A stretch of DNA of 64,000 nucleotides, from positions 12,836,381 to 12,900,380 of the forward strand of contig NC_057752.1 in the NCBI RefSeq assembly GCF_004010195.1, given 5' to 3'. Position 1 is the stretch's first letter. Each line of letters opens with the position of its first letter. This DNA comes from Chiloscyllium plagiosum. Taxonomy: Eukaryota. The notes under the pieces were generated by a model. The model had not been told where the DNA came from, made no database searches, and saw only the letters and a list, made by a program, of their open reading frames with translations. This document shows positions 1 to 64,000 of the stretch, one piece after another. A program made the position numbers and the translations under genes.

Positions 1-113
1 TGCCCGAAATGTTGATTCTCCTGTTCCTTGAATGCTGCCTGACCTGCTGCGCTTTTCCAGCAACACATTTTCAGCTCTGATCTCCAGCATCTGCAGTCCT
101 CACTTTCTCCTCC
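1..113 (+). mobile_element. Penelope-like element terminal repeat (family P1), cut by the window edge within the hammerhead motif
   Basis: Starts tgcccGAAAtgttgattctcctg and continues gctgcctgacctgctgcgcttttccagcaacacattttcagctctgatctccagcatctgcagtcctcactttctcc; near-identical to 6775-6874 and to the reverse complement of 33165-33245. Confidence 0.75.
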
Positions 114-700
114 TATAGGATGTTGGGCCTTCATAGTGAGAGGGTTCGAGTACAGGAGCAGGGATGTCTTGCTGCAGTTGGACAGGGCCTTGGTGAGACC
201 ACACCTGGAGTATTATGTGCAGTGTGGGTCTCCTTATCTGAGGAAGGATGTTCTGGTGATGGAGGGAGTACAGCAAAGGTTTCCCAGACTGATTCCTGGA
301 TGGCAGGACTGACGTATGAAGACAGACTGGATCAGTTAGGATTATATTCACTAGACTTTAGAAGAATGAATCCTCTAAAATTCTAACAGGACCAAATAGG
401 GTAAACACAGGATGGATGTCCCTGAGGACCAGGGGGTTCAGAGCCAGGGTCGACAGTCTAAGGGTACAGACTGAGCTGAGGAGAAATGTCTTCACCCAGA
501 GAGTGGGGAGCCTGTGGAATTCTCTGCCACAGAAAGCATTTGAGGGTGAAATATTGAATATTTTCAAGAAGGGGTTAGATATATTTCTTAGAGCTAAAGG
601 GATCAAAAGGTATGGGCTGAGAAATGGGAACAGGGGACTGAGTTGGATGATCGTATTGAAGGGTTGAATGACCTCCTCCTGCTCCTATTTTCTGTGTTTT
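114..700 (+). mobile_element. CR1 LINE 3' fragment (decayed ORF2 C-terminus and 3' UTR)
   Basis: Frameshifted peptides GLTYEDRLDQLGLYSLDFRR and RRNVFTQRVGSLWNSLP match the CR1 ORF2 C-terminus; ends in ctcctgctcctattttctgtgttt. Confidence 0.85.
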
Positions 701-844
701 AATTACTTCTATTGCTTATGTTCTGATGAACCAAGTGGCTGTGACTGTTTGAAGTCAGACCTATGTCTGTTAACACATATCGTTAGGTAAAAGACAACTT
801 AAGGACAAACGTAAAGTCAACCTAGGCTCACACTGTCATTATAA

Positions 845-990
845 CGATGGCTTAACCTGAGGACCATCATGCCTCAAGTTAGGGGTGAGATTGCAAAGGT
901 GGAACCTTCGTGATGACTGATGCCAGTGTGGGAATTAAACCCATGCTGTTGACATCACTTTGTATCAGCAGCATCTAACCAGTGGAGCTA
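845..990 (-). mobile_element. tRNA-derived SINE (family C), decayed
   Basis: Minus strand reads ttagctccactggttag...gggtttaattccc (A-box and B-box-like); homologous copies at 22085-22280 and 44220-44395. Confidence 0.6.
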
Positions 991-1242
991 AGAGAGAGAG
1001 AAAGAAACTGACACCACAGAGAACTTGCACAGTTACTGCCTTTGCTGTTTGGATTCATGTATCGCTGGACATCGGAGTGCATCTGGGAAAATCAACAAAC
1101 AGTGAAATTTACAAATGATCTTGGAGGAACTGTTTGGGCGAAGTCACAGCACGGAAACAGATAAGTGAATAGTTTTAACCTGGAGCAGTGTTTTGTAGAG
1201 GAATAAGACGGTGTTATTTTCTGGTAGATTGTGAAGGAACAA

Positions 1243-2163
1243 AAATGGCCTTCAGTAGAGCGATATGCACTTCTCGTCAGATGTGGGAGTTTAAGGGTTA
1301 CTGTGAATCTGCAATAAATGCTGTTGGTTGCGAATCCTATCAGATCGAATGGATCGGTTGGGGAGACAGTTAGAGGCAATGAGGAGTTTGCAACAGCAAC
1401 GGTATGTGATGGATGGCAGTTATAGGAAGGGAGAAAAGTCACAGATACAGTCACATAGGTGGGTTAAATCCAGGAAAGGTAAGAGAGGGAGGCAGTTAGT
1501 GCAGGAATCTTCTATGGCTATCCCCATTTCAAACAAGTGTGCTGTTTTGGAAAATGTAGGGGGTGATGGATTCTCAGGGGAATGTAGCATGAACAGCCAA
1601 GTTTCTGGTATTGAGACTGGCTTTAATGCAACGAGGGGTATGTTGGCTTCCAAGAGATCGATTGTCGTAGGGGACTCTCTAGTCTGAGGAACAGACAGAC
1701 GTTTCTGTGGCCAGCAGTGAAAAAGCAGAATGATGTGTTGTTTCACTGGTGCCAGATCAAGGATGTCTCGGAGAAGGTGCAGAATGTTCTCAAGGGGGAG
1801 AGGGGCCAGCAAGAGGTCATTGTCCAAATTGCAACCAACGACATAGGAAGGGAAAAGGTTGAGATTCTGATTGGAGATTACAGAGAGTTAGGCAGGAATT
1901 TAAAAAGGAGATCCTCAAGGGTAGTAATATCTAGATTACTCGTGGTGCTACGAGCTAGTGAGGGCAGGAATAGGAGGATAGAGCAGATGAATGCATGGCT
2001 GAGGAGCTGGTGTATGGGAGAAGGATTCACATTTTTGGATCATTGGAATCTCTTTTGGGGTAGAAGTGACCTGTACACGAAGGACGGATTGCACCTAAAT
2101 TGAAAGGGGGCTAATATACTAGCAGGGAGATTTGCTCGAGCTACTCGGGAGGATTTAAACTAG
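1243..2163 (+). pseudogene. CR1 ORF1 remnant: coiled-coil plus SGNH/GDSL esterase domain
   Basis: IVVGDSLV (GDS block), IATNDIG (GxND block) and DGLHLN (DxxH block) across ORFs 1328-1687 and 1717-2103; ends tttaaacTAG at 2163. Confidence 0.85.
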
Positions 2164-2299
2164 TAAGGTGGGGGGGTGTTGCTGGGACCCAGGGAAATAG
2201 GGAGAAAAGAGATCAATCTGATACTGGTACAGTTGAGAACAGAAGTGAGTCAAACTGTCAGGGCAGGCAGGGACAAAGCAGAGAACAAGGTAGGACTGA

Positions 2300-4418
2300 T
2301 AAATGAAACTGCATTTATTTCAATGCAAGGGGCATAACAGGGAAGGCAGATGAACTCAGGGTATGGTTAGGAACATGGAACTGGGATGTCATAGCAATTA
2401 CAGAAACGTAGCTCCGTGATGGACAGGACTGGCAGCATAAATGTTCCAGGATACAAATGCTACAGGAAGGATAGAAAGGGAGGCAAGAGAGGAGGGGGAA
2501 TGGTGTATTTGATAAGGGATAGCATTATAGCTGTACTGAGGGAGGATATTCCTGGAAATAAATTCAGGGAAGTTATTTGGGTGGAACTGAGAAATAAGAA
2601 AGGGATGATCACCTTGTTGGGATTGTATTATAGACCTCTTAATAGTCAGAGGGAAATTGAGAAACAAATTTGTGGAGATCTTCGCTATCTGTAAGAATAA
2701 TAGGGTAGTTATGGTAGGGGATTTTAACTTTCCAAACATAGACTGGGACTGCCATAGTGTTAGGGGTATAGATGGAGAGGAATTTGTGAAGTGTGTACAA
2801 GAAAGTTTTCTGAATCAGTATGTGGATGTACTGACTAGAGAAGGTGCAAAACCTGACCTAATGTTGGGAAATCAGGCAGGGCAGGTGACTGAGGTGTCAG
2901 TGGGGGAGCACTTTGGGCATGGCAACCATATTTCTATTAGATTTAAAATATTGATGGAAAAGGATAGACCAGATCTAAAAGTTGAAGTTCTGAATTAGAG
3001 AAAGGCCAATTTTGACGGTATTAGGCAAAAACTTTTAAAAGCTGATTGGGGGCAAATGTTCGCAGGTAAAGGGACGGCTGGAAACTGGGAAGCCTTGAGA
3101 AATGAGATAACGAGAATCCAGAGACAGTATATTCCTGTCAGGGTGAAAGGAAAGGCTGGTAGATAGAGGGAATGCTGGATGACTAAAGAAATTAAGGGTT
3201 TGATTAAGAAAAAGGAGGAAGCATATGTCAGGTATAGACAGGATAGATCGAGTGAATCCCCAGAAGAGTATAAAAGCAGTAGGAGTATACTTAAGAAGGA
3301 AATCAGGAGGGCAAAACGGGGACATGAGATAGTTTTGGCAAATAGAATTAAGGAGAATCCAAAGGGTTTTTACAAATACATTAAGGACAAAAGGGTAGCG
3401 AGGGAGAGAATAGGGTCCCTCAAAGATCAGCAAGGCGGCCTTTGTGTGGAGCTGCAGAAAATGGGGGAGATACTAAACTAGTATTTTGCATCAGTATTTA
3501 ATGTGAAAAAGGTCATGGAAGATATAGAATGTAGAGAAATAGATGGTGACATCTTGAAAAATATCCATATTACAGAGGAGGAAGTGCTGGATGTCTTGAA
3601 ATGCATAAATGTGGATAAATCCCCAGGACCTGATCAGGTGTACCCTTGAACTCTGTGGGAAGCTAGGGATGTGATTGCTGGGCCTCTTGCTGAGATATTT
3701 GTATCATCGATAGTCACAGGTGAGGTGCTGGAAGACCGGAGGTTGGCTAATGTGGTGCCACTGTTTAAGAAGGGTGGTAAGGACGAACCAGGGGACTATA
3801 GACGTCAGTGGTCAGCAAGTTGTAGGAGGGAATCCTGATGGACAGGATGTACATGTATTTGGAATAGTGAAGAAGGCGTTTGGTATGCTTTCTTTTATTG
3901 GTCAGAGTATTGAGTACAGGAGTTGGGAGGTCATGTTGCAGCTGTGCAGGACATTAGTTCGGCCTCTGTTGGAATATTGCGTGCAATTCTGGCCTCCTTC
4001 CGATCGGAAAGGGTTCAGAAAAGATTTATAAGGATGTTGCCAGGGTTGGAGGGTTTGAGCTATAGGGAGAGGCTGAACAGGCTTGGGGCTGTTTTCCCTG
4101 GAGCGTCGGAGGCTGAGGGGTGACCTTTTCGAGGTTTACAAAATTATGAGGGGCATGGATAGGATAAATAGACAAAGTCTTTTCCCTGGGGTCGGGGAGT
4201 CCAGAACTAGAGGGCATAGGTTTAGGATGAGAGGGGAAAGATATAAAAGAGATTTAAGGGGCAACGTTTTCACGCAGAGGGCGATACGTGTGTGGAATGA
4301 GCTGCCAGAGGAAGTGGTGGAGGCTGGTACAATTGCAACATTTAAGAGGCATTTGGATGGGTATATGAATAGGAAGGGTTTGGAGGGATATGGGCCAGGT
4401 GCTGACAGGTGGGACTAG
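2300..4418 (+). pseudogene. CR1 ORF2 remnant: APE-like endonuclease, linker and C-terminus; RT core absent
   Basis: CIYFNARG, GYKCYRKDR, LLGLYYRP, MVGDFNFPNIDW, ENPKGFYKYI and KSPGPD motifs; no GVPQGS or FADD motif between 3860 and 3870. Confidence 0.88.
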
Positions 4419-4659
4419 ATTGGATTGGGATATCTGGTCGGCATGGACAAATTGGACCGAAGGGTCTGTTTCCATGCTGTACATCTCTATGACTCTCTGA
4501 CTCTATAACCGATCCTGCATTCCAGTAATATAAAGCATGGAACTTATCAGAGACCAAGGCTCCATGAGCAAATCGGAATATTAGATCACGTTGGAAACTT
4601 AAAAGAAGTAATTTGTGTTAACTGAGTTTGTTGGAGGCCTGCAATCTTGAGAATGTAAT

Positions 4660-6570
4660 CTCAAACTCCATATTGACGTGGGTTCAAATGAATCCCTTGA
4701 ACAGGATAAAAAATGTAGGGGCATTCTTAAGTGGGAGATCAGGAAAGCAAAGAGGGGAAATGAGATTGCTTTGGCAGATAAGATTAAGGATAATCCAAAG
4801 AGATTCCATAAATACATTAAGAGCAAGAGAGCAACTAGAGAGAGGCTCGGGCCCCTTAAAGATCAAAGAGGTCTTTGTGTTGAACCTCCAGAATTGGGAG
4901 AGATATTAAATTAATATTTTCCATCAGTTTTTACTGTGGAGAAAGAAATGGAGGCTTAGAGTACTCTTGGAAATAAATATTAATATTTTGAAAACAGTTC
5001 ACAATACAGAAGTGGAAGTGCAGGAGGTCTTAGAAAATATGAAGGTGAGTAAATCTCCACAAGCTGATCTAGTGTATCCCAGGACATTAGTTAAGTGGGA
5101 ATTCACGTGAATTAAGGGAGGAAATTGCAGGGCCCCTTGCAGAAATAATTGCCTCACCTATAACTATAAGTGAGGTGTTGGAGGACTGGAGGGTGGCTAA
5201 TGTTGTACCTTTGTTTTAAGAAGCAGCCTGGGAACTATAGACATGAGTCTGACTTGGGTGGTGGTTACATTGTTGGAGGTAATTCTGAAAAATCAGATTT
5301 ACATTCACTTGGAAAGGCATGAATGGTTAGGAATAGGCAGCATGGCTTTGTTCAATGGAAAGCGTGTTTGAAAATCTTGTTTGAGTTTTTTGAGCAAGGA
5401 ACCAAGAAGATTGAGGGCAGAGCGGTGGATGTTATTTACTTGGACCTTAGTAAAGTCTTTGACAAGGGTCCGCATCGTAGACTAATTAGTAAAGTTAAGT
5501 CACATTGGATTTGGGGTGAACTTGCCAATTGGATACAAACTTGGCTTAATGGCAGGGGACGTAGTGGTGGTGGAGGGTTGTGTTTTGGACTGGAGGCCTG
5601 TGGATCAGTGCTGGGTCCACCTTTGTTTGTTATTTACATAAATTATTTGGATGAGAACATAGAAAGCATGGTCAGTATGTTTGCAGATGACTCCAAAATT
5701 GGTTTGGTATCATGGATAATGAAGACATTTGTCTAAGGTTACAAAGAAATCTTGATCAGCTGGGTCAATGAGCTGAAGAATGGTGGATGGAGTTTAATTT
5801 GGATAACTGTGAGGTATTGCATTTTGGTAAAACAAACAATGGCAGGACTTCTGCAGATAAAGTTAGGGCCTTGGGTACTGTTGTAGAACAGAGAGACCTA
5901 AGGGTTCAGGTACATGTGAAGTTTGCGTGGGGGGTGGGGGTAAGAAGTTGTTCAGCATGCTTACCTTCATTGCTCAGTCCTTTGAGTGCAGGAGTTGGGA
6001 TGTCATGTTGAGGTTCTCCAGGACATTGGTGAGGCCACTTCTGGTGTATTGTTTCCAGTTCTGATCTCTCTGTTATTGGAAGTATATTACTAAGCTAGAG
6101 GGTTCAGAAAAGATTTAGCAGGGTATTGCCAGGCATGGAGGTTTGGGTTATAAGGAGGGGTTGGATCGGCTGGGACGTTTTTCACTGGAGTATAGGAAAT
6201 TGAAGGGTGACCTTAAAGGGGTTTATAAAATCATGAGGGGTAAATGATGTGTCGTTTTCCTATGGTGGGGTATTTCAAGATTAAGGGGCATATTTTAAAG
6301 GTGAGAGGAGAAAGATTTTAAAAAAGACACGAGGGGCAACGTTTTTACACAGAGGGTGGTTTGTATGGGGAATGAACTTCCTGAGGAAGTGGTGGATGTG
6401 GGGACAGTTACAATGTTTAAAAGACATTTGGATAAGTACATGAATAGGAAAGATTTGGAGGGATATGGGCCAAGGGCGGGCATGTGGGGCTAGTTTAGTT
6501 TGGGATTATGGTCACTGTGGGCTGGTTGGACTGAGTGTGTTTCTGTGCCGTAAAACTGTGACTATGATGT
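4660..6570 (+). mobile_element. Older 5'-truncated CR1 LINE (ORF2 linker, RT, 3' UTR)
   Basis: KDNPKRFHKYI, QHGF, VDVIYLDLSKVFDK, GSVLGPPLFVIYIN, FADD and MEFNLDNCEVLHFG in broken frames. Confidence 0.9.
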
Positions 6571-6721
6571 GTTTTTTTTTGGTTTGAACTTTAAAAATTT
6601 GGTATCAGTAAAAGCTGTTGTCAGAAAAATGTAACAAATTAATTACATCGTTTCGGGGAGGCACTCTGTTGTTTCCTCCTGGCCTGCTCTGTTTGTGACT
6701 CCAGTTTCATACTTATATACG

Positions 6722-6874
6722 TTGCTGGAAAAGCGCAGCAGGTCAGGCAGCACCCAAGGAGCAGGAGAATCGACGTTGATTCTCCTGCTCCTTGGATGCT
6801 GCCTGACCTGCTGCGCTTTTCCAGCAACACATTTTCAGCTCTGATCTCCAGCATCTGCAGTCCTCACTTTCTCC
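6722..6874. mobile_element. Fold-back PLE terminal-repeat insert (family P1) with 15-bp TSD
   Basis: Inverted arms 6721-6774 and 6775-6828; flanks tcatacttatatacg (6707-6721) and tcatacctatatacg (6875-6889). Confidence 0.85.
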
Positions 6875-7224
6875 TCATACCTATATACGCTTATTTTTAA
6901 ACTTCCTCAGAAGTAACTCCGTCAATCCCTCAGAAAGCCTTGCTGGTAACACCAAGATTGCAAGAGTGAATAAACAAAGTAAATGAGCACAAGTCCTGAA
7001 GAATTACATTTAATTCATTCCTGCGGTGTGGGCATCAGGCAAGCCCAGTCTGTGCTGTCCATCTCTAGTTGCCCTTGGATTGGCTTACTGAGTTGGCTGG
7101 ATAGTGTGGAATAACATTTCCTGTTAAGGCATAAGCAGTTCTCAGTGCCTGCCTTTTCATCTCATGCAGTCCTGGCATACGCTATGACTGCCTTCGTGCA
7201 ATAAGGGCATGCAGCAAGAGAGAG

Positions 7225-7460
7225 CATTGCCCCTTGAGAAGGTGGTGGTGAGCTGCCTTCTTGAACTGCTGCAGTCAATGTGCTGTGGGTAGACTCACAA
7301 TGCCCTTTAATCCAGGAATTTGATGGTGAAGGAATATATACTTCCAAGTCAGGATGGTGAGTGTCTTGGAGGGGAATTTGCAGGGGGTAGTGCTCTTATG
7401 TATCTGCTGCTCCTGTGCTTCTAGATGGAAGGGCATATGGGTTTGGAAAGGGCTATCTAA
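7225..7460 (-). mobile_element. LINE-B 3' end fragment
   Basis: ttgccccttgagaaggtggtggtgagctgccttcttgaac...ttccaagtcaggatggtgag block repeated many times in the window. Confidence 0.8.
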
Positions 7461-7924
7461 TGTTGGGATTTCTACAGGGATATTAGCTGTAAGACTACAG
7501 CCAATGTCAAATAAGGAGCACTAGATGGTGAAACTTGGCATGGGGTCAAGAGAAGGGCAAAGATAATAACTACATATTTTATCTCAATTATCACAGAAGA
7601 GGTAACTATTGACCACCACCAAGGGTGCAGAATTGTGCATGGATATTAAGATCCAAAGAGAGCTGGCATTAAATAGGCTGCTCATATTCAATTTAAAACC
7701 TGTCATTGTCTTCTACCTGAGGACAGCTCGTGAGGAATTGGAGATTTTTCTGTGGGAAGGAAAATGGCACCATGAGGTGAGCAGGTTTGTGTGAGTGGCA
7801 TCCCTATTCAAAGCAAAAAAAAACATTTATTTTGAGTGGATTCACCACTGCATTCAGCCAGCAGTATCTCTGATGAGTCATGTTGGAATGTTAAGTGCTT
7901 TAACAGTTCAAGTGACCAATTCTC

Positions 7925-8360
7925 CAGTAGCTTTCACAAACCCCAGGATGCACCGAAGTACTTTCTGAAATGTAGTTCACTGTTGTGATGTCTGAAATGC
8001 AGTGGCCATTTTGTGAACACTGAGCTACCACAGACAGCAATGAGTTTGTGACTGGACATTGGTTTGCTTTTTGCATTTCTGATCAAGGGGTAAGTACTGG
8101 CCAGGACATTAGGACTGCATTTCTGATTGCATTTCTGATCAAGGGGTAAGTACTGGCCAGGACAGAAGGAATCCCCTTCTCTTGCAAATGTGATCTTTCA
8201 GATCCACCCCTGAGAGATTGAAGGAGGACTCAGTTTAGTGTCTCACTTGGGAGTCTGTGCTGCTGACAGTGCAGCACTTTCTGTACTGCATTAGGATGGC
8301 AGCCTGGATTTTTTTTTGTGCTCTAATCTCTAGTGTGGCACTCGAGCCTGGGAGCTTTTA
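7925..8360 (-). mobile_element. Deu-domain-like SINE (SacSINE1/AmnSINE1-like), decayed
   Basis: Minus strand has tccaggctg...cagtacagaaagtgctgcactgtcag, tgtcctggccagtacttacccc and cattgctgtctgtgg; homologous to 43735-44110 and 36325-36500. Confidence 0.65.
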
Positions 8361-8369
8361 CTGTGGTTA

Positions 8370-8920
8370 GTACATAAGTATAGGAGTGGGGAGGCCATGT
8401 TGCATGGTACAGGACATTGGTAAGGCCACTTTTGGAATACTGCGTTCGGTTCTAGTCACCCTGCTATAGGAAGGATGTTGTGAAACTTGAAAGGGTTCAG
8501 CAAAGATTTACAAGAATGTTGCCAGGGTTGGAGGGTTTGAGCTATAGGGAGAGGCTGAACAGGCTGGGGCTGTTTTCCCTGGAGCATCAGAGGCTGAAGG
8601 GTGACCTTATACAGGTTTCAAAAATCATGAGGGACATGGACAGGGTGAATAGCGAAAGTCTTTTTTCCCTAGGATTGGGGAGTCCAAAACTAAAGGACAT
8701 AGGTTTAAGGTGTGAGGAATGTGGAGGGTGGTGCGTGTGTGGAATGAGCTGCCAGAGGAAGTGGTGGAGACTGGTACAATTACAACATTTAAAAGGCATG
8801 GGTATATGAGTAGGAAGGGTTTGGAGGGATATGGGCCAAATACTGCCAATGGGACTAGTTTAATTAGACAAGTTGGACTGAAGGGTCTGTTTCCGTGCTG
8901 TGCAACCCCATGACTCTATA
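8370..8920 (+). mobile_element. CR1 LINE 3' fragment
   Basis: KLERVQQRFTRMLPGLEGLSYRERLNRLGLFSLE and VWNELPEEVVE; close to 3910-4500. Confidence 0.9.
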
Positions 8921-9224
8921 ACAGTGAGGCCGCAATGGGCAAGGGGCTATTCATTCAGCACTAGGAGGCAGGATTAAATTCCGTCTGAAAGAGGCTTTTC
9001 ATCCAGTCTACCCACCGAGAGAGGCCCCCATGTAACAAATTTAAGGGATGTCTGCTCTGTCCCCAGATGGGTGAGATTCTAAACACTAAACTCCCAATGG
9101 GAGAAGTACGATTTGCATGCAACCTTTTCCAAAACTGGCTGGCGTGAGGAATAAAAATCAATCCAGTGTGATAGCCTGATGCTTTTCTGAGACAAGTCCT
9201 TCTCTCATGTTGGATAGTTTCCTT

Positions 9225-10010
9225 TTATTTTATTTACTTGTGGGACATGGGCTTCACTGGCTGGGCCAGCATTTATTACCCTGTCCCTAATTGCCCCTTG
9301 AGAAGGTGGTGGTGAGCTGCCTTCTTGAACCACTGCAATCCATGTGCTGTGGGTTGACCCACAATGCCTTGAGGGAGGGGATTCCAGGATTTTGAACCAG
9401 CAACACTGAAGGACCGGTGAGATATTTCCAAGTCAGGATGGTGAGGGGCTTGGAGGGGAACTTGCAGGAGGTGGTGTTCCCATACATCAACTGCCCTTGT
9501 TATTTTAGATGGAAGTGGTCGTGGGTTTGGAAGATGTTGCATAAGGAGAGCCGTAGTGAGTTTCTGCAGCGCATCTTGTAGATGGTATACACCGTTGCTC
9601 CTGAGCGTCAGTGGGGGAGGGAGTGGATGTTTGTGGATGTGGGGCCAATCAAGCGGCTGCTTTGTCCTGGATGGTGTTGAGCTTCTTGAGTGTTGTTGGA
9701 GCTGCCCCCATCCAGGGGCAAGTGGGGAGTATTCCATCACACTCCACCATCCACAAGACTCCATGCCTTGTAGATGGTGGGACAGGCCCTGGGGAGACAG
9801 GAGGTCAGTTACTCATTGCTATGTTCCCATCCTCTGACCTGCTCTTGTAGCCACTGTGTTTATGCGGTGAATCCTGTTGGGATTCTGGTCAATGGTAATC
9901 CACAGGATATTGATAGTGGAGGATTCGTGATGGTAGCACCATTGAATGCCAAGGGGCAGTTATTGGAGATGTTTATCAGCTGGCATTTCTGTAGCGTGAA
10001 TGTTACCTGG
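9225..10010 (-). mobile_element. LINE-B (second CR1-group non-LTR family) 3' portion
   Basis: Minus-strand peptides MEYSPLA, QHLPNPRPLP and KSWNPLP; tail agggatgggcaataaatgctggc-type; homologous to RT-bearing copy 29425-30385. Confidence 0.85.
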
Positions 10011-10681
10011 GTGCCAAAAGCTGCCAGTGTCTCCTGTCACCTCACTGCCAGACCCCACCTTAACCTGTGGGGAAAATACTTCCAAATCTCTGTTTGCAAA
10101 GACGTCTGTCCTGTGACTGCTCCTTTACAGAGGACAGAATCAGCCCATTGACTAAAGGAAGAACCGTGGGGAAAAAGTAGGAGTGTTTGTGATGAATTGG
10201 ATAGCTCTTTGCAAGAGCTGGCACAGACATGGTGGATTGATTGGCCTCCTCCTATACAGTTAGATTCTGTGCTACCACAAGCTAATGAATTCACCATTGT
10301 AAGTCTTTGCAAACCCATCGTGTTCAAGTTAATCAACGGTTCAGGGCTTTTGGAGTTTGTCCTCCGGATGTGTCCCTCCCAAGGTGCCTCAAGGTTATTG
10401 CCCTTCCAATCGAAAAAATTAGTTTTATAACTGACTATCTAGGCCATTTCAGGGTGAATTCTAACCTAATTTTTCCAGTCTGGCATCCATGTAATATGAG
10501 TCACCATATGTGGACGTGGACTCCCAGCCTTGGCGCAGACCCAGTGAGGTCTGGGTTGGAAGGACTGTTATTCTGAACTCTTATTTCTTTATTTTTCTCA
10601 TTTATTTCTGGACTTTTTATTTCTCTAATTTTATAGCGCTTTTCCCTTAGAATTTGTACTCAAGAATTTATACCAAGGTAC

Positions 10682-11020
10682 CCAGTGATGTTATTGCTGG
10701 ACTGTTAATCTAGAGACCCAGGTCATATTCTGGGGACCCGGGTTCAAATCCTACCACAGCAGATGGTGACATTTGAATTCAATATTAAAATGAAATTGGA
10801 ATTAAAAGTGGCCATAAAACCATTATCAATTGTTGGGGAAAACCCATCTGGTTCGCTAATGTCCTTGAGGGAAGAAAACTGTTGTCTTTACCTGGTCTGG
10901 GCCTACATGTGACTCTAGGCCCACAGCCAATGTGGTTGACTCTTAACTGCCTTCTGAGATGGGCAAGAAGAGCTGGGGTAGCCAGTGACTCCCACATTCT
11001 GTGAATGAATTTTTAAACAT
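10682..11020 (+). mobile_element. tRNA-derived SINE-B sharing the LINE-B 3' tail
   Basis: B-box-like gggttcaaatcc at ~10739; core cccatctggttc...cttacctggtctgggcctacatgtgactc; tail cccacattctgtgaatgaa; other copies at 14200-14500, 33795-33985, 35180-35470, 47770-48125 and 55990-56230. Confidence 0.8.
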
Positions 11021-11984
11021 CCTTTGTACATAATATGGCATTGTAAGTGGTGACTTTGTAAACTTTTCACTATACTCGTGACAATAAAGCTAATTCTAAT
11101 GTCGGCCCTCTGGGCATTTAGAGATGGGCAGTAAATACTGGCTGAACCAGTGATGCCCACATTCCATGAGTAAATTAAAAAAAATTCTTATTGCCCGTTT
11201 AGATCTTTTCTCAGTGAATTTAAGCCTATGTTCTGTAATTATTGACCGACTCACCACAGCGAGAATAGGTTTCCTGTGTCTACTTTCTCAAATCCTCTCT
11301 GCATCTTGAAAACTTCTATTCAGTCACTTTCTAATCTTCTCTGTTACAAGGAGAATTTTTCCAAACCCTCTTCATTGCTGAAGTTCCTCAACCAGAAAAG
11401 AGTTCCTCTGTTTCCTTTCTAAGGCGCAGAATTATCTACACTATTCAAGCTGAAGCTGAACAGTGATTTATAAAGTTTGAGTGTTGATGCATTAAAAAGG
11501 TCTCCAGAGCTTGAGACTCACTTTATTCCACACTGCAACAGGCAGCACACTTCAAAAGTACTTCCCTGGTTGTAAGATGCTTTGGCAGGTCTTGACCATG
11601 TGGAAGATATCATATCAACATTCATTTTCTCCTTTCAAAGCTGAAGGAGTTTGGAATGGAGATTTGGATAGAAATCTATGAAAGATGGGAAGAATAGTGA
11701 TGGTTTTTATTTGATGGATTTCCTCCTTTCTGATTTCTGGCTTAGCTTTACAACATAATCCGCATATTTCACTCACTTCACCCAATGGTCACTTTACAGA
11801 GCTTTAGCATGGGATCAGATCACAACTTGGGCTCAGTAGCTGTTGTAGATATGTCCACTGGTGGAGTCAGTTGGGGTCTTCACAGAGGTCATGAACTTGC
11901 ACAGTTGGTTTGAGGGGAGCAATTTTGTTTCCAGGAACCTCTGTCATCCACTTCTGTTTGCCAAGTCAGTACTACAAGGTTTAG

Positions 11985-12470
11985 TTTTCCTTCATTCATG
12001 GGATGTGGGCATCACTGGTTGGTCAGCATTTATTACCCGTTCTTAATTGCCCCTTGAAAAGGTGCGGGTGAGCTGCCTTCTTGAACTGCTGCAGTCCATT
12101 TGCTGTAGGTAGACCCACAATTCCCTTTGGGAGGGAATTCCAGGATTTTGACCCAGCAACACTGAAGGAACGGTGATGTACTTCCAAGTCAGGATGGTGA
12201 GGGGCTTGGAGGGGAATGTGCAGGGGGTTGTGTTCCCATTTATCTGCTGCCCCTGACCTTCTAGATGGAAGTGGTCATGGGTTTGGAAGGTGCTGTTTGA
12301 GGATCTTTGGTGAGTTTCTGCAGTGCATCTTGTAGATGGTACACACTGCTGCTACTGAGCTTCGGTGGGGCAGGGAGTGGATGTTTGTGGATGTGGGTAA
12401 TCAAGCGGCTGCTTTGCCCTGGATCGTGTCAAGCTTCTTGAGTGTTGTTGGAGCTGCACCCATGCAGGCT
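11985..12470 (-). mobile_element. LINE-B 3' end
   Basis: High similarity to 9225-9720 and 29440-29890. Confidence 0.85.
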
Positions 12471-12984
12471 AGTGATCACATTCCTGACTGACAAGGGCCT
12501 GATGGGCCGAAGGGCCTCTTTCTGCACTGTTAAAATAACCCTGTTCGCTATGCCTTTCTGTGACTCTTTATTTTCTTTTGATAAGCCAGGATCCTGTGGA
12601 CATTTCAAGAAAAAATTCATAGAGTATTAACTTTAGCAGCCATGTTGAGCTCTGCTCAAGAGATAAGGTATGATCTTAGGATCTGAGCAGTAATATAGGT
12701 AAATATTTTATTCTGTACCAAACTCCTCCATGTGAAATAGTCCTTGAAGACCCAAGTACCTATGCACTCGTTCCAATAAATATTTTTCTTGTAAAAGTCA
12801 TCTGGCTTTCTACAAACTTGTCTCCATTGGAAATATCAGTTTCTCTGAGGTCAGGCAGTTATGGGTTTAAGCCCGCTTGAAGTCCTGAGGCCTGTTTGAG
12901 GCTGTCACTGGTTGTGCTGCACTCTTGTGGCTACTGTCCTTCGGATAAAACAGCAAGCTTGTCCTAGGATTCAGGCAGTGATCC

Positions 12985-14010
12985 AAGAATGGTACAACAC
13001 AGGAACAGGCCCTTCGGCCCTCCAAGCCTGTGCCGACACATTTTGCCCTTCCATATTAAAACTCTCTTCTCTTACAGGATCCATATCCCTCTACTCCCTT
13101 CCTATTCATGTATTTATCCAGGTGCTTGAATGCTGCTATTGTGTCTGCTTCCACCACCTCCTCTGACAACATGTTCCAGGCACTCATCACCCTTTGTGTG
13201 AAAAACCTGCCTCACACATCTCTTTTAAGCTTTTTTCCTCGCATCTTGAACCTGTGTCCCCTAGTAATTGACCCCTTCACCCTGCGAAAAAGCCTCATAC
13301 TTTCCACTCTATCCATGTCATTCACAATCTTATAAACTTCTATCAGGTTGCCCCTCAACCTCCTGTGTTCCAGTGAAAACAAACCGTCTATCCAACCTTT
13401 CTTCCGAGCTAAAATCCCCCATACCAGACAACATCCTGGTAAACCTTTTCTGTACCCTCTCCAGAGCATCCACATCCTTCTGGTAGTGGGGTGACCAGGA
13501 CTGTCTGCAGTTTTCCAGGTGTGACCTAACAAAAGTTCTCTTTTCTCATTGGAATGAAGAAGGATGAGAGGTGACTTGATAGAGGTGTACAAAATGATAA
13601 GAGGTATATACAGAGACTTTTTCCCAGGGCAGAAATGGCTATCATGAGAGGGCTTAATTTTATGGTAATTAGAGGAAGGTTTAGGGGAGATGTCAGAAGT
13701 AGGTTCTTTACACAGAGAGGAGTGGGTGCATGGAATGCACTGCCAGCAATGGTGGTAGAGTCAGAGACATTAGTGATATTTAAGTGACTCTTGGATAGGC
13801 ACATGGATAATAGTAAAATGAAGGGTATGTATGTTAGTTTAATCTTAGAATAGGATTAAAGTTCGGCACGACATTGAGGGCTGAAGGGCCTGTACGGTTG
13901 TGTATTCTGTGTTTTATAAAGCTGCAGCATAACCTGCCTGTACGTTTATATTCACTGCCCCTTCCAATGAAGTCAAGTATGCCGTTGGCCTTTTTTACTA
14001 CCTTATCTAC
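12985..14010 (-). mobile_element. CR1 3' fragment (minus) interrupted by a second CR1 3' fragment (plus, ~13538-13912)
   Basis: Minus GLFSLEHRRLRGNLIEVYKI; plus-strand aggatgagaggtgacttgatagaggtgtac...gggctgaagggcctgtac; the minus copy resumes at ttttataaagctgcagcat. The stack sits between Deu-like SINE halves (12840-12950 and 14030-14200). Confidence 0.8.
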
Positions 14011-14869
14011 CTTAAAGATCAAAAACCTAATGCTACTCTTGAAAGAAATATAGGGCAGTGTCTGAAACAACTCCATTCCTTAGCAATCACTGTCAAGAAT
14101 AGACTGCCATTTTATTGCTCTGTACAAAATGGCAGCTGTGCTTGTGTACTTAACAATAAATACCATTCAAATTGACTCATTGTTTGTAAAACGTTTGGGG
14201 TGAGAGTGGCGCAGGGGTCCAGGTTTACATTCTGGGGAGCATGGGCTCATGTCCCATTGTGGGTGCTGGTGGAATTTAAGTTTTTTCATCACATTTGGAA
14301 TATAAAGTTTGTCTCAATGATGGTGACTGTGAAACTATTGCCAGTGGTCATTGACAACCCACCTGGTTCACTAATATCGGCCATCCTTACTTGGTCTGGC
14401 TTATGTGTGGCTCCAGACTGCATAGTGACATGCTTAATTGCTCTCTGAAGTGGCCGCACAATTCAAGGGCAATTAGGGATGGGCAAGAAATGATGGCATC
14501 CCCTTGTAATTAAATGGCACCAATTGAATGAGAAGTGACATCACTTGGCTTTGGGCTATGATTTAGAAGTCCCAGAACAGGAGTTTCATGACAGACTTGA
14601 GTCAGCTTAATTCCTGAGGATTGGATGGATCTGTGTGTACGTTATGCTCTCTCCTGGGAATTGGGGGCAGGCTGGATTTGGGTCTCCTGTTTCCCAAAGC
14701 AGGCCTGTGCTGCGAATGGTCATGGGTGGAAAGAAGGCCAGTAGGTTAACAGACCCTGCTCCCTGTTTATTGGGTCCGAGTTCTGTGGATGACTGTCAAC
14801 CCCCTACAGTCCTTCCTCCTTCCCCATGCTCCTCCAGTCATTTTCTTCCATTCGATATAAAATGAACAG

Positions 14870-15990
14870 TTAATCATGAGGAAGAAATTTGAATATGAGA
14901 GGAAGCTAGTTAGAAATGTGAAAATAGCAAGAGTTTCAGCATGTATTTAAAAAGGAAAAGTGCAAATAATGAGTGTGTTGTTCCTGTGGAGAGTGAGAAT
15001 GGCGAGTTCATAGTTAATAATAAGGAAATGGTGGATGAAATGAATAAATATTTTGCTTCTGTCCACACTATAGATGATATAAAAAAATTCCAATAAAAGT
15101 TGTAAATCAGGAGGTGGGAGGGAGAGTGAAACTTAGTCAAATTCTCGTCACAGGGGAACTGATATGAAACTAACTGATGGAGCTGTGGACAGATAAGTCT
15201 CCAGGTCACGGCGGGCTGCATTCTAGAGTCTTTAAAAGAAGTTGCTAATGAGATAGTGGATGTGTTTCTGTTAGTTTTCCAAAATTCCCTAGTTTCAGGA
15301 ATGTGGCAAAAATAACCCCTCTGTTCAAGAAGGGATGGAGGTGGAGAACAATTAACTGTAGGTCAGTTAGCTTGATATCCTTCATGGAAAGGTGTTAGAA
15401 TTAATTATTAAAGAGAAATTTTTAAAATATATAAGTCAGGAAGCGTGAGGATGGTTTCATCGAAGCGAAATCTTGATTAACCAATTTATTGTCGTTCTCT
15501 GAAGGATTAATGCACGCTATGGATAAAGGGGTGCCTGTAGATGTACTGAACTTGGATTTCCAGAAGGCATTTGGTAAGGTGCCGCACCAAAGATTATTGG
15601 GGAAAATAAAAGTTGATGGTGTCAGGGAAACGTATTAGCATGGAGAGAAAATTGGCTGGCTGACAGAAAACAGAGTGTATTCATACATGGGTCTTTGACA
15701 GTGTGATGCATGAGGTCCTGCAGGTGCCTATGCTGGAAGCTCACCATTTTCTAATTTCTATCAATCACTTGGATGAAACGGGTGAAGGCATGTAACTAAA
15801 TTCACATTCAATGCCAGGATAAGCAGCAAACAATGTTGTGAAGGAGGTATAAAGATGTTGGAGACAGATACAGATGGATTAAGTGAGTGAACAAAAATCT
15901 CGACAGAATATAATATGAGAAAATGTGAAGTTGTTCATTTTGGTAGGAAGAATAAAAAATAGGTGGAGCTTTACTAAAATGGAGAATGGC
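14870..15990 (+). mobile_element. Heavily decayed CR1 ORF2 fragment
   Basis: aataaatattttgcttctgtc (NKYFASV), gataagtctccaggt (DKSPG), ttggatttccagaaggcatttggtaaggtgcc (LDFQKAFGKVP), cattttggtaggaag (HFGRK). Confidence 0.8.
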
Positions 15991-16404
15991 TGCAGAATGG
16001 GATATTGAGGCGATGGAAGGATTTAAACACAAGAATGAGATTCCAGGATTGAGGAGAATCCAGGACCAGCATAGAGAGCATGGGGTGGGGGGGGGGGGGG
16101 GATTGAATAGGGCTTGGTTTCAATTATTTCCCCTCATATACATAAATGGCAAGTGTGAGCAAAATGCAAGCTTTCTTGGCTTGTATTGAAAAGAGTATTG
16201 AGGTTATGCATCAGATGAAGAGGGTGAGTGGAGTGTGAGATGCTGAGGATGTTTAAGGTGTTTTATGAAGAGTTTATAGAGCGAGATTCAGAGGGACCAA
16301 GTCATGCAGTGGATCAAATCACTTGGGGATGGTGCAAGATCATAAATAATAGAATCATAAGTCATAACTTGCAAGTGTTAAAACAGCACGAAAAGAACCA
16401 ACAG

Positions 16405-17065
16405 GTTCATCGTCCTCAATCTAGTCTACTGCATTCACTGCTTACAATGTGGTCTCCTCTACATTGGGGAAACGAAGCATAGACTGGGTGGTAACTTCAC
16501 AGAGCACCTATGTTCTGTCTGCAAAAAAGACCCTGAGCTTCTAATTGCTGACCACCTCAACACCCCACCCTGTTCTCTGGTCAACATTTCTGTCTCAGGC
16601 TTGCTGCAGTGAAGCTGGAAGAACAGCACCTCATTTTCCACTTGGGCACTCTACAGCCTTCTGTACTCCATATCGAGATCAACAATTTTAGGGCTTCTCC
16701 CATGTCCTTACCTCAACACACCTTGTTATCACACAGTCTGCTATTACAAACAGCCCATAGTTAGCCAATAACAGTCCCCATTACCTGCTATTCACCCTCC
16801 CAGCCAGATCATTATTGACTCCTTTGTCTTTCCAATAGTCCTTCTCCCACTTTAGGTTCTATCCCCACCTATTGTTTATTCCTTAGCCCCTACATATCTT
16901 CTACATATCTTCTACATATATCTTCTACATATCTTCTACATATAAACCAACACTTTCCTGGCTACCATCAGTTCTGAGGAAGCGTCACTGGTCCCAAAAC
17001 TTTGATTTCTCATCACAGATGCTGCCGGACCTGCTGAGCTTTTCCAGCAACTTCTGTTTTTGTCC
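16405..17065 (+). mobile_element. PLE 3' region: GIY-YIG endonuclease remnant plus terminal repeat
   Basis: aatctagtctactgcattcactgcttacaatgtggtctcctctacattggggaaacg = NLVYCIHCLQCGLLYIGET; ends in degenerate ctgagga...caaaac motif and gatgctgccggacctgctgagc. Confidence 0.85.
16890..16944. repeat. Short tandem repeat, 11-bp unit ctacatatctt, about 5 copies
   Basis: Read directly in sequence. Confidence 0.85.
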
Positions 17066-17356
17066 CCTAAACTGGTATTGTGCAAAGAAATAGAATTAAT
17101 TAACACCACATAGGGAAGGCACACCCTCCCCAACACCAGGTAATAGCAATTTTAATATGGTGGATTTTACATTCCATTTGAAGGAGAGAGAAGTGTAGGT
17201 CTAAGACTAATGTTTTAAACTTAAATAAGAGCAATATAAGGGCATGAAAACAGAGGTGGCAAAAGTGAATTGGTAAAGTGAGCTGACAATTTAAAGGGTA
17301 TGTTAACAGAGATGTGGTGGTAGATATTTAAGGGGATATTTCAGAATAGGTATGAA

Positions 17357-17490
17357 AGTGAGGAAGGGTCACTGGACCCGAAACGTTAACTCTGATTTCT
17401 CTTCACAGATGCTGCCAGACCTGCTGAGCTTTTCCAGCAATCTCTGCTTTTATTTCTGATTTATAGCATCCATAATTCTTTTGGTTTTTA
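17357..17490 (+). mobile_element. PLE terminal repeat starting at the hammerhead motif
   Basis: gTGAGGAaGGGTCactgGACCCGAAAcgttaactc followed by gatgctgccagacctgctgagcttttccagc. Confidence 0.8.
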
Positions 17491-17889
17491 TTTTGGTTCA
17501 TGATCCTCATTGGGATTAAATAGGTCAGATTGCAAGATTTAAATAAATTGAAGGGATCTTGATGGATTGGATAGGGAGAAGCTGTTTCCACTTGCAGGAC
17601 CTTCACTCTCTGGGGATGTGAACTGATAACCATAGCCAAAAAAAGGGGAGCATTGAGTTTTATTTTGTTGTGCAGTGTGTTCTGATGATCTGGAACACAT
17701 CTGAAGCAGATTCAAGAATGATTTTCAAAGGGAGTCAGATACATATGCAAGAAAGCAAGATTCACAGGGCTGTGGGGAAAGAGCAGGATAGTGAAACTAA
17801 TTGGATAATTCCACCTTAGAGCCAGCCAGGCATGTGGACGATTGACTCCCTATATACTGTACTGTAAGATTCTATAATGTTACGATATG

Positions 17890-18540
17890 GAGACAGCGTC
17901 ACAGGTAGGCAGGATGGTTACGAAGATGTTTGGCACACTTGCCTTCATTGCTAAGATCTTTGAGTGTAGGAGTTTGGATGTCATATCGAGGTTACACAGG
18001 ACATTGAAGTCCCTTCTGGATTACTGTGTCCAGTTCTGGTCGCCCTGCTAAAGGAAGGATGTTATTAAGCTAGAGTAGATTGAGAAGAGATTTACCAGGA
18101 TGTTGCTGGGAATGGAGGGTTTGGGTTCTCTGGATAGGCTGGAACTTTTTTCACTGGAGCGTAGGAGGTTGAGGGGTGAACTTATAAATTTTTATAAAAT
18201 CATGAAGGGTATAGATAAGGGGAATAGCAGGTGTCTTTTCCCTAGGGTAGGGGATTTCAAGACTAGGGGATGTATGTTTAAGGTGAGAGGAGGAAGTTTT
18301 TAAAAAAAGACGTGAGGGACAATTTTTTTACAGAGAGGGTGGTTCATGTGTGGAATGAACTTCCTGAGGAAGTGGTAGATGTGGGTACAGTTACAATGTT
18401 TAAAAGATATTTAGATAAGGACATGAATAGGAAAGGTTTGGAGGGATATGGGCCAGGAGCAGACAGGTGGGACTTGGGATTATGGTCTGCATGGACTGGT
18501 TGGACCGAAGGGTCTGTTTCCATGCTGTATGACTCTGACT
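17890..18540 (+). mobile_element. CR1 LINE 3' fragment
   Basis: LELFSLERRRLRGELINFYKIMKG and FFTERVVHVWNELPEE; tail tgactctgact. Confidence 0.9.
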
Positions 18541-19330
18541 GAATCAGCCTTTTGACCTCTGTATTCCCAATACAGTAAGAGTCGACAGTGGAAGACCCCG
18601 TACAATCACTCTGATAGTTCTTAACCTGACTTTTGAATAAGCAATTCCAGACTTTGCAAATCATTAATTTCCAGACATTGAATTTGTATCTCAAACAAAA
18701 AAAACTCAACTATCAATTAACTATACAATTATTTTAGCTGAGAGAAAATTAAACACACAGTGACTAAATTTCAAAAGTACTTCATCAAATGTGAAGTGCT
18801 TCGGGCCGTCTTCTGGATGTGAAAGGCCAATGTGTAAAGACTTTTTCTTTTAAGATGGAACCAGCTCATCAGTGACTTTTTCCCAGACTTGCCTTCAAAT
18901 CCTTTTTAAAAGGAGGCTTGCTTTCATGAAGATCGAGTCTCAGCATCAATAGTTCTGCCACAACCACTCTATCAGAGCCTCACCATAACTGAAGCATTTT
19001 CACAAAGCAGATATTTCACAAATGAGATTTTTTTTTGAAGACCATTACCATGGAAAACAAATATAAAAGAGTGAGCAATAATGTAGAGCTTTGTAAACAT
19101 TATTGCAAGTGACAGCATGAGGGGAGATCATGGCCATTGAATAAGCCAGGATGTGTGAGTGCCTCTCTAATGTTGATTCAGATGCCTCTTGCTGCCAGTA
19201 ACTGTTCTAAAAGATCAAGTTATCTCCTTGGCAACTCATTGTTCAGATTTAAAAAAATTTAGCAACAAGTGATGCCAATTTGTGCGATGTTGTGCTCACA
19301 CTGTTGACGAATGGGGCTGATGGTAGTAGG

Positions 19331-19459
19331 TGAAAGTGAGGACTGCAGGTGCTGGAAACCAGAGTTTAAATCAGAGTGGTGCTGGAAAAGCACAGCAGGT
19401 CAGGCAGCATCCGAGGAGTAGGAAAATCAACGTTTCGGGCAAAAGCCCTTCGTCAGGAA
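19331..19459 (-). mobile_element. Solo PLE terminal repeat with hammerhead motif and 13-bp TSD
   Basis: Flanks tgatggtagtagg (19318-19330) and tgatggaagtagg (19460-19472). Confidence 0.8.
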
Positions 19460-19460
19460 T
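19421..19460 (-). ncRNA. Minimal type I hammerhead ribozyme motif (PLE-associated)
   Basis: Minus strand auuc CUGACGA a GGGC uuuu GCCC GAAA cg UU gauu: intact CUGANGA and GAAA cores, 4-bp stem II, palindromic ACGU in place of stem III. Activity not shown. Confidence 0.7.
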
Positions 19461-19639
19461 GATGGAAGTAGGCCTCGTGTCCAAATTTCAGGCACGGCAT
19501 TATTGCCTTAAAATATAGAGAATAGGGATAAGACGTTAGGAACAAGAAATGGCCATTCAGTGCTTCCAGCCTATTCAGCCATTCAATGGGAACAGTCTGC
19601 CTCTTCCCTCCATATTCCTTCCTTGCTTTATCAAAAATC

Positions 19640-20240
19640 AGAATCTAGGAATACTTCTACAAGTAACTCACTTCCTGATTACCCAGAGCCTGTCTACCAT
19701 CTACAAGGCACAAGTCAGGAGTTTGTTGGAATATTCCCCACTTGCCTTGGTGGGTATAACTCCAATAGCATTCAAGAAGCTTGACACCATCCTGGACAAA
19801 GTAGCCCCCTTGATTTGCACTCCACCCATAAGCATCCACTCCCTCCACCACCGACGCTCAATAGCAGCAGTGTGTACTATCCACCAGATGCACTGCAGAA
19901 ATTCACAAAGATCCTCAGACAGCACCTTCCAAACCCACAACCACTTCCATCTAGAAGGACAAGGGCAGCAGATACATGGGAACACCATCCCCTGCAAGTT
20001 CCCCTCCAAGCCCCTCACCATCCTGACTTGGAAATATATCACTGTTCCTTCAGTGTCGCTGGGTCAAAATCCTGGAATTCCCTCCCCAAAGGGTGGATGT
20101 GGTGGAGAGGTGTGATGGAGGAGATGGAAGTGTGATGGGTCAACCTATAGCACATGGACTGCAGCAGCTCAAGAAGACAGCTCACCACCACCTTCTGAAT
20201 GGGCAGAAGGCCATGTCCCATGAGTGAATAAAAAAAGCTA
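19640..20240 (+). mobile_element. LINE-B 3' portion
   Basis: STIYKAQVRSLLEYSPLALVGITPIAFKKLDTILDK; tail cccatgagtgaataaaaaaa. Confidence 0.85.
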
Positions 20241-20548
20241 TCCATGACAATTTTTTCAATATTTAAAAAAGTAAGTAAACTTTATCTTGCAATCGAAGTC
20301 TTTGTGATCAACCACAATCCCCTAAAAAGGATCCTAATAATGCAATTGATGACAAGACTGGCTTCATTCAAGTGTCCCCAGCAGTGAAGACCCTTTTCTA
20401 AGAGAGACCCATTTTAAATTTCCACTTTCTTCACAGTTTGCTTTAATTTTAATCATATATTTGGCATCCATACCGCGTGAGCAGCTGATTCCTGTCTGAA
20501 AGGGCATAAGTAAATTGAAGTTGAATTGTGCAAAACCTGGATTGGCAT

Positions 20549-20900
20549 TTAGAATCCTAGAATCCCTACAGTGTGGAAACAGGCCCTTCAGCTCAACAAG
20601 TCCACACTGACCCTCCAAAGAGTAACCCACCCAGACCCATTCCCCTACTCTAATATCCTATATTTACCTCTGACTCACGCACCTAACCTACACATCCTGA
20701 ACACTGTCGGTAATTTAGCATGGCCAATTCACCTAACCTGCACATCTTTGGATTGTGGGAGCAAACCGGAGCACTCGGAGGAAACCCACATAGACACGGG
20801 GAGAATGTGCAAACGCAACACAGGCAGTCGCCCGAGGCTGGAATCAAACCCAGCTCCCTGGCGCCGTGAGGCAGCAGTGCTAATTACTGAGCCACTCTGC
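20549..20900 (-). mobile_element. HE1-like V-SINE
   Basis: Minus strand gtggctcagtaattagcactgctgcctcacggcgccaggg; tttgcacattctccccgtgtc; gggtttcctccgagtgctccggttt; CR1-like tail. Confidence 0.85.
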
Positions 20901-21121
20901 AGTCCCTTTTAAGTTAACTGGCACAATCACTGGAAAATAGATTTACCCAGTTCTTTCTAGCTGAATCTGTTGCTGGGCCTTTGCCTGTGTTGTTATGATA
21001 CCATGCGCCAGGCAGTGTGTACAAGTGAACCTCTGAGTCTTTTCTCACTCACTGCTGCCGGATGCCATACCTCTCTCAGTGCATGCCCCTGGCATTATGG
21101 GTGAACTCATCAATTCAGTGT

Positions 21122-21960
21122 TCAAAGTTTGTGAGAAGATTCGTAGCTCGGTTGTTCGTTGCTGTGGTTCTGTTCGCCGAGCTGGAAGTTTTTGTTGCAA
21201 ACGTTTCATCCCCTGTCTACGTGACATCCTCAGTGCTTGGGAGCCTCCTGTGAAGCGCTTCTGTGGTGTTTCCTCCGGCATTTATAGTGGCCTGTCCCTG
21301 CCGCTTCCAGTTGTCAGTTTCAGCTGTCCGCTGTAGTGGCCGGTATATTGGGTCCAGGTCTATGTGTTTGTTGATGGAGTTTGTGGATGAGTGCCATGCT
21401 TCTAGGAATTCCCTGGCTGTTCTTTGTTTCGCTTGCCCTATAATGGTAGTGTTGTCCCACTCAAATTCATGTTGCTTGTCGTGACAGGGGACGAAACGTT
21501 TGCAACAAAAACTTCCAGCTAGGCGAACAGAACCACAGCAACGAGCACCCGAGCTACAAATCTTCACCCAAACTTTATTCATAATTGTTATTCTGTGGTA
21601 AGAGTCTATTTATTTGCAACCAAAATTAGATGTTGTTAAATACAGGAACCTGGCCTGTAATTTCAATTACCTTGAGTCTATTTGGGCAAGCGAAACAAAG
21701 AACAGCCAGGGAATTCCTAGAAGCTTGGCACTCATCCACAAACTCCATCAACAAACACATCGACCTGGACCCAATATACCGGCCACTACAGCGGACAGCT
21801 GAAACTGACAACCAGAAGCGGCAGGGACAGGCCACTATAAATGCCGGAGGAAACACCACAGAAGCGCTTCACAGGAGGCTCCCAAGCACTGAGGATGTCA
21901 CGTAGACAGGGGACGAAACGTTTGCAACAAAAACTTCCAACTCGGCGAACAGAACCACAG
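21122..21960. mobile_element. Compound inverted PLE insertion (family P2) with GIY-YIG C-terminal fragments and 11-bp TSD
   Basis: HEFEWDNTTIIGQAKQRTAREFLEAWHS...INKHIDLDPIY on minus (21125-21482) and plus (21681-21960); caattcagtgt at 21111-21121 and 21961-21971. Confidence 0.85.
21886..21925 (+). ncRNA. Minimal hammerhead ribozyme motif (family P2 terminal repeat)
   Basis: GCA CUGAGGA u GUC acguagacaggg GAC GAAA cg UU UGC: core intact, 3-bp stem I (GCA/UGC), ACGU palindrome; inverted copy at ~21196-21237. Confidence 0.65.
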
Positions 21961-22084
21961 CAATTCAGTGTAAATGGATGGAAATCCATTTTCTCACCCT
22001 CTGCAGTGCAGTCCAGTGTGCCATCAATCTGATCTAGCTCTTGAATGGGAGATGGCAACATGACCAACACTTAGACAATTATAA

Positions 22085-22280
22085 AGTCACCATAGTCTTA
22101 CCAGACCATCGGGTGACTCTCTTGTTAGAGGTGACTGGTGGTGTATTAACCTGAGGGTCACCATACCTCAGGCAAGGGGGAGGTTGAGGAGGAGCATAGG
22201 ACGAGAGTCCTTCATGGTGGTGTGAAAGTTGAACCCACACTGCTGGCATCACTTTGCATCACAAACCAGCTAACTGAGCA
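22085..22280 (-). mobile_element. tRNA-derived SINE family C
   Basis: Similar to 845-990 and 44220-44395; minus strand ctcagttagctggtttgtgatgcaaagtgatgccagcagtgtgggttcaa. Confidence 0.65.
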
Positions 22281-22565
22281 CCAAAGTCTATTATAGAGCC
22301 CCTAAGCCAACACCACAATGACTTTTCAACTGAAAAAAAAGTTAATGGATATTACAGAAATAGGTGGTGGAAAAAGAATGCACTTAGTTGGATGGAGTTC
22401 TATCTAATTATTTTTCATTTTGAGAGGAGCAGGTGGTAAGGCTCCCTTTTAACTTTCGGCTTGTGAATTTACAGAAGCAGCGTGACAGGGCCTAGGCCCA
22501 GTGCCCAGCTCGGACACGAGGGCTCTTTAGCACTGATCCCTGTGACACTCTTACTCATTACATCT

Positions 22566-23065
22566 NNNNNNNNNNNNNNNNNNNNNNNNNNNNNNNNNNN
22601 NNNNNNNNNNNNNNNNNNNNNNNNNNNNNNNNNNNNNNNNNNNNNNNNNNNNNNNNNNNNNNNNNNNNNNNNNNNNNNNNNNNNNNNNNNNNNNNNNNNN
22701 NNNNNNNNNNNNNNNNNNNNNNNNNNNNNNNNNNNNNNNNNNNNNNNNNNNNNNNNNNNNNNNNNNNNNNNNNNNNNNNNNNNNNNNNNNNNNNNNNNNN
22801 NNNNNNNNNNNNNNNNNNNNNNNNNNNNNNNNNNNNNNNNNNNNNNNNNNNNNNNNNNNNNNNNNNNNNNNNNNNNNNNNNNNNNNNNNNNNNNNNNNNN
22901 NNNNNNNNNNNNNNNNNNNNNNNNNNNNNNNNNNNNNNNNNNNNNNNNNNNNNNNNNNNNNNNNNNNNNNNNNNNNNNNNNNNNNNNNNNNNNNNNNNNN
23001 NNNNNNNNNNNNNNNNNNNNNNNNNNNNNNNNNNNNNNNNNNNNNNNNNNNNNNNNNNNNNNNNN
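22566..23065. other. Assembly gap (500 N)
   Basis: Run of N; the round length suggests a scaffolding placeholder, so the true distance across it is unknown. Confidence 0.98.
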
Positions 23066-23584
23066 TTTGAAATGTCACAGCATTCAAGACTAAAGACCTG
23101 GTATGGGAAAGTGAGACAAGTGTTGATTTTGTGTAGCTTTGGCAGAACAGACTCGATGTGCTGAAGGGTCTCTTCTGTATCGTGTGATTCTATGACTAGT
23201 CTGGTAACTTGCCCATTATGCCACCATCTCCCCAACCAGTTGAATCTCCTCAGGGTAGTTTGTCCTTGGTCACAAGGTTTGGTGAAGTTTGAACCATTTT
23301 CCCTAGCCTATCCTAGCCACTATTGATGCCAACTTCTTTGGACTGATACTTCCATGGTTATAACACTCTTTGAGTCTCATAGCATGTATTCATTGCCATT
23401 GCTAATAATAATGTTCATTCCTGCTTCTTACTACAGTTTCATCCAGCTTCCTTCTAATGACAGTTAATCAATGTGTTCACTGAGACTATGCTCCACACAC
23501 CCACTGTCCCTTCGGAAATAGATTCTTTGAATTATTGGCCTTGCAATTTGAGATTTGCATTCTTTGGTCCCATGTTCTTGATCT

Positions 23585-23685
23585 TAGCTTAATGAAGGAT
23601 CCTGCCCGAAATGTCGACTCTCCTGCTCCTCCGATGCTGCTGGACCTGCTGTGCTTTATTCCAGCTCCGCATTTTATCCACTCCA
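23585..23685 (+). mobile_element. Decayed PLE terminal repeat
   Basis: gcccgaaatgtcgactctcctgctcctccgatgctgctggacctgctgtgc. Confidence 0.7.
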
Positions 23686-24829
23686 ACAGATTCATGCTGA
23701 CTAGTTTGTTATCGTTGCTTCTGGTCCCAAGTGCCAAGATCTATGTTCCTTGTGTCCATGTCCTAATGGAAGTCTGAATTCCCTGTACAATTCCAAAGGA
23801 ACCTCTTATGCAACACAAAAGGTTGACTTACAATTGGTTACCTACAGGTGCATCACGGTAGTTTGTTCATCTTGTTGAGACCAGTGTTGTCTTCACTTTG
23901 AATCATACCACGTGCTGGCTGTTGGCTTGTGTGAATGAATCCATGGGATTCTGGATGGCTCCCCATAGGGTGAATTGAGGCCACAATCCATGATCTTTAA
24001 GGGGTCGAATGGTCTATTCCTGCAACTAATTGGCTTGTTTATGTTAGGCAGTGGGTGGTACTTTCCAATAACATTGGACTCTTGGTCAAAATTGCCATCC
24101 ACTGATTCATTAAAACAGGACAATATTCTCTATAAGGTGTGGGGCTGCTCCAACATTGCGCACGTAGGAATGGGCGTCTGGGTGCCATTCACCGTATGAC
24201 GTCCAGTTCCGGAAGTTGCTACCATGCACAGACCTTGGAGGTCCATGCAAATGGAAACAAAATTGACAGAACTGCTGCCCACCAGCATAGTGAACAACCA
24301 CTGTCACTCGTACAATGGATAACATATTTCACTGTGGATCAGAAACCTGGAGGTTTACTTTCAGCCCATGGTTGCTCCTGAACTGAGCATAAAGTTGCTC
24401 CGTGACAACATCATGTCCATGTCTGTAAACTCACCTTCCTCTACTTTACCATTCTTTTCAGAATCCTCCCAGGATGAAGAAATTCAATGGGATTAGGACT
24501 AGCTGGGTAGCTCTTTCAGGAGCCAGTACAGACATGATGGACTGAATAGCCTCATGTACTGCAAAATTTTATGATGGATTCCAATCCATTGTTGTTTGGA
24601 GCCATTCCTCTAATTATTGGTCAGAAACAGTGTATATCATGGAGGGTAATGTAAATTGTACCTTGTAGCCTTAGTTCAGATTGCATTACATTTGTGCTGC
24701 AAATTGCTAGCATTTTTTTAACCAATTAAACAATGGCGAGGGTGATTAGTTGACCATTACATTTCCAGCGATATGTAGCCCATTATTTGTGACTGAGGTC
24801 ATTGGTAGTCAAACAGAAACGATGCTCTA

Positions 24830-25100
24830 GCAGGGATACTCTCAGAATAAGAGGATGGCCCTTTAAAACTGAGATGAGGAGGAATTTCTTCACCCAAAGT
24901 GAGGTGAATCTTTGGAATTCTATCCCTCTGAGAGCTATGGAAACTCAATCGCTAGGTATGTTCAAGACTGAGATTGGTCAACTTTTGACATTTGAAAAAC
25001 ATCGATGGATACAAGGGTAGTAGAGGGTAGTGTTTTTGAAGTGAGAGCACAGCCATGATTTTGTTAAATGGCATAGTGTTGTCAAAGGGCTGCTCCTGTT
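24830..25100 (+). mobile_element. CR1 3' fragment
   Basis: LRIRGWPFKTEMRRNFFTQSEVNLWNSIP. Confidence 0.8.
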
Positions 25101-26384
25101 CCTAATGGGATCTAAGGCTTCATGTAATTGCAGCAAGACATCCCTGCCCCTGTACTCGAATCCTCTTGTCATAAAGGCGAACCTTCCTGATAGTCTGCCT
25201 CAACACCATTCCTATGTTGTGGGTCAAAGCCCCATTCCAGAAACTCCCTGCCCAATTTGGACATTGCCGTGCGTTGCTGTAGTTAAAGGTGGAACCAGAG
25301 CTTTGTGTATCTGGTGAAGTCCTGTTACTGATCCCATGACGAGCCTTGAGGGACAACATCCTTCCTCTGGTGTCCCTTTGCAGGGTAACAAAGTACTATA
25401 AAGTTCAACCCAAGTTCAATTCTAGAAGAGTGGAACTCAAATGCCAAATAATAATGTGAAACCTATTCAGTCTTTTCTGGTAGGTACATGTGACTCCAGA
25501 TCCACAGCAATGTGGTTGACTCTTAACTGTCCTCTGTGCAATGAGGGATGGGCAATAAATACTGGCCCAGCCAGCAACACTGTCATCGTGTGAATGAATC
25601 ACAAAGACCCCCTTTATCCAGAGAACAGGAGAATGTAGGACTGGCTCCCACAGGGAGTAGTTGAGGTGAATAGCATGAATAAATTTAAGGGGAACCTGGA
25701 TAAACAAATGAGGGAGAAAGGAATAGAGGGATATCTTGACAGAGTGAGATGAAATAGAATGGAAGCAGATTTGTGTGGAACATAAACTAAATGCTGGCTA
25801 CGACCAGATGGGCTGAATGATCTGTTTCCATGCTGTATGTTGTTATTTTATACAAAACAGCCCCAAAGGTCATTAGTCACACTGTTTAACAGATCTTACA
25901 CTATGGAAAAGGATTGCCACATTTGTCGCTTAGCAACAGTTGCTGCTTTTCAGCTGTATTTGGGACACGTTGAGGCACTTGTTGCACATGATCAGATGTC
26001 TTACTGAAAATTAAGCTGTTCTTTCACTTTCGATTTGACCCATGCTGTTTCCAACCCGAAACTGATGCTGAATGATTTTTGTCATATTTAAAGGTGCTTA
26101 AAATGACAAACTCTCAGCGGGAAATCTGGGAACAGAAACTAGTGGGTGATCAAAAGTCAACTTGCAGAAAGGAAATGATGCTTTCTTCCACAAGATGGCA
26201 TCCTTATTCTCTTCAACAGAATTCCAGTTTTTATCTGGTTTGACCACTTATTGCTATGACGACTGTTACGGTTCTTCATGTTTTCTTACCTTTAATTAAT
26301 TTTGAATTTAATTTGCTATTTTTAATTTGAGTTTAGTGGCAGCGTAAATTTGGTACATATCATACAGCTTATATTTTCACTCAT

Positions 26385-26880
26385 ACATTTAATACAACAA
26401 AGCATTCCAAGACACAAGAGGGCATGCAACAATTGACACTGAGCCATGGAAGGGGATATCAGGTCAGATGACTAAAAGCTTGGTTAAAAAGGTAGTTTTG
26501 AAGAAATGGTTTAAAAGAGGAAATTGTGTTAGAGAGGCAGAGAACCTTAGTGGGGGAAATTCCAGTGTTTGGGGCCCAGTCAGTTGAAGGCACAGCCATT
26601 GATGGGAGAGTGATTAAAATGGCAGATGCTCAAGAAGCCAGAATTGGAGGAGCTCAGATATCTTGAAGGGTCATAGGGTTGTAGGGGACAATGTCAATCT
26701 GAAATAACGTTGCTTGTCTTCCAGTCAGTGTAGGTCAGCGAGCACTAGGATGATGGTGACTGGGACTGGGTGCAATTTTGGACACACAGAGCAAGGGATT
26801 GGATGACCTCTGATTTTTGGTGGGTAGAATGTGGCACACCAGCTGGGAGTGTATTGGAGTAATCGAATTGAGAAGTAACT
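26385..26880 (-). mobile_element. L2-like LINE 3' end, decayed
   Basis: Minus strand gccttcaactgactgggccccaaacactggaattt and aaaactacctttttaaccaagctttt (A-F..GP..WN and KTYLF-type C-terminus); plus-strand homologue at 51120-51425. Confidence 0.6.
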
Positions 26881-26884
26881 GTAA

Positions 26885-27400
26885 GACATACAAACAAAAG
26901 TAAGCCGTTTGATCCATCAATTTTGATGTTCTGTTCAACAAGATCATGGCTGATCTGATAATCTTCAATTCCACTTTCCTGTCTTTTCACCATCACCCTC
27001 GATACCCTTCCTGATTAAACATCTCTCTGTCTCGGCCTTGAATATACTTAATGACCCAGCCTCGACCACCCTCTATGGTAAAGAATTCCACAGACTCACT
27101 CCCCTCTCCTCATGAGACAGTCCCTCCATACCCAGGATCAGCCGAGTGAACCTTCTCTGGTCTGCCTCCAATGTCAGCCTGTCTTTCCTCCAATAAGGGG
27201 CCCAAAACTGTTCACTGTATTCCTATTGTGGTCTGACTAATGCCTTGTATAGTTTTGTAAAAATCTCTTTTTTTTTACTTTGGAATAAAGGCCAACATTT
27301 CATCTGCCTTCTCCATTACTGCTGAACTTGGATGGAAGCTTTTTGTGATTCATGGACAAGCACTCCCAGCTTTCTGCAGTCTGTCCCTATTTAAAGACTG
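26885..27400 (-). mobile_element. CR1 3' fragment with internal deletions
   Basis: agatcatggctgatctgataatc, aaagaattccacagactcac and aggccaacatt motifs shared with 40200-40760. Confidence 0.75.
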
Positions 27401-28039
27401 TATCAGGTCAGCTCTTGACCCTGAGGTGCTTTTGAACATGATTATCTCCACCACAAACTCCTCTCTATTAAGCTACCATTTCATTTCATTCCCTGGTAAC
27501 AGTCTGTGATGAAACCAGACTGCTCACAACCTTCATGGTAAATATGACTCACATAAGGCTCCGACCGAACATCAGTTGACTCTGCCCCTGGTTGCAGTTC
27601 ATCTGCTTCTGTAACCCTCATCCGTGCTTTGAGTTAGAAGCACAGTCAGTGTGAGTGACACAGCGACCAACTGAGTATATCTGGGAACTTTGTTCAAAGT
27701 GGGAATTCACTGCAGATGGAGAAGGAGCTGCTTTAAGCAAGGTGTACTGCAGGACGTAATGTCTCCAGAGTGAGAGGTAAATGGGAAAGGATTAAAGGCA
27801 CGGTTTCAGAGTCCAACAGTCAATAAAATCAGTATGAATGACATTACAAATCACAGTCTGACATCAGTGCAGGGAAAGCAGTGAGTAGGATTGGTGAGTA
27901 TTTTGACTCTTAAAGGTAAAGTCTTCAGTTTGTATTTAGGTTTCCAGTCTTTTTTATCTCCCTTCCCCACCCCACCCCCACCTTCCTTAAAAATAGCTCA
28001 AGACTGAGATTGCTATTGATGAAACAAAATTACAAATAA

Positions 28040-28410
28040 AGTACAAAGAGCAGAGGATTCTTCAAGTAGATTCACTTGAGTTCAGAAGAATGAGAGGGAA
28101 CCTTAAGACTTGCCAGGGGAGATGTAGAAAGGTAATTCTCCCTTGTGGGAGAGAGTCTAGGACCAGAGGGTACAATCCCAGAATAAGGGGTCACCCATTG
28201 CAAGCTGAGATGAGGTGGATTTTCTTCTGAGGGGAGTGATTCTGTGGAATTCTTTACTATAGAGGGTGGTCGAGGCTGGGTCAGTGAGTATATTCCAGGC
28301 TGAGACAGATTTTTTTAATCAGCAAGGGAATCAAGAGTAATTGGGAGAAGGCAGGAAAGTGGAGTTGGGCATTATCAGATCAGCCATGATCTTCTTGAAT
28401 GGCCGAGTAG
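28040..28410 (+). mobile_element. CR1 3' fragment
   Basis: gagttcagaagaatgagagggaacc, gagtctaggaccagagggtac, tctgtggaattctttac, gatcagccatgatc. Confidence 0.75.
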
Positions 28411-29424
28411 GCCCTCCCACTTTGAGAGCTCACCTGCTGCCCTTGTTTGGACAGGGAACCTGTATCCATCCCAGATAAAGGGGCAACCGTTGCAAGGTGA
28501 CCGTTTTCCCTTGGGAGAGCAGGTTCAGACCTCGTGAACAGTTGCCCAGCCTTCAACATGCCTCCCCATAGATTCTTCCTGACCAGTGGTTTTCAGGCAT
28601 TGTCAGCACAGAGCTTGAACTATCAGACCTGCATATTGGGGATTCTGACACCAGGATCCATCATGCACTTGTGCCCAGTATTCAATCCATTCATTTGAAG
28701 ATTGTGTAGGAAGGCAAAACATTGGCACCTGACATCCCATGATCCTATGCTCGGACTTGCTAACCTTTGGTTGCAAGAAAGCTGTAAGACAAATGTGGCT
28801 CAAGCAGGCAATTGGCGTCTTGGAGGAAATGGCGTAAATGGCCACTTTTAGTCAGTGAGATTACAGGATACAGAATCTGGGGTACAGTGGCAATAAACAA
28901 GGTACTGGCCCTTTAAATCAATACTGCACTATCAAAGCCTCTTTAAGAACTTTCTTCATCTGTGGTTTGACAAGGCAAATATTTCAAGAATGACTTTGAT
29001 TTATGACCATGTGTAAATATTTTAAAGATATTTTTGGGCAACTGACTAAAGTAACATAGAAGAGGTCTTTTACCAAGTTCCTTTTTAATACTGTCTTCAG
29101 AATATGCCATAAGACTGTTTGCTCCATTTCAGTCCCCCTGTTTGATTAAATGTATCAGAGTCACAGAACTTTGTATTTTATCAAATAAATGGGAGGTCTG
29201 CCCAGTTTCCATTGCAATTTACGACCCACTAACAAAACCATGGGAACAGATGGTTTCAGACCATGAACTTCCGGGAGCATTTGATTTTCATTCACTCTGT
29301 CAATCACAAATAGCCTGCAATCATGAGTGTTTCATGGCCCTCTGGTTTAATGAGTCACTTAAAACCAAAATAAATTCTGCAAAGTTCATTAGTACAGATG
29401 TCTGTGTGGATTTCTTTTCTATGC

Positions 29425-30385
29425 TTTAATGGAATTTGGATGTCTCTGGCTGGGCCAGCATTTATTGCCCATCGCTAATTGCCCCGTTGAGAAGGTGGTG
29501 GTGAGCTGCCGCCTTGAACCACTCCAGTCCATGTGCTGTAGGTTGCCCTTAGGGAGGGAGTTACAGGATTTTGACTCAGCAACAGTGAAGGATACATTTC
29601 CAAGTCAGGATGGTGAGGGGCTTGGAGGGGAACTTGCAGGGGGTGGTGTTCCCATGTATTTGCTGTCCTTGTCCTTCTGGATGGAAGTGGTTGTGGGTTT
29701 GGAAGGTGCTGTCTGAGGATCTTACGTGAATTCCTGCAGTGCATCTTGTAGATGGTACACACTGCTGCTACTGAGCGTAGGTGGGGGGAGGGAGTGGATG
29801 TTTGTGGATGTGGGGCCAATCAAGCGGCTGCTTTGTCCTGGATGGTGTCGAGCTTCTTGAGTGTTGTTGGAGCTACCCCCATCCAGGCAAGTGGGGAGTA
29901 TTCCATCACACTCCTGACTTGTGTCTTGTAGATGGTGGAACAGGCTTTGGGGAGTCAGGAGGTGAGCTACTTGCTGCAGTATTCCTAACCTCTGACCTGC
30001 TCTTGGAGCCACTGCATTTATTTGGCTAGTATAGTTCAGTTTCTGGTCAATGGTAACCCCCAGGATATTGATAGAGGGCAGTGATGATGGCATTGAATCT
30101 CAAGATGTAATAGTTGTACTGTCTCTTATCAGAAATAGTCATTATATGGCATTTATGTATCACCGTTGGAACTTTCCAGTTGTTGACACAACCCTGGACA
30201 TTGTCTTGTTGCATATGGACACGGATTGCTTCAGTATCTGAGGAATCACAAATGGTGCTGAACATTGTGCAATCATCAGCGATGGAGGGAAGGTCATTGA
30301 TGTAGCAGTTGAAGATGGTTGGGCCTTGGACACTGCCCTGAGGAACTCCTGTAGAGATGACTGATCTCAACCGACCACAACTACA
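29425..30385 (-). mobile_element. LINE-B fragment including RT motifs
   Basis: GVPQGSVQGPTIFNCYINDLP, ADD and INILGVTIDQKLN, followed by the LINE-B C-terminus and tail. Confidence 0.88.
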
Positions 30386-30814
30386 GGAATGTGGCTGCGC
30401 AGTTCAGAGTATAAAAGAATGTGAGGCATAGTCATCAATGATAGATATTGAAAAGACTCTTACTGATCACCTGAGACTTCAAACTCTGACAATCACAGCC
30501 AACTTCAACTTTCAGGCAACTGTAAACAAGGGGCGCAATGACCAACCAGTGAGCATGATGCATTAGAATGAATAGAAGCAGCATGAAACAACCTTGCACC
30601 CTGTGGCTCAATGGTCAGCACTCTTACCTTGGAGGCCAGGAGGTTTTGTGTGTTCAAATCCCACTAGAGTGTGCAGTCCAGGCTGGTGCTGCAGGCCAGC
30701 ATTGTAGCCATAATGTAGCAGATATGCTTCACTGAGGCTTTGTAAACCCTATCTGGGAAAAAGGCTTCTCTGTAGTTTGGATTAGAGTCCAAACCACCTG
30801 GGGTAAAATGAGCA

Positions 30815-31355
30815 GTCATAGAGTCGTATGGTATGGAAACAAACCCTTCGGCCCATCTTGCCCATGCCAACCAAGTTTTACAAACTAAAATAGTCTTACT
30901 TGCCTGTATTTGGCCCTTACCCCTCTAAACCTTTCCTATTCATGTACCTTTCCAAAAGTCTTTTAAATGTTGTAAATGTACCTGCGTCTGCCATTTCCCC
31001 TGGCAGTTCGTTCCACATACGACCCACCCTCTATGTGAAAAGGTTGCCCCTCATCCCTTTTAAACCATTCTCCTCTCACCTTAACATTATGCCCCCCCCC
31101 CCCCCTTGTTTTGGGCTCCCCTACCCTGGGAAAAGACCTTGACTATTCACTTTATAAAATCATGAGGGGTATAGATAAACCTCGATAAGGTCGCCCTTCA
31201 ATCTCCGACACTCCAGTGAAAAAGGTCCCAGTCTATCCAGTCTCTCCTTATAACTCAAACCCTCCAGTCCCAGTTAATGTCCACACACATCTTTTCTGCA
31301 CCCTCTCCAATTTAATAATATCCTTTCTGTAGCAGGGCGACCAGAACTGGACAGT
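30815..31355 (-). mobile_element. CR1 3' fragment
   Basis: Reverse-complement similarity to 6050-6570 and 18030-18540. Confidence 0.85.
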
Positions 31356-32424
31356 TTTGTTTTCTGGCGATGAGATCACGCTATTGTCAAACTGCAATGG
31401 TCTACAATTTGCTGGCTGGTCTGCCAAATGTATCTATCAATGAACATAATTGAAAATAATGGTCTGATCTTGGTTCTGTTGTAGCTGTGGGATCTTGCTG
31501 TGCATGCATTGGCTTCTGCATTACTTAACTTCTACTAGTGACCACACTTTAGCTGTCCTTCATTGGTTGCAAAGGGTTTTGAGACATCCTGAGTGCTCGA
31601 GTGTTGCTATAAAAATGTAATGGGTGATGGGAGCATAGTGAGTGCAATAACAAACCTTCCTAATGTTGATCAAGCTCTACCAGTGTTTGTTGCAGAGGCG
31701 GGTACAGGGCCTCTTTATCTCCTTTCGTAAGTGTGCGGAAATACACTTCCGCAGGGTAGGGGCAACCTATTCTGCAAATGATCAAAAATGTGAACTATGA
31801 CCAATGTAATCTCTAGGGTGGTTAATGTCTGACTGTGAGCACTGTAAGTAAAAAGCAACACACATCAGGTTTCATCTGTGAAGGAGAAAAAAAAATTATT
31901 TCTTAGAACAAACATCCTTGAACATTGAGCAAAGGCAAAACACAAACATACGAACTTAAACTATACCCCTTTTGTATTCATTCATACATAGGACAGTCAG
32001 GGCAGGAATATTGTGGGTGGAAAATATAGTCAAAAGAAGCACGAGGTCTTTGGATCAGAGTCCACACAGAGGGGATGGAATTTTTTATTGTTTCTTGCAA
32101 TTAAGTCACACTCTTGTCAACCATGGCAAACCTTAATTCAATGGTCAGACATTTGAAACTAGGTCTTGGCTTACACTTGCAGTTCTTTCATTTCGCAAAG
32201 TCGTTTTGAGTGTTATTTATTTTCCATTCTTGAAGCACAGGGAGAGACCTCATTTGCTGGCAGGCTTTTTGCAGGGCTGAGCCCCAACTGTTCTCTCTCT
32301 CTCTGTGACAAACTGCCACCTACAACCAATCCACAAGCTATTGCTGGGCAGTTCTCTTTATTTTCCTCATGCACACCTGGTGCCAGCAAATCTTACAAAA
32401 GATTTTTACAAATATTATTGTTCA

Positions 32425-32830
32425 TTAAATCAGCCGGGCTGCTTTATCCTGGATGGTGTCGAGCTTCTTGAGTGTTGGACCTGCCCCCATCCAGGCAAGT
32501 GGGGAGTATTCCCTCACACTCCTGACTTGTGCCTTGTAGATGGTGGGACAGGCTTTGGAGAGTTAGGAGGTGAGTTACTCACTGTAGGATTCCTAGCATC
32601 TGACCTGCTCTTGTAGCCACTGTATTTATATAGTGAGTTCAGTTCAGTTTCTGGTCAATCCCAGGATGTTGATAATGGGGGAATTCAGTGATGGCAACGT
32701 CATTGAATGTCAAGGGGCGATGGCTAACTTTTCTCTTATTGATGATGGTCATTGCTTGGGATTTTGTGTGGTGCAAATGTTACTTGTCATTTATTCATCC
32801 AAACCTGAATGTTGTCCAATTCTTGTTGCT
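32425..32830 (-). mobile_element. LINE-B internal fragment
   Basis: ccaggcaagtggggagtattcc...ctcctgacttgtgccttgtagatggtgg shared with 29820-30130. Confidence 0.8.
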
Positions 32831-33159
32831 TTTCAACAACATGTAAAGTCGACTGAGCATCATTAAACAAAGAGACAAGGTGGTGTAGCTTTTTATCTTA
32901 CTCTAATCGGGCCAATCCCAACAATTGGTAGTGTGTCAGGAAAAGGTGATGATAGGTTTGCAACTGTAATTGTTGATTAGCCATGATCTTTTTGAATTGT
33001 ACATTAAGCTTGAGAAGCCGAGTGGCCTACTCCTGCTCCTCATTCTTGGACGTACTTTCATATATCTTGGTAAGGAGAGGTCATAACGACTGACTAGGCT
33101 TTTCCATTGGGCCTCCAGTTTCTTGCCATGACAGAGTGGGAGCTGGGCAATTTCAGAGG

Positions 33160-33452
33160 GTAAAAGTGCTGAAAATGTGTTGCTGGAAAAGTGCAGCAGG
33201 TCAGGCAGCATCCAGGGAACAGGAGAATCGACATTTCGGGCATAAGCCCTTCTTCAGGAATGAGGAAAGTTTGTCCAGCAGGCTAAGATAAAAGGTAGGG
33301 AGGAGGCACTTGGAGGAGGGGCGTCGGAAATGTGATAGGTGGAAAGAGGTCAAGGTGAGGGTGATAGGTCAGACTGGGGTGGGGGCGGAGAGGTCAGGAA
33401 GAAGATTGCAGGTTAGGAAGGCGGTGCTGAATTCGATGGATTTGACTGAGAC
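33160..33452 (-). mobile_element. PLE 3' end (family P1) with hammerhead motif
   Basis: Minus strand ttcCTGAAGAaGGGCttatGCCCGAAAtgtcgattctcctg at 33222-33260; upstream C-rich tract. Confidence 0.8.
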
Positions 33453-33985
33453 AAATGACTCAGTTATTAAATGACTTTGAGCTGTTGGAAAACAGCAGTG
33501 ACAATGGAGTGAATAACACCGCAGTCTCAAATCACGTTCTGTGGGCATCTGCTGTATTATTTAATGACACTGATCAAAGGCAGGGATTTGCAGAATTGTC
33601 ATGGGTTTTTATCTTTCAAAGTCAAACTTTCCAACGCCGCGGAAGACCTAAACATGGAGGAAATTGTCCTTTATCTCAGTGGTAGCACACTTTCCCTGAG
33701 ACAGCGGTTAAGAGTTCAAGACCCACTTTAGTACCTGAGCACCTCACACATGTTGACATTTCTCGCTGCACTGTCAGGAGATGTAGAGGAGGCAGGGGCC
33801 TTGTGGTATTATCGCTGCAGTGTTAACCCTGAGACCCTGGTAATGTTCTGGAAACCCAGGTTTGAATTCTGCTATGGCAGATGGTCAAATTTGTATTTAA
33901 TTAAAAACAAAATCTAGGGTTAAGAGTCTAATGATGACCACGAAACTGTTGTTGATTTTCGGAGAAACTCATTTGGTTCTCCTTT

Positions 33986-34280
33986 AGACAATAGACAATA
34001 GGTGCAGGAGTAGGCTATTTTGCCCTTCGAGCCTGCACCGCCATTCAATATGATCGTGGCTGATCATCCTTAATCAGTATCCTGTTCCTGCCTTATCTCC
34101 ATAACCCTTGATTCCACTATCCTTGAGAGCTCTATCCAACTCTTTCTTAAATGAATCCAGAGACTGGGCCTCCACTGCCCACTCGGGCAGAGCATTCCAC
34201 ACAGCCACCACTCTCTGAGTGAAGACGTTTCTCCTCATCTCTGTCCTAAATGGTCTACCCCGTATTTTTAAGCTGTGTCC
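33986..34280 (-). mobile_element. CR1 3' end, relatively young
   Basis: GHSLKIRGRPFRTEMRRNVFTQRVVAVWNALP; tail (ctattgt)2 seen as agacaatagacaatag. Confidence 0.88.
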
Positions 34281-34526
34281 AGTGTAGTTGCGGAAGATGG
34301 ACTGTTCCACATATCCTACGAAGAGGCAGGCATAGCTGGGGCCCATGCGGGTGCCCATGGCTACTCCTTTCGTTTGGAGGAAGTGGGAGGATTAGAAAGA
34401 GAAGTTGTTCAGGGTGAGGACAAAGCTGAAAATGTGTTGCTGGAAAAGCGCAGCAGGTCAGGCAGCATCCAAGGAACAGGAGAATCGACGTTAAGCTGAA
34501 AATGTGTTGCTGGAAAAGCGCAGCAG
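34278..34526 (-). mobile_element. PLE RT fragment joined to tandem P1 terminal-repeat pieces
   Basis: VLTLNNFSF.SSHFLQTKGVAMGTRMGPSYACLFVGYVEQ is the PLE-type RT G.AMG motif; 34422-34492 and 34493-34526 are direct repeats of the P1 terminus. Confidence 0.85.
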
Positions 34527-34716
34527 AGGGTGGCAGGCCTGGTGTGCCAATGTGAGAGGCAGGCCTACAGATCCCCCTGCCTGCCTGAGTGGGTACAACT
34601 GAAGCATGCCCCACGCCCCCCAACATCAGTAGGTTCTGTAGTCTCCCCTCAATCCCATTGCCAGTGGCGAACTGATATGGTGTCCGTTATTCTATTCAGA
34701 TTGTTAAATGGTTGGC

Positions 34717-35060
34717 TGGCATGGCAAGTTGGCTCAGTGGTTAGCACTGCTGCCTGACAGTGCCAGGGACCCAGCCTCGGGTGACTGTCTGTGTGGAGTT
34801 TGCACATTCTCCCAGTGTCTGTGTGGGATTCCTCCGGGTGCTCCAGTTTCCTCCCACAGTCAAAAGATGTGCAGGTTAGGTAGATTGGCCATGCTAAATT
34901 GTCCATCTTGTCCAGGGATGTGCAGCCTGGATGGATTAGCCATCGGAAATGCAGGGTTACAGGGGGCAGGGTAGGGGAGTGCGTCTGGTGGGATACTCTT
35001 CAGAGGATCCGTGTGGATTCGATGGGCTGAATGGCCTGCTTCCACACTGTCGGGATTCTA
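34717..35060 (+). mobile_element. HE1-like V-SINE
   Basis: ggctcagtggttagcactgctgcctgacag; gagtttgcacattctccc; tcctccgggtgctccagtttcctcccacagtc. Confidence 0.85.
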
Positions 35061-36324
35061 TTAAAAAAGGTGCTCTTTTTGAAGGCACATTTCCTGTTGC
35101 TTACCTCTTCGGGCATTGAGGTGTGCCCTGTAGCTGGACAACCTCTGGCCGCCAGATTGCGGGGGAGGCAATGCCTGCTGGTTTTATCACTCAACTGTTA
35201 ATCCAGAGATCCAGGTAATGATCTGGGGACCTGGGTTCAAATCTGCCACAGCAGATGATGGAATGTACAATGAAGAGACTAATGATTACCATGAAACCAT
35301 CACTGGGGGTGAAACCTGGGAAGGAAATCTGTCATTCTTACCTGCTGTGGCCTACATGTGACTCCAGACCCATATCAATGTGGCTCTTAACTACCCTCTG
35401 GGCATATAGGGATGGGAAATAAATGCTGGGTTAACCAATGATGCCCACATTCTGTGAATGAATTTAAAATTAAAAGTGTTGCAATGGGGTAAACGGTATT
35501 TTTTAAAAAAAGCTTTAAAAGGCTATCTGACAGGAATTTCAAAGGAAACCGTCCCTCTTGCAGTTAAAGGGGGCAAGCCTGGTCAAAATTTTTCCAACAA
35601 GTGACTGCATCCCATTACTCTTCTGCTCCTCCACTGGGGCCAAGTTGTACCCCAACTACTGTCCTGGCTCCTGTTTCTCGTCCCCAAAGCGAAAAATCAA
35701 CCTGTGGTTTTTCGGAGTGAGTGGGAGTGATTGATGGACTGGAGATTGCAAGGGAATGAATGGAAGTTGATTGGTATAGTGTGAATAGGCTGTAATGAGC
35801 ACATTGGGATTCTCTCTTTGAATAAAGAATGCCTAACCCAGATGTTGATACAATACTATGTTTTATTTATAAAATTACAAACAACAAGAGCACTAAGGGA
35901 ATTATGCAGTTCATGTGGTTCAGAAACAGAAGGCTTTACGGATGATAGCTGTTGTTTTTGACTTGTAAGATTACATATAAGCTGTGGTAGGATCGACAAG
36001 AGCTGCCAAAACACAAAGTGTGCGATTTATGTAGTCAGATAGAAAGGAATGTAACCAACTTAGCACCCCAACCTTTGCATTTTTTCCACATGCATCTGCG
36101 GCCGCAGTGTTTTTCTTTGCTAACTTAGCATTAAGTTCTGAAAATATTCCAGCCCAAATGCAACAGAAGTCATGAGTGATCTCTTAATGAGTCCCTTCTG
36201 AGAGCAGTCAGTAAGTCGAAAAGTGTATCCCACTGAGATCTCAATACATAAAGCAACTGCCCAGTGTTTTTCTGAGTGAACCAGCCCAGAATGTTTTGAG
36301 GTTGAATTCCTCTGAAAATTGCAG

Positions 36325-36500
36325 CAAGCACTCTCATCAGTGAGCTGGAAAGTTGTGGGTTCAAGTCTCACTCCGAAGGAATAATCATGTAGCCCAGGCT
36401 GAGACTCCAATGCAGGACTGAGGAAGTGCTGCACTGTCAGAGGTGTTGTCTTTCAGAATAGGGAGATTAATCCTCTCAGCTGAGCATGGAAGATCCCACG
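36325..36500 (+). mobile_element. Deu-domain-like SINE 5' part
   Basis: gtgggttcaagtctcactcc...caggctgagactccaatgcaggactgaggaagtgctgcactgtcagaggtg. Confidence 0.65.
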
Positions 36501-36753
36501 CCGCTCAGTGATTTCAGTTGGTTCAGGTTTCAGGGCAATGCAATGGGTCTAAGAACATGTGCACCTCTCTCAGTCTCTGGTCTGGGGGAGTTCAGAGGAT
36601 CAGCCAGGGACCCTCCCTCCTGGTTTTGATGCAATGGATGCCTGGGTGAGGACAAGCTTGCATGGGATGCTTGGTGTCGTAGAGAAAATATTCCAGCCCA
36701 AATGCAACAGAAGTCATGAGTGATCTCTTAATGAGTCCCTTCTGAAAGCAGTC

Positions 36754-39000
36754 TCTGCACCCTCTCTAAAGCTTCCACATCTTTCCTATAATGAGGTGAC
36801 CAGATCAAACACAATATTCCAAATGTGGTCTATCCAGTGCTGTACAGAGCTGCAGCATAACTTTGCGGCTCTTAAACTCAATCTCCCTGCTAATGAAAGC
36901 CAACATACCATACGCCTTCTTAATAACCCTATCAGCTTGGGTGGCAACTTCGAGGGATCTATGGACGTGGACCCCAAGATCCCTCTATTCCTCCACACTG
37001 TCAAGAATCCTGCCTTTAACCCTGTAACCTGCATTCAAATTTGACCTTCCACTTTTCCAGTTTGAACTCCGTCTGCCACTTTTCAGCCCAGTTCTACATC
37101 CTGTCAATGTCCTGTTGCAACCTACAACAGCCCTCCACATTATTCACAACTCCACCAACCTTCATGTCATCGACAAACTGGGCGGCACGGTGGCACAGTG
37201 GTTAGCACTGCTGCCTCACCAGTGCCAGAGACCTGGGTTCAGTTCCCGCCTCAGGCGACTGACTGTGTGGAGTTTGCACGTTCTCCCTGTGTCTGCGTGG
37301 GTTTCCTCCGGGTGCTCCGGTTTCCTCCCACAGTCCAAAGATGTGCAGGTCAGGTGAATTGGCCATGCTAAATTGCCNNNNNNNNNNNNNNNNNNNNNNG
37401 TAATCTAATCTAATCTAATCTAATCTAAGTAATCTAATCTAAAAAAACTTACTAACCCACCCTTCCACTTCCTCATCCAAGTCATTTGTACAAATCGCAA
37501 AGAGCAGAGGTCCCAGAATAGATCCTTGCAGAATACCACTGGTCACCGAGTTCCAGGCTGAATAATTTCCATCTACTATCACCCTCTGTCTTCTATGGGC
37601 CAGCCAATTCTGTGTCCAGACAGCCAGATTTCCCTGTATCCCGTGCCTCTGTACTTTCTGAATGAGCCTACCATGGGGAACCTTATCAAATGCCTTGCTA
37701 AAATCCATGTACACCACATCCACTGCTCTACCTTCATCTATGTGTTTTGTCACATCCTCAAAGAATTCAATAAAGTTTGAGGCATGATCTGCCCCTCACA
37801 AAGCCACGCTGACTATCTCTAATCAAACTATGGTTTTCCAAGTAATCATAAATCCTGTCTCTCAGAATCCTCCAGTAATCTTCCCACCACAGATATAAGA
37901 CTGACTGGTCTGAAATTCCCAGGGTTATCCCTCGTCCCTTTCTTGAACAAGGGAATAACATTTACCACCCTCTAATCACCTGGTACTACTCCAGTGGACA
38001 GTGAGGGTGCAAAGATCATCGCCAAAGGTGCAGCAGTCTCTTCCCTCGCTTCCTGTAGAAACCTTGGGAATATCCCATCTGTCCCAGGGGGTTTATCTAT
38101 TCTCATGTTTTTCAAAATTTCCAGCACATCCTCCTCCTTAACATCAATCTATTTGAGCATATCAGCCTGTTTCACGCTGTCCTCACAAACAACAAGGTAG
38201 TGAATACTGAAGCAAAGTATTCATTAATGACCTCCCCTACCTCCTCGGAGTCAAGGCACAGGTTCCCTCCACTATCCGTGATCAGCCCTATCCTCACTCT
38301 GGCCATCCTCTTGTTCCTCACATAGGTGTAGAATGCCTTAGGGTTTTCCTTTAAACCTACCTGCTAAAGCTTTTTCATGCCCCCTTCTAGCTCTCCTAAA
38401 TCCATTCTTCAGTTCCTTCATGGCTACCTTGTAACCCTCTGGAGCCCTGTCTGATCCTTGCTTCCTCAACCTTAAGTAAGCTTCCATCTTCCTCTTAACC
38501 AGGTGTTCTATATCCCTTGTCACCCAAGGTTCCTTCACCTTATCATCCTTTCCTTACCTCAGTGGGACAAACCTGTCCAGCACTGTCAGCAAGTGCTCCC
38601 TAAACAACCTCCGCATTTCTGTTGTGCATTTTCCCAAGAACATCTGTTCCCAATTTAGGTGCCCCAGTTCCTGCCGAATAGCACTGTGATTCACCCTCCC
38701 CCAATTAAATACTTTCCCGTCTGCTCCTATCCCTCTTCATGAACTATAATAAAGATCAGGGAGTTGTGATCACTATCACCGAAAATGCTCTCCCATTGAG
38801 AGATCTGACACCTGGTCTAGTTCGTTGCCAAGCACCAATCCCCTCTCGTCAGCCTAACTAAACATTGAGTCGGGAATCATCCTGCAACACCTGACAAAAA
38901 CTGCTCCATCCACTATTTGAACTAAGGAGGTTCCAATCAATATTTAGTGAAATTAAAGTCACCATGACAACAACCCTATTACTTTTGCAGCTTTCCAAAG
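36754..39000 (-). mobile_element. CR1 ORF2 internal segment (endonuclease end to post-RT), lacking 3' end
   Basis: VDVVYMDFSKAFDKVPHGRL, GILQGSILGPLLF, IRDSQRGFVRGRSCL and KEPWVTRDI; ggtgactttaat (GDFN) at ~38955. Confidence 0.92.
37180..37440 (+). mobile_element. Young HE1-like SINE inserted into the CR1 RT at the FADD motif; contains a 22-N gap (37378-37399)
   Basis: gggcggcacggtggcacagtggttagcactgctgcctc with CpGs retained; (taatc)n tail; aaact on both sides. Confidence 0.9.
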
Positions 39001-39299
39001 GATAACACGTAGCAGATTTAATAGAGAGATGAGAAGGGCCATGAATCTGTGGAATTCACTCTCCCAGGAGTGAGACAGATTTTTAATTAGTAATGGGTTG
39101 AAGGGTTGTAGAAAGCGGTCAGGAACATGGAGTTGACACTGAGATGAGATCAGCCATGATTGCATTAAATGGCAGAGCAGGCTTGAGGGGCTGAATAGCC
39201 TACTCCTGCTCCTTCTTATGTTCTTCAGCCCCCTTGTTTAATGTGTTTTAATCATCTCAGTTGAGATGATCAGGGCAGTAATGATAACACCTCTTTCCC

Positions 39300-39520
39300 C
39301 CCCAACTAAATAATGTCACAGGAACTTTTATGTCTGCCACCAAAAGTAAGTACAGCCTCTGTTTAATATCCCAGCTGAATGGCAGGACTTGCAACAGCAC
39401 AGCACTCACTTAGTGCTGCACCAAAGTGTTAGGCCAGATTTTGGCTCTGCAGTGGAACTTGAACTTGCAACTTGCAACTTGCTGCTTCAAAATGCGGGAG
39501 TGCGAATACACTGAGCTACA
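39300..39520 (-). mobile_element. Deu-domain-like SINE 5' part, decayed
   Basis: acagcacagcactcacttagtgctgcac...ggaacttgaacttg resembles 8220-8360 and 43960-44100. Confidence 0.5.
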
Positions 39521-40119
39521 GCTGGCACCAGTTGATTTGCCTCCCTGGGCTCCTATTTGAAGAATGTCCCTTTGAACTAAGCTACTGACTGGTACTCTGC
39601 ATCCATGGAACATTCTCCCAGAAATTATTGGTCCCCCTCAGGAGGGGCAGGGCGAGAAGTCATGGTCACGTTGTCTTCAAGACTGACAGTGCTCCTTAAC
39701 ATCCTGTCAGTTGAGTCCTGATGAATAGCTAGTTAATTTGCCATGAATTATTGTAACTGGGCTCAAATTGTTGCACACAGGCTGCTACTTATTATTCAGT
39801 TTCTGGCAGGTGACTGGATTAACCAGAGGTTGGGTAATTCTGCAAGTTTAGCGCTGTTGACCTCTTAAACTATAAAAGTGAAGCGTTAACAATTTATGAG
39901 GCTGAGTGGAGCTGTGCGATTTCATCATAACGTTGGCTTTTTGTTTTGTTGATCATTTGTTACATGAGCTCAAAAATCAGAAAAAAATGGCTCGAGTAAA
40001 GATGTTCTTTCAGCAGGATTTACAATTTGGACCATTGCTGGAAAGCTATTTAATCACCAGAAAGGGATAGACAAACAGGGAGATCTCTTCCAGTTAGCTC
40101 GTTCATTTTTCTATAAAAT

Positions 40120-40760
40120 CATAAGACACAGGAATAGAATTAGACCATTTGGCACCTTGAGCCTGCTTCCCCATTCAACAAGACGATGAGATGTAGAAAC
40201 AGCAGGAGGCCATTCAGCCCACTGTGGTTGTTCCACCATTCAATGAAATCATGGCTGATCTTATCATCCTCAACTCCACTTTCCTGCCTTTTTCCCATAA
40301 CCCCTCAATTCCCTTCCTAATTGAAAATCTCTCTGTCTCAACCTTGAATATACTTAATGACCCAGCCTTGACAGCCCTCTGTGGGAAAGAATTCCACAGA
40401 CTCATTCCTCTCTGAGAGAAGTCATGATTTGGAGATGCCGGTGTTGGACTGGGGTGTACAAAGTTAAAAATCACACAACACCAGGTTATAGTCCAACAGG
40501 TTTAATTGGAAGCACACTAGCTTCACTTGATGAAGGAGCGTTGCTCCGAAAGCTAGTGTGCTTCCAATTAAACCTGTTGGACTATAACCTGGTGTTGTGT
40601 GATTTTAAACTCTCTGAGAGAAGAAATTCCTCCTCATCTCCATCTGCAATGGCTGACCTCTTATTCTGGGATTATAGCCTCTGGTCTGAGACTCTCTCAC
40701 AAGGGGGAATAACCTCTCCACATCTCCCCTGTCAAGTCCCCCAGGGAATCTTGGAAGCTT
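40120..40760 (-). mobile_element. CR1 3' fragment hosting a PLE hairpin insert
   Basis: SQRGMSLWNSFPQRAVKAGSLSIFK on minus; resumes after 40623 with aaattcctcctcatctc. Confidence 0.8.
40422..40609. mobile_element. Fold-back PLE terminal-repeat insert (family P3) with 14-bp TSD
   Basis: Arms ~40466-40523 and 40550-40607; central tTGATGAaGGAGCgttGCTCCGAAAgctagtg; TSD ctctctgagagaag at 40408-40421 and 40610-40623. Confidence 0.85.
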
Positions 40761-41377
40761 CAATAATGGCAGTTCTGGAGAGGTAGCGTTCCCTCAGAAT
40801 TGTATGAGCATTGGCCTAGAAATCAAGGGATGACACACCCTCAGTCCCATTTTACCAAAGCAATAATGATTCACTGTGATTCTCCCTGTTGTGATATTGC
40901 CCCTAAGGACAGGACCCCTGCTCATTTCTCCACTCCACATGGTGCCTCACCTTTACCTTCAGTTGAGAGCCTCCTATTTTCAATGAGAAATGTGCAACAT
41001 GACAAGGGAGAATATAGTGAGGTCATTCCCCATTGCCTTCCTCGTGGATGCTTAAACGTAACAGAAGTCCTCTTCCTGAAGAATTATCTCCTTGCAGCAA
41101 CCGGTGTGTCTTGATGCTCAAGCTTTTCCACCCCCAGCCCTCTGGAAGGTGGCCAGTCCCACTGCTGGCATTGGCTCTTAAATGGCTTCCAAACCACTTA
41201 AAGATATCACTCAAGCAAATTTAATAACTCCCTTCAGTTTTCAAAGCAGAACCCTTTGCTGAGCCAATGTTTTTGTTGATCTGGGTTCATAGCCAAGTAC
41301 TTGTGATAGTTATAAGTTGTTTGTTCTGTGATCTCTTTTGTCAATGTATCAGAGTCTATTTGGACAAAATGAAGAGG

Positions 41378-41485
41378 ATGTGGAGGTGCTGGTGTTGGAC
41401 TGGGGTGGATAAAGTCAGAAGTCACACGACACCAGATTATAGTCCAACAGGTTTATTTGAAATCACAAGTTATTGGAGTGTTGTA
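41378..41485 (-). mobile_element. Older P3-type PLE terminal fragment
   Basis: ggtgttggactgggg...cacacgacaccagattatagtccaacaggtttat similar to 40430-40510. Confidence 0.75.
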
Positions 41486-43734
41486 TCTCAGACCTCAGTC
41501 TCAGATTTAAATTTATCAATTGACACAGTATTCACTATAATAGCATCCGCTACATTTTTCCCATATAGATTCCAATCATAAGGCTCCTGCCCTAAGCTAG
41601 GGATTCCCCATTTATCTGTAAGGAATTCATTACTGCAGTGATTGTATAATTTCCCGTCTCATAGGCAGATGTGCGTTCCTTAGTTGAAATTGTTCTTGCT
41701 TCCTTACGGCCTCGCTATCCATTCCTCATCTTCACAGCCTTCCCTCCCCCTCTCTCTCTCATGAAGCCTCCCTGTCTTTGCCACCTGCTCGTGCCTTTGG
41801 CAAAATGGTGGCAGGTTCCTGGTCCCACCCTGCTGCCAGACTTCGTCCTTAGGCCCCAGAGTTGGGTTCTTGGCAACCCCACTCTTGGCCCTGGTTTGCA
41901 GGCTTTGGCCCCTCAACTCGGCCCCTCAGCCCTTCCCCAGTGACTTCTAAAGCACTGCTGCCTTAGCCATTACTGCTCCAACTGCCCCCAGCAGAATTTA
42001 TCTGAGGGTCACTGCCAGAAAAAAGCCAGACATATAACTACTTTGGTGATCTTGTATGGAGAGTACTTATTGGAATGTACTTAACAGGCCGGCTTAGCGG
42101 CCTTTCTGCACTGGAACGTTCTGGAATTTTGAGAGTGGAGTAAACATTGACAGCACTATGTCAGCCAGCGAGTAGGAAGTGAGGCTCCCTGAACTCCTGA
42201 CTGGAACTCGAGCAGCACATCCTGATTAAAGCAGGATTATTCTGTCAGCAAAGCCCAGTGAATTAGGACTAGTTACATCATACAAATGAGGGATGTACTT
42301 ACAGCAGTGTGGTCTGCCAAAGTCACTGACAGGCTTGCAATTATCCAACATTTCCATAGTCATCTCCATTTTTGTGGTGTCACCATATACAGCTGTTTCA
42401 GATCTGACCCTGAAATGTCAAATTGTTGGCAGCCATCTTGCCTTTGAGTTTGAAGATTCAAGCATCAAAATTTGAGGCTGTCTCTCCCTGGGCTGTACAG
42501 AAGAAGTTCTGCAATGCTGGACGGGCCACAATTTGGCTGAGGCTCCAGCTGTCTGCCCTCTGCTAGAAGGAGTCATTGCATTATATCGATGAAGGGCAGG
42601 AAAGATTCTCCACAATGCCCTGGTTTATAGTTACCCCTCAATCAACATCACCAGACTAGATGATCTGGGTCATTATCCCATTGCTGTTTATGGGAGCTTG
42701 CTGTGCCCTGAGGTTTGAAAGGCAAGACCTATGTAAAGGCAAGACCTTTATTTGTACCTGGAAATCTCGAGGCAGTGGTAGCAACTGCTGGTTGTGGTAG
42801 GCCTGAAGCTGGGGTCTCCTGGTTATCAGTGAGGCAATGGCAGCTCCTGGTTGTGATAGCCCTGGAGCCAGTGTCTCTTAGTTATTGGTGACGCAGTGTC
42901 AGCAGTGGAGCTGGGAAATTCTGGTTGCAGGGTAAGTTGTGTTAGCACAGGATTCAGCGGCGAAGTCATCCCATTGGCAAAGAGATGGCACCTAAAGAGT
43001 GGCAACTCCTACATTGGTCGGTCTGGCACAGGCGGCAGTGAGGTGGTGGAGGAGGGGTGGTGGTACAGGGGTTGTTGGTGAACCAGCTCAGGCCCAATGG
43101 TGGAGACAGCAGAACAAAGACAGGCACTCTTTCAGCTGTATCTTTATCGTATTTTTATTCTTAAAACATTCAAAATGGTGGCCAATTGTGACAACAGTTG
43201 AAGCTTTTCACTATTATTCACTGTAGAATGCAAGTGACAATAAATCATTCAGTTCAATAAATCAAGCATATAAGAGACCAACCCATCAATCTAGTCATTA
43301 CTTCACCCTAGGTCCCAGAAATAAAAAGCCAGCGATGATCTTCAGTGGATATGTTGATTTTAATTGGAATCCATTTTGTCACACAGCCGATAACCGGCAA
43401 CCTGACTGTTGCATCTGTTTTAGCAAACAGTGCTGCATTTTAGTGAGGCTCTATTTTCTATTTTCAGTTAATGCTGCATGCCACATAAACAAAGTTCTGC
43501 CATTCTGAGTTGTATCTGTTTACTGATTGTGATTAGCAGCTTTTAATCAGTGTGCATATTTTGTTAACCTCAACAATTTACTCTTCGATTGGATCCGTGA
43601 GTATGTTGAGCCTGCAGGTCTGTTCATTCCTCACTCGTTGGAGGGTCTGCATTGTATCCAATAACTTGGATTTGTTTGCTGCATAGTAGTTCAAATGAAC
43701 AGTGATTCAAAATTATCCAGTTAAAAGAACAACT

Positions 43735-44110
43735 TGCCTTTATATGACCTTCAAGCCACCACATACTAGCCAATGGAATACTTTTTGCAGTGTACTCACT
43801 GTTATAGGAACCGCAGCATTAATTTGCACACAGCAAGCTCCTACAGTGTGATTCTGAACATTGTTTTAACGATGTTGGTTGAGGGATAAATGTTGGTCAG
43901 GACACTGGAGAGAAGTTCCCAGTTAACAGATGTCCTGGGAGCTTTACTCCCCACCTGAGAGCTGGGGAGCTCCGTTTATTCCATAGTGCAGCTCTCCCTT
44001 GGTACTGCACCTGAAAAATCGGCCCAGATCTTCCACTCGAGTCTCCAGTGGTTGGGGAGCTGAATCCACAAGCTTTGAACCCTGAGGCAAAAGTATTACC
44101 CATCAAACCA
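43735..44110 (-). mobile_element. Deu-domain-like SINE
   Basis: gatgttggttgagggataaatgttggtcaggacac, gcacacagcaagctcctacag and agccaatggaatacttttt are reverse complements of Deu core and tail motifs. Confidence 0.7.
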
Positions 44111-45479
44111 CAGTTGACACCACTTTTTTTTTGCTTCAACAAATCGTTTTCTGCTCTGCACCGTCTTAGCTTGAAAGGGAATCCACTCAGGATTGTTATT
44201 GTAACCAAAGTCTGAAAGGACTGCTGTCTCATTAGAGGGACAACTGGTGGTGGCTTAGGGTTTACCACACCTCAGGCAGTCAGTTTGAGTGTCAAGTGAG
44301 AAGATGGGATTTTCATGTGACCTCCGCTGGTGTGGGAATTGAATCCAGCTGTTGGCATCACTTTGCACTGTAAACCAGCCTTTCAGCTAACTGAGGGATT
44401 GTCCTGCTGACTGCTAGATTCCAAACAGTTAGAGGTATTGAGCAAAGTCAGGATTGCCCTCTTAGCTGTGAAAGGAGCATAAGCTAGCAGTGATCCCTGT
44501 CTCTGGTCACGCAAGAAGGATGTCCAGTTGGGTGAGTTAACTAAAGGCATTATGGAATTGCCTAGGCCTCAAGAACTAGATGACAGTGCCTATAACAGTA
44601 AGGATTGCCAGCCTTCCAGGATTGCCCTGCTGACTCGAGGAATTCAAGATTAATCTTTTGCTCCCACGAGCAAAACCAGAAGGAAGATCATTGGGATCTT
44701 TAGTGTGTTTCTATATCAATGCAAGTCTTTCTTTGTTCTTTTTACCCAATCCACCATGGAATTGTAATTGTCCCGATTGGCTGGCAATCTTCTCAGAAGT
44801 ATCCAATCAACAAGCTGTCTCCAGGAGTCCTGTCCAAGAAAGGAAACAGGGAACTAGGAGACCCAGTCAGAAGGCTGGCTGCCATTTCTGGCTGGCAGCT
44901 CCATCTAGAGAAGGGGGCGCTGCTAAGTCAGGCAGGAGACTGAGTGCAACTCAAAATGGGGACACTCCCTTCAGCGTGGAGAAAGATTTTTTAAAAATAT
45001 CACACATGGCCACTGCTGAAAGGCCATTGTTAGGACAGGAGACTGTGGGAGGTTCCCTCCACTTTCCTGTTAGACTTTACCCTTTGACTTTCACTTTGCA
45101 CCCGTCTGTACCATCAGAAACATGTCAGCAATGCCAAAGGTTCGAATTCATTGAGCGACTAATCGAAAGTGGTATTTTCCAACTTTTCTCCCAGTCCTGC
45201 CTCTGGGTCTGGAAAACCCCTATCAATTGACTCCAAGGTCCACCCATATATCACCAGATTCCTCCCCCAATCACCTACCTAGAAATTAGAACCTTCACCC
45301 ATGTAAGCTCCTGCCACTATTCTGGTGGGCTCCCTGGAAATCCAGGGTTCTTTAAAACTGCCCATTCAAGGGTGGGATTCTGTGAACATAGTGTCCAAAA
45401 ATAGGTGCAGTAATAATTTATGCTCACTGCCAAACCTAGTTACAGCGTTTCACCTCTGAATTTTAAAGGTGAAGTGAGA

Positions 45480-47020
45480 CTGACAGTCCCTGACATCAAA
45501 ACAGCATTTCACTGAGTGTGTCATCAAGGAGCCCCGGCAAACCTGGAGTCAATGGGCATCGGGGCAAACTCTCCGCTGGTTGGAGTCATACCTGGCACAT
45601 AGGAAGATGGTTGTGGTTGGTGGAGGTCAGTCATCTCAGCTCCAGGACGCCTCTGCAGGAGTTCCTCAGGGTAGTGTCCTAGGCCCAACTACTTTCAGCC
45701 GCTTCATCAATGACCTTCCCTCCATCATAAGGTCAGAAGTGGGGATGTTCGCTGATGATTGCACAATGTTCAGCACCACTCGTGACTCCTCAGATACTGA
45801 AGCAGTCCATGTCCAAATGCAACAAGATCCGGACAATATCCAGGCTTGGGCTGATGATTGGGGATTAATATTCACACCACACAAGTGCCATGCAATGACC
45901 ATCTCAGACAAAAGATAATCAGAACATCTTGTTTACTGGCATTGCCACTGTGGACTTTTTTTTTTCCTGGAATGTGGGCATTACTAGCAAGGCCAGCATT
46001 TGTTGCCCATTCCTAATTACTCCCTGATTTGAACCAAGTGGCTCAGCCATTTAAGAGTCAAGCACATTGCTGTGAGTTTGGGATCACATGTAGACCAGAC
46101 AAGATGACGATGGTGGATTTTCTTTCTTAAAGGGCATTAGTGGGATCCCCATTATTCACATCAGAGGGATTACCATTTGTCCAGAAACTGAACTGGATTG
46201 GTCATATATATAGATGCTTGTTTTTGACTGGCACATACTTGATGGACTGAAGGGTCTTTTCTGTGCTGTAGATCTGTATGACTCTGATTGTAGCTGCAGG
46301 AGCAGGTCATAAATTGGGAATTTAACAGTGAGCAACACACCTTCTGTCTCCCCAAAGCCTGTCCACCATTGACATGGCACAAACCAGGTGTGTGATGGAT
46401 TTAGTCATCACTTCCCTGGATGAGTGCAGCTCTAGTAATACACAACAAAGCAGCTCAATTGATTGGTACCTCATCCAGGACCTTAAATGTCCACTCCCTC
46501 CACCACCAGTGTACAGTGGCAGCAGTGTGTGCCATCCACAAAATGCAATGCAGCAACTCACGAAGGCTCCTTTGAAAGGAGGCCTTGCAAACATGCAACC
46601 ACTTCCATTTAGAAGAACATGGGCAGTAGATAAAAGGGAACACCGCCCCCTGCAAGTTCCCCTCTAAGCCACTTACCATCCTGGCTTTGAAATATATAAT
46701 TAGAATCCCTTCAGTGTGGAAGCAGGTCCTTCAGCCCAACAAGTCCACACCGACCCTCCGAAGAATATCCCACCCAGACCAATTCCCCTATAGTTCCCCC
46801 CTCGACTAATGTACCTAACCTACACATCCCTGAGCACCATGGCCAATTCACCTATCCTGCACATCTTTGGATTGTGGGAGAAAACCCATGCAGACACAGA
46901 GAATGTGCAGACTCTACACAGACAGTTGCCCGAGGTTGGAATTGAACTTGGGTCTCTGGCACTGTGAGGCAGCAGTGCTAACCTTTGCGCCTTCAGTGTC
47001 ACTGGGTCAAAATCCTGGAA
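45480..47020 (+). mobile_element. LINE-B RT and C-terminus broken by nested SINE-B tail (~45955-46150, minus), CR1 tail (~46215-46290) and HE1 SINE
   Basis: ORF 45580-45918 AGVPQGSVLGPTTFSRFINDLP...GMFADDCTMF; collinear LINE-B pieces continue at 46155-46215, 46290-46700 and 46990-47020. Confidence 0.85.
46700..46985 (-). mobile_element. HE1-like V-SINE
   Basis: tagaatcccttcagtgtggaagcagg tail through ggcactgtgaggcagcagtgctaacc head. Confidence 0.85.
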
Positions 47021-48127
47021 ATTGTCATGACACAATTGAACGAAAAGCATATCCAAGCAAATCTGGAAGAGCTGGGCATTGCACATAACAGAGAGTGTCT
47101 GAAACACCTTTGCCTCCCTGGAGTTAGCTGTGTGCTCTATGCTCTTGCACCTTATGCGTTGAAGTAGAGACTCGCTGCACAGTAATGCATACTATTCTTT
47201 CTTGCCCTTGCCTCACAGTGCAACACGGGTTGTACAGTTGGTTTCAGACTGAAGCTGACTGAGTCTGTTAAGGGGCACACACAGAAAGTCAAACCAAAAT
47301 CAATGCTCAGATACTGACATAATTCTTGTATTTTGGAAATTAAGTATTTTTTAAAGGTTTTCCTTGTCTTTCCCTCCTTAAATTGCCCCACAGAAGTCAT
47401 TTTTATTGTGCTTTAAATGTCAATTTGGAAAGGGATTTAATGCCTTTGGGATTGTATTTTGTTTTGGACAGAAACATTTCAATCCTGACCAAGTGCAAGG
47501 ATTTGGCTTCAAGAGGGAGGAGAAGAGCCAACGACCACCGGAGGGCTTTCTAGCTGAGCTCTTCAACTACACCAGCATCACTCTCTCCCTCCTCCATTCC
47601 CCACTTACCACCAGTTCCATAATGCATCATTCAAGTACCCAGTCCTTTAGTCCAGATTTATAGCTCTTGTGGTTACTTCGATGCAAAGACAGATCTGTTT
47701 TTGCACTTCTCTACATCAAAGCATGTTTGAACTGATCCACATCAGCCAACCACCCATGTGGGGGCGATAGTGATGGAGTGGTGTTGTGGCTAGATGAGTA
47801 ATCCTGAACACCAGGCTAACTTTCTGGGGGCTTGGCTTTGAATCCCAGCAGGGTAGATGGTGAAATTTGAATTCGGGGAAAACCTGGGGGAAAAAAAGCC
47901 GACCCAATGGTGACTCTGTGTCCAGTGTCACAGAACCCCATCTGATTTGCTCATGTCCTTTAGCAAGGAAACCTACCATCCTTAGCTGGTCTGGCCTACA
48001 CGTGACTTCAGACCCACAGCCAATGTGGTTGACTCTTAACTGCCCCCTCTGAGCAAGTAAAGGATGGGCAAGAAATGCTGACCCAGACAGAGGTGCTCAT
48101 AATACATGACATTTAAAAAAAAACTAA

Positions 48128-48585
48128 TGCTGGACCTGGACTGGCAGTGTTTAGTGAGGACAGTCTAGAGGGAGCTTTACTTTGTATCTGATCCCATGCT
48201 GTCCCTGTCCTGGGAGTGTTTGATGGAGGGACAGTGTAGAGGGAGGTTTACTCTGTATCTAACCCCGTGCTGTCCCTGTCCTGGGAGTGTTTGATGGGGA
48301 CAGTGTAGAGAGAGCTTTACTCTGTATCTAACCCCGTACTGTCCCTGTCCTGGGAGTGTTTGATGGGGGGGCAGTGTAGAGGCAGCTTTACTCTGTATCT
48401 AACCCAGTGCTGTCCCTGTCCTGGGAGTGTTTGATGGAGGGACAGTGTTGAGGGAGCTTTACTCTGTATCTAACCCCGTACTGTCCCTGTCCTGGGAGTG
48501 TTTCATGGGGGGACAGTGTAGAGGGAGGTTTACTCTGTATCTAACCCTGTGCTGTCCTTGTCTTGGGAGTGTTTGATGAGACAGT
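48128..48585. repeat. Minisatellite, ~70-bp unit, about 6.5 copies
   Basis: Unit gagggagctttactctgtatctaaccccgtgctgtccctgtcctgggagtgtttgatgg(g)nacagtgta starting near 48168, 48239, 48308, 48379, 48450 and 48521. Confidence 0.95.
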
Positions 48586-50429
48586 AAAGCAGTCAATGTG
48601 ATATTTTGTTCTAATGAAGCCACTGGATGTTTCTTTGTTTTGTTCACAAGGGTTTCTCACCGAAGTGTCTTTGTGGTACCTGAGACTCGGGGGACACAGT
48701 GTAGTGTCTGACTGTTCAACCAGTGGAGGCTTTATAGGCCAACTGAGTTGATCACAGACCCCACCAATGAACCCTGTCTGAAAGTCCTCACACTTTGCAG
48801 TTGGTGTCACTGGTAACGAGACACCTTTCAGGTCAATGATAATTGTCCAAGCAAACCTGCTTTTGTTACATTTTGTAGAATATTACTTTGAGCTGTTAAC
48901 ATGATACACAGATCTTTTTACCATGGGCTCTGTGCAGGCTGTCTGGCAGACTAGGCACTTCTGAAGACAGGCTTCTCCTGTTTTCGATCTGTTCACCTGC
49001 ACCACAAAGGGGCCTTATGCTGCCAAACAGGCGACTCACGAGGACGGCTCCCCACTGTGCACATTGGCAGCCAAACATTGCGACGAATCAAAGAACAGAG
49101 GGCAAAATAAACCTCTGTAAATAGCATTCACAGCTGTAGTCAGGCGATTATGAAAAAAAAACATGCTTTTATTGAAGCAGCCTGGACAGGCTACACGTGG
49201 CAGCCTGTGCTTCTTTAAATAGAATTTATACTTCATTTAATGCAGCAGAGTTGGCTTATCATCACACCCAGTTGACCAGCCAAATATATGACTCTGTGAA
49301 ATCCTGACAGGCACAATCTGCCTTACACTCTTGCTTGTATTAATGGATTATGTGTTTCTTGCTGAAAGCAAGCCTGGACCCCCTTAACTGGAAGGTCATA
49401 CTGTGAAAGCCCTGGAATAAGTTAAAAGGCTGGCAACATCACACTTTGTGACCTCTCGTCCTGCAGAATATTCACTTTCCCTTCCCTTTCGCAAGTTTCT
49501 CAGAAGGGCATTTAGTTCTATTGGCAGGCCATCGAGGTACTGCAAGATCCCACAGAACACAAAGCGACGAGCCAAATGGCAGCAATGCAGAGCATGCCGG
49601 GAGGGTGCCTTACTTTTCTTCACGAGCCTGGATTTTCTGATTCTAAACAAAATTGTCAGCAAGAACGTCTCTGAGGAAAATCCAGGGCAGGCACCCACAG
49701 ATGTCAACAGTCGGGATTTCAGGTGATGGTATTCTCTTCACAGGCAGCTCCCTCCCAGTGTTGTTACTTAATTGTGTATAATTTCTACAGTGGGGCTTGA
49801 ACTGACCAGCATCACACACCAAGGCTAAATTAAGGTGAAACCAACTGAGCCCAGTTACTGCTTTTGTGCCGGTTGTCTCCCTACAGCTTCAGCATCTCAT
49901 CCTCTTAATCTGAGGCTTAGTCTCAAAGCTTATCCTAATCACCATTAACCCCACTCACAAGATGTTAATCCCAGACCAGTCATTGTCCTCAAAGCCTGCA
50001 CACTTTTTTGTGTTCCTCATTTCTATTTGACTAGTCCCTGCTGTTTCTGTGCAGATTGAATTCCTGACTTGGCAGGGAAACTGGCAGCTGGATAACAATT
50101 TACAAATTTTGCCATTTCGAGAAGTGTCTTGTGGTCCAAAAATAACTCTGGTCCAATGGTGATGCAAATGATTTCCACATATATCAGGATATGGCTGTAT
50201 AAACCATCAGCTGGAAATCTGGAAGATTCCATTCCTGGGACAAGTGTTGAGTGAGAGGGGGAGACAGGCCACCATTTTGATGGATAGAGGTGCATGGGAG
50301 CTTGCATCAGGCTTTGGTCTTCCTAGCCTTGTGAGAGCGTTGCTTTGTCTTTTAGCTCTTTCGTCTTCCTTGTAACTTCTCTATCTCTGTTACCTGTGAC
50401 AGGCCTATAGTCTTGTCTCAATGTTATCT

Positions 50430-51115
50430 TATAGTCAGAGAGATGTACAGCATGGAAACAGACCCTTCAGTCCAACTCGCCCATGCCGACTAGTAATCCT
50501 CACCTAATTTAGTCTCATTTTCCAGCACCCGGCCCATATCCCTCTAAATCCTTCCTATTCATGTCTCCATCCAGATACCTTTTAAATGTTGTAATTGTAC
50601 CAGCCTCCACCACTTCTTCTGGCAGCTCGTTCCATACATGCACCACCCTCTGCGTGAAAAAGTTGCCCCTTAGGCCTCTTTTATATCTTTCTGCTCTCGC
50701 CCTAAATTTATGCCCTCTAGTTCTGGACTCCCCCACCCCAGGAAAAATACTTTGTCTATTTACCCTATCCATGTCCCTCATAGTTTTGTAAACCTCTATA
50801 AGGTCACCCCTCAGTCTCTGACGCTCCAGGGAAAACAGCCCCAGCCTATTCAGCCTCTCCTATAGCTCAAATTAGATTAGATTATTAGATTACATTAGAT
50901 TACATTAGAACCCGGGTCTCTGGTGCTGTGAGGCAGCAGTGCTAACCACTGTGCCACCGTGCCGCCCATATCTTCCAACCTTCCAATCTTCCAATCTTCC
51001 AACCCTGGCAACATCCTTGTAAATCTTTTCTGAACCCTTTCAAGTTTCACAACATCCTTCCGATAGGAAGGAGACCAGAACTGCACGCAGTATTCCAACA
51101 GTGGCCTAACCATAG
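50430..51115 (-). mobile_element. CR1 3' fragment (same family as 3900-4507) with nested mini-SINE
   Basis: RPLLEYCVQFWSPSYRKDVVKLERVQKRFTRMLPG and GNFFTQRVVHVWNELP. Confidence 0.9.
50871..50968 (-). mobile_element. HE1 head-plus-tail mini-SINE
   Basis: Minus strand gggcggcacggtggcacagtggttagcactgctgcctcacagcaccagagacccgggttc joined directly to taatgtaatctaat repeats. Confidence 0.85.
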
Positions 51116-51119
51116 TCCT

Positions 51120-51428
51120 CGAAGATCTCTTCATACCTCAAATACTGGCCTCTTGAAAATCCCCAAGTTTAATTGCTTTATCATTGGTCACTGTACCTCC
51201 AGCTGCCTAAACCCCATTCTCTGAAATTTCCCTGCTAAAACTCTTTATTGCATTGGCCTCTTTTGAAACCATCCGTAAAACTTGCCTCTTTGACCAGGTT
51301 TTAGTCCCCCCCATCCTATTATGTCACCTTACATGGCTGAGTGTCAGGTTTTGCTTGATAGTCGCTCCCGAGAAGCACCTTGGGAGGTTTAATAAGATCG
51401 GTGGTGCTACACAAATGCAAGTTGTTGA
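51120..51428 (+). mobile_element. L2-like LINE 3' end
   Basis: aaaacttgcctctttgaccag (KTxLF) then gaagcaccttgggag...gtgctacacaaatgcaagttgttg tail. Confidence 0.6.
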
Positions 51429-51644
51429 CGTGGTGGGACAGGCGCCAGGGTGGATGGTGCAGGATCAAAGTTTATGACAGTGAAACGGAAACTGAGAAAA
51501 ATGAACACTTTGTGCTCAGGAAATGCCAAAGTCTGACAATGTCTGAGGATTGGAGGAGGAAGTTTGGGAAACCTGAGAAGCTGGACATCTTATAAGCAAT
51601 TGGTTAGAAATTCAACTCGTGACAAATTTTGATTTCAAAGCTGA

Positions 51645-52215
51645 CAATCCTGCAGCAAGTAACTCACTACCTGACTTTCCAAAGCCTGCTCACCATCTAC
51701 AAGGCACAAGTCAGGAGTGTGATGGAATACTCCCCACTTCCCCTGGATGGGGGCACCACCAACAACACTCAAGAAGCTCGACACCATCCAAGACAAAACA
51801 GCCTGCTTGATTGGCACCACATCCACAAACATTCATTCCCTATCCACTCAATACATAGAACATAGAACAATAACAACAGTGTGTACCAAAGATCCTTCGA
51901 CAGCACCTTCCAAACCCACGACCACTTCCGTCTCGAAGGACCAGGGCAGCAGGTCCATGGGAACACCACCCCCTGAAAACTCCTGTCAAGCCTCTCACCA
52001 TCCTGACTTGGAAATATATCGCTGTTCCTTCGGTGTCACTGGGTCAAAACCCTGAAATTCCCCTCTTTAAATGTGAGTCTAGCTACAGCACATGGACTGC
52101 AGCAGTTCAAGAAGGCAGCTCACCACCACCTTCTCAAGGGGCAACTAGGGATGGGACAATAAATGCTGGGCCCAGGCAGCAATCCCCACATCTCAGGAAT
52201 GAATTTAAAAAAGCC
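51645..52215 (+). mobile_element. LINE-B 3' portion
   Basis: TIYKAQVRSVMEYSP and APPTTLKKLDTIQDKTACLIG; tail gggcaactagggatgggacaataaatgctggg...gaatgaatttaaaaaa. Confidence 0.87.
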
Positions 52216-52415
52216 TTTTAGCTGAGAATACCTTGGCCCTGGAGTCTTCAGATGGTGGTGGAAAACAATCCCTGTGCCTGAATGTTAAGGCTTGAGGTGC
52301 CCTGATATAAACCCTTTGCCTTGTTTATATTGATCTAGCGAGTTGGGGATAATAACATAAGCAATTTCCCACAGAGGGAAAAAAACAGCAAATAACAACA
52401 CTAATACTGTATGAG

Positions 52416-52466
52416 CTGACACATTTTTCATCTCTGATCTCCAGCATCTGCAGTCCTCACTTTCTC
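52416..52466 (+). mobile_element. 51-bp PLE (P1) terminus with perfect 15-bp TSD
   Basis: ctaatactgtatgag at 52401-52415 and 52467-52481 around tctgatctccagcatctgcagtcctcactttctc. Confidence 0.85.
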
Positions 52467-52933
52467 CTAATACTGTATGAGGTGAAGATATTGATTGCAC
52501 TGGAGATCCATTCTGAGGTACACAAAATTAGTTAGACCATAATAAATTTCTCATTTGTTAGGGGTTTCTTCCATTCACTCGTGCTGAAAGGGACTTTTTT
52601 TCTGAAAAATCTCTTCAGAATTTTACAATATTACACAGTGGACAGTGATAGTGTTCAGTAAATTAAACAGTGTGATCTGATGCAATAGAAAGTTAGTATT
52701 TTTGTGCATGTCAGCAATTATCTGAGACATTCCAACAATATGAGAATTAATTAGAGAGCAGGAGGTGTTGGCACCAAGATCGCATTAAGCCTATAAGGAG
52801 ACCAGAGGTACAGATGTCTCGAGAATCTGCCTTGTTAATTGGGACAGCAGACAATAATGCAGGACCAATTTGCAAGTCATTACAGTTATAGCCAATCAGA
52901 GGTGACATTTAACAATCATAGAATCCCTACAGT

Positions 52934-53203
52934 CACTGCCCTTTGATGTGAAGGGCAGTGTTTGTCACTGGCCACCCGGGTGTTTTCCTATCTTCCTGGT
53001 GGTGGAAATTGAATAAATATTCGTGCACTTTGTGTCTTTCACTGTGTCTCATACCTGCACACACACACACCATGGGAGATAGAAAGAAAAGAAAAAAAAA
53101 ACAGGAGAAAAGGGCAGTGTTTGTCACTGGCCACCCTGGTGTTTGCCTATTGTGAGTGTATGTGCAAGGGGACTATCCCTAGACCAGCTGCCAAAAAAAA
53201 AAT
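52934..53203 (+). mobile_element. Poly(A)-tailed retroposed 270-bp insert (L1/Tx1-like 3' end, tentative) with 15-bp TSD
   Basis: tagaatccctacagt at 52919-52933 and 53204-53218; aataaa near 53012; A-tracts at ~53082-53101 and 53193-53202. Confidence 0.7.
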
Positions 53204-53545
53204 TAGAATCCCTACAGTGTGAAAGCAGGCCATTCAACCCATCGAATTCACACTAACCCTCTGAAGAGCATCCCACCCAGACACACCCCACTTCTATCCT
53301 ACACCTGTAACCCCATGGTTAATCCATTTAACCTCCATCGCTGGACACTATGGGGAAATTTAGCAAGGCCAATCCACCTAACCTGCACATCTTTGGACTG
53401 AGGGAGGAGACCATTACAACACCCAGAGAGAACACACGTAGACGCTGGGGAGAATGTGCAAACTACACACAAACAGTCACCTGGGCACTAAAATTGAACT
53501 TGAATCCCTGGCACTATGAAAGAACGACCAACCACTGAGCCACTC
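53204..53545 (-). mobile_element. HE1-like V-SINE, decayed
   Basis: aatttagcaaggccaatccacctaacctgcacatctttggactg; gggagaatgtgcaaact; aaccactgagccac. Confidence 0.8.
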
Positions 53546-53804
53546 CAAAAGGATCAATAAAAAAAGCAGAAAGGAAGCAAGATTAAGAAAAGAGTTACAA
53601 TACAGGAAAGGAACAGTTCTGGGTTGTATATTGCAAGGAAATAGAAGCACGAATGGGAATGTGTGCTAATAATTTACAAGTATTATATCTGAACTGAGAG
53701 GATATATATTTTGTTGACAAAGGGTGACATTATTGAGGTCTTCAAAATTATGAAACATTTTTTAAAAACTTCTTTGCTATGTGAGTTTCAGTCTCAAGGC
53801 CAAT

Positions 53805-54095
53805 GTTTATTTCCTCTCCCTATTGCCCCCCCTTGAGAAGGTGGGGGTGAGCTGCCATCTTGAATCGCTGCAGTCCATGTGCTGTGGGTTGACCCACAAT
53901 GCCCTGAGGGAGGGAATTCCAGGATTTTGACCCAGCGACATGGAAGGAACGGCGATATATTTCCAAGTCAGGATAGTGAGGGGGCTCGGAGGGGAACTTG
54001 CAGGGGGTGGTGTTCCCATGTATCTGCTGCCCTTGTCCTTCTCGATGAAAGTGGTGTAGATGGTCATCGCCTGGCACTTGTGTGGCATGAATGTT
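53805..54095 (-). mobile_element. LINE-B 3' fragment
   Basis: HPDLEIYRRSFHVAGSKSWNSLPQGIVGQPTAHGLQRFK. Confidence 0.82.
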
Positions 54096-54330
54096 TGCTT
54101 CCATTTGTGGGCAGTAAAAAACTGGAGGCAATAAAATGTGAGATAGACACTAATAAACCCAATGCAAGAGTGGTTAGAATGTGGTGTTCTCTACTGCATC
54201 GAGTAGTTCACGGCAATACATGAAAACATTTAAGGGGAGGCCAGGTAAATGCATGAGAGAGAAAGGAATAGGGTGAGATGAAGTTTGGAGGGAGGAGGTT
54301 TATGTGGAGCTCAATGCTGACATGGATCAG

Positions 54331-54536
54331 GAGAAAATGAGGAGTGCAGATGCTGGAGCTCAGAGTCGAAAAGTGTGGTGCTGGAAAAGCACAACCAGTC
54401 AGGTAGCATCTGAGGAGCAGGAGAGTTGATGTTTCAAGCATGGGCTCTTCCTGATGAAGACCTCATGCTCGAAACATCAACTCTCCTGCTCCTCGGATGC
54501 TGCCTGACCGGCTGTACTTCTCCAGCACCATACCTT
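54331..54536. mobile_element. Fold-back PLE terminal-repeat insert with perfect 20-bp TSD
   Basis: Arms ~54369-54450 and 54455-54538 around CTGATGA (54451-54457); tcaatgctgacatggatcag at 54311-54330 and 54537-54556. Confidence 0.88.
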
Positions 54537-54984
54537 TCAATGCTGACATGGATCAGTTGGCTAAATGCGAGTGAGAAAGGATCATAGAGCTCATTGTTTT
54601 TGCAAAATGTCATACTTGCTGAGTCATCACTGACCCAAACCCCTTGCCAATCTCTCGGTTTGGGTCAGTCATTGACCAAGTCTGAATCTGGGACTTGAGT
54701 TCAATGATAAAGATCTGTTCTCGCCTGGGCAAGGCTTCGGGATCAGCTCTTCCTCTATTTCAAACTGTTTGCAAAAGAGAGCCAAAAATTGGCCAAACAT
54801 TCTTCTCTCAACCAAAATAACTAGCTGCTCTGCAGAGTTATCTCTCTTTATATTCTGGCTCTTTCTGGGACCTTGGCACCCACCGATTGTGTTCATCTGT
54901 TCTGTACTAGGATTCAAAGTCATTGAGGGTGTGAAGCAGTTTGAACACATGATGCTACACCATTGCTTTCCGTTAGGAAAGGTT

Positions 54985-55345
54985 GAGTAAACTTGATTTT
55001 ATTCCATTGAGTTTAGGAAGGTGAGGAACGTGTTAATCAAGACCTTGAAGAAGTTGGCGAGCTAGAAATAGAGAAACTGTTTCTCTGGTGCAGAGTCCAA
55101 AGCAAGGGGGCAGAATCTTCAATTGAGAACTAGACCATTCAGAGTTTGAGCAGGAAGCACTCTTTCAGATAAAGGGTTGTACAGATCTGGAATGTTGTTG
55201 CCTGGAAAGCTGTGGAAGTTTGGACAGCACAGGTTATGCACCAATAGGAGGAAAATGGAGTTGAAGGGAAAAGCAGTCAGGATTTAATGGACTAGTAGAA
55301 TGGGGGTAAGTGGTTGAATGGCCTCCATCTCTTCTGATCCGTTCC
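54985..55345 (+). mobile_element. Decayed CR1 3' fragment
   Basis: ttattccattgagtttaggaaggtgagg, gagaaactgtttctctgg, gatctggaatg and gttgaatggcctcc. Confidence 0.6.
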
Positions 55346-57240
55346 TGAGGGGCTTTTACTTTCACAAAACTTGGGTAGAATCTGAGTGACATGGGCTATT
55401 GCAAACTAGACAAGAATTGGACAAGAAATCTGGCCTGGCCTATCTCGAAGTTGGGAGCCCCTCGCTCCAGGTTTAGACAAACCATGTGGGGAGTTTCTTA
55501 CTGGGCAGCAGTGAGATGCCAATTAACGGGGATTATTGCTCATTAAATGGCTTGTTAACAATCCAACTCACCTTATTAATATTCATATGCTCTTATTAAA
55601 CAAGCATCGGGAATTCTCGCCACCTGCTGTGAGTGTCCTCCTTGTTGGACACTGGGCACCAAAATCTCAGGGCTTTTCTCCATGGGCATCAGCCCCACTC
55701 ATCCCGCATCCATGGATGTTGGCATCTGTGCCAGCATGAAAGAATCCTCATTCTCTGATCCACTTACAGTACACTCTGCCCTTCAGTGCTACCCCTTCGG
55801 TTGTCCTGGTAACTCTCACTGTAACATTGCAGCAAAGACACTGTGTGCTCAGGGACACACCTCCAACTCGAGGACTGCATCAGGCTGGATCTCCATCTGG
55901 GCCCCTTACTCCCTCTATATAGAACTAACGCAGGGGAGGGATTGCATTCAAGATTGAAATGAACTGCATTTTGACAGTGCACAAATGGTACTATGGTAGT
56001 TAATGCTAGAAGACTGATCCTTCAGCAGCCTGGACTAATGCTCTGGGGCAAGGGTTCAAATCTCCCCATGACAGCTGGGAAATTAAATTAATTCAACAAA
56101 TCTGGAATTAAAACGCATATATGATGATAAGAATTAAGCTGTTGTTATCCTTTAGGGAAGGAAATTTGCCATCCTTACCAGTCTGGCCTACATGTGGTTG
56201 TCTTTGAACCACCCTCTGAAATGGCTGAGCAATGCCTCCACTTGTTACAAAGATGGCTCAATGCTGCCATCATGAGGGCACTGAAGGTTTTCTTGCCCAT
56301 CTTGAGCAGCTGTTGGCAGAGGGTACCATCACCTGAAAATCAGCATGGCTGTCTTTGTGGTAGCTTGGAGCAAAGTGGCAGCGAGAACAGAATTAGAACG
56401 TAAACAACCCAGCTGCTTAAGCTTTTCAGATGTTTCTGACCATGTTTTACAGCCAGTAGACCTGACAGTGTGGTGTTATCACCACAGTGAACAGGAGCAC
56501 ATTAAGAAAGTAATGACAATTGTCAGGAAGGCAGTAATCTCTGGTTTAGAGACAATTTAGTCTTTACTGCTTTCACTGTAAACATTTGATTGTTATTTGC
56601 ATAAAATTGCCTTCCTGCAGAGCGATTAAACACATTTGAGCCTCTCACTAGCCTCAGCTCAGGGAAAAATCATTTTATTTTTAAGCATTTCCGCTGTGGA
56701 TTTGATGTGAGCAGTAGATGAATGCTGCTTCTGGTTTTTTTTCTGGGAGAAAATTCTTAAAAAATCGAGGCCAAGGCCTAGTTCAGGCTCTGGGAGTTTC
56801 AGTGTGACGCTTTGATTATGGTACAGAGCAGTACAGTTGAAGTTGTCGAGGGACCTCTGATTTGATCAATTCAGTGACAGGTATTAAGATGGATGCCATG
56901 AGAGAAATGGGTGCTTTCTCATCTGCTGGTTCTCTAGTTGACCGCTCACTGAGAACATGCACATGGATCAGACCACACAACACTCAATTTGATTTGCAAC
57001 TCGGCAAGTATCTATTTGTCTTTGAGTTCAAACTTACTTTTCGGATTATCAAACCCGTCTTGGAATTTACATGTAAATGTTTTCAGTGCGTCACTTCTCA
57101 AGGGTCCAGTTTGTCCTGCGAGAGTTGACCTCTAAGTGTTGTTCAACATTGGGGAGAACCAATTCATCAGTCGAGGGAGGACGGTATGTGGCAATCAGCA
57201 GGAGGTTTCCTTGCCCATGTTTGACCTGAAGCCACAAGAA

Positions 57241-57570
57241 GGGTGGCATGGTGGCTCAGTGGTTAGCACTGCAGCCTTACAGCACCAGGGTCCCAGGTTC
57301 GATTCTAGCCTCAGGTGACTGTCTGTTTGGGGTTTGCACATTCTCCTTGTGTCTGAGTGGGTTTCCTCCGGGTGCTCCGGTTTCCTCCCACAGTCCAAAG
57401 ATGTGTACCTCAGGTGGATTGGCCATGCTAAATTGCCCATAGTGTTAGCTTCATTAGTCAGAGGGGAAATGGGTCTGGGTGGGTTACACTTCGGAGAGTC
57501 GGTATGGACTGGTTGGGCTGAAGAGCCTGTTTCCACGCTGTAGGGAATCTAATCTAATCTAATCTAATCT
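57241..57570 (+). mobile_element. HE1-like V-SINE with (taatc)n tail
   Basis: gggtggcatggtggctcagtggttagcac...gggtttcctccgggtgctccggtttcctcccacagtcc...tagggaatctaatctaatctaatc. Confidence 0.88.
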
Positions 57571-57920
57571 GAACTTCATGGTGTCTGGTTTCGATGTTGA
57601 GGACTCCCAGGGCAACTCCCTCCTGACTGTATCCCACTGTGCCACCACCTCTCCTGCGTCTGTCCTGCCGGTGGGACAGGATGTATCCAGGGATGGTGAT
57701 GGTGGTGTCTGGGACGTTGTCTGGAAGGTATGATTCCATGAGTATGACCATGTCAGACTGTTGCTTGACTAGTCTATGAGACAGCTGTCCCAATATTGGC
57801 ACTAGCCCCCAGGTGTTGGTGAGGAGGACTTTGCAGGGTCGACAGGCCTGAGTTTGCTTTGGTCATTTTTGGTGCCGAAGCCAATGCCAGATGGTCCGTC
57901 TGGTTTCATTTCATTTGTTT
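57571..57920 (-). mobile_element. Non-LTR APE endonuclease N-terminal fragment (probably LINE-B 5' region)
   Basis: DMVILMESYL...IPGYILSHRQDRRRRGGG matches the DI..L.E / GY....DR...GGG endonuclease motifs. Confidence 0.75.
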
Positions 57921-59169
57921 AGACATCGTAGTAATTTGACACAACTGAGTGGGTTGCTGGGCCATTTTGGAGGGTAGGGTTAAGTGTCAAACCCACATTG
58001 TTGTGGGCCTGAAGTCACATGTAGACCAGACTGCATAAGCAGTGTGTGTGTGCTTTTTTTAGGTGAGAGTATTAAGGGTCACCAAGGCAGGGAGATGGAG
58101 TTAAAGCATAGATCAGTCCTGAATTGATTGAACAGTGGAACAGGCTCGAGGTGCTGAAGCTTTCTCTTGCTTCTGTGTATAGAAACAAGTGTGTTAGAGA
58201 CCTTTTTCCAAGTGTTTCTTCAGCCATTAACACCTAGTAAATGTGCCTTGCTGTTGTGGAGGAAGTCGATTGGAGTTTTTAGCTCCCTGAGCAGATAGCA
58301 TTAGTTTCAACCACACCGTATTCCCTAACAATGTCGCATGTCTCATTTTTGTATTTCAGAGAAAATTTCTGTCACTCACAAAAGTGTTTGTAATCATTTC
58401 CAGTTTGACATCTGCCAGTGCTTATGGTGGGCCCTGTAAAGTGGGCACAATGCAGGTGGCTTTGGTCCCTGGCAAGATGGTATAAGAACCTTTTCTGAAT
58501 ATGGCAGCTGGGTATGTTCCAGGGCATTAAGAATGTCAACTAAGCCCTACCAGGGAAGACAAAAATATAGCTTCCAGGAGGAAGCCCCAGTCAGGCAGGA
58601 CTGGAGGGAGACAAAGCCCAGGAGAGATTTGGAAGTGGTAAAGAGTTGTCACTTGCAATGGCTCAGGCAAAGCAGAGATGCAGACAGGATGGAGGTGTAA
58701 CCCAATCTGTAAGATGTGGGAAAGAAACAGTTAACTTGAGCAGCAAACAACCAGGAAAGTTAAGGTCAGGGAGGAAGAGAAAGGACATGAAGGCGTGGGA
58801 AATGAAATGTTGGGGGGAAATAGCAGAAGATCAGATGGAACGTTAGTGTTTAAAATGGGAGAGAAAGGAAATGCAGGATGGAGATGGAAAGAAGGTCAAC
58901 CAAAAACTGTAACCATATTGGTCTAATTAACAGTGAGGTAGCCACCCAGGGAATGGAATGATAGAGTTGTTGGAATTATGTAACTGCAATAAAAATGTAT
59001 TTTTATGCAGAGGCTCTGTTAAAAAGAGGATGGGGCACTAAAAAGAGGGCCTGCCTCCACCTCCTCCAGTGGGCCAAGTAAATCTCATTCCATTTTGTCC
59101 CAATCCGGGCAAGAGCTGTGTCCTGGCCTATGTTCCTATTTCAGTTGAAAGTAGTGAAATGAAATGTCC

Positions 59170-59560
59170 CTTGTCTGCCTTCCGCGGGGACTGTTCCCTC
59201 CAGGGCACCCTGGTCCACTCCTCTTCCACTCCCAACACCTACCCACAGCCCCATGGCACCTTCACCTACACTTTATCTAGTCTACTGTATTCGTTACTCA
59301 CAATGTGGTGTCCTCTACACTGGGCAGAAGAAGCACAGACTGGGTGACTGCTTCACAGAACGCCACTGTTTTGTCTGCAAAAGTAACACTGAGCTTCTGG
59401 TTGCCTGCCACTTCAACACATGACTGTGCCACCTGGCCAACATCGCACCTCAGGCTTGCTGCAGTTTTCCAGCGAAGCTCAGCACAAGGTGGAAGAACAG
59501 TATCTTATAACCTTCAGAATTTAACATTGAGTTGAACAATGTCAGAATGTGAACACTTGC
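59170..59560 (+). mobile_element. PLE GIY-YIG fragment, decayed
   Basis: AFRGDCSLQGTLVHSS then ctagtctactgtattcgttactcacaatgtggtgtcctctacactggg (LVYCIRYSQCGVLYTG); homologous to 16410-16690. Confidence 0.75.
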
Positions 59561-59929
59561 CTAACCCCACACGCCAGTTCTGTATGGGTTGTTCCCAACA
59601 CAGTCAATCAATTTTAGAACATAGAACATTACAGCGCAGTACAGGCCCTTCAGCCCTCGATGTTGCACTGACCTGTGAAACCAATCTAAAGCCCATCTAA
59701 TCTGCACTATTCCATTTTCATCCATATGTTTATCCAATGACCATTTAAATGCCCGTAAAGTTGGCGAATCTACAACTGTTGGAGGCAGTGCATTCCACTC
59801 CCCTACTACTCTGAGTAAAGAACCTACCTCTGACATCTGTCCTATATCTATCACCCCTCAATTTAAAGATATGTCCCCTCGAGATAGCCATCACCATCCA
59901 AGGACAGAGGCTCTCACTGTCCATCCATC

Positions 59930-60895
59930 TCATTCTCTAATCATCTTGTATGCCTCCATTACGTCACCACTTAACCTTCTTCTCTGTGTCAAAAACAGCC
60001 TCAAGTCCCTCAGCCTTTCCTCATAAGACCTTCCCTCCATACCAGGCAACATCCTGGTAAATCTCCTCTGCACCCTTTCCAAAGCTTCCACACCCTTCCT
60101 ATAATAGGATGACCAGAACTGTACGCAATACTCCAAGTGTGGCCGCACCAGAGTTTTGTACAGCTGCAAAATGACCTCGTGGTTCCAAAACTCAATCTCT
60201 CTACCAATAAAAGCTAACACATCATATGTTTTCTCAATAACCCTATCAACCTTGAGGGCAACTTTCAGGGATCTGTACATGGACAGATGGACACCGAGAT
60301 CTCTCTGCTCATCCACACTACCACAAATCTTACCATTAGCCCAGTGTTCTTTATTCCTGTTGCTCCTTCTAAAGTGAATCACCTCACACTTTTCCGCATT
60401 AAACTCCATTTGCCACCTCTCAGCCCAGCTCTGCAGCTTATCTATGTCCCTCTGTAACCTGCAACATTCTTCAGCACTATCCACAATTCCACCAACTTTA
60501 GTGTCATCCGCAAATTTACTAACCCATCCTTCTACGCCCTCATCCAGGTCATTTATAAAAATGACAAACAGCAGTGGCCCCAAAACAGATCCTTGTGGTA
60601 CACCACTCATAACTGAACTCCAGGATGAATGTTTCCCATCAACCACCATCCTCTGTCTTCTTTCAGCTAGCCAATTGCTGATCCAAACCGCTAAATCACC
60701 CTCAATCCCATGTCTCTGTATTTTGTGCAGTAGCCTACTGTGTGGAATCTTATCAAATGCCTTACTGAAATCCACATACCCCACATCAACTGCTTTACCC
60801 TCATCCACCTGTTTGGTCACCGTCTCAAAGAACCCCATAAGGTTTGTGAGGCGCGACCTACCCTTCTGAAAACAATGTTGACAATCCTTAATCAA
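59930..60895 (-). pseudogene. Uninterrupted 321-aa stretch of CR1 reverse transcriptase
   Basis: DFSKAFDKIPH, GVPQGSVLGPLLFVIFIND, KFADDTK, WQMEFNAEKC and RPHLEYCVQFW; flanking ORF2 parts are frameshifted. Confidence 0.92.
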
Positions 60896-61365
60896 ATTAT
60901 TCCTTTCTACATGATTATAAATCCTATCTCTTATATAATCCTTTCCAAACCTTTGCCCACACCCGAAGTAAGGCTCACTGGTCTATCATTACCAGGGTTG
61001 TCTCTACTCTCCTTCTTGAACAAGGGGACAACATTTGCTATCCTCCAGTCTTCTGGCGCTATTCCTGTAGACAGTGATGACATAAAGATCAAAGCCAAAG
61101 GCTCTGCAATCTCCTCCCTGGCTTCCCAGAGAATCCTAGGATAAATCCCATTCGGCCCAGGGGACCTATCTATTTTCACACTTTCCAGAATTGCTAACAC
61201 CTCCTCCTTGTAAATCTCAATCCCAGCTAGTCTAATAGACTGTATCTCAGTATTTTTCTTAACAACATTGTCTTTTTCCAGTGACAAAAAATATTTATTT
61301 AGCACCTCTCCTATCTCTTCGGACTCCTTGCACAACTTCCCACTACCGTCCTTGACCGGCCCTAA

Positions 61366-62238
61366 ACTCGCCCTAAATAGACAGCCAGGAGGCTGGAAAA
61401 ACACCACAAGCCAGGCAGCATTAGGAGGTGGAGAAGTCAAAGTTTCGGGTGTAACCCTTCCTCAAGACTGGGGGTGAGTGTAAAGGGAAGCTGCAGATAA
61501 AGGGGGTGGCAGATGCAGGATGATGAAGTGGGGATAGGTGAAGACAGGTAGAGTGTATGACCTGGTTGGTCAATGGGAGGAATAAATCCGGTTGGTGGTA
61601 GGGAGCAGTGGAAAGGAGGGGGAGGAGCTTGCAAGGGAGTCTGGGGATGAGGAGGATGTTATTTGAAATTGGAGAACTCAACGTTGAGTCCTCTGGGTCG
61701 TCGGCTGCCCAGGCGGACGCTGAGGTGTTGTTCCTTCGATTTGCGGTTTGGTTTGTTTTGGCAATGGAGGAGGCTGAGGATGGTCATGTCGGAAAGGGCA
61801 TGGAAAGGAGAATTGAAATGGGCGGGGACTGAGAGGTCAGGTTGGCCCCTGAGAGCCTGGCTGTGATGCTCGGTGAACTGTTCCCTAAGTTAATGTTCAG
61901 TCTCCCCGATGTAGAGAAGACCACATAGAGAGCCACTGATGCAGTAAACTAGGTTTAGCTGGGTCTGCAGGGACCGACTGGACCTCCCAGTCACCGCCCA
62001 TTTCAATTTCCCCCATTGACCAACCTGGTCGTACTCTCTACCTGTCTTCACCTATCCCCACCTCACCACCCCGCCCCCGCCACCCCCTTTATCTGCAGCT
62101 CCCCCCACACCCACCCCCAGTCCTGAAGGAGGGTTACACCCGAAACATCGAGTTCTCCACCTCCTGATGCTGCTTGGCTTGCTGTGTCCCAGCCTCCTGC
62201 CTGTCTACTTGGATTCTAGCATCTGCAGTGTTTTTTGT
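61366..62238. mobile_element. Inverted PLE insertion inside the CR1
   Basis: Minus part 61376-61955 has NLVYCISGSLCGLLYIGET and a terminal repeat; plus part 61960-62238 repeats the terminus (cCTGAAGGaGGGTtacACCCGAAA); ccctaa at 61360-61365 and 62239-62244. Confidence 0.85.
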
Positions 62239-63499
62239 CCCTAATCTTACTCTAGTCATTCTTTTATTCCCGACATACCTATGGAAAGCTTTCCTTGATC
62301 CTATCCACCAATGAATTCTCATATCCCCTCCTGGCTCTTTGTAGCTCTCTCTTTAGGTCCTTCCTGGCTAACTTGTAACTGAGCCTTCACGTCTCATCCT
62401 AACACAAGCCGCCTTCTTCCTCTTGACAAGAGATTCAACTTCTTTAGTTAACCACGGTTCCCTCGCTTGACCACTTCCTCCCTGCCTGACAGGTCCATTC
62501 TTATCAAAGACATGCCGTAACTGTTCCTTGAACAGGCTCCATGTTTCAATTCTTCCCATCCTCTGCAGTTTCCTTCCCCAACTTGTGCATCCTAAATCTT
62601 GTCTAATCACATCATAATTGCCTTTCTCTCAGCTGTAACTCTTGCCCTGCGGTATATACCTGTCTCCCTCCATCGCTAAAGTAAACATAACCGAATTGTG
62701 ATCACTATTACCAAAGTGCTCACTTACCTCCAAATCTAACACCTGGCCAGGTTCATTACTCAGTACCAAATCCAATGTGGCCTCACTCCTTGTTGGCCAG
62801 TCTACATACTATGTCAGAAAACCCTCCTGCACACATTGGACAAAAAGCTCACCCATCTAAAGTGCTCAAATTGTAGCGGTTCCAGTCAATATTTGGAAAG
62901 TTAAAGTCCCCCATAACAACTATCCTGTTACTTTCACTCCTATCCAGAATTATCTTTGCTATCCTTTCCTGTACATCCCTAGAACTATTTGGAAGCCGAT
63001 AGAAAACTCCCAACAGGGTGACCTCTCCTTTCCTGTTTCTAACCTTAGCCCATGCTACCTCTGTAGATGAGTCCTGAAACGTCCTTTCTGCCACTGTAAT
63101 ACTGTCCTTGACTAACAGTGCCCCGCTTCCCCCTCTTTTACCACCTTCCCTGATCTTACTGAAACATCTGAACTCCGGACCCTGCAACAACCATTCCTGT
63201 TCCTTCTCTATCCACGCCACAACAAGAAAGTTCCAAGTACCAACCCATGCTGCAAGTTCACCCACCATATTCTGGATGCTCCTGGCATTGAAGTAGACAA
63301 AATTCAAAACCACCTTCCTGCTTGCCGGTACACTCCTGTGACCTTGAAACGTTATTCATGACCTCACTACTGTCAACCTCCTGTGCACTGGAGCTACAAT
63401 TCAGGTTCCCATTCCTCTGCTAAATTAGTTTAAATTTTCAATCATTTATACTTCTTGTTAGCGTATTAGCCAGGATTCATCTCTCTTAACTTATCAGCA

Positions 63500-63720
63500 A
63501 TCTCTTTTTGTTTGCTGATCCCTTTCACCCCTCTCCCTGGGCTCTATCTCCATGTACTCTACTAAGTCCCCACTCCATGATCAGCATAAATATTACCCAT
63601 ACCAAGTTAACTTCAGTTCTAAAGAAGGCTCACTGGACCTGAAACATTAACTCTGTTTCTCTCTCCACAGATGCTGCGAGATGTGCTGTGTTTCTCCAGC
63701 TGTTTCTGTTTTAATATTCC
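63500..63720 (+). mobile_element. Decayed PLE 3' end and terminal repeat
   Basis: cagttctaaagaaggctcactggacctgaaacattaactctg...cacagatgctgc similar to 16960-17065 and 17357-17460. Confidence 0.7.
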
Positions 63721-64000
63721 TATTTGTCTGATCAGCAGCACACCATTTGCCTGATAGATGGACAGCACACACTCTCCCTGGAGGGACACACTCTAAGTTG
63801 GAGAAGTTCCAAGATGTAGAGATTGACACCCCCCACCTTCCTCCAAAGCAATTTGGTTAGGACCTCCCTTCTTAGGGTTTCACATATTTGGAGCAAATCT
63901 TGCCAGTGAGAAGTATTTTCCAGTCAGGACTTGCAAGTTGTATACTGTCTCCATGTCTGAAATACAGCACAGAGACAGACCATTCAGCCTGACCTGTTCA

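Follow-up and report, generated by a model that had tools for sequence, protein, structure and literature searches.

Truncated ends of Penelope-like elements in Chiloscyllium plagiosum, with a recurrent edge just upstream of the hammerhead motif

Introduction

The pseudo-LTRs (pLTRs) of metazoan Penelope-like elements (PLEs) contain minimal hammerheads that cleave weakly as dimers, and whose mostly solo copies, with opposite-strand pairs 100-700 bp apart, have been ascribed to truncated PLEs (Cervera and De la Peña 2014, PMC4209133). The copies described here resemble them in this arrangement and also in the CUGANGA box, one extra base, a helix II that opens with G-C, GAAA, a palindromic helix III region, a short helix I and covariation within families. 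Unlike the present work, the main text of that study maps no insertion boundaries against the motif and names no shark. As far as the accessible parts of two other reports describe it, the anatomy of EN+ PLEs comprises inverted pLTRs, a one-sided tail of 30-40 bp and partial tandems (Arkhipova 2013, PMC3846280; Craig 2021, PMC8557442), the inverted junctions being palindromic (PMC3846280). Head-to-head arms, a palindrome or overlap at the junction, a tail on one arm, variable target site duplications (TSDs) and a partial tandem are all found here too, whereas five of our seven inserts measure only 51-206 bp, have no ORF and have their junctions in or at the hammerhead.

For Poseidon of Anolis (Frangieh 2024, PMC11167929), it has been demonstrated in vitro that both target strands are nicked and extended, that reverse transcription starts at two internal sites and that uncleaved RNA is the dominant substrate; RNA-seq ends at the cut site were absent and catalytic hammerhead mutants left insertion unaffected. 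The two classes of ends, ~75-125 nt downstream of the hammerhead, and the uncleaved template agree with our observations, while the species and clade differ and the main text describes no fixed 5′ boundary. Animal non-LTR retrozymes likewise consist of non-coding repeats with type I hammerheads, are related to pLTRs and, in the available portions of the reports, are recorded in the one chondrichthyan sampled (Cervera 2020, PMC7229834; Li 2026, 10.64898/2026.07.22.740005). They are described there as tandem repeats, with a unit running from cut to cut and circular RNA, whereas the inserts studied here are dispersed, solo or inverted, begin upstream of the core, and show a tandem joint in a minority of contigs.

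How PLE pseudo-LTRs and inverted ends are formed, and what the hammerhead contributes, can be studied in this genome, where very many short copies with a base-precise edge record the starts and stops of reverse transcriptase (RT). Counting junctions across it can distinguish a transcription start from a ribozyme cut, and twin priming from fold-back. We analysed 64,000 nucleotides of C. plagiosum (NC_057752.1, positions 12,836,381 to 12,900,380; hereafter the window), in which seven short inserts had initially been annotated as a SINE-like family bounded by hammerheads.

Results

All seven inserts are flanked by TSDs of the lengths originally given, and five of the seven are inverted, as had been claimed. 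The family A hairpin at 6722-6874 (span 6707..6889, no strand assigned) lies between 15-bp TSDs (6707-6721 and 6875-6889, one mismatch); a short antisense arm (6721-6774) meets a sense, tailed arm (6775-6874) at an ACGT palindrome, and the CUGANGA core is absent. A second family A hairpin, at 54331-54536 (54311..54556, no strand), has exact 20-bp TSDs (54311/54537), an antisense tailed arm ending inside the core (+5..+8, counted from C3 of CUGA), a sense arm from -3 with C3 at 54451, and a TTC microhomology at the centre. The solo end at 19331-19459 (129 bp; 19318..19472, minus strand) has 13-bp TSDs with one mismatch (19318/19460), a tail and an intact minimal hammerhead (C3 at 19456), its head end falling at -3, or as far as -6 with microhomology. 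The tail-only stub at 52416-52466 (51 bp; 52401..52481, plus strand) has exact 15-bp TSDs (52401/52467) and lacks a hammerhead. Other family A copies are one at 33165..33440 (minus strand), with 183 nt of upstream UTR, no tail, C3 at 33257 and a predicted cut at 33230|33229; a partial tandem at 34278..34526 (minus strand), in which a short pLTR piece (34526-34494) precedes a pLTR stub that starts at +23 (34492-34423) and is fused directly to internal PLE RT coding sequence (34424-34278); a tailed end at 1..110 (plus strand) that runs off the window edge; and an old A-like end at 23592..23675 (plus strand), whose motif is decayed and whose head end is unplaceable.

The Poseidon-like family B insert at 21122-21960 (21111..21971, no strand; exact 11-bp TSDs, 21111/21961) is complex: an antisense tailed arm encoding a GIY-YIG C-terminus (21122-21490, C3 at 21233) is followed by a sense half-motif with tail (21483-21576), ~105 bp of non-PLE filler and a sense tail-less arm with an ORF (21684-21963, C3 at 21889). 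Family C comprises the hairpin at 40422-40609 (40408..40623, no strand; exact 14-bp TSDs, 40408/40610), inserted in a host repeat read as CR1-like, whose antisense tailed arm ends at +24 and whose sense arm runs from -3 (motif at 40527, C3 mutated), and an older tailed end at 41377..41467 (minus strand), with a head end near the palindrome but unplaceable. The Neptune-like family D insert at 61366-62238 (61360..62244, no strand; exact 6-bp TSDs, 61360/62239) breaks a LINE RT frame with an antisense arm encoding a GIY-YIG C-terminus (61375-61960, motif at 61465) and a sense tailed arm (61968-62238, motif at 62123). Family E, also Neptune-like, is represented on the plus strand by a 5′-truncated copy with a GIY-YIG remnant, UTR and a decayed hammerhead at 16975 (16373..17065), a solo end from about +2 of the core with stem II GGGUC/GACCC and no clear TSD (17357..17497), and an old end with ~120 nt of UTR, a decayed motif and a possible 10-bp TSD with one mismatch (63500..63725).

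Exact repeats of at least 11 nt arose in 0.2% of random window pairs; because 6-nt repeats arose in 36%, the insert at 61366 was given an extra test. Excising 61366-62244 leaves an open 80-codon host LINE frame and an alignment with another copy that spans the junction. Excision of the 40422 insert likewise restores a 265-nt alignment across the site with another repeat copy; these two of the seven sites are those with a partner copy inside the window.

Neptune-like and Poseidon-like PLEs, of at least three families, gave rise to the truncated ends seen here, the clade labels being taken from the CX2-5CXXC linker rather than from a tree. The inserts belong to the same sequence families as copies coding for RT and GIY-YIG, which bears out their proposed PLE origin. 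In family B, 21220-21480 is 92% identical over 87 aa to P0001, an RT and GIY-YIG protein (RVT_1, E=3e-6; GIY-YIG motif), and relatives match PF01541 weakly; the RT sequence fused to the family A stub is 94% identical to P0015 over 49 aa. Families D and E match GIY-YIG regions (E 1e-4 to 1e-11) of proteins that carry the CX2-5CXXC linker, which is also present in all three complete distant relatives of the family A RT (65-83% over a 40-aa query) and in neither of two family B relatives. Since no ORF is seen in the two window copies of family C, its assignment is based on the motif and the anatomy (tail and inversion). The description of the inserts as non-coding or nearly so thus fits five of the seven and fails for 21122, with its 87 aa, and for 61366, with 92 aa of GIY-YIG. 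TSDs range from 6 to 20 bp, and in all five inversions a tailed arm faces a short one head to head. Their five centres are all different; in the young inserts the arms are nearly identical (2/54 and 1/62 differences).

Judged from sequence, the hammerheads of the repeats are minimal and of type I, and changes in their stems compensate one another. The stem II variants originally listed (GGGC/GCCC, GGGUC/GACCC, GGAGC/GCUCC, GUC/GAC and GGGU/ACCC) and the ACGU and AGCU palindromes are all present, and pairing is kept while sequence changes: across 12 copies, which are related and from which the structure itself was drawn, 72.5% of cells pair against 62.9% after shuffling (0/500) and 20-50% in slid controls, with three of four stem II pairs changed on both sides. 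Core and palindrome are both intact in only 3 of the 12 aligned motifs. The term hammerhead-bounded does not apply to 52416, to 61366 or to the two long arms of 21122, and all that remains of the motif in 6722 is the palindrome plus the 3′ strand of helix I. RNAfold and cofold predicted stem II for 5 of 6 monomers and missed the catalytic fold, and an Rfam search returned no hammerhead and no tRNA, 5S or 7SL match that could serve as the Pol III head of a SINE. The matches obtained were to hairpin miRNA models scoring below gathering, one hairpin reaching E=5e-10 under its model's gathering score.

Where do the inserts break? The breakpoints named in the initial annotation (6774, 17357, 19459, 21483, 34492, 40523 and 54450) do all fall at -6..+28, but they are seven of 16 head-side junctions, another seven lying elsewhere and two being too decayed to place, so that clustering within the window is modest (7/16, P 0.002 to 0.13 depending on the null). 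The expected enrichment of head-side ends at the motif was borne out by the loose ends of family A, the family searched genome-wide, using 33165..33440 as reference and accepting 85% likeness in Logan contigs, which collapse repeats; the X1 counts are lower bounds. Among the best 18 of 765 rows (the six strongest per run), the strongest upstream-side loose end is 33261 (-4), with at least 204 contigs in X1 and 244 in X9, two different organisms; X9 adds 186 contigs at 33262, and 33261 is again strongest in the RNA run X21 (93 reads). Depth falls across the edge to 0.32, 0.16 and 0.24 in X1, X9 and X21, respectively; part of this drop may reflect relatives that have a divergent UTR in front of the motif. 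The loose letters past the edge form long stretches, with medians of 166-255 nt for the DNA runs, are AT-rich and resemble one another little (agreement 0.31, compared with 0.74-0.93 at places with a variant continuation); unrelated flanks rather than PLE sequence predominate there. Within the window, the copies at 19459, 40524 and 54448 begin at -3, each backed by a TSD or an inversion.

Helix I has its first base at the edge. Just past it the consensus reads CC, CC and C on the plus strand, that is, G before the A at -4, a signal read as a consensus letter without per-position agreement. All five A, D and E copies that retain upstream sequence have this A in a YCA context. The word YYANWYY is common, at 1.2% of positions, and helix I pairing places a further constraint on the -4 A. 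A tandem joint from 33261 to 33168, giving a 94-nt unit from -4, occurs in at least 12 contigs of X1 and 27 of X9. The predicted cut site, 32 nt downstream of the edge, does not figure in the six strongest loose ends listed for each run; a secondary peak there of up to about 90 contigs (X1) or 156 (X9) would be compatible with the best 18 of 765 rows. In two of the 12 joint rows listed, one per organism, a piece ending at C17 is joined to a -4 start. The centre of 6722 has an alternative parse (+23/+29) in which one arm begins at the predicted cut, so that a minor class of ends at the cut site may exist. In X21, a single-cell poly(A) library of which 2% was read and which is unsuited to circular or unit-length RNA, 2062 reads matched on both strands, 94% of them continuing into unlike sequence, and showed no start or end peak; X22 matched 0 reads.

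Discussion

The inserts belong to a kind already described, cut-down PLE ends; what is added here is the -4 edge, of which we found no report in the literature searched. Many of these truncated family A copies begin at -4, probably because RT, having started internally, continues to the very 5′ end of an RNA that was not cleaved. Since the main edge is upstream of the core, and a cleaved template would start at +29, the template appears to have been uncleaved at the motif. By analogy with the anole PLE, the endonuclease would nick both target strands and RT would start at two internal sites, ~90-130 nt downstream of the motif, giving tailed and tail-less ends. The cDNA would then run to the RNA 5′ end, most likely a transcription start on the initiator-like TCA(+1)TTC, where the 5′ strand of helix I also lies, and joining to the target would leave a solo stub of ~95-130 bp. 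With both strands extended, cDNA 3′ ends could anneal by microhomology, for instance at the ACGT palindrome, producing a hairpin whose arms meet head to head, one of them tailed, and which arises afresh with every insertion. Cap copying would give just such a G in front of the -4 A. In the available text on L1 (PMC11702581), full-length junctions, which reach the RNA start, carry such an extra G attributed to cap copying, and twin priming similarly extends both target ends by RT, joins them by microhomology and preserves the TSD; L1 inversions, however, split one RNA into nearly non-overlapping halves, whereas the two arms seen here are copies of one and the same end and form a true inverted repeat. 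Nor does every PLE RNA start at -4: that of D. virilis starts well upstream, and an intron ends at helix I there.

What else could set the edge? Excision of a short RNA by self-cleavage as a dimer would agree with the paired stems kept across families, the +29 parse of 6722 and the two C17 joints, and could draw on the weak activity of minimal dimers (PMC4209133). It is nevertheless quite unlikely to have made the mobile unit of a SINE-like family: copies retain the core that a cleaved 3′ product would lose, core or palindrome is damaged in 9 of the 12 motifs in the window, and insertion in vitro is indifferent to catalytic mutants (PMC11167929). As -4 dominates and no top boundary falls at the cut site, the main edge is not one set by cleavage and the ribozyme would be a passenger. 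The claim that it defines a SINE-like unit is not supported, given this edge, the subfamily letters shared by short and long window copies (8 aligned), the stub-RT fusion and the differing hairpin centres; a separate SINE- or MITE-like family finds no support in those 8 copies. Nor do the inserts have the arrangement of non-LTR retrozymes, none of the seven being a tandem of full motifs; the tandem joint occurs elsewhere. Solo ends of 95-130 bp might instead be re-transcribed from their own internal promoter and re-amplified uncleaved in trans, as monomeric retrozyme or SINE-like lineages. A unit with fixed limits, -4 and the end of the pLTR or tail, does recur, also as the 94-nt tandem, and, in the accessible parts of the sources, rotifer pLTRs alone sufficed for trans-mobilisation (PMC3846280) and animal retrozymes derive from pLTRs (10.64898/2026.07.22.740005). 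We regard this as improbable given the shared subfamily letters, a window free of unit tandem arrays, hairpin centres that all differ, and the ~55 nt beyond the RT start sites that anole RNA needs (PMC11167929) and the stubs would lack. The chance is small, though somewhat greater, that the edge marks a 5′ exonuclease stop at a folded, protein-protected hammerhead or an endonuclease cut at ATT. The first base of helix I is where such a stop would fall, the anole endonuclease prefers 5′-ATT-3′ in its own pLTR junction (PMC11167929), which family A has at -4..-2, and such homing could yield the 33261-33168 joints; but families D and E have AGT at the same place, mostly unrelated flanks lie beyond the edge, and the G-like letters suit a cap better. 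Finally, subfamilies sharing the hammerhead and downstream block but with unrelated upstream UTRs could mimic an edge, considering that A, D and E differ upstream and that 85% likeness was accepted. Such an artefact is very unlikely, since the loose letters are AT-rich and unlike one another, D and E are only ~75% like A and mostly under threshold, one variant subfamily aligns through the upstream UTR, and three window copies with a TSD or an inversion begin at -3.

The hairpins raise a further choice. Self-priming fold-back on a single nucleic acid, under an antisense-template model, rather than the joining of two cDNAs, is possible but doubtful. Palindromes at inverted junctions led to this proposal for rotifer PLEs, in the part of PMC3846280 available; it agrees with the near-identical arms of the young inserts, and a 3-bp fold-back enclosing a 5-nt loop can be drawn at the 54450 centre; there, however, a self-copied arm would carry a tail that its template lacks. 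The head ends of the arms are also very different in 21122 and 61366, filler separates the arms of 21122, and extension of both strands has been demonstrated in vitro (PMC11167929). That the hairpins are MITEs, non-autonomous DNA transposons, can practically be dismissed: they are short, with long inverted repeats and mostly non-coding, but TSD length varies (6-20 bp), on the tailed side the inverted repeat stops short of the terminus, the arms are asymmetric, no two structures are alike and two inserts carry a PLE ORF. The earlier view that they are MITE-like in looks but retroposed holds. Such hairpins can pass for MITEs or microRNA precursors.

Beyond the run-off reading, the hammerhead could, as a speculative and unlikely extension, be the PLE counterpart of the retroviral R region, with -4..+28 repeated at both RNA ends. 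An RNA capped at -4 would yield, by internal initiation, a 95-130-nt cDNA resembling strong-stop DNA, and cleavage at a downstream hammerhead would leave an RNA 3′ end at C17. The cDNA would jump via the repeat, copy the ORF and rebuild the pLTR, stubs and hairpins being failed jumps. Leads in this direction are the -4 edge, the G-like letters before it and the two rows in which a C17 end is joined to a -4 start.

Results

An edge shared by family A copies

In a numbering after PMC4209133, C3 of the CUGANGA motif is +1 and the predicted hammerhead cut lies between +28 and +29. Four public runs were aligned to 33120-33480, a family A copy of a Penelope-like element (PLE) with 183 nt of upstream UTR; one RNA run, X22, yielded 0 aligned reads and so gave no test, and the counts from X1 (DNA contigs, organism A) are underestimates. 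The strongest loose end on the upstream side was 33261 (-4), where at least 204 contigs end in X1. In X9 (DNA contigs, organism B) 244 contigs end there and 186 more at 33262, and in the RNA run X21 93 reads have a loose end at 33261. The letters past this point are long and mutually unlike, agreement being 0.31 in both DNA runs versus 0.74-0.93 at places with a variant continuation. Depth across 33261 drops to 0.32 (X1), 0.16 (X9) and 0.24 (X21), and the bins next after the edge lose only 8-21% each in X1 and X21; X9 is noisy. X21, a poly(A) single-cell library, has reads on both strands, 94% of which continue into unlike sequence, and no position where many molecules start or stop. At least 12 contigs in X1 and 27 in X9 carry a joint that returns from -4 to the end of the pseudo-LTR (pLTR) and so makes a 94-nt unit. 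Two of the 12 rows of joints listed among 81, one in each of two organisms, link a -4 start to a piece whose last base is C17 (33230/33261), with 2 or 5 letters intervening.

The predicted cut site is absent from the best six loose ends of every run; a smaller peak there is possible, since 747 further loose-end rows exist and X1 is underestimated. Clustering of ends at the motif, which the initial annotation had described, thus extends beyond the window for family A, with the main edge at -4 and not at the cut. The proposal that the ribozyme defines the mobile unit is not supported, because the predicted cut is 32 nt downstream of the edge and the copies retain the core, a part expected to be missing from a cleaved 3′ product.

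Breakpoints and target sites in the window

The seven breakpoints said to lie in or beside the motif do fall at -6 to +28, out of a total of 16 head-side junctions; another seven lie elsewhere (near 16373, 21684, 33440, 34526, 52416, 61960 and 63500), and decay prevents placing the remaining two (23592, 41467). Copy 1-110 extends past the window edge and was excluded from this count. With the most favourable exponential truncation as the null, P was 0.002-0.008 with a start at the tail (a short extra end on one arm) and 0.02-0.13 with a tail-less start, so that the window data alone are suggestive only. At 17353-17364, the 5-6 bases before the family E motif agree with the tip of the family A tail in antisense; a tiny inverted stub attached via microhomology may explain this breakpoint, or the agreement may be chance.

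All seven target site duplications (TSDs) were found at the lengths claimed, two with one mismatch. Exact repeats between random window pairs reach at least 11 nt in 0.2% and 6 nt in 36% of cases. The 6-bp TSD of the 61366 insert is real despite this 36% level, because excising 61366-62244 re-opens an 80-codon LINE frame and gives an alignment spanning the site. Excision of the 40422 insert likewise gives a cross-site alignment; partner copies for such empty-site comparison were present in the window for these two of the seven sites. Both inserts are located within repeats that we read as CR1-like. LINE fragments read in this way (RT, endonuclease and ORF1 pieces) occur at 59930-63355, 1420-2103 and 13212-13760, and assembly gaps at 22566-23065 (500 N) and 37378-37399 (22 N).

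Coding content and families of the inserts

The inserts had been described as non-coding or nearly so, which does not apply to two of them: 21122 is 92% identical over 87 codons to P0001, a protein with RT and GIY-YIG, and 92 codons in 61366 belong to a GIY-YIG domain. Both are ordinary 5′-truncated PLE copies. The family A stub at 34423 continues directly into internal RT sequence, 94% identical over 49 aa to the protein P0015, and so forms a partial tandem of the type usual for PLEs. The best matches of the window's retroelement proteins are from the bamboo shark Chiloscyllium punctatum (97% for a 40-aa query, 92% for a 93-aa query), which marks the genome as shark-like. A Pfam search with five window fragments matched only GIY-YIG, in one fragment (E=0.1); the family E endonuclease remnant found no match as a homologue query, and no family C ORF was found within the window. 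Clade labels are drawn from the CX2-5CXXC linker of Neptune elements and not from a tree: the three complete, more distant family A RT relatives checked have it and the two family B relatives checked do not, so families A, D and E are named Neptune-like here and family B Poseidon-like.

The family B frame is stop-free across the hammerhead core at 21220-21498, as in P0001, P0002 and P0009. Another family E coding fragment, at 59275-59465, has no hammerhead end. Family B ORF sequence also occurs in annotated host gene isoforms (P0003, P0007, P0010, P0012), either as exonised PLE pieces or as annotation artefacts. P0016, a partial protein from a 474-bp contig filed as Proteus mirabilis, has 95% identity to the shark-like PLE RT stretch and is likely host DNA inside a bacterial assembly.

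Hammerhead motifs

All five annotated stem II variants and both palindromes (ACGU, AGCU) are present. Pairing across 12 aligned copies was 72.5%, versus 62.9% after shuffling (0/500) and 20-50% in slid controls, and both-sided changes occur in three of four stem II pairs and three of four stem I pairs. This bears out the view that pairing is kept while sequence changes, as support and not as a probability, because the aligned copies are relatives and were themselves the source of the structure. Core and palindrome are both intact in only 3 of the 12 motifs (19456, 21233, 21889), as expected for decaying copies. The description of the inserts as hammerhead-bounded has to be restricted, since 52416 is a 51-bp tail without the motif and in 6722 the motif is reduced to the palindrome plus the 3′ strand of helix I. 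An Rfam search of the window matched no hammerhead family; minimum-energy cofolding yielded no dimeric catalytic fold, a result that carries no weight either way. Scans with conserved-block patterns found 0 loci in viral contigs, 0 in metagenomes and 0 in prokaryote genomes. A looser scan gave 84 loci, all discarded, as only one reached a 35-nt alignment and none was a real relative.

miRNA precursor models match hairpins at 6727-6821, 40489-40585 and 54412-54493 (best E=4.6e-10, all below gathering). These hairpins are likely to give rise to false miRNA calls and may also act as hairpin-RNA substrates.

Discussion

Do the short copies form a lineage of their own? When eight family A pieces were aligned, the short copies 6722 and 34423 shared their letters with the long copy 33165 over the common block; the window holds no tandem array or repeated hairpin centre, and Rfam gave no structural RNA head. 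For these reasons a SINE-like mobile RNA, as initially proposed, or a retrozyme lineage is not supported, eight copies being too few to decide. The remark that the hairpin products look like MITEs but are retroposed stands: that class is excluded by the TSD lengths, by the asymmetry of the arms and by the presence of ORFs.

What could set an edge at -4? In family A the A at this position stands in TCATTC, in E in TCAGTT and in D in CCAGTC, a context that resembles an initiator. The consensus just past the edge opens with C on the + strand, a G on the RNA strand, in all three runs with data. Such a G is what cap copying gives at L1 junctions, where an extra G is described (PMC11702581). Both signs are weak, because the word occurs often, the same A takes part in helix I pairing and the consensus comes with no per-position agreement. 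Trimming to a protected fold, or an endonuclease cut at ATT, would be a less likely origin of the edge. We reject RT stalling at the fold as an explanation of the main edge, since the 3′ side of the fold is what RT would encounter first. Splicing was also discarded: among the 15 of 29 joints listed there is no recurrent intron-like skip, and the family A edge has no AG. A downstream promoter element considered by eye at +28 was dropped, as its consensus matches only when shifted by two bases.

A Poseidon protein from an anole makes nicks in both target strands and extends each of them; RT is initiated internally, at two sites that lie 111-118 nt into an ORF beginning at hammerhead stem II, and the RNA is used mainly uncleaved, ribozyme catalysis not being needed (PMC11167929). 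PLE ends in the window lie about 75-91 and 110-126 nt beyond C3, two classes that would be in line with two RT starts. If the RNA starts just ahead of the motif, RT would reach its 5′ end after 90-130 nt and leave a solo stub.

The elements themselves are of known PLE type. Minimal hammerheads in PLE ends, with covariation, solo copies and opposite-strand pairs, are described in PMC4209133, and other sources cover inverted pLTRs, tails and palindromic junctions (PMC3846280, PMC8557442), pLTR-derived retrozymes (PMC7229834, 10.64898/2026.07.22.740005), D. virilis promoter data (PMC2377424) and, in a review, dimer cleavage (PMC6765202). Our literature search found neither a fixed boundary at the hammerhead front nor twin priming described for PLEs, though subscription papers, Repbase or supplements may contain such a report. 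The -4 edge is an apparently unpublished detail, and it makes the question of PLE replication testable.

Five of the seven inserts are inverted, as annotated. All five are head to head and combine a tailed with a short arm; each of the five has a different centre, in some cases on a short microhomology (ACGT at 6774, TTC at 54450). Such hairpins would arise if priming on both target strands gave two cDNAs whose 3′ ends were then joined; the main rival is self-priming, proposed for rotifer PLEs (PMC3846280). One arm of 6722 may stem from a cleaved RNA, because its centre also reads as +23 joined to +29. Within the 21122 insert, with its 11-bp TSD, about 105 bp of non-PLE filler (21579-21683) has no second copy in the window and is possibly host DNA captured at insertion.
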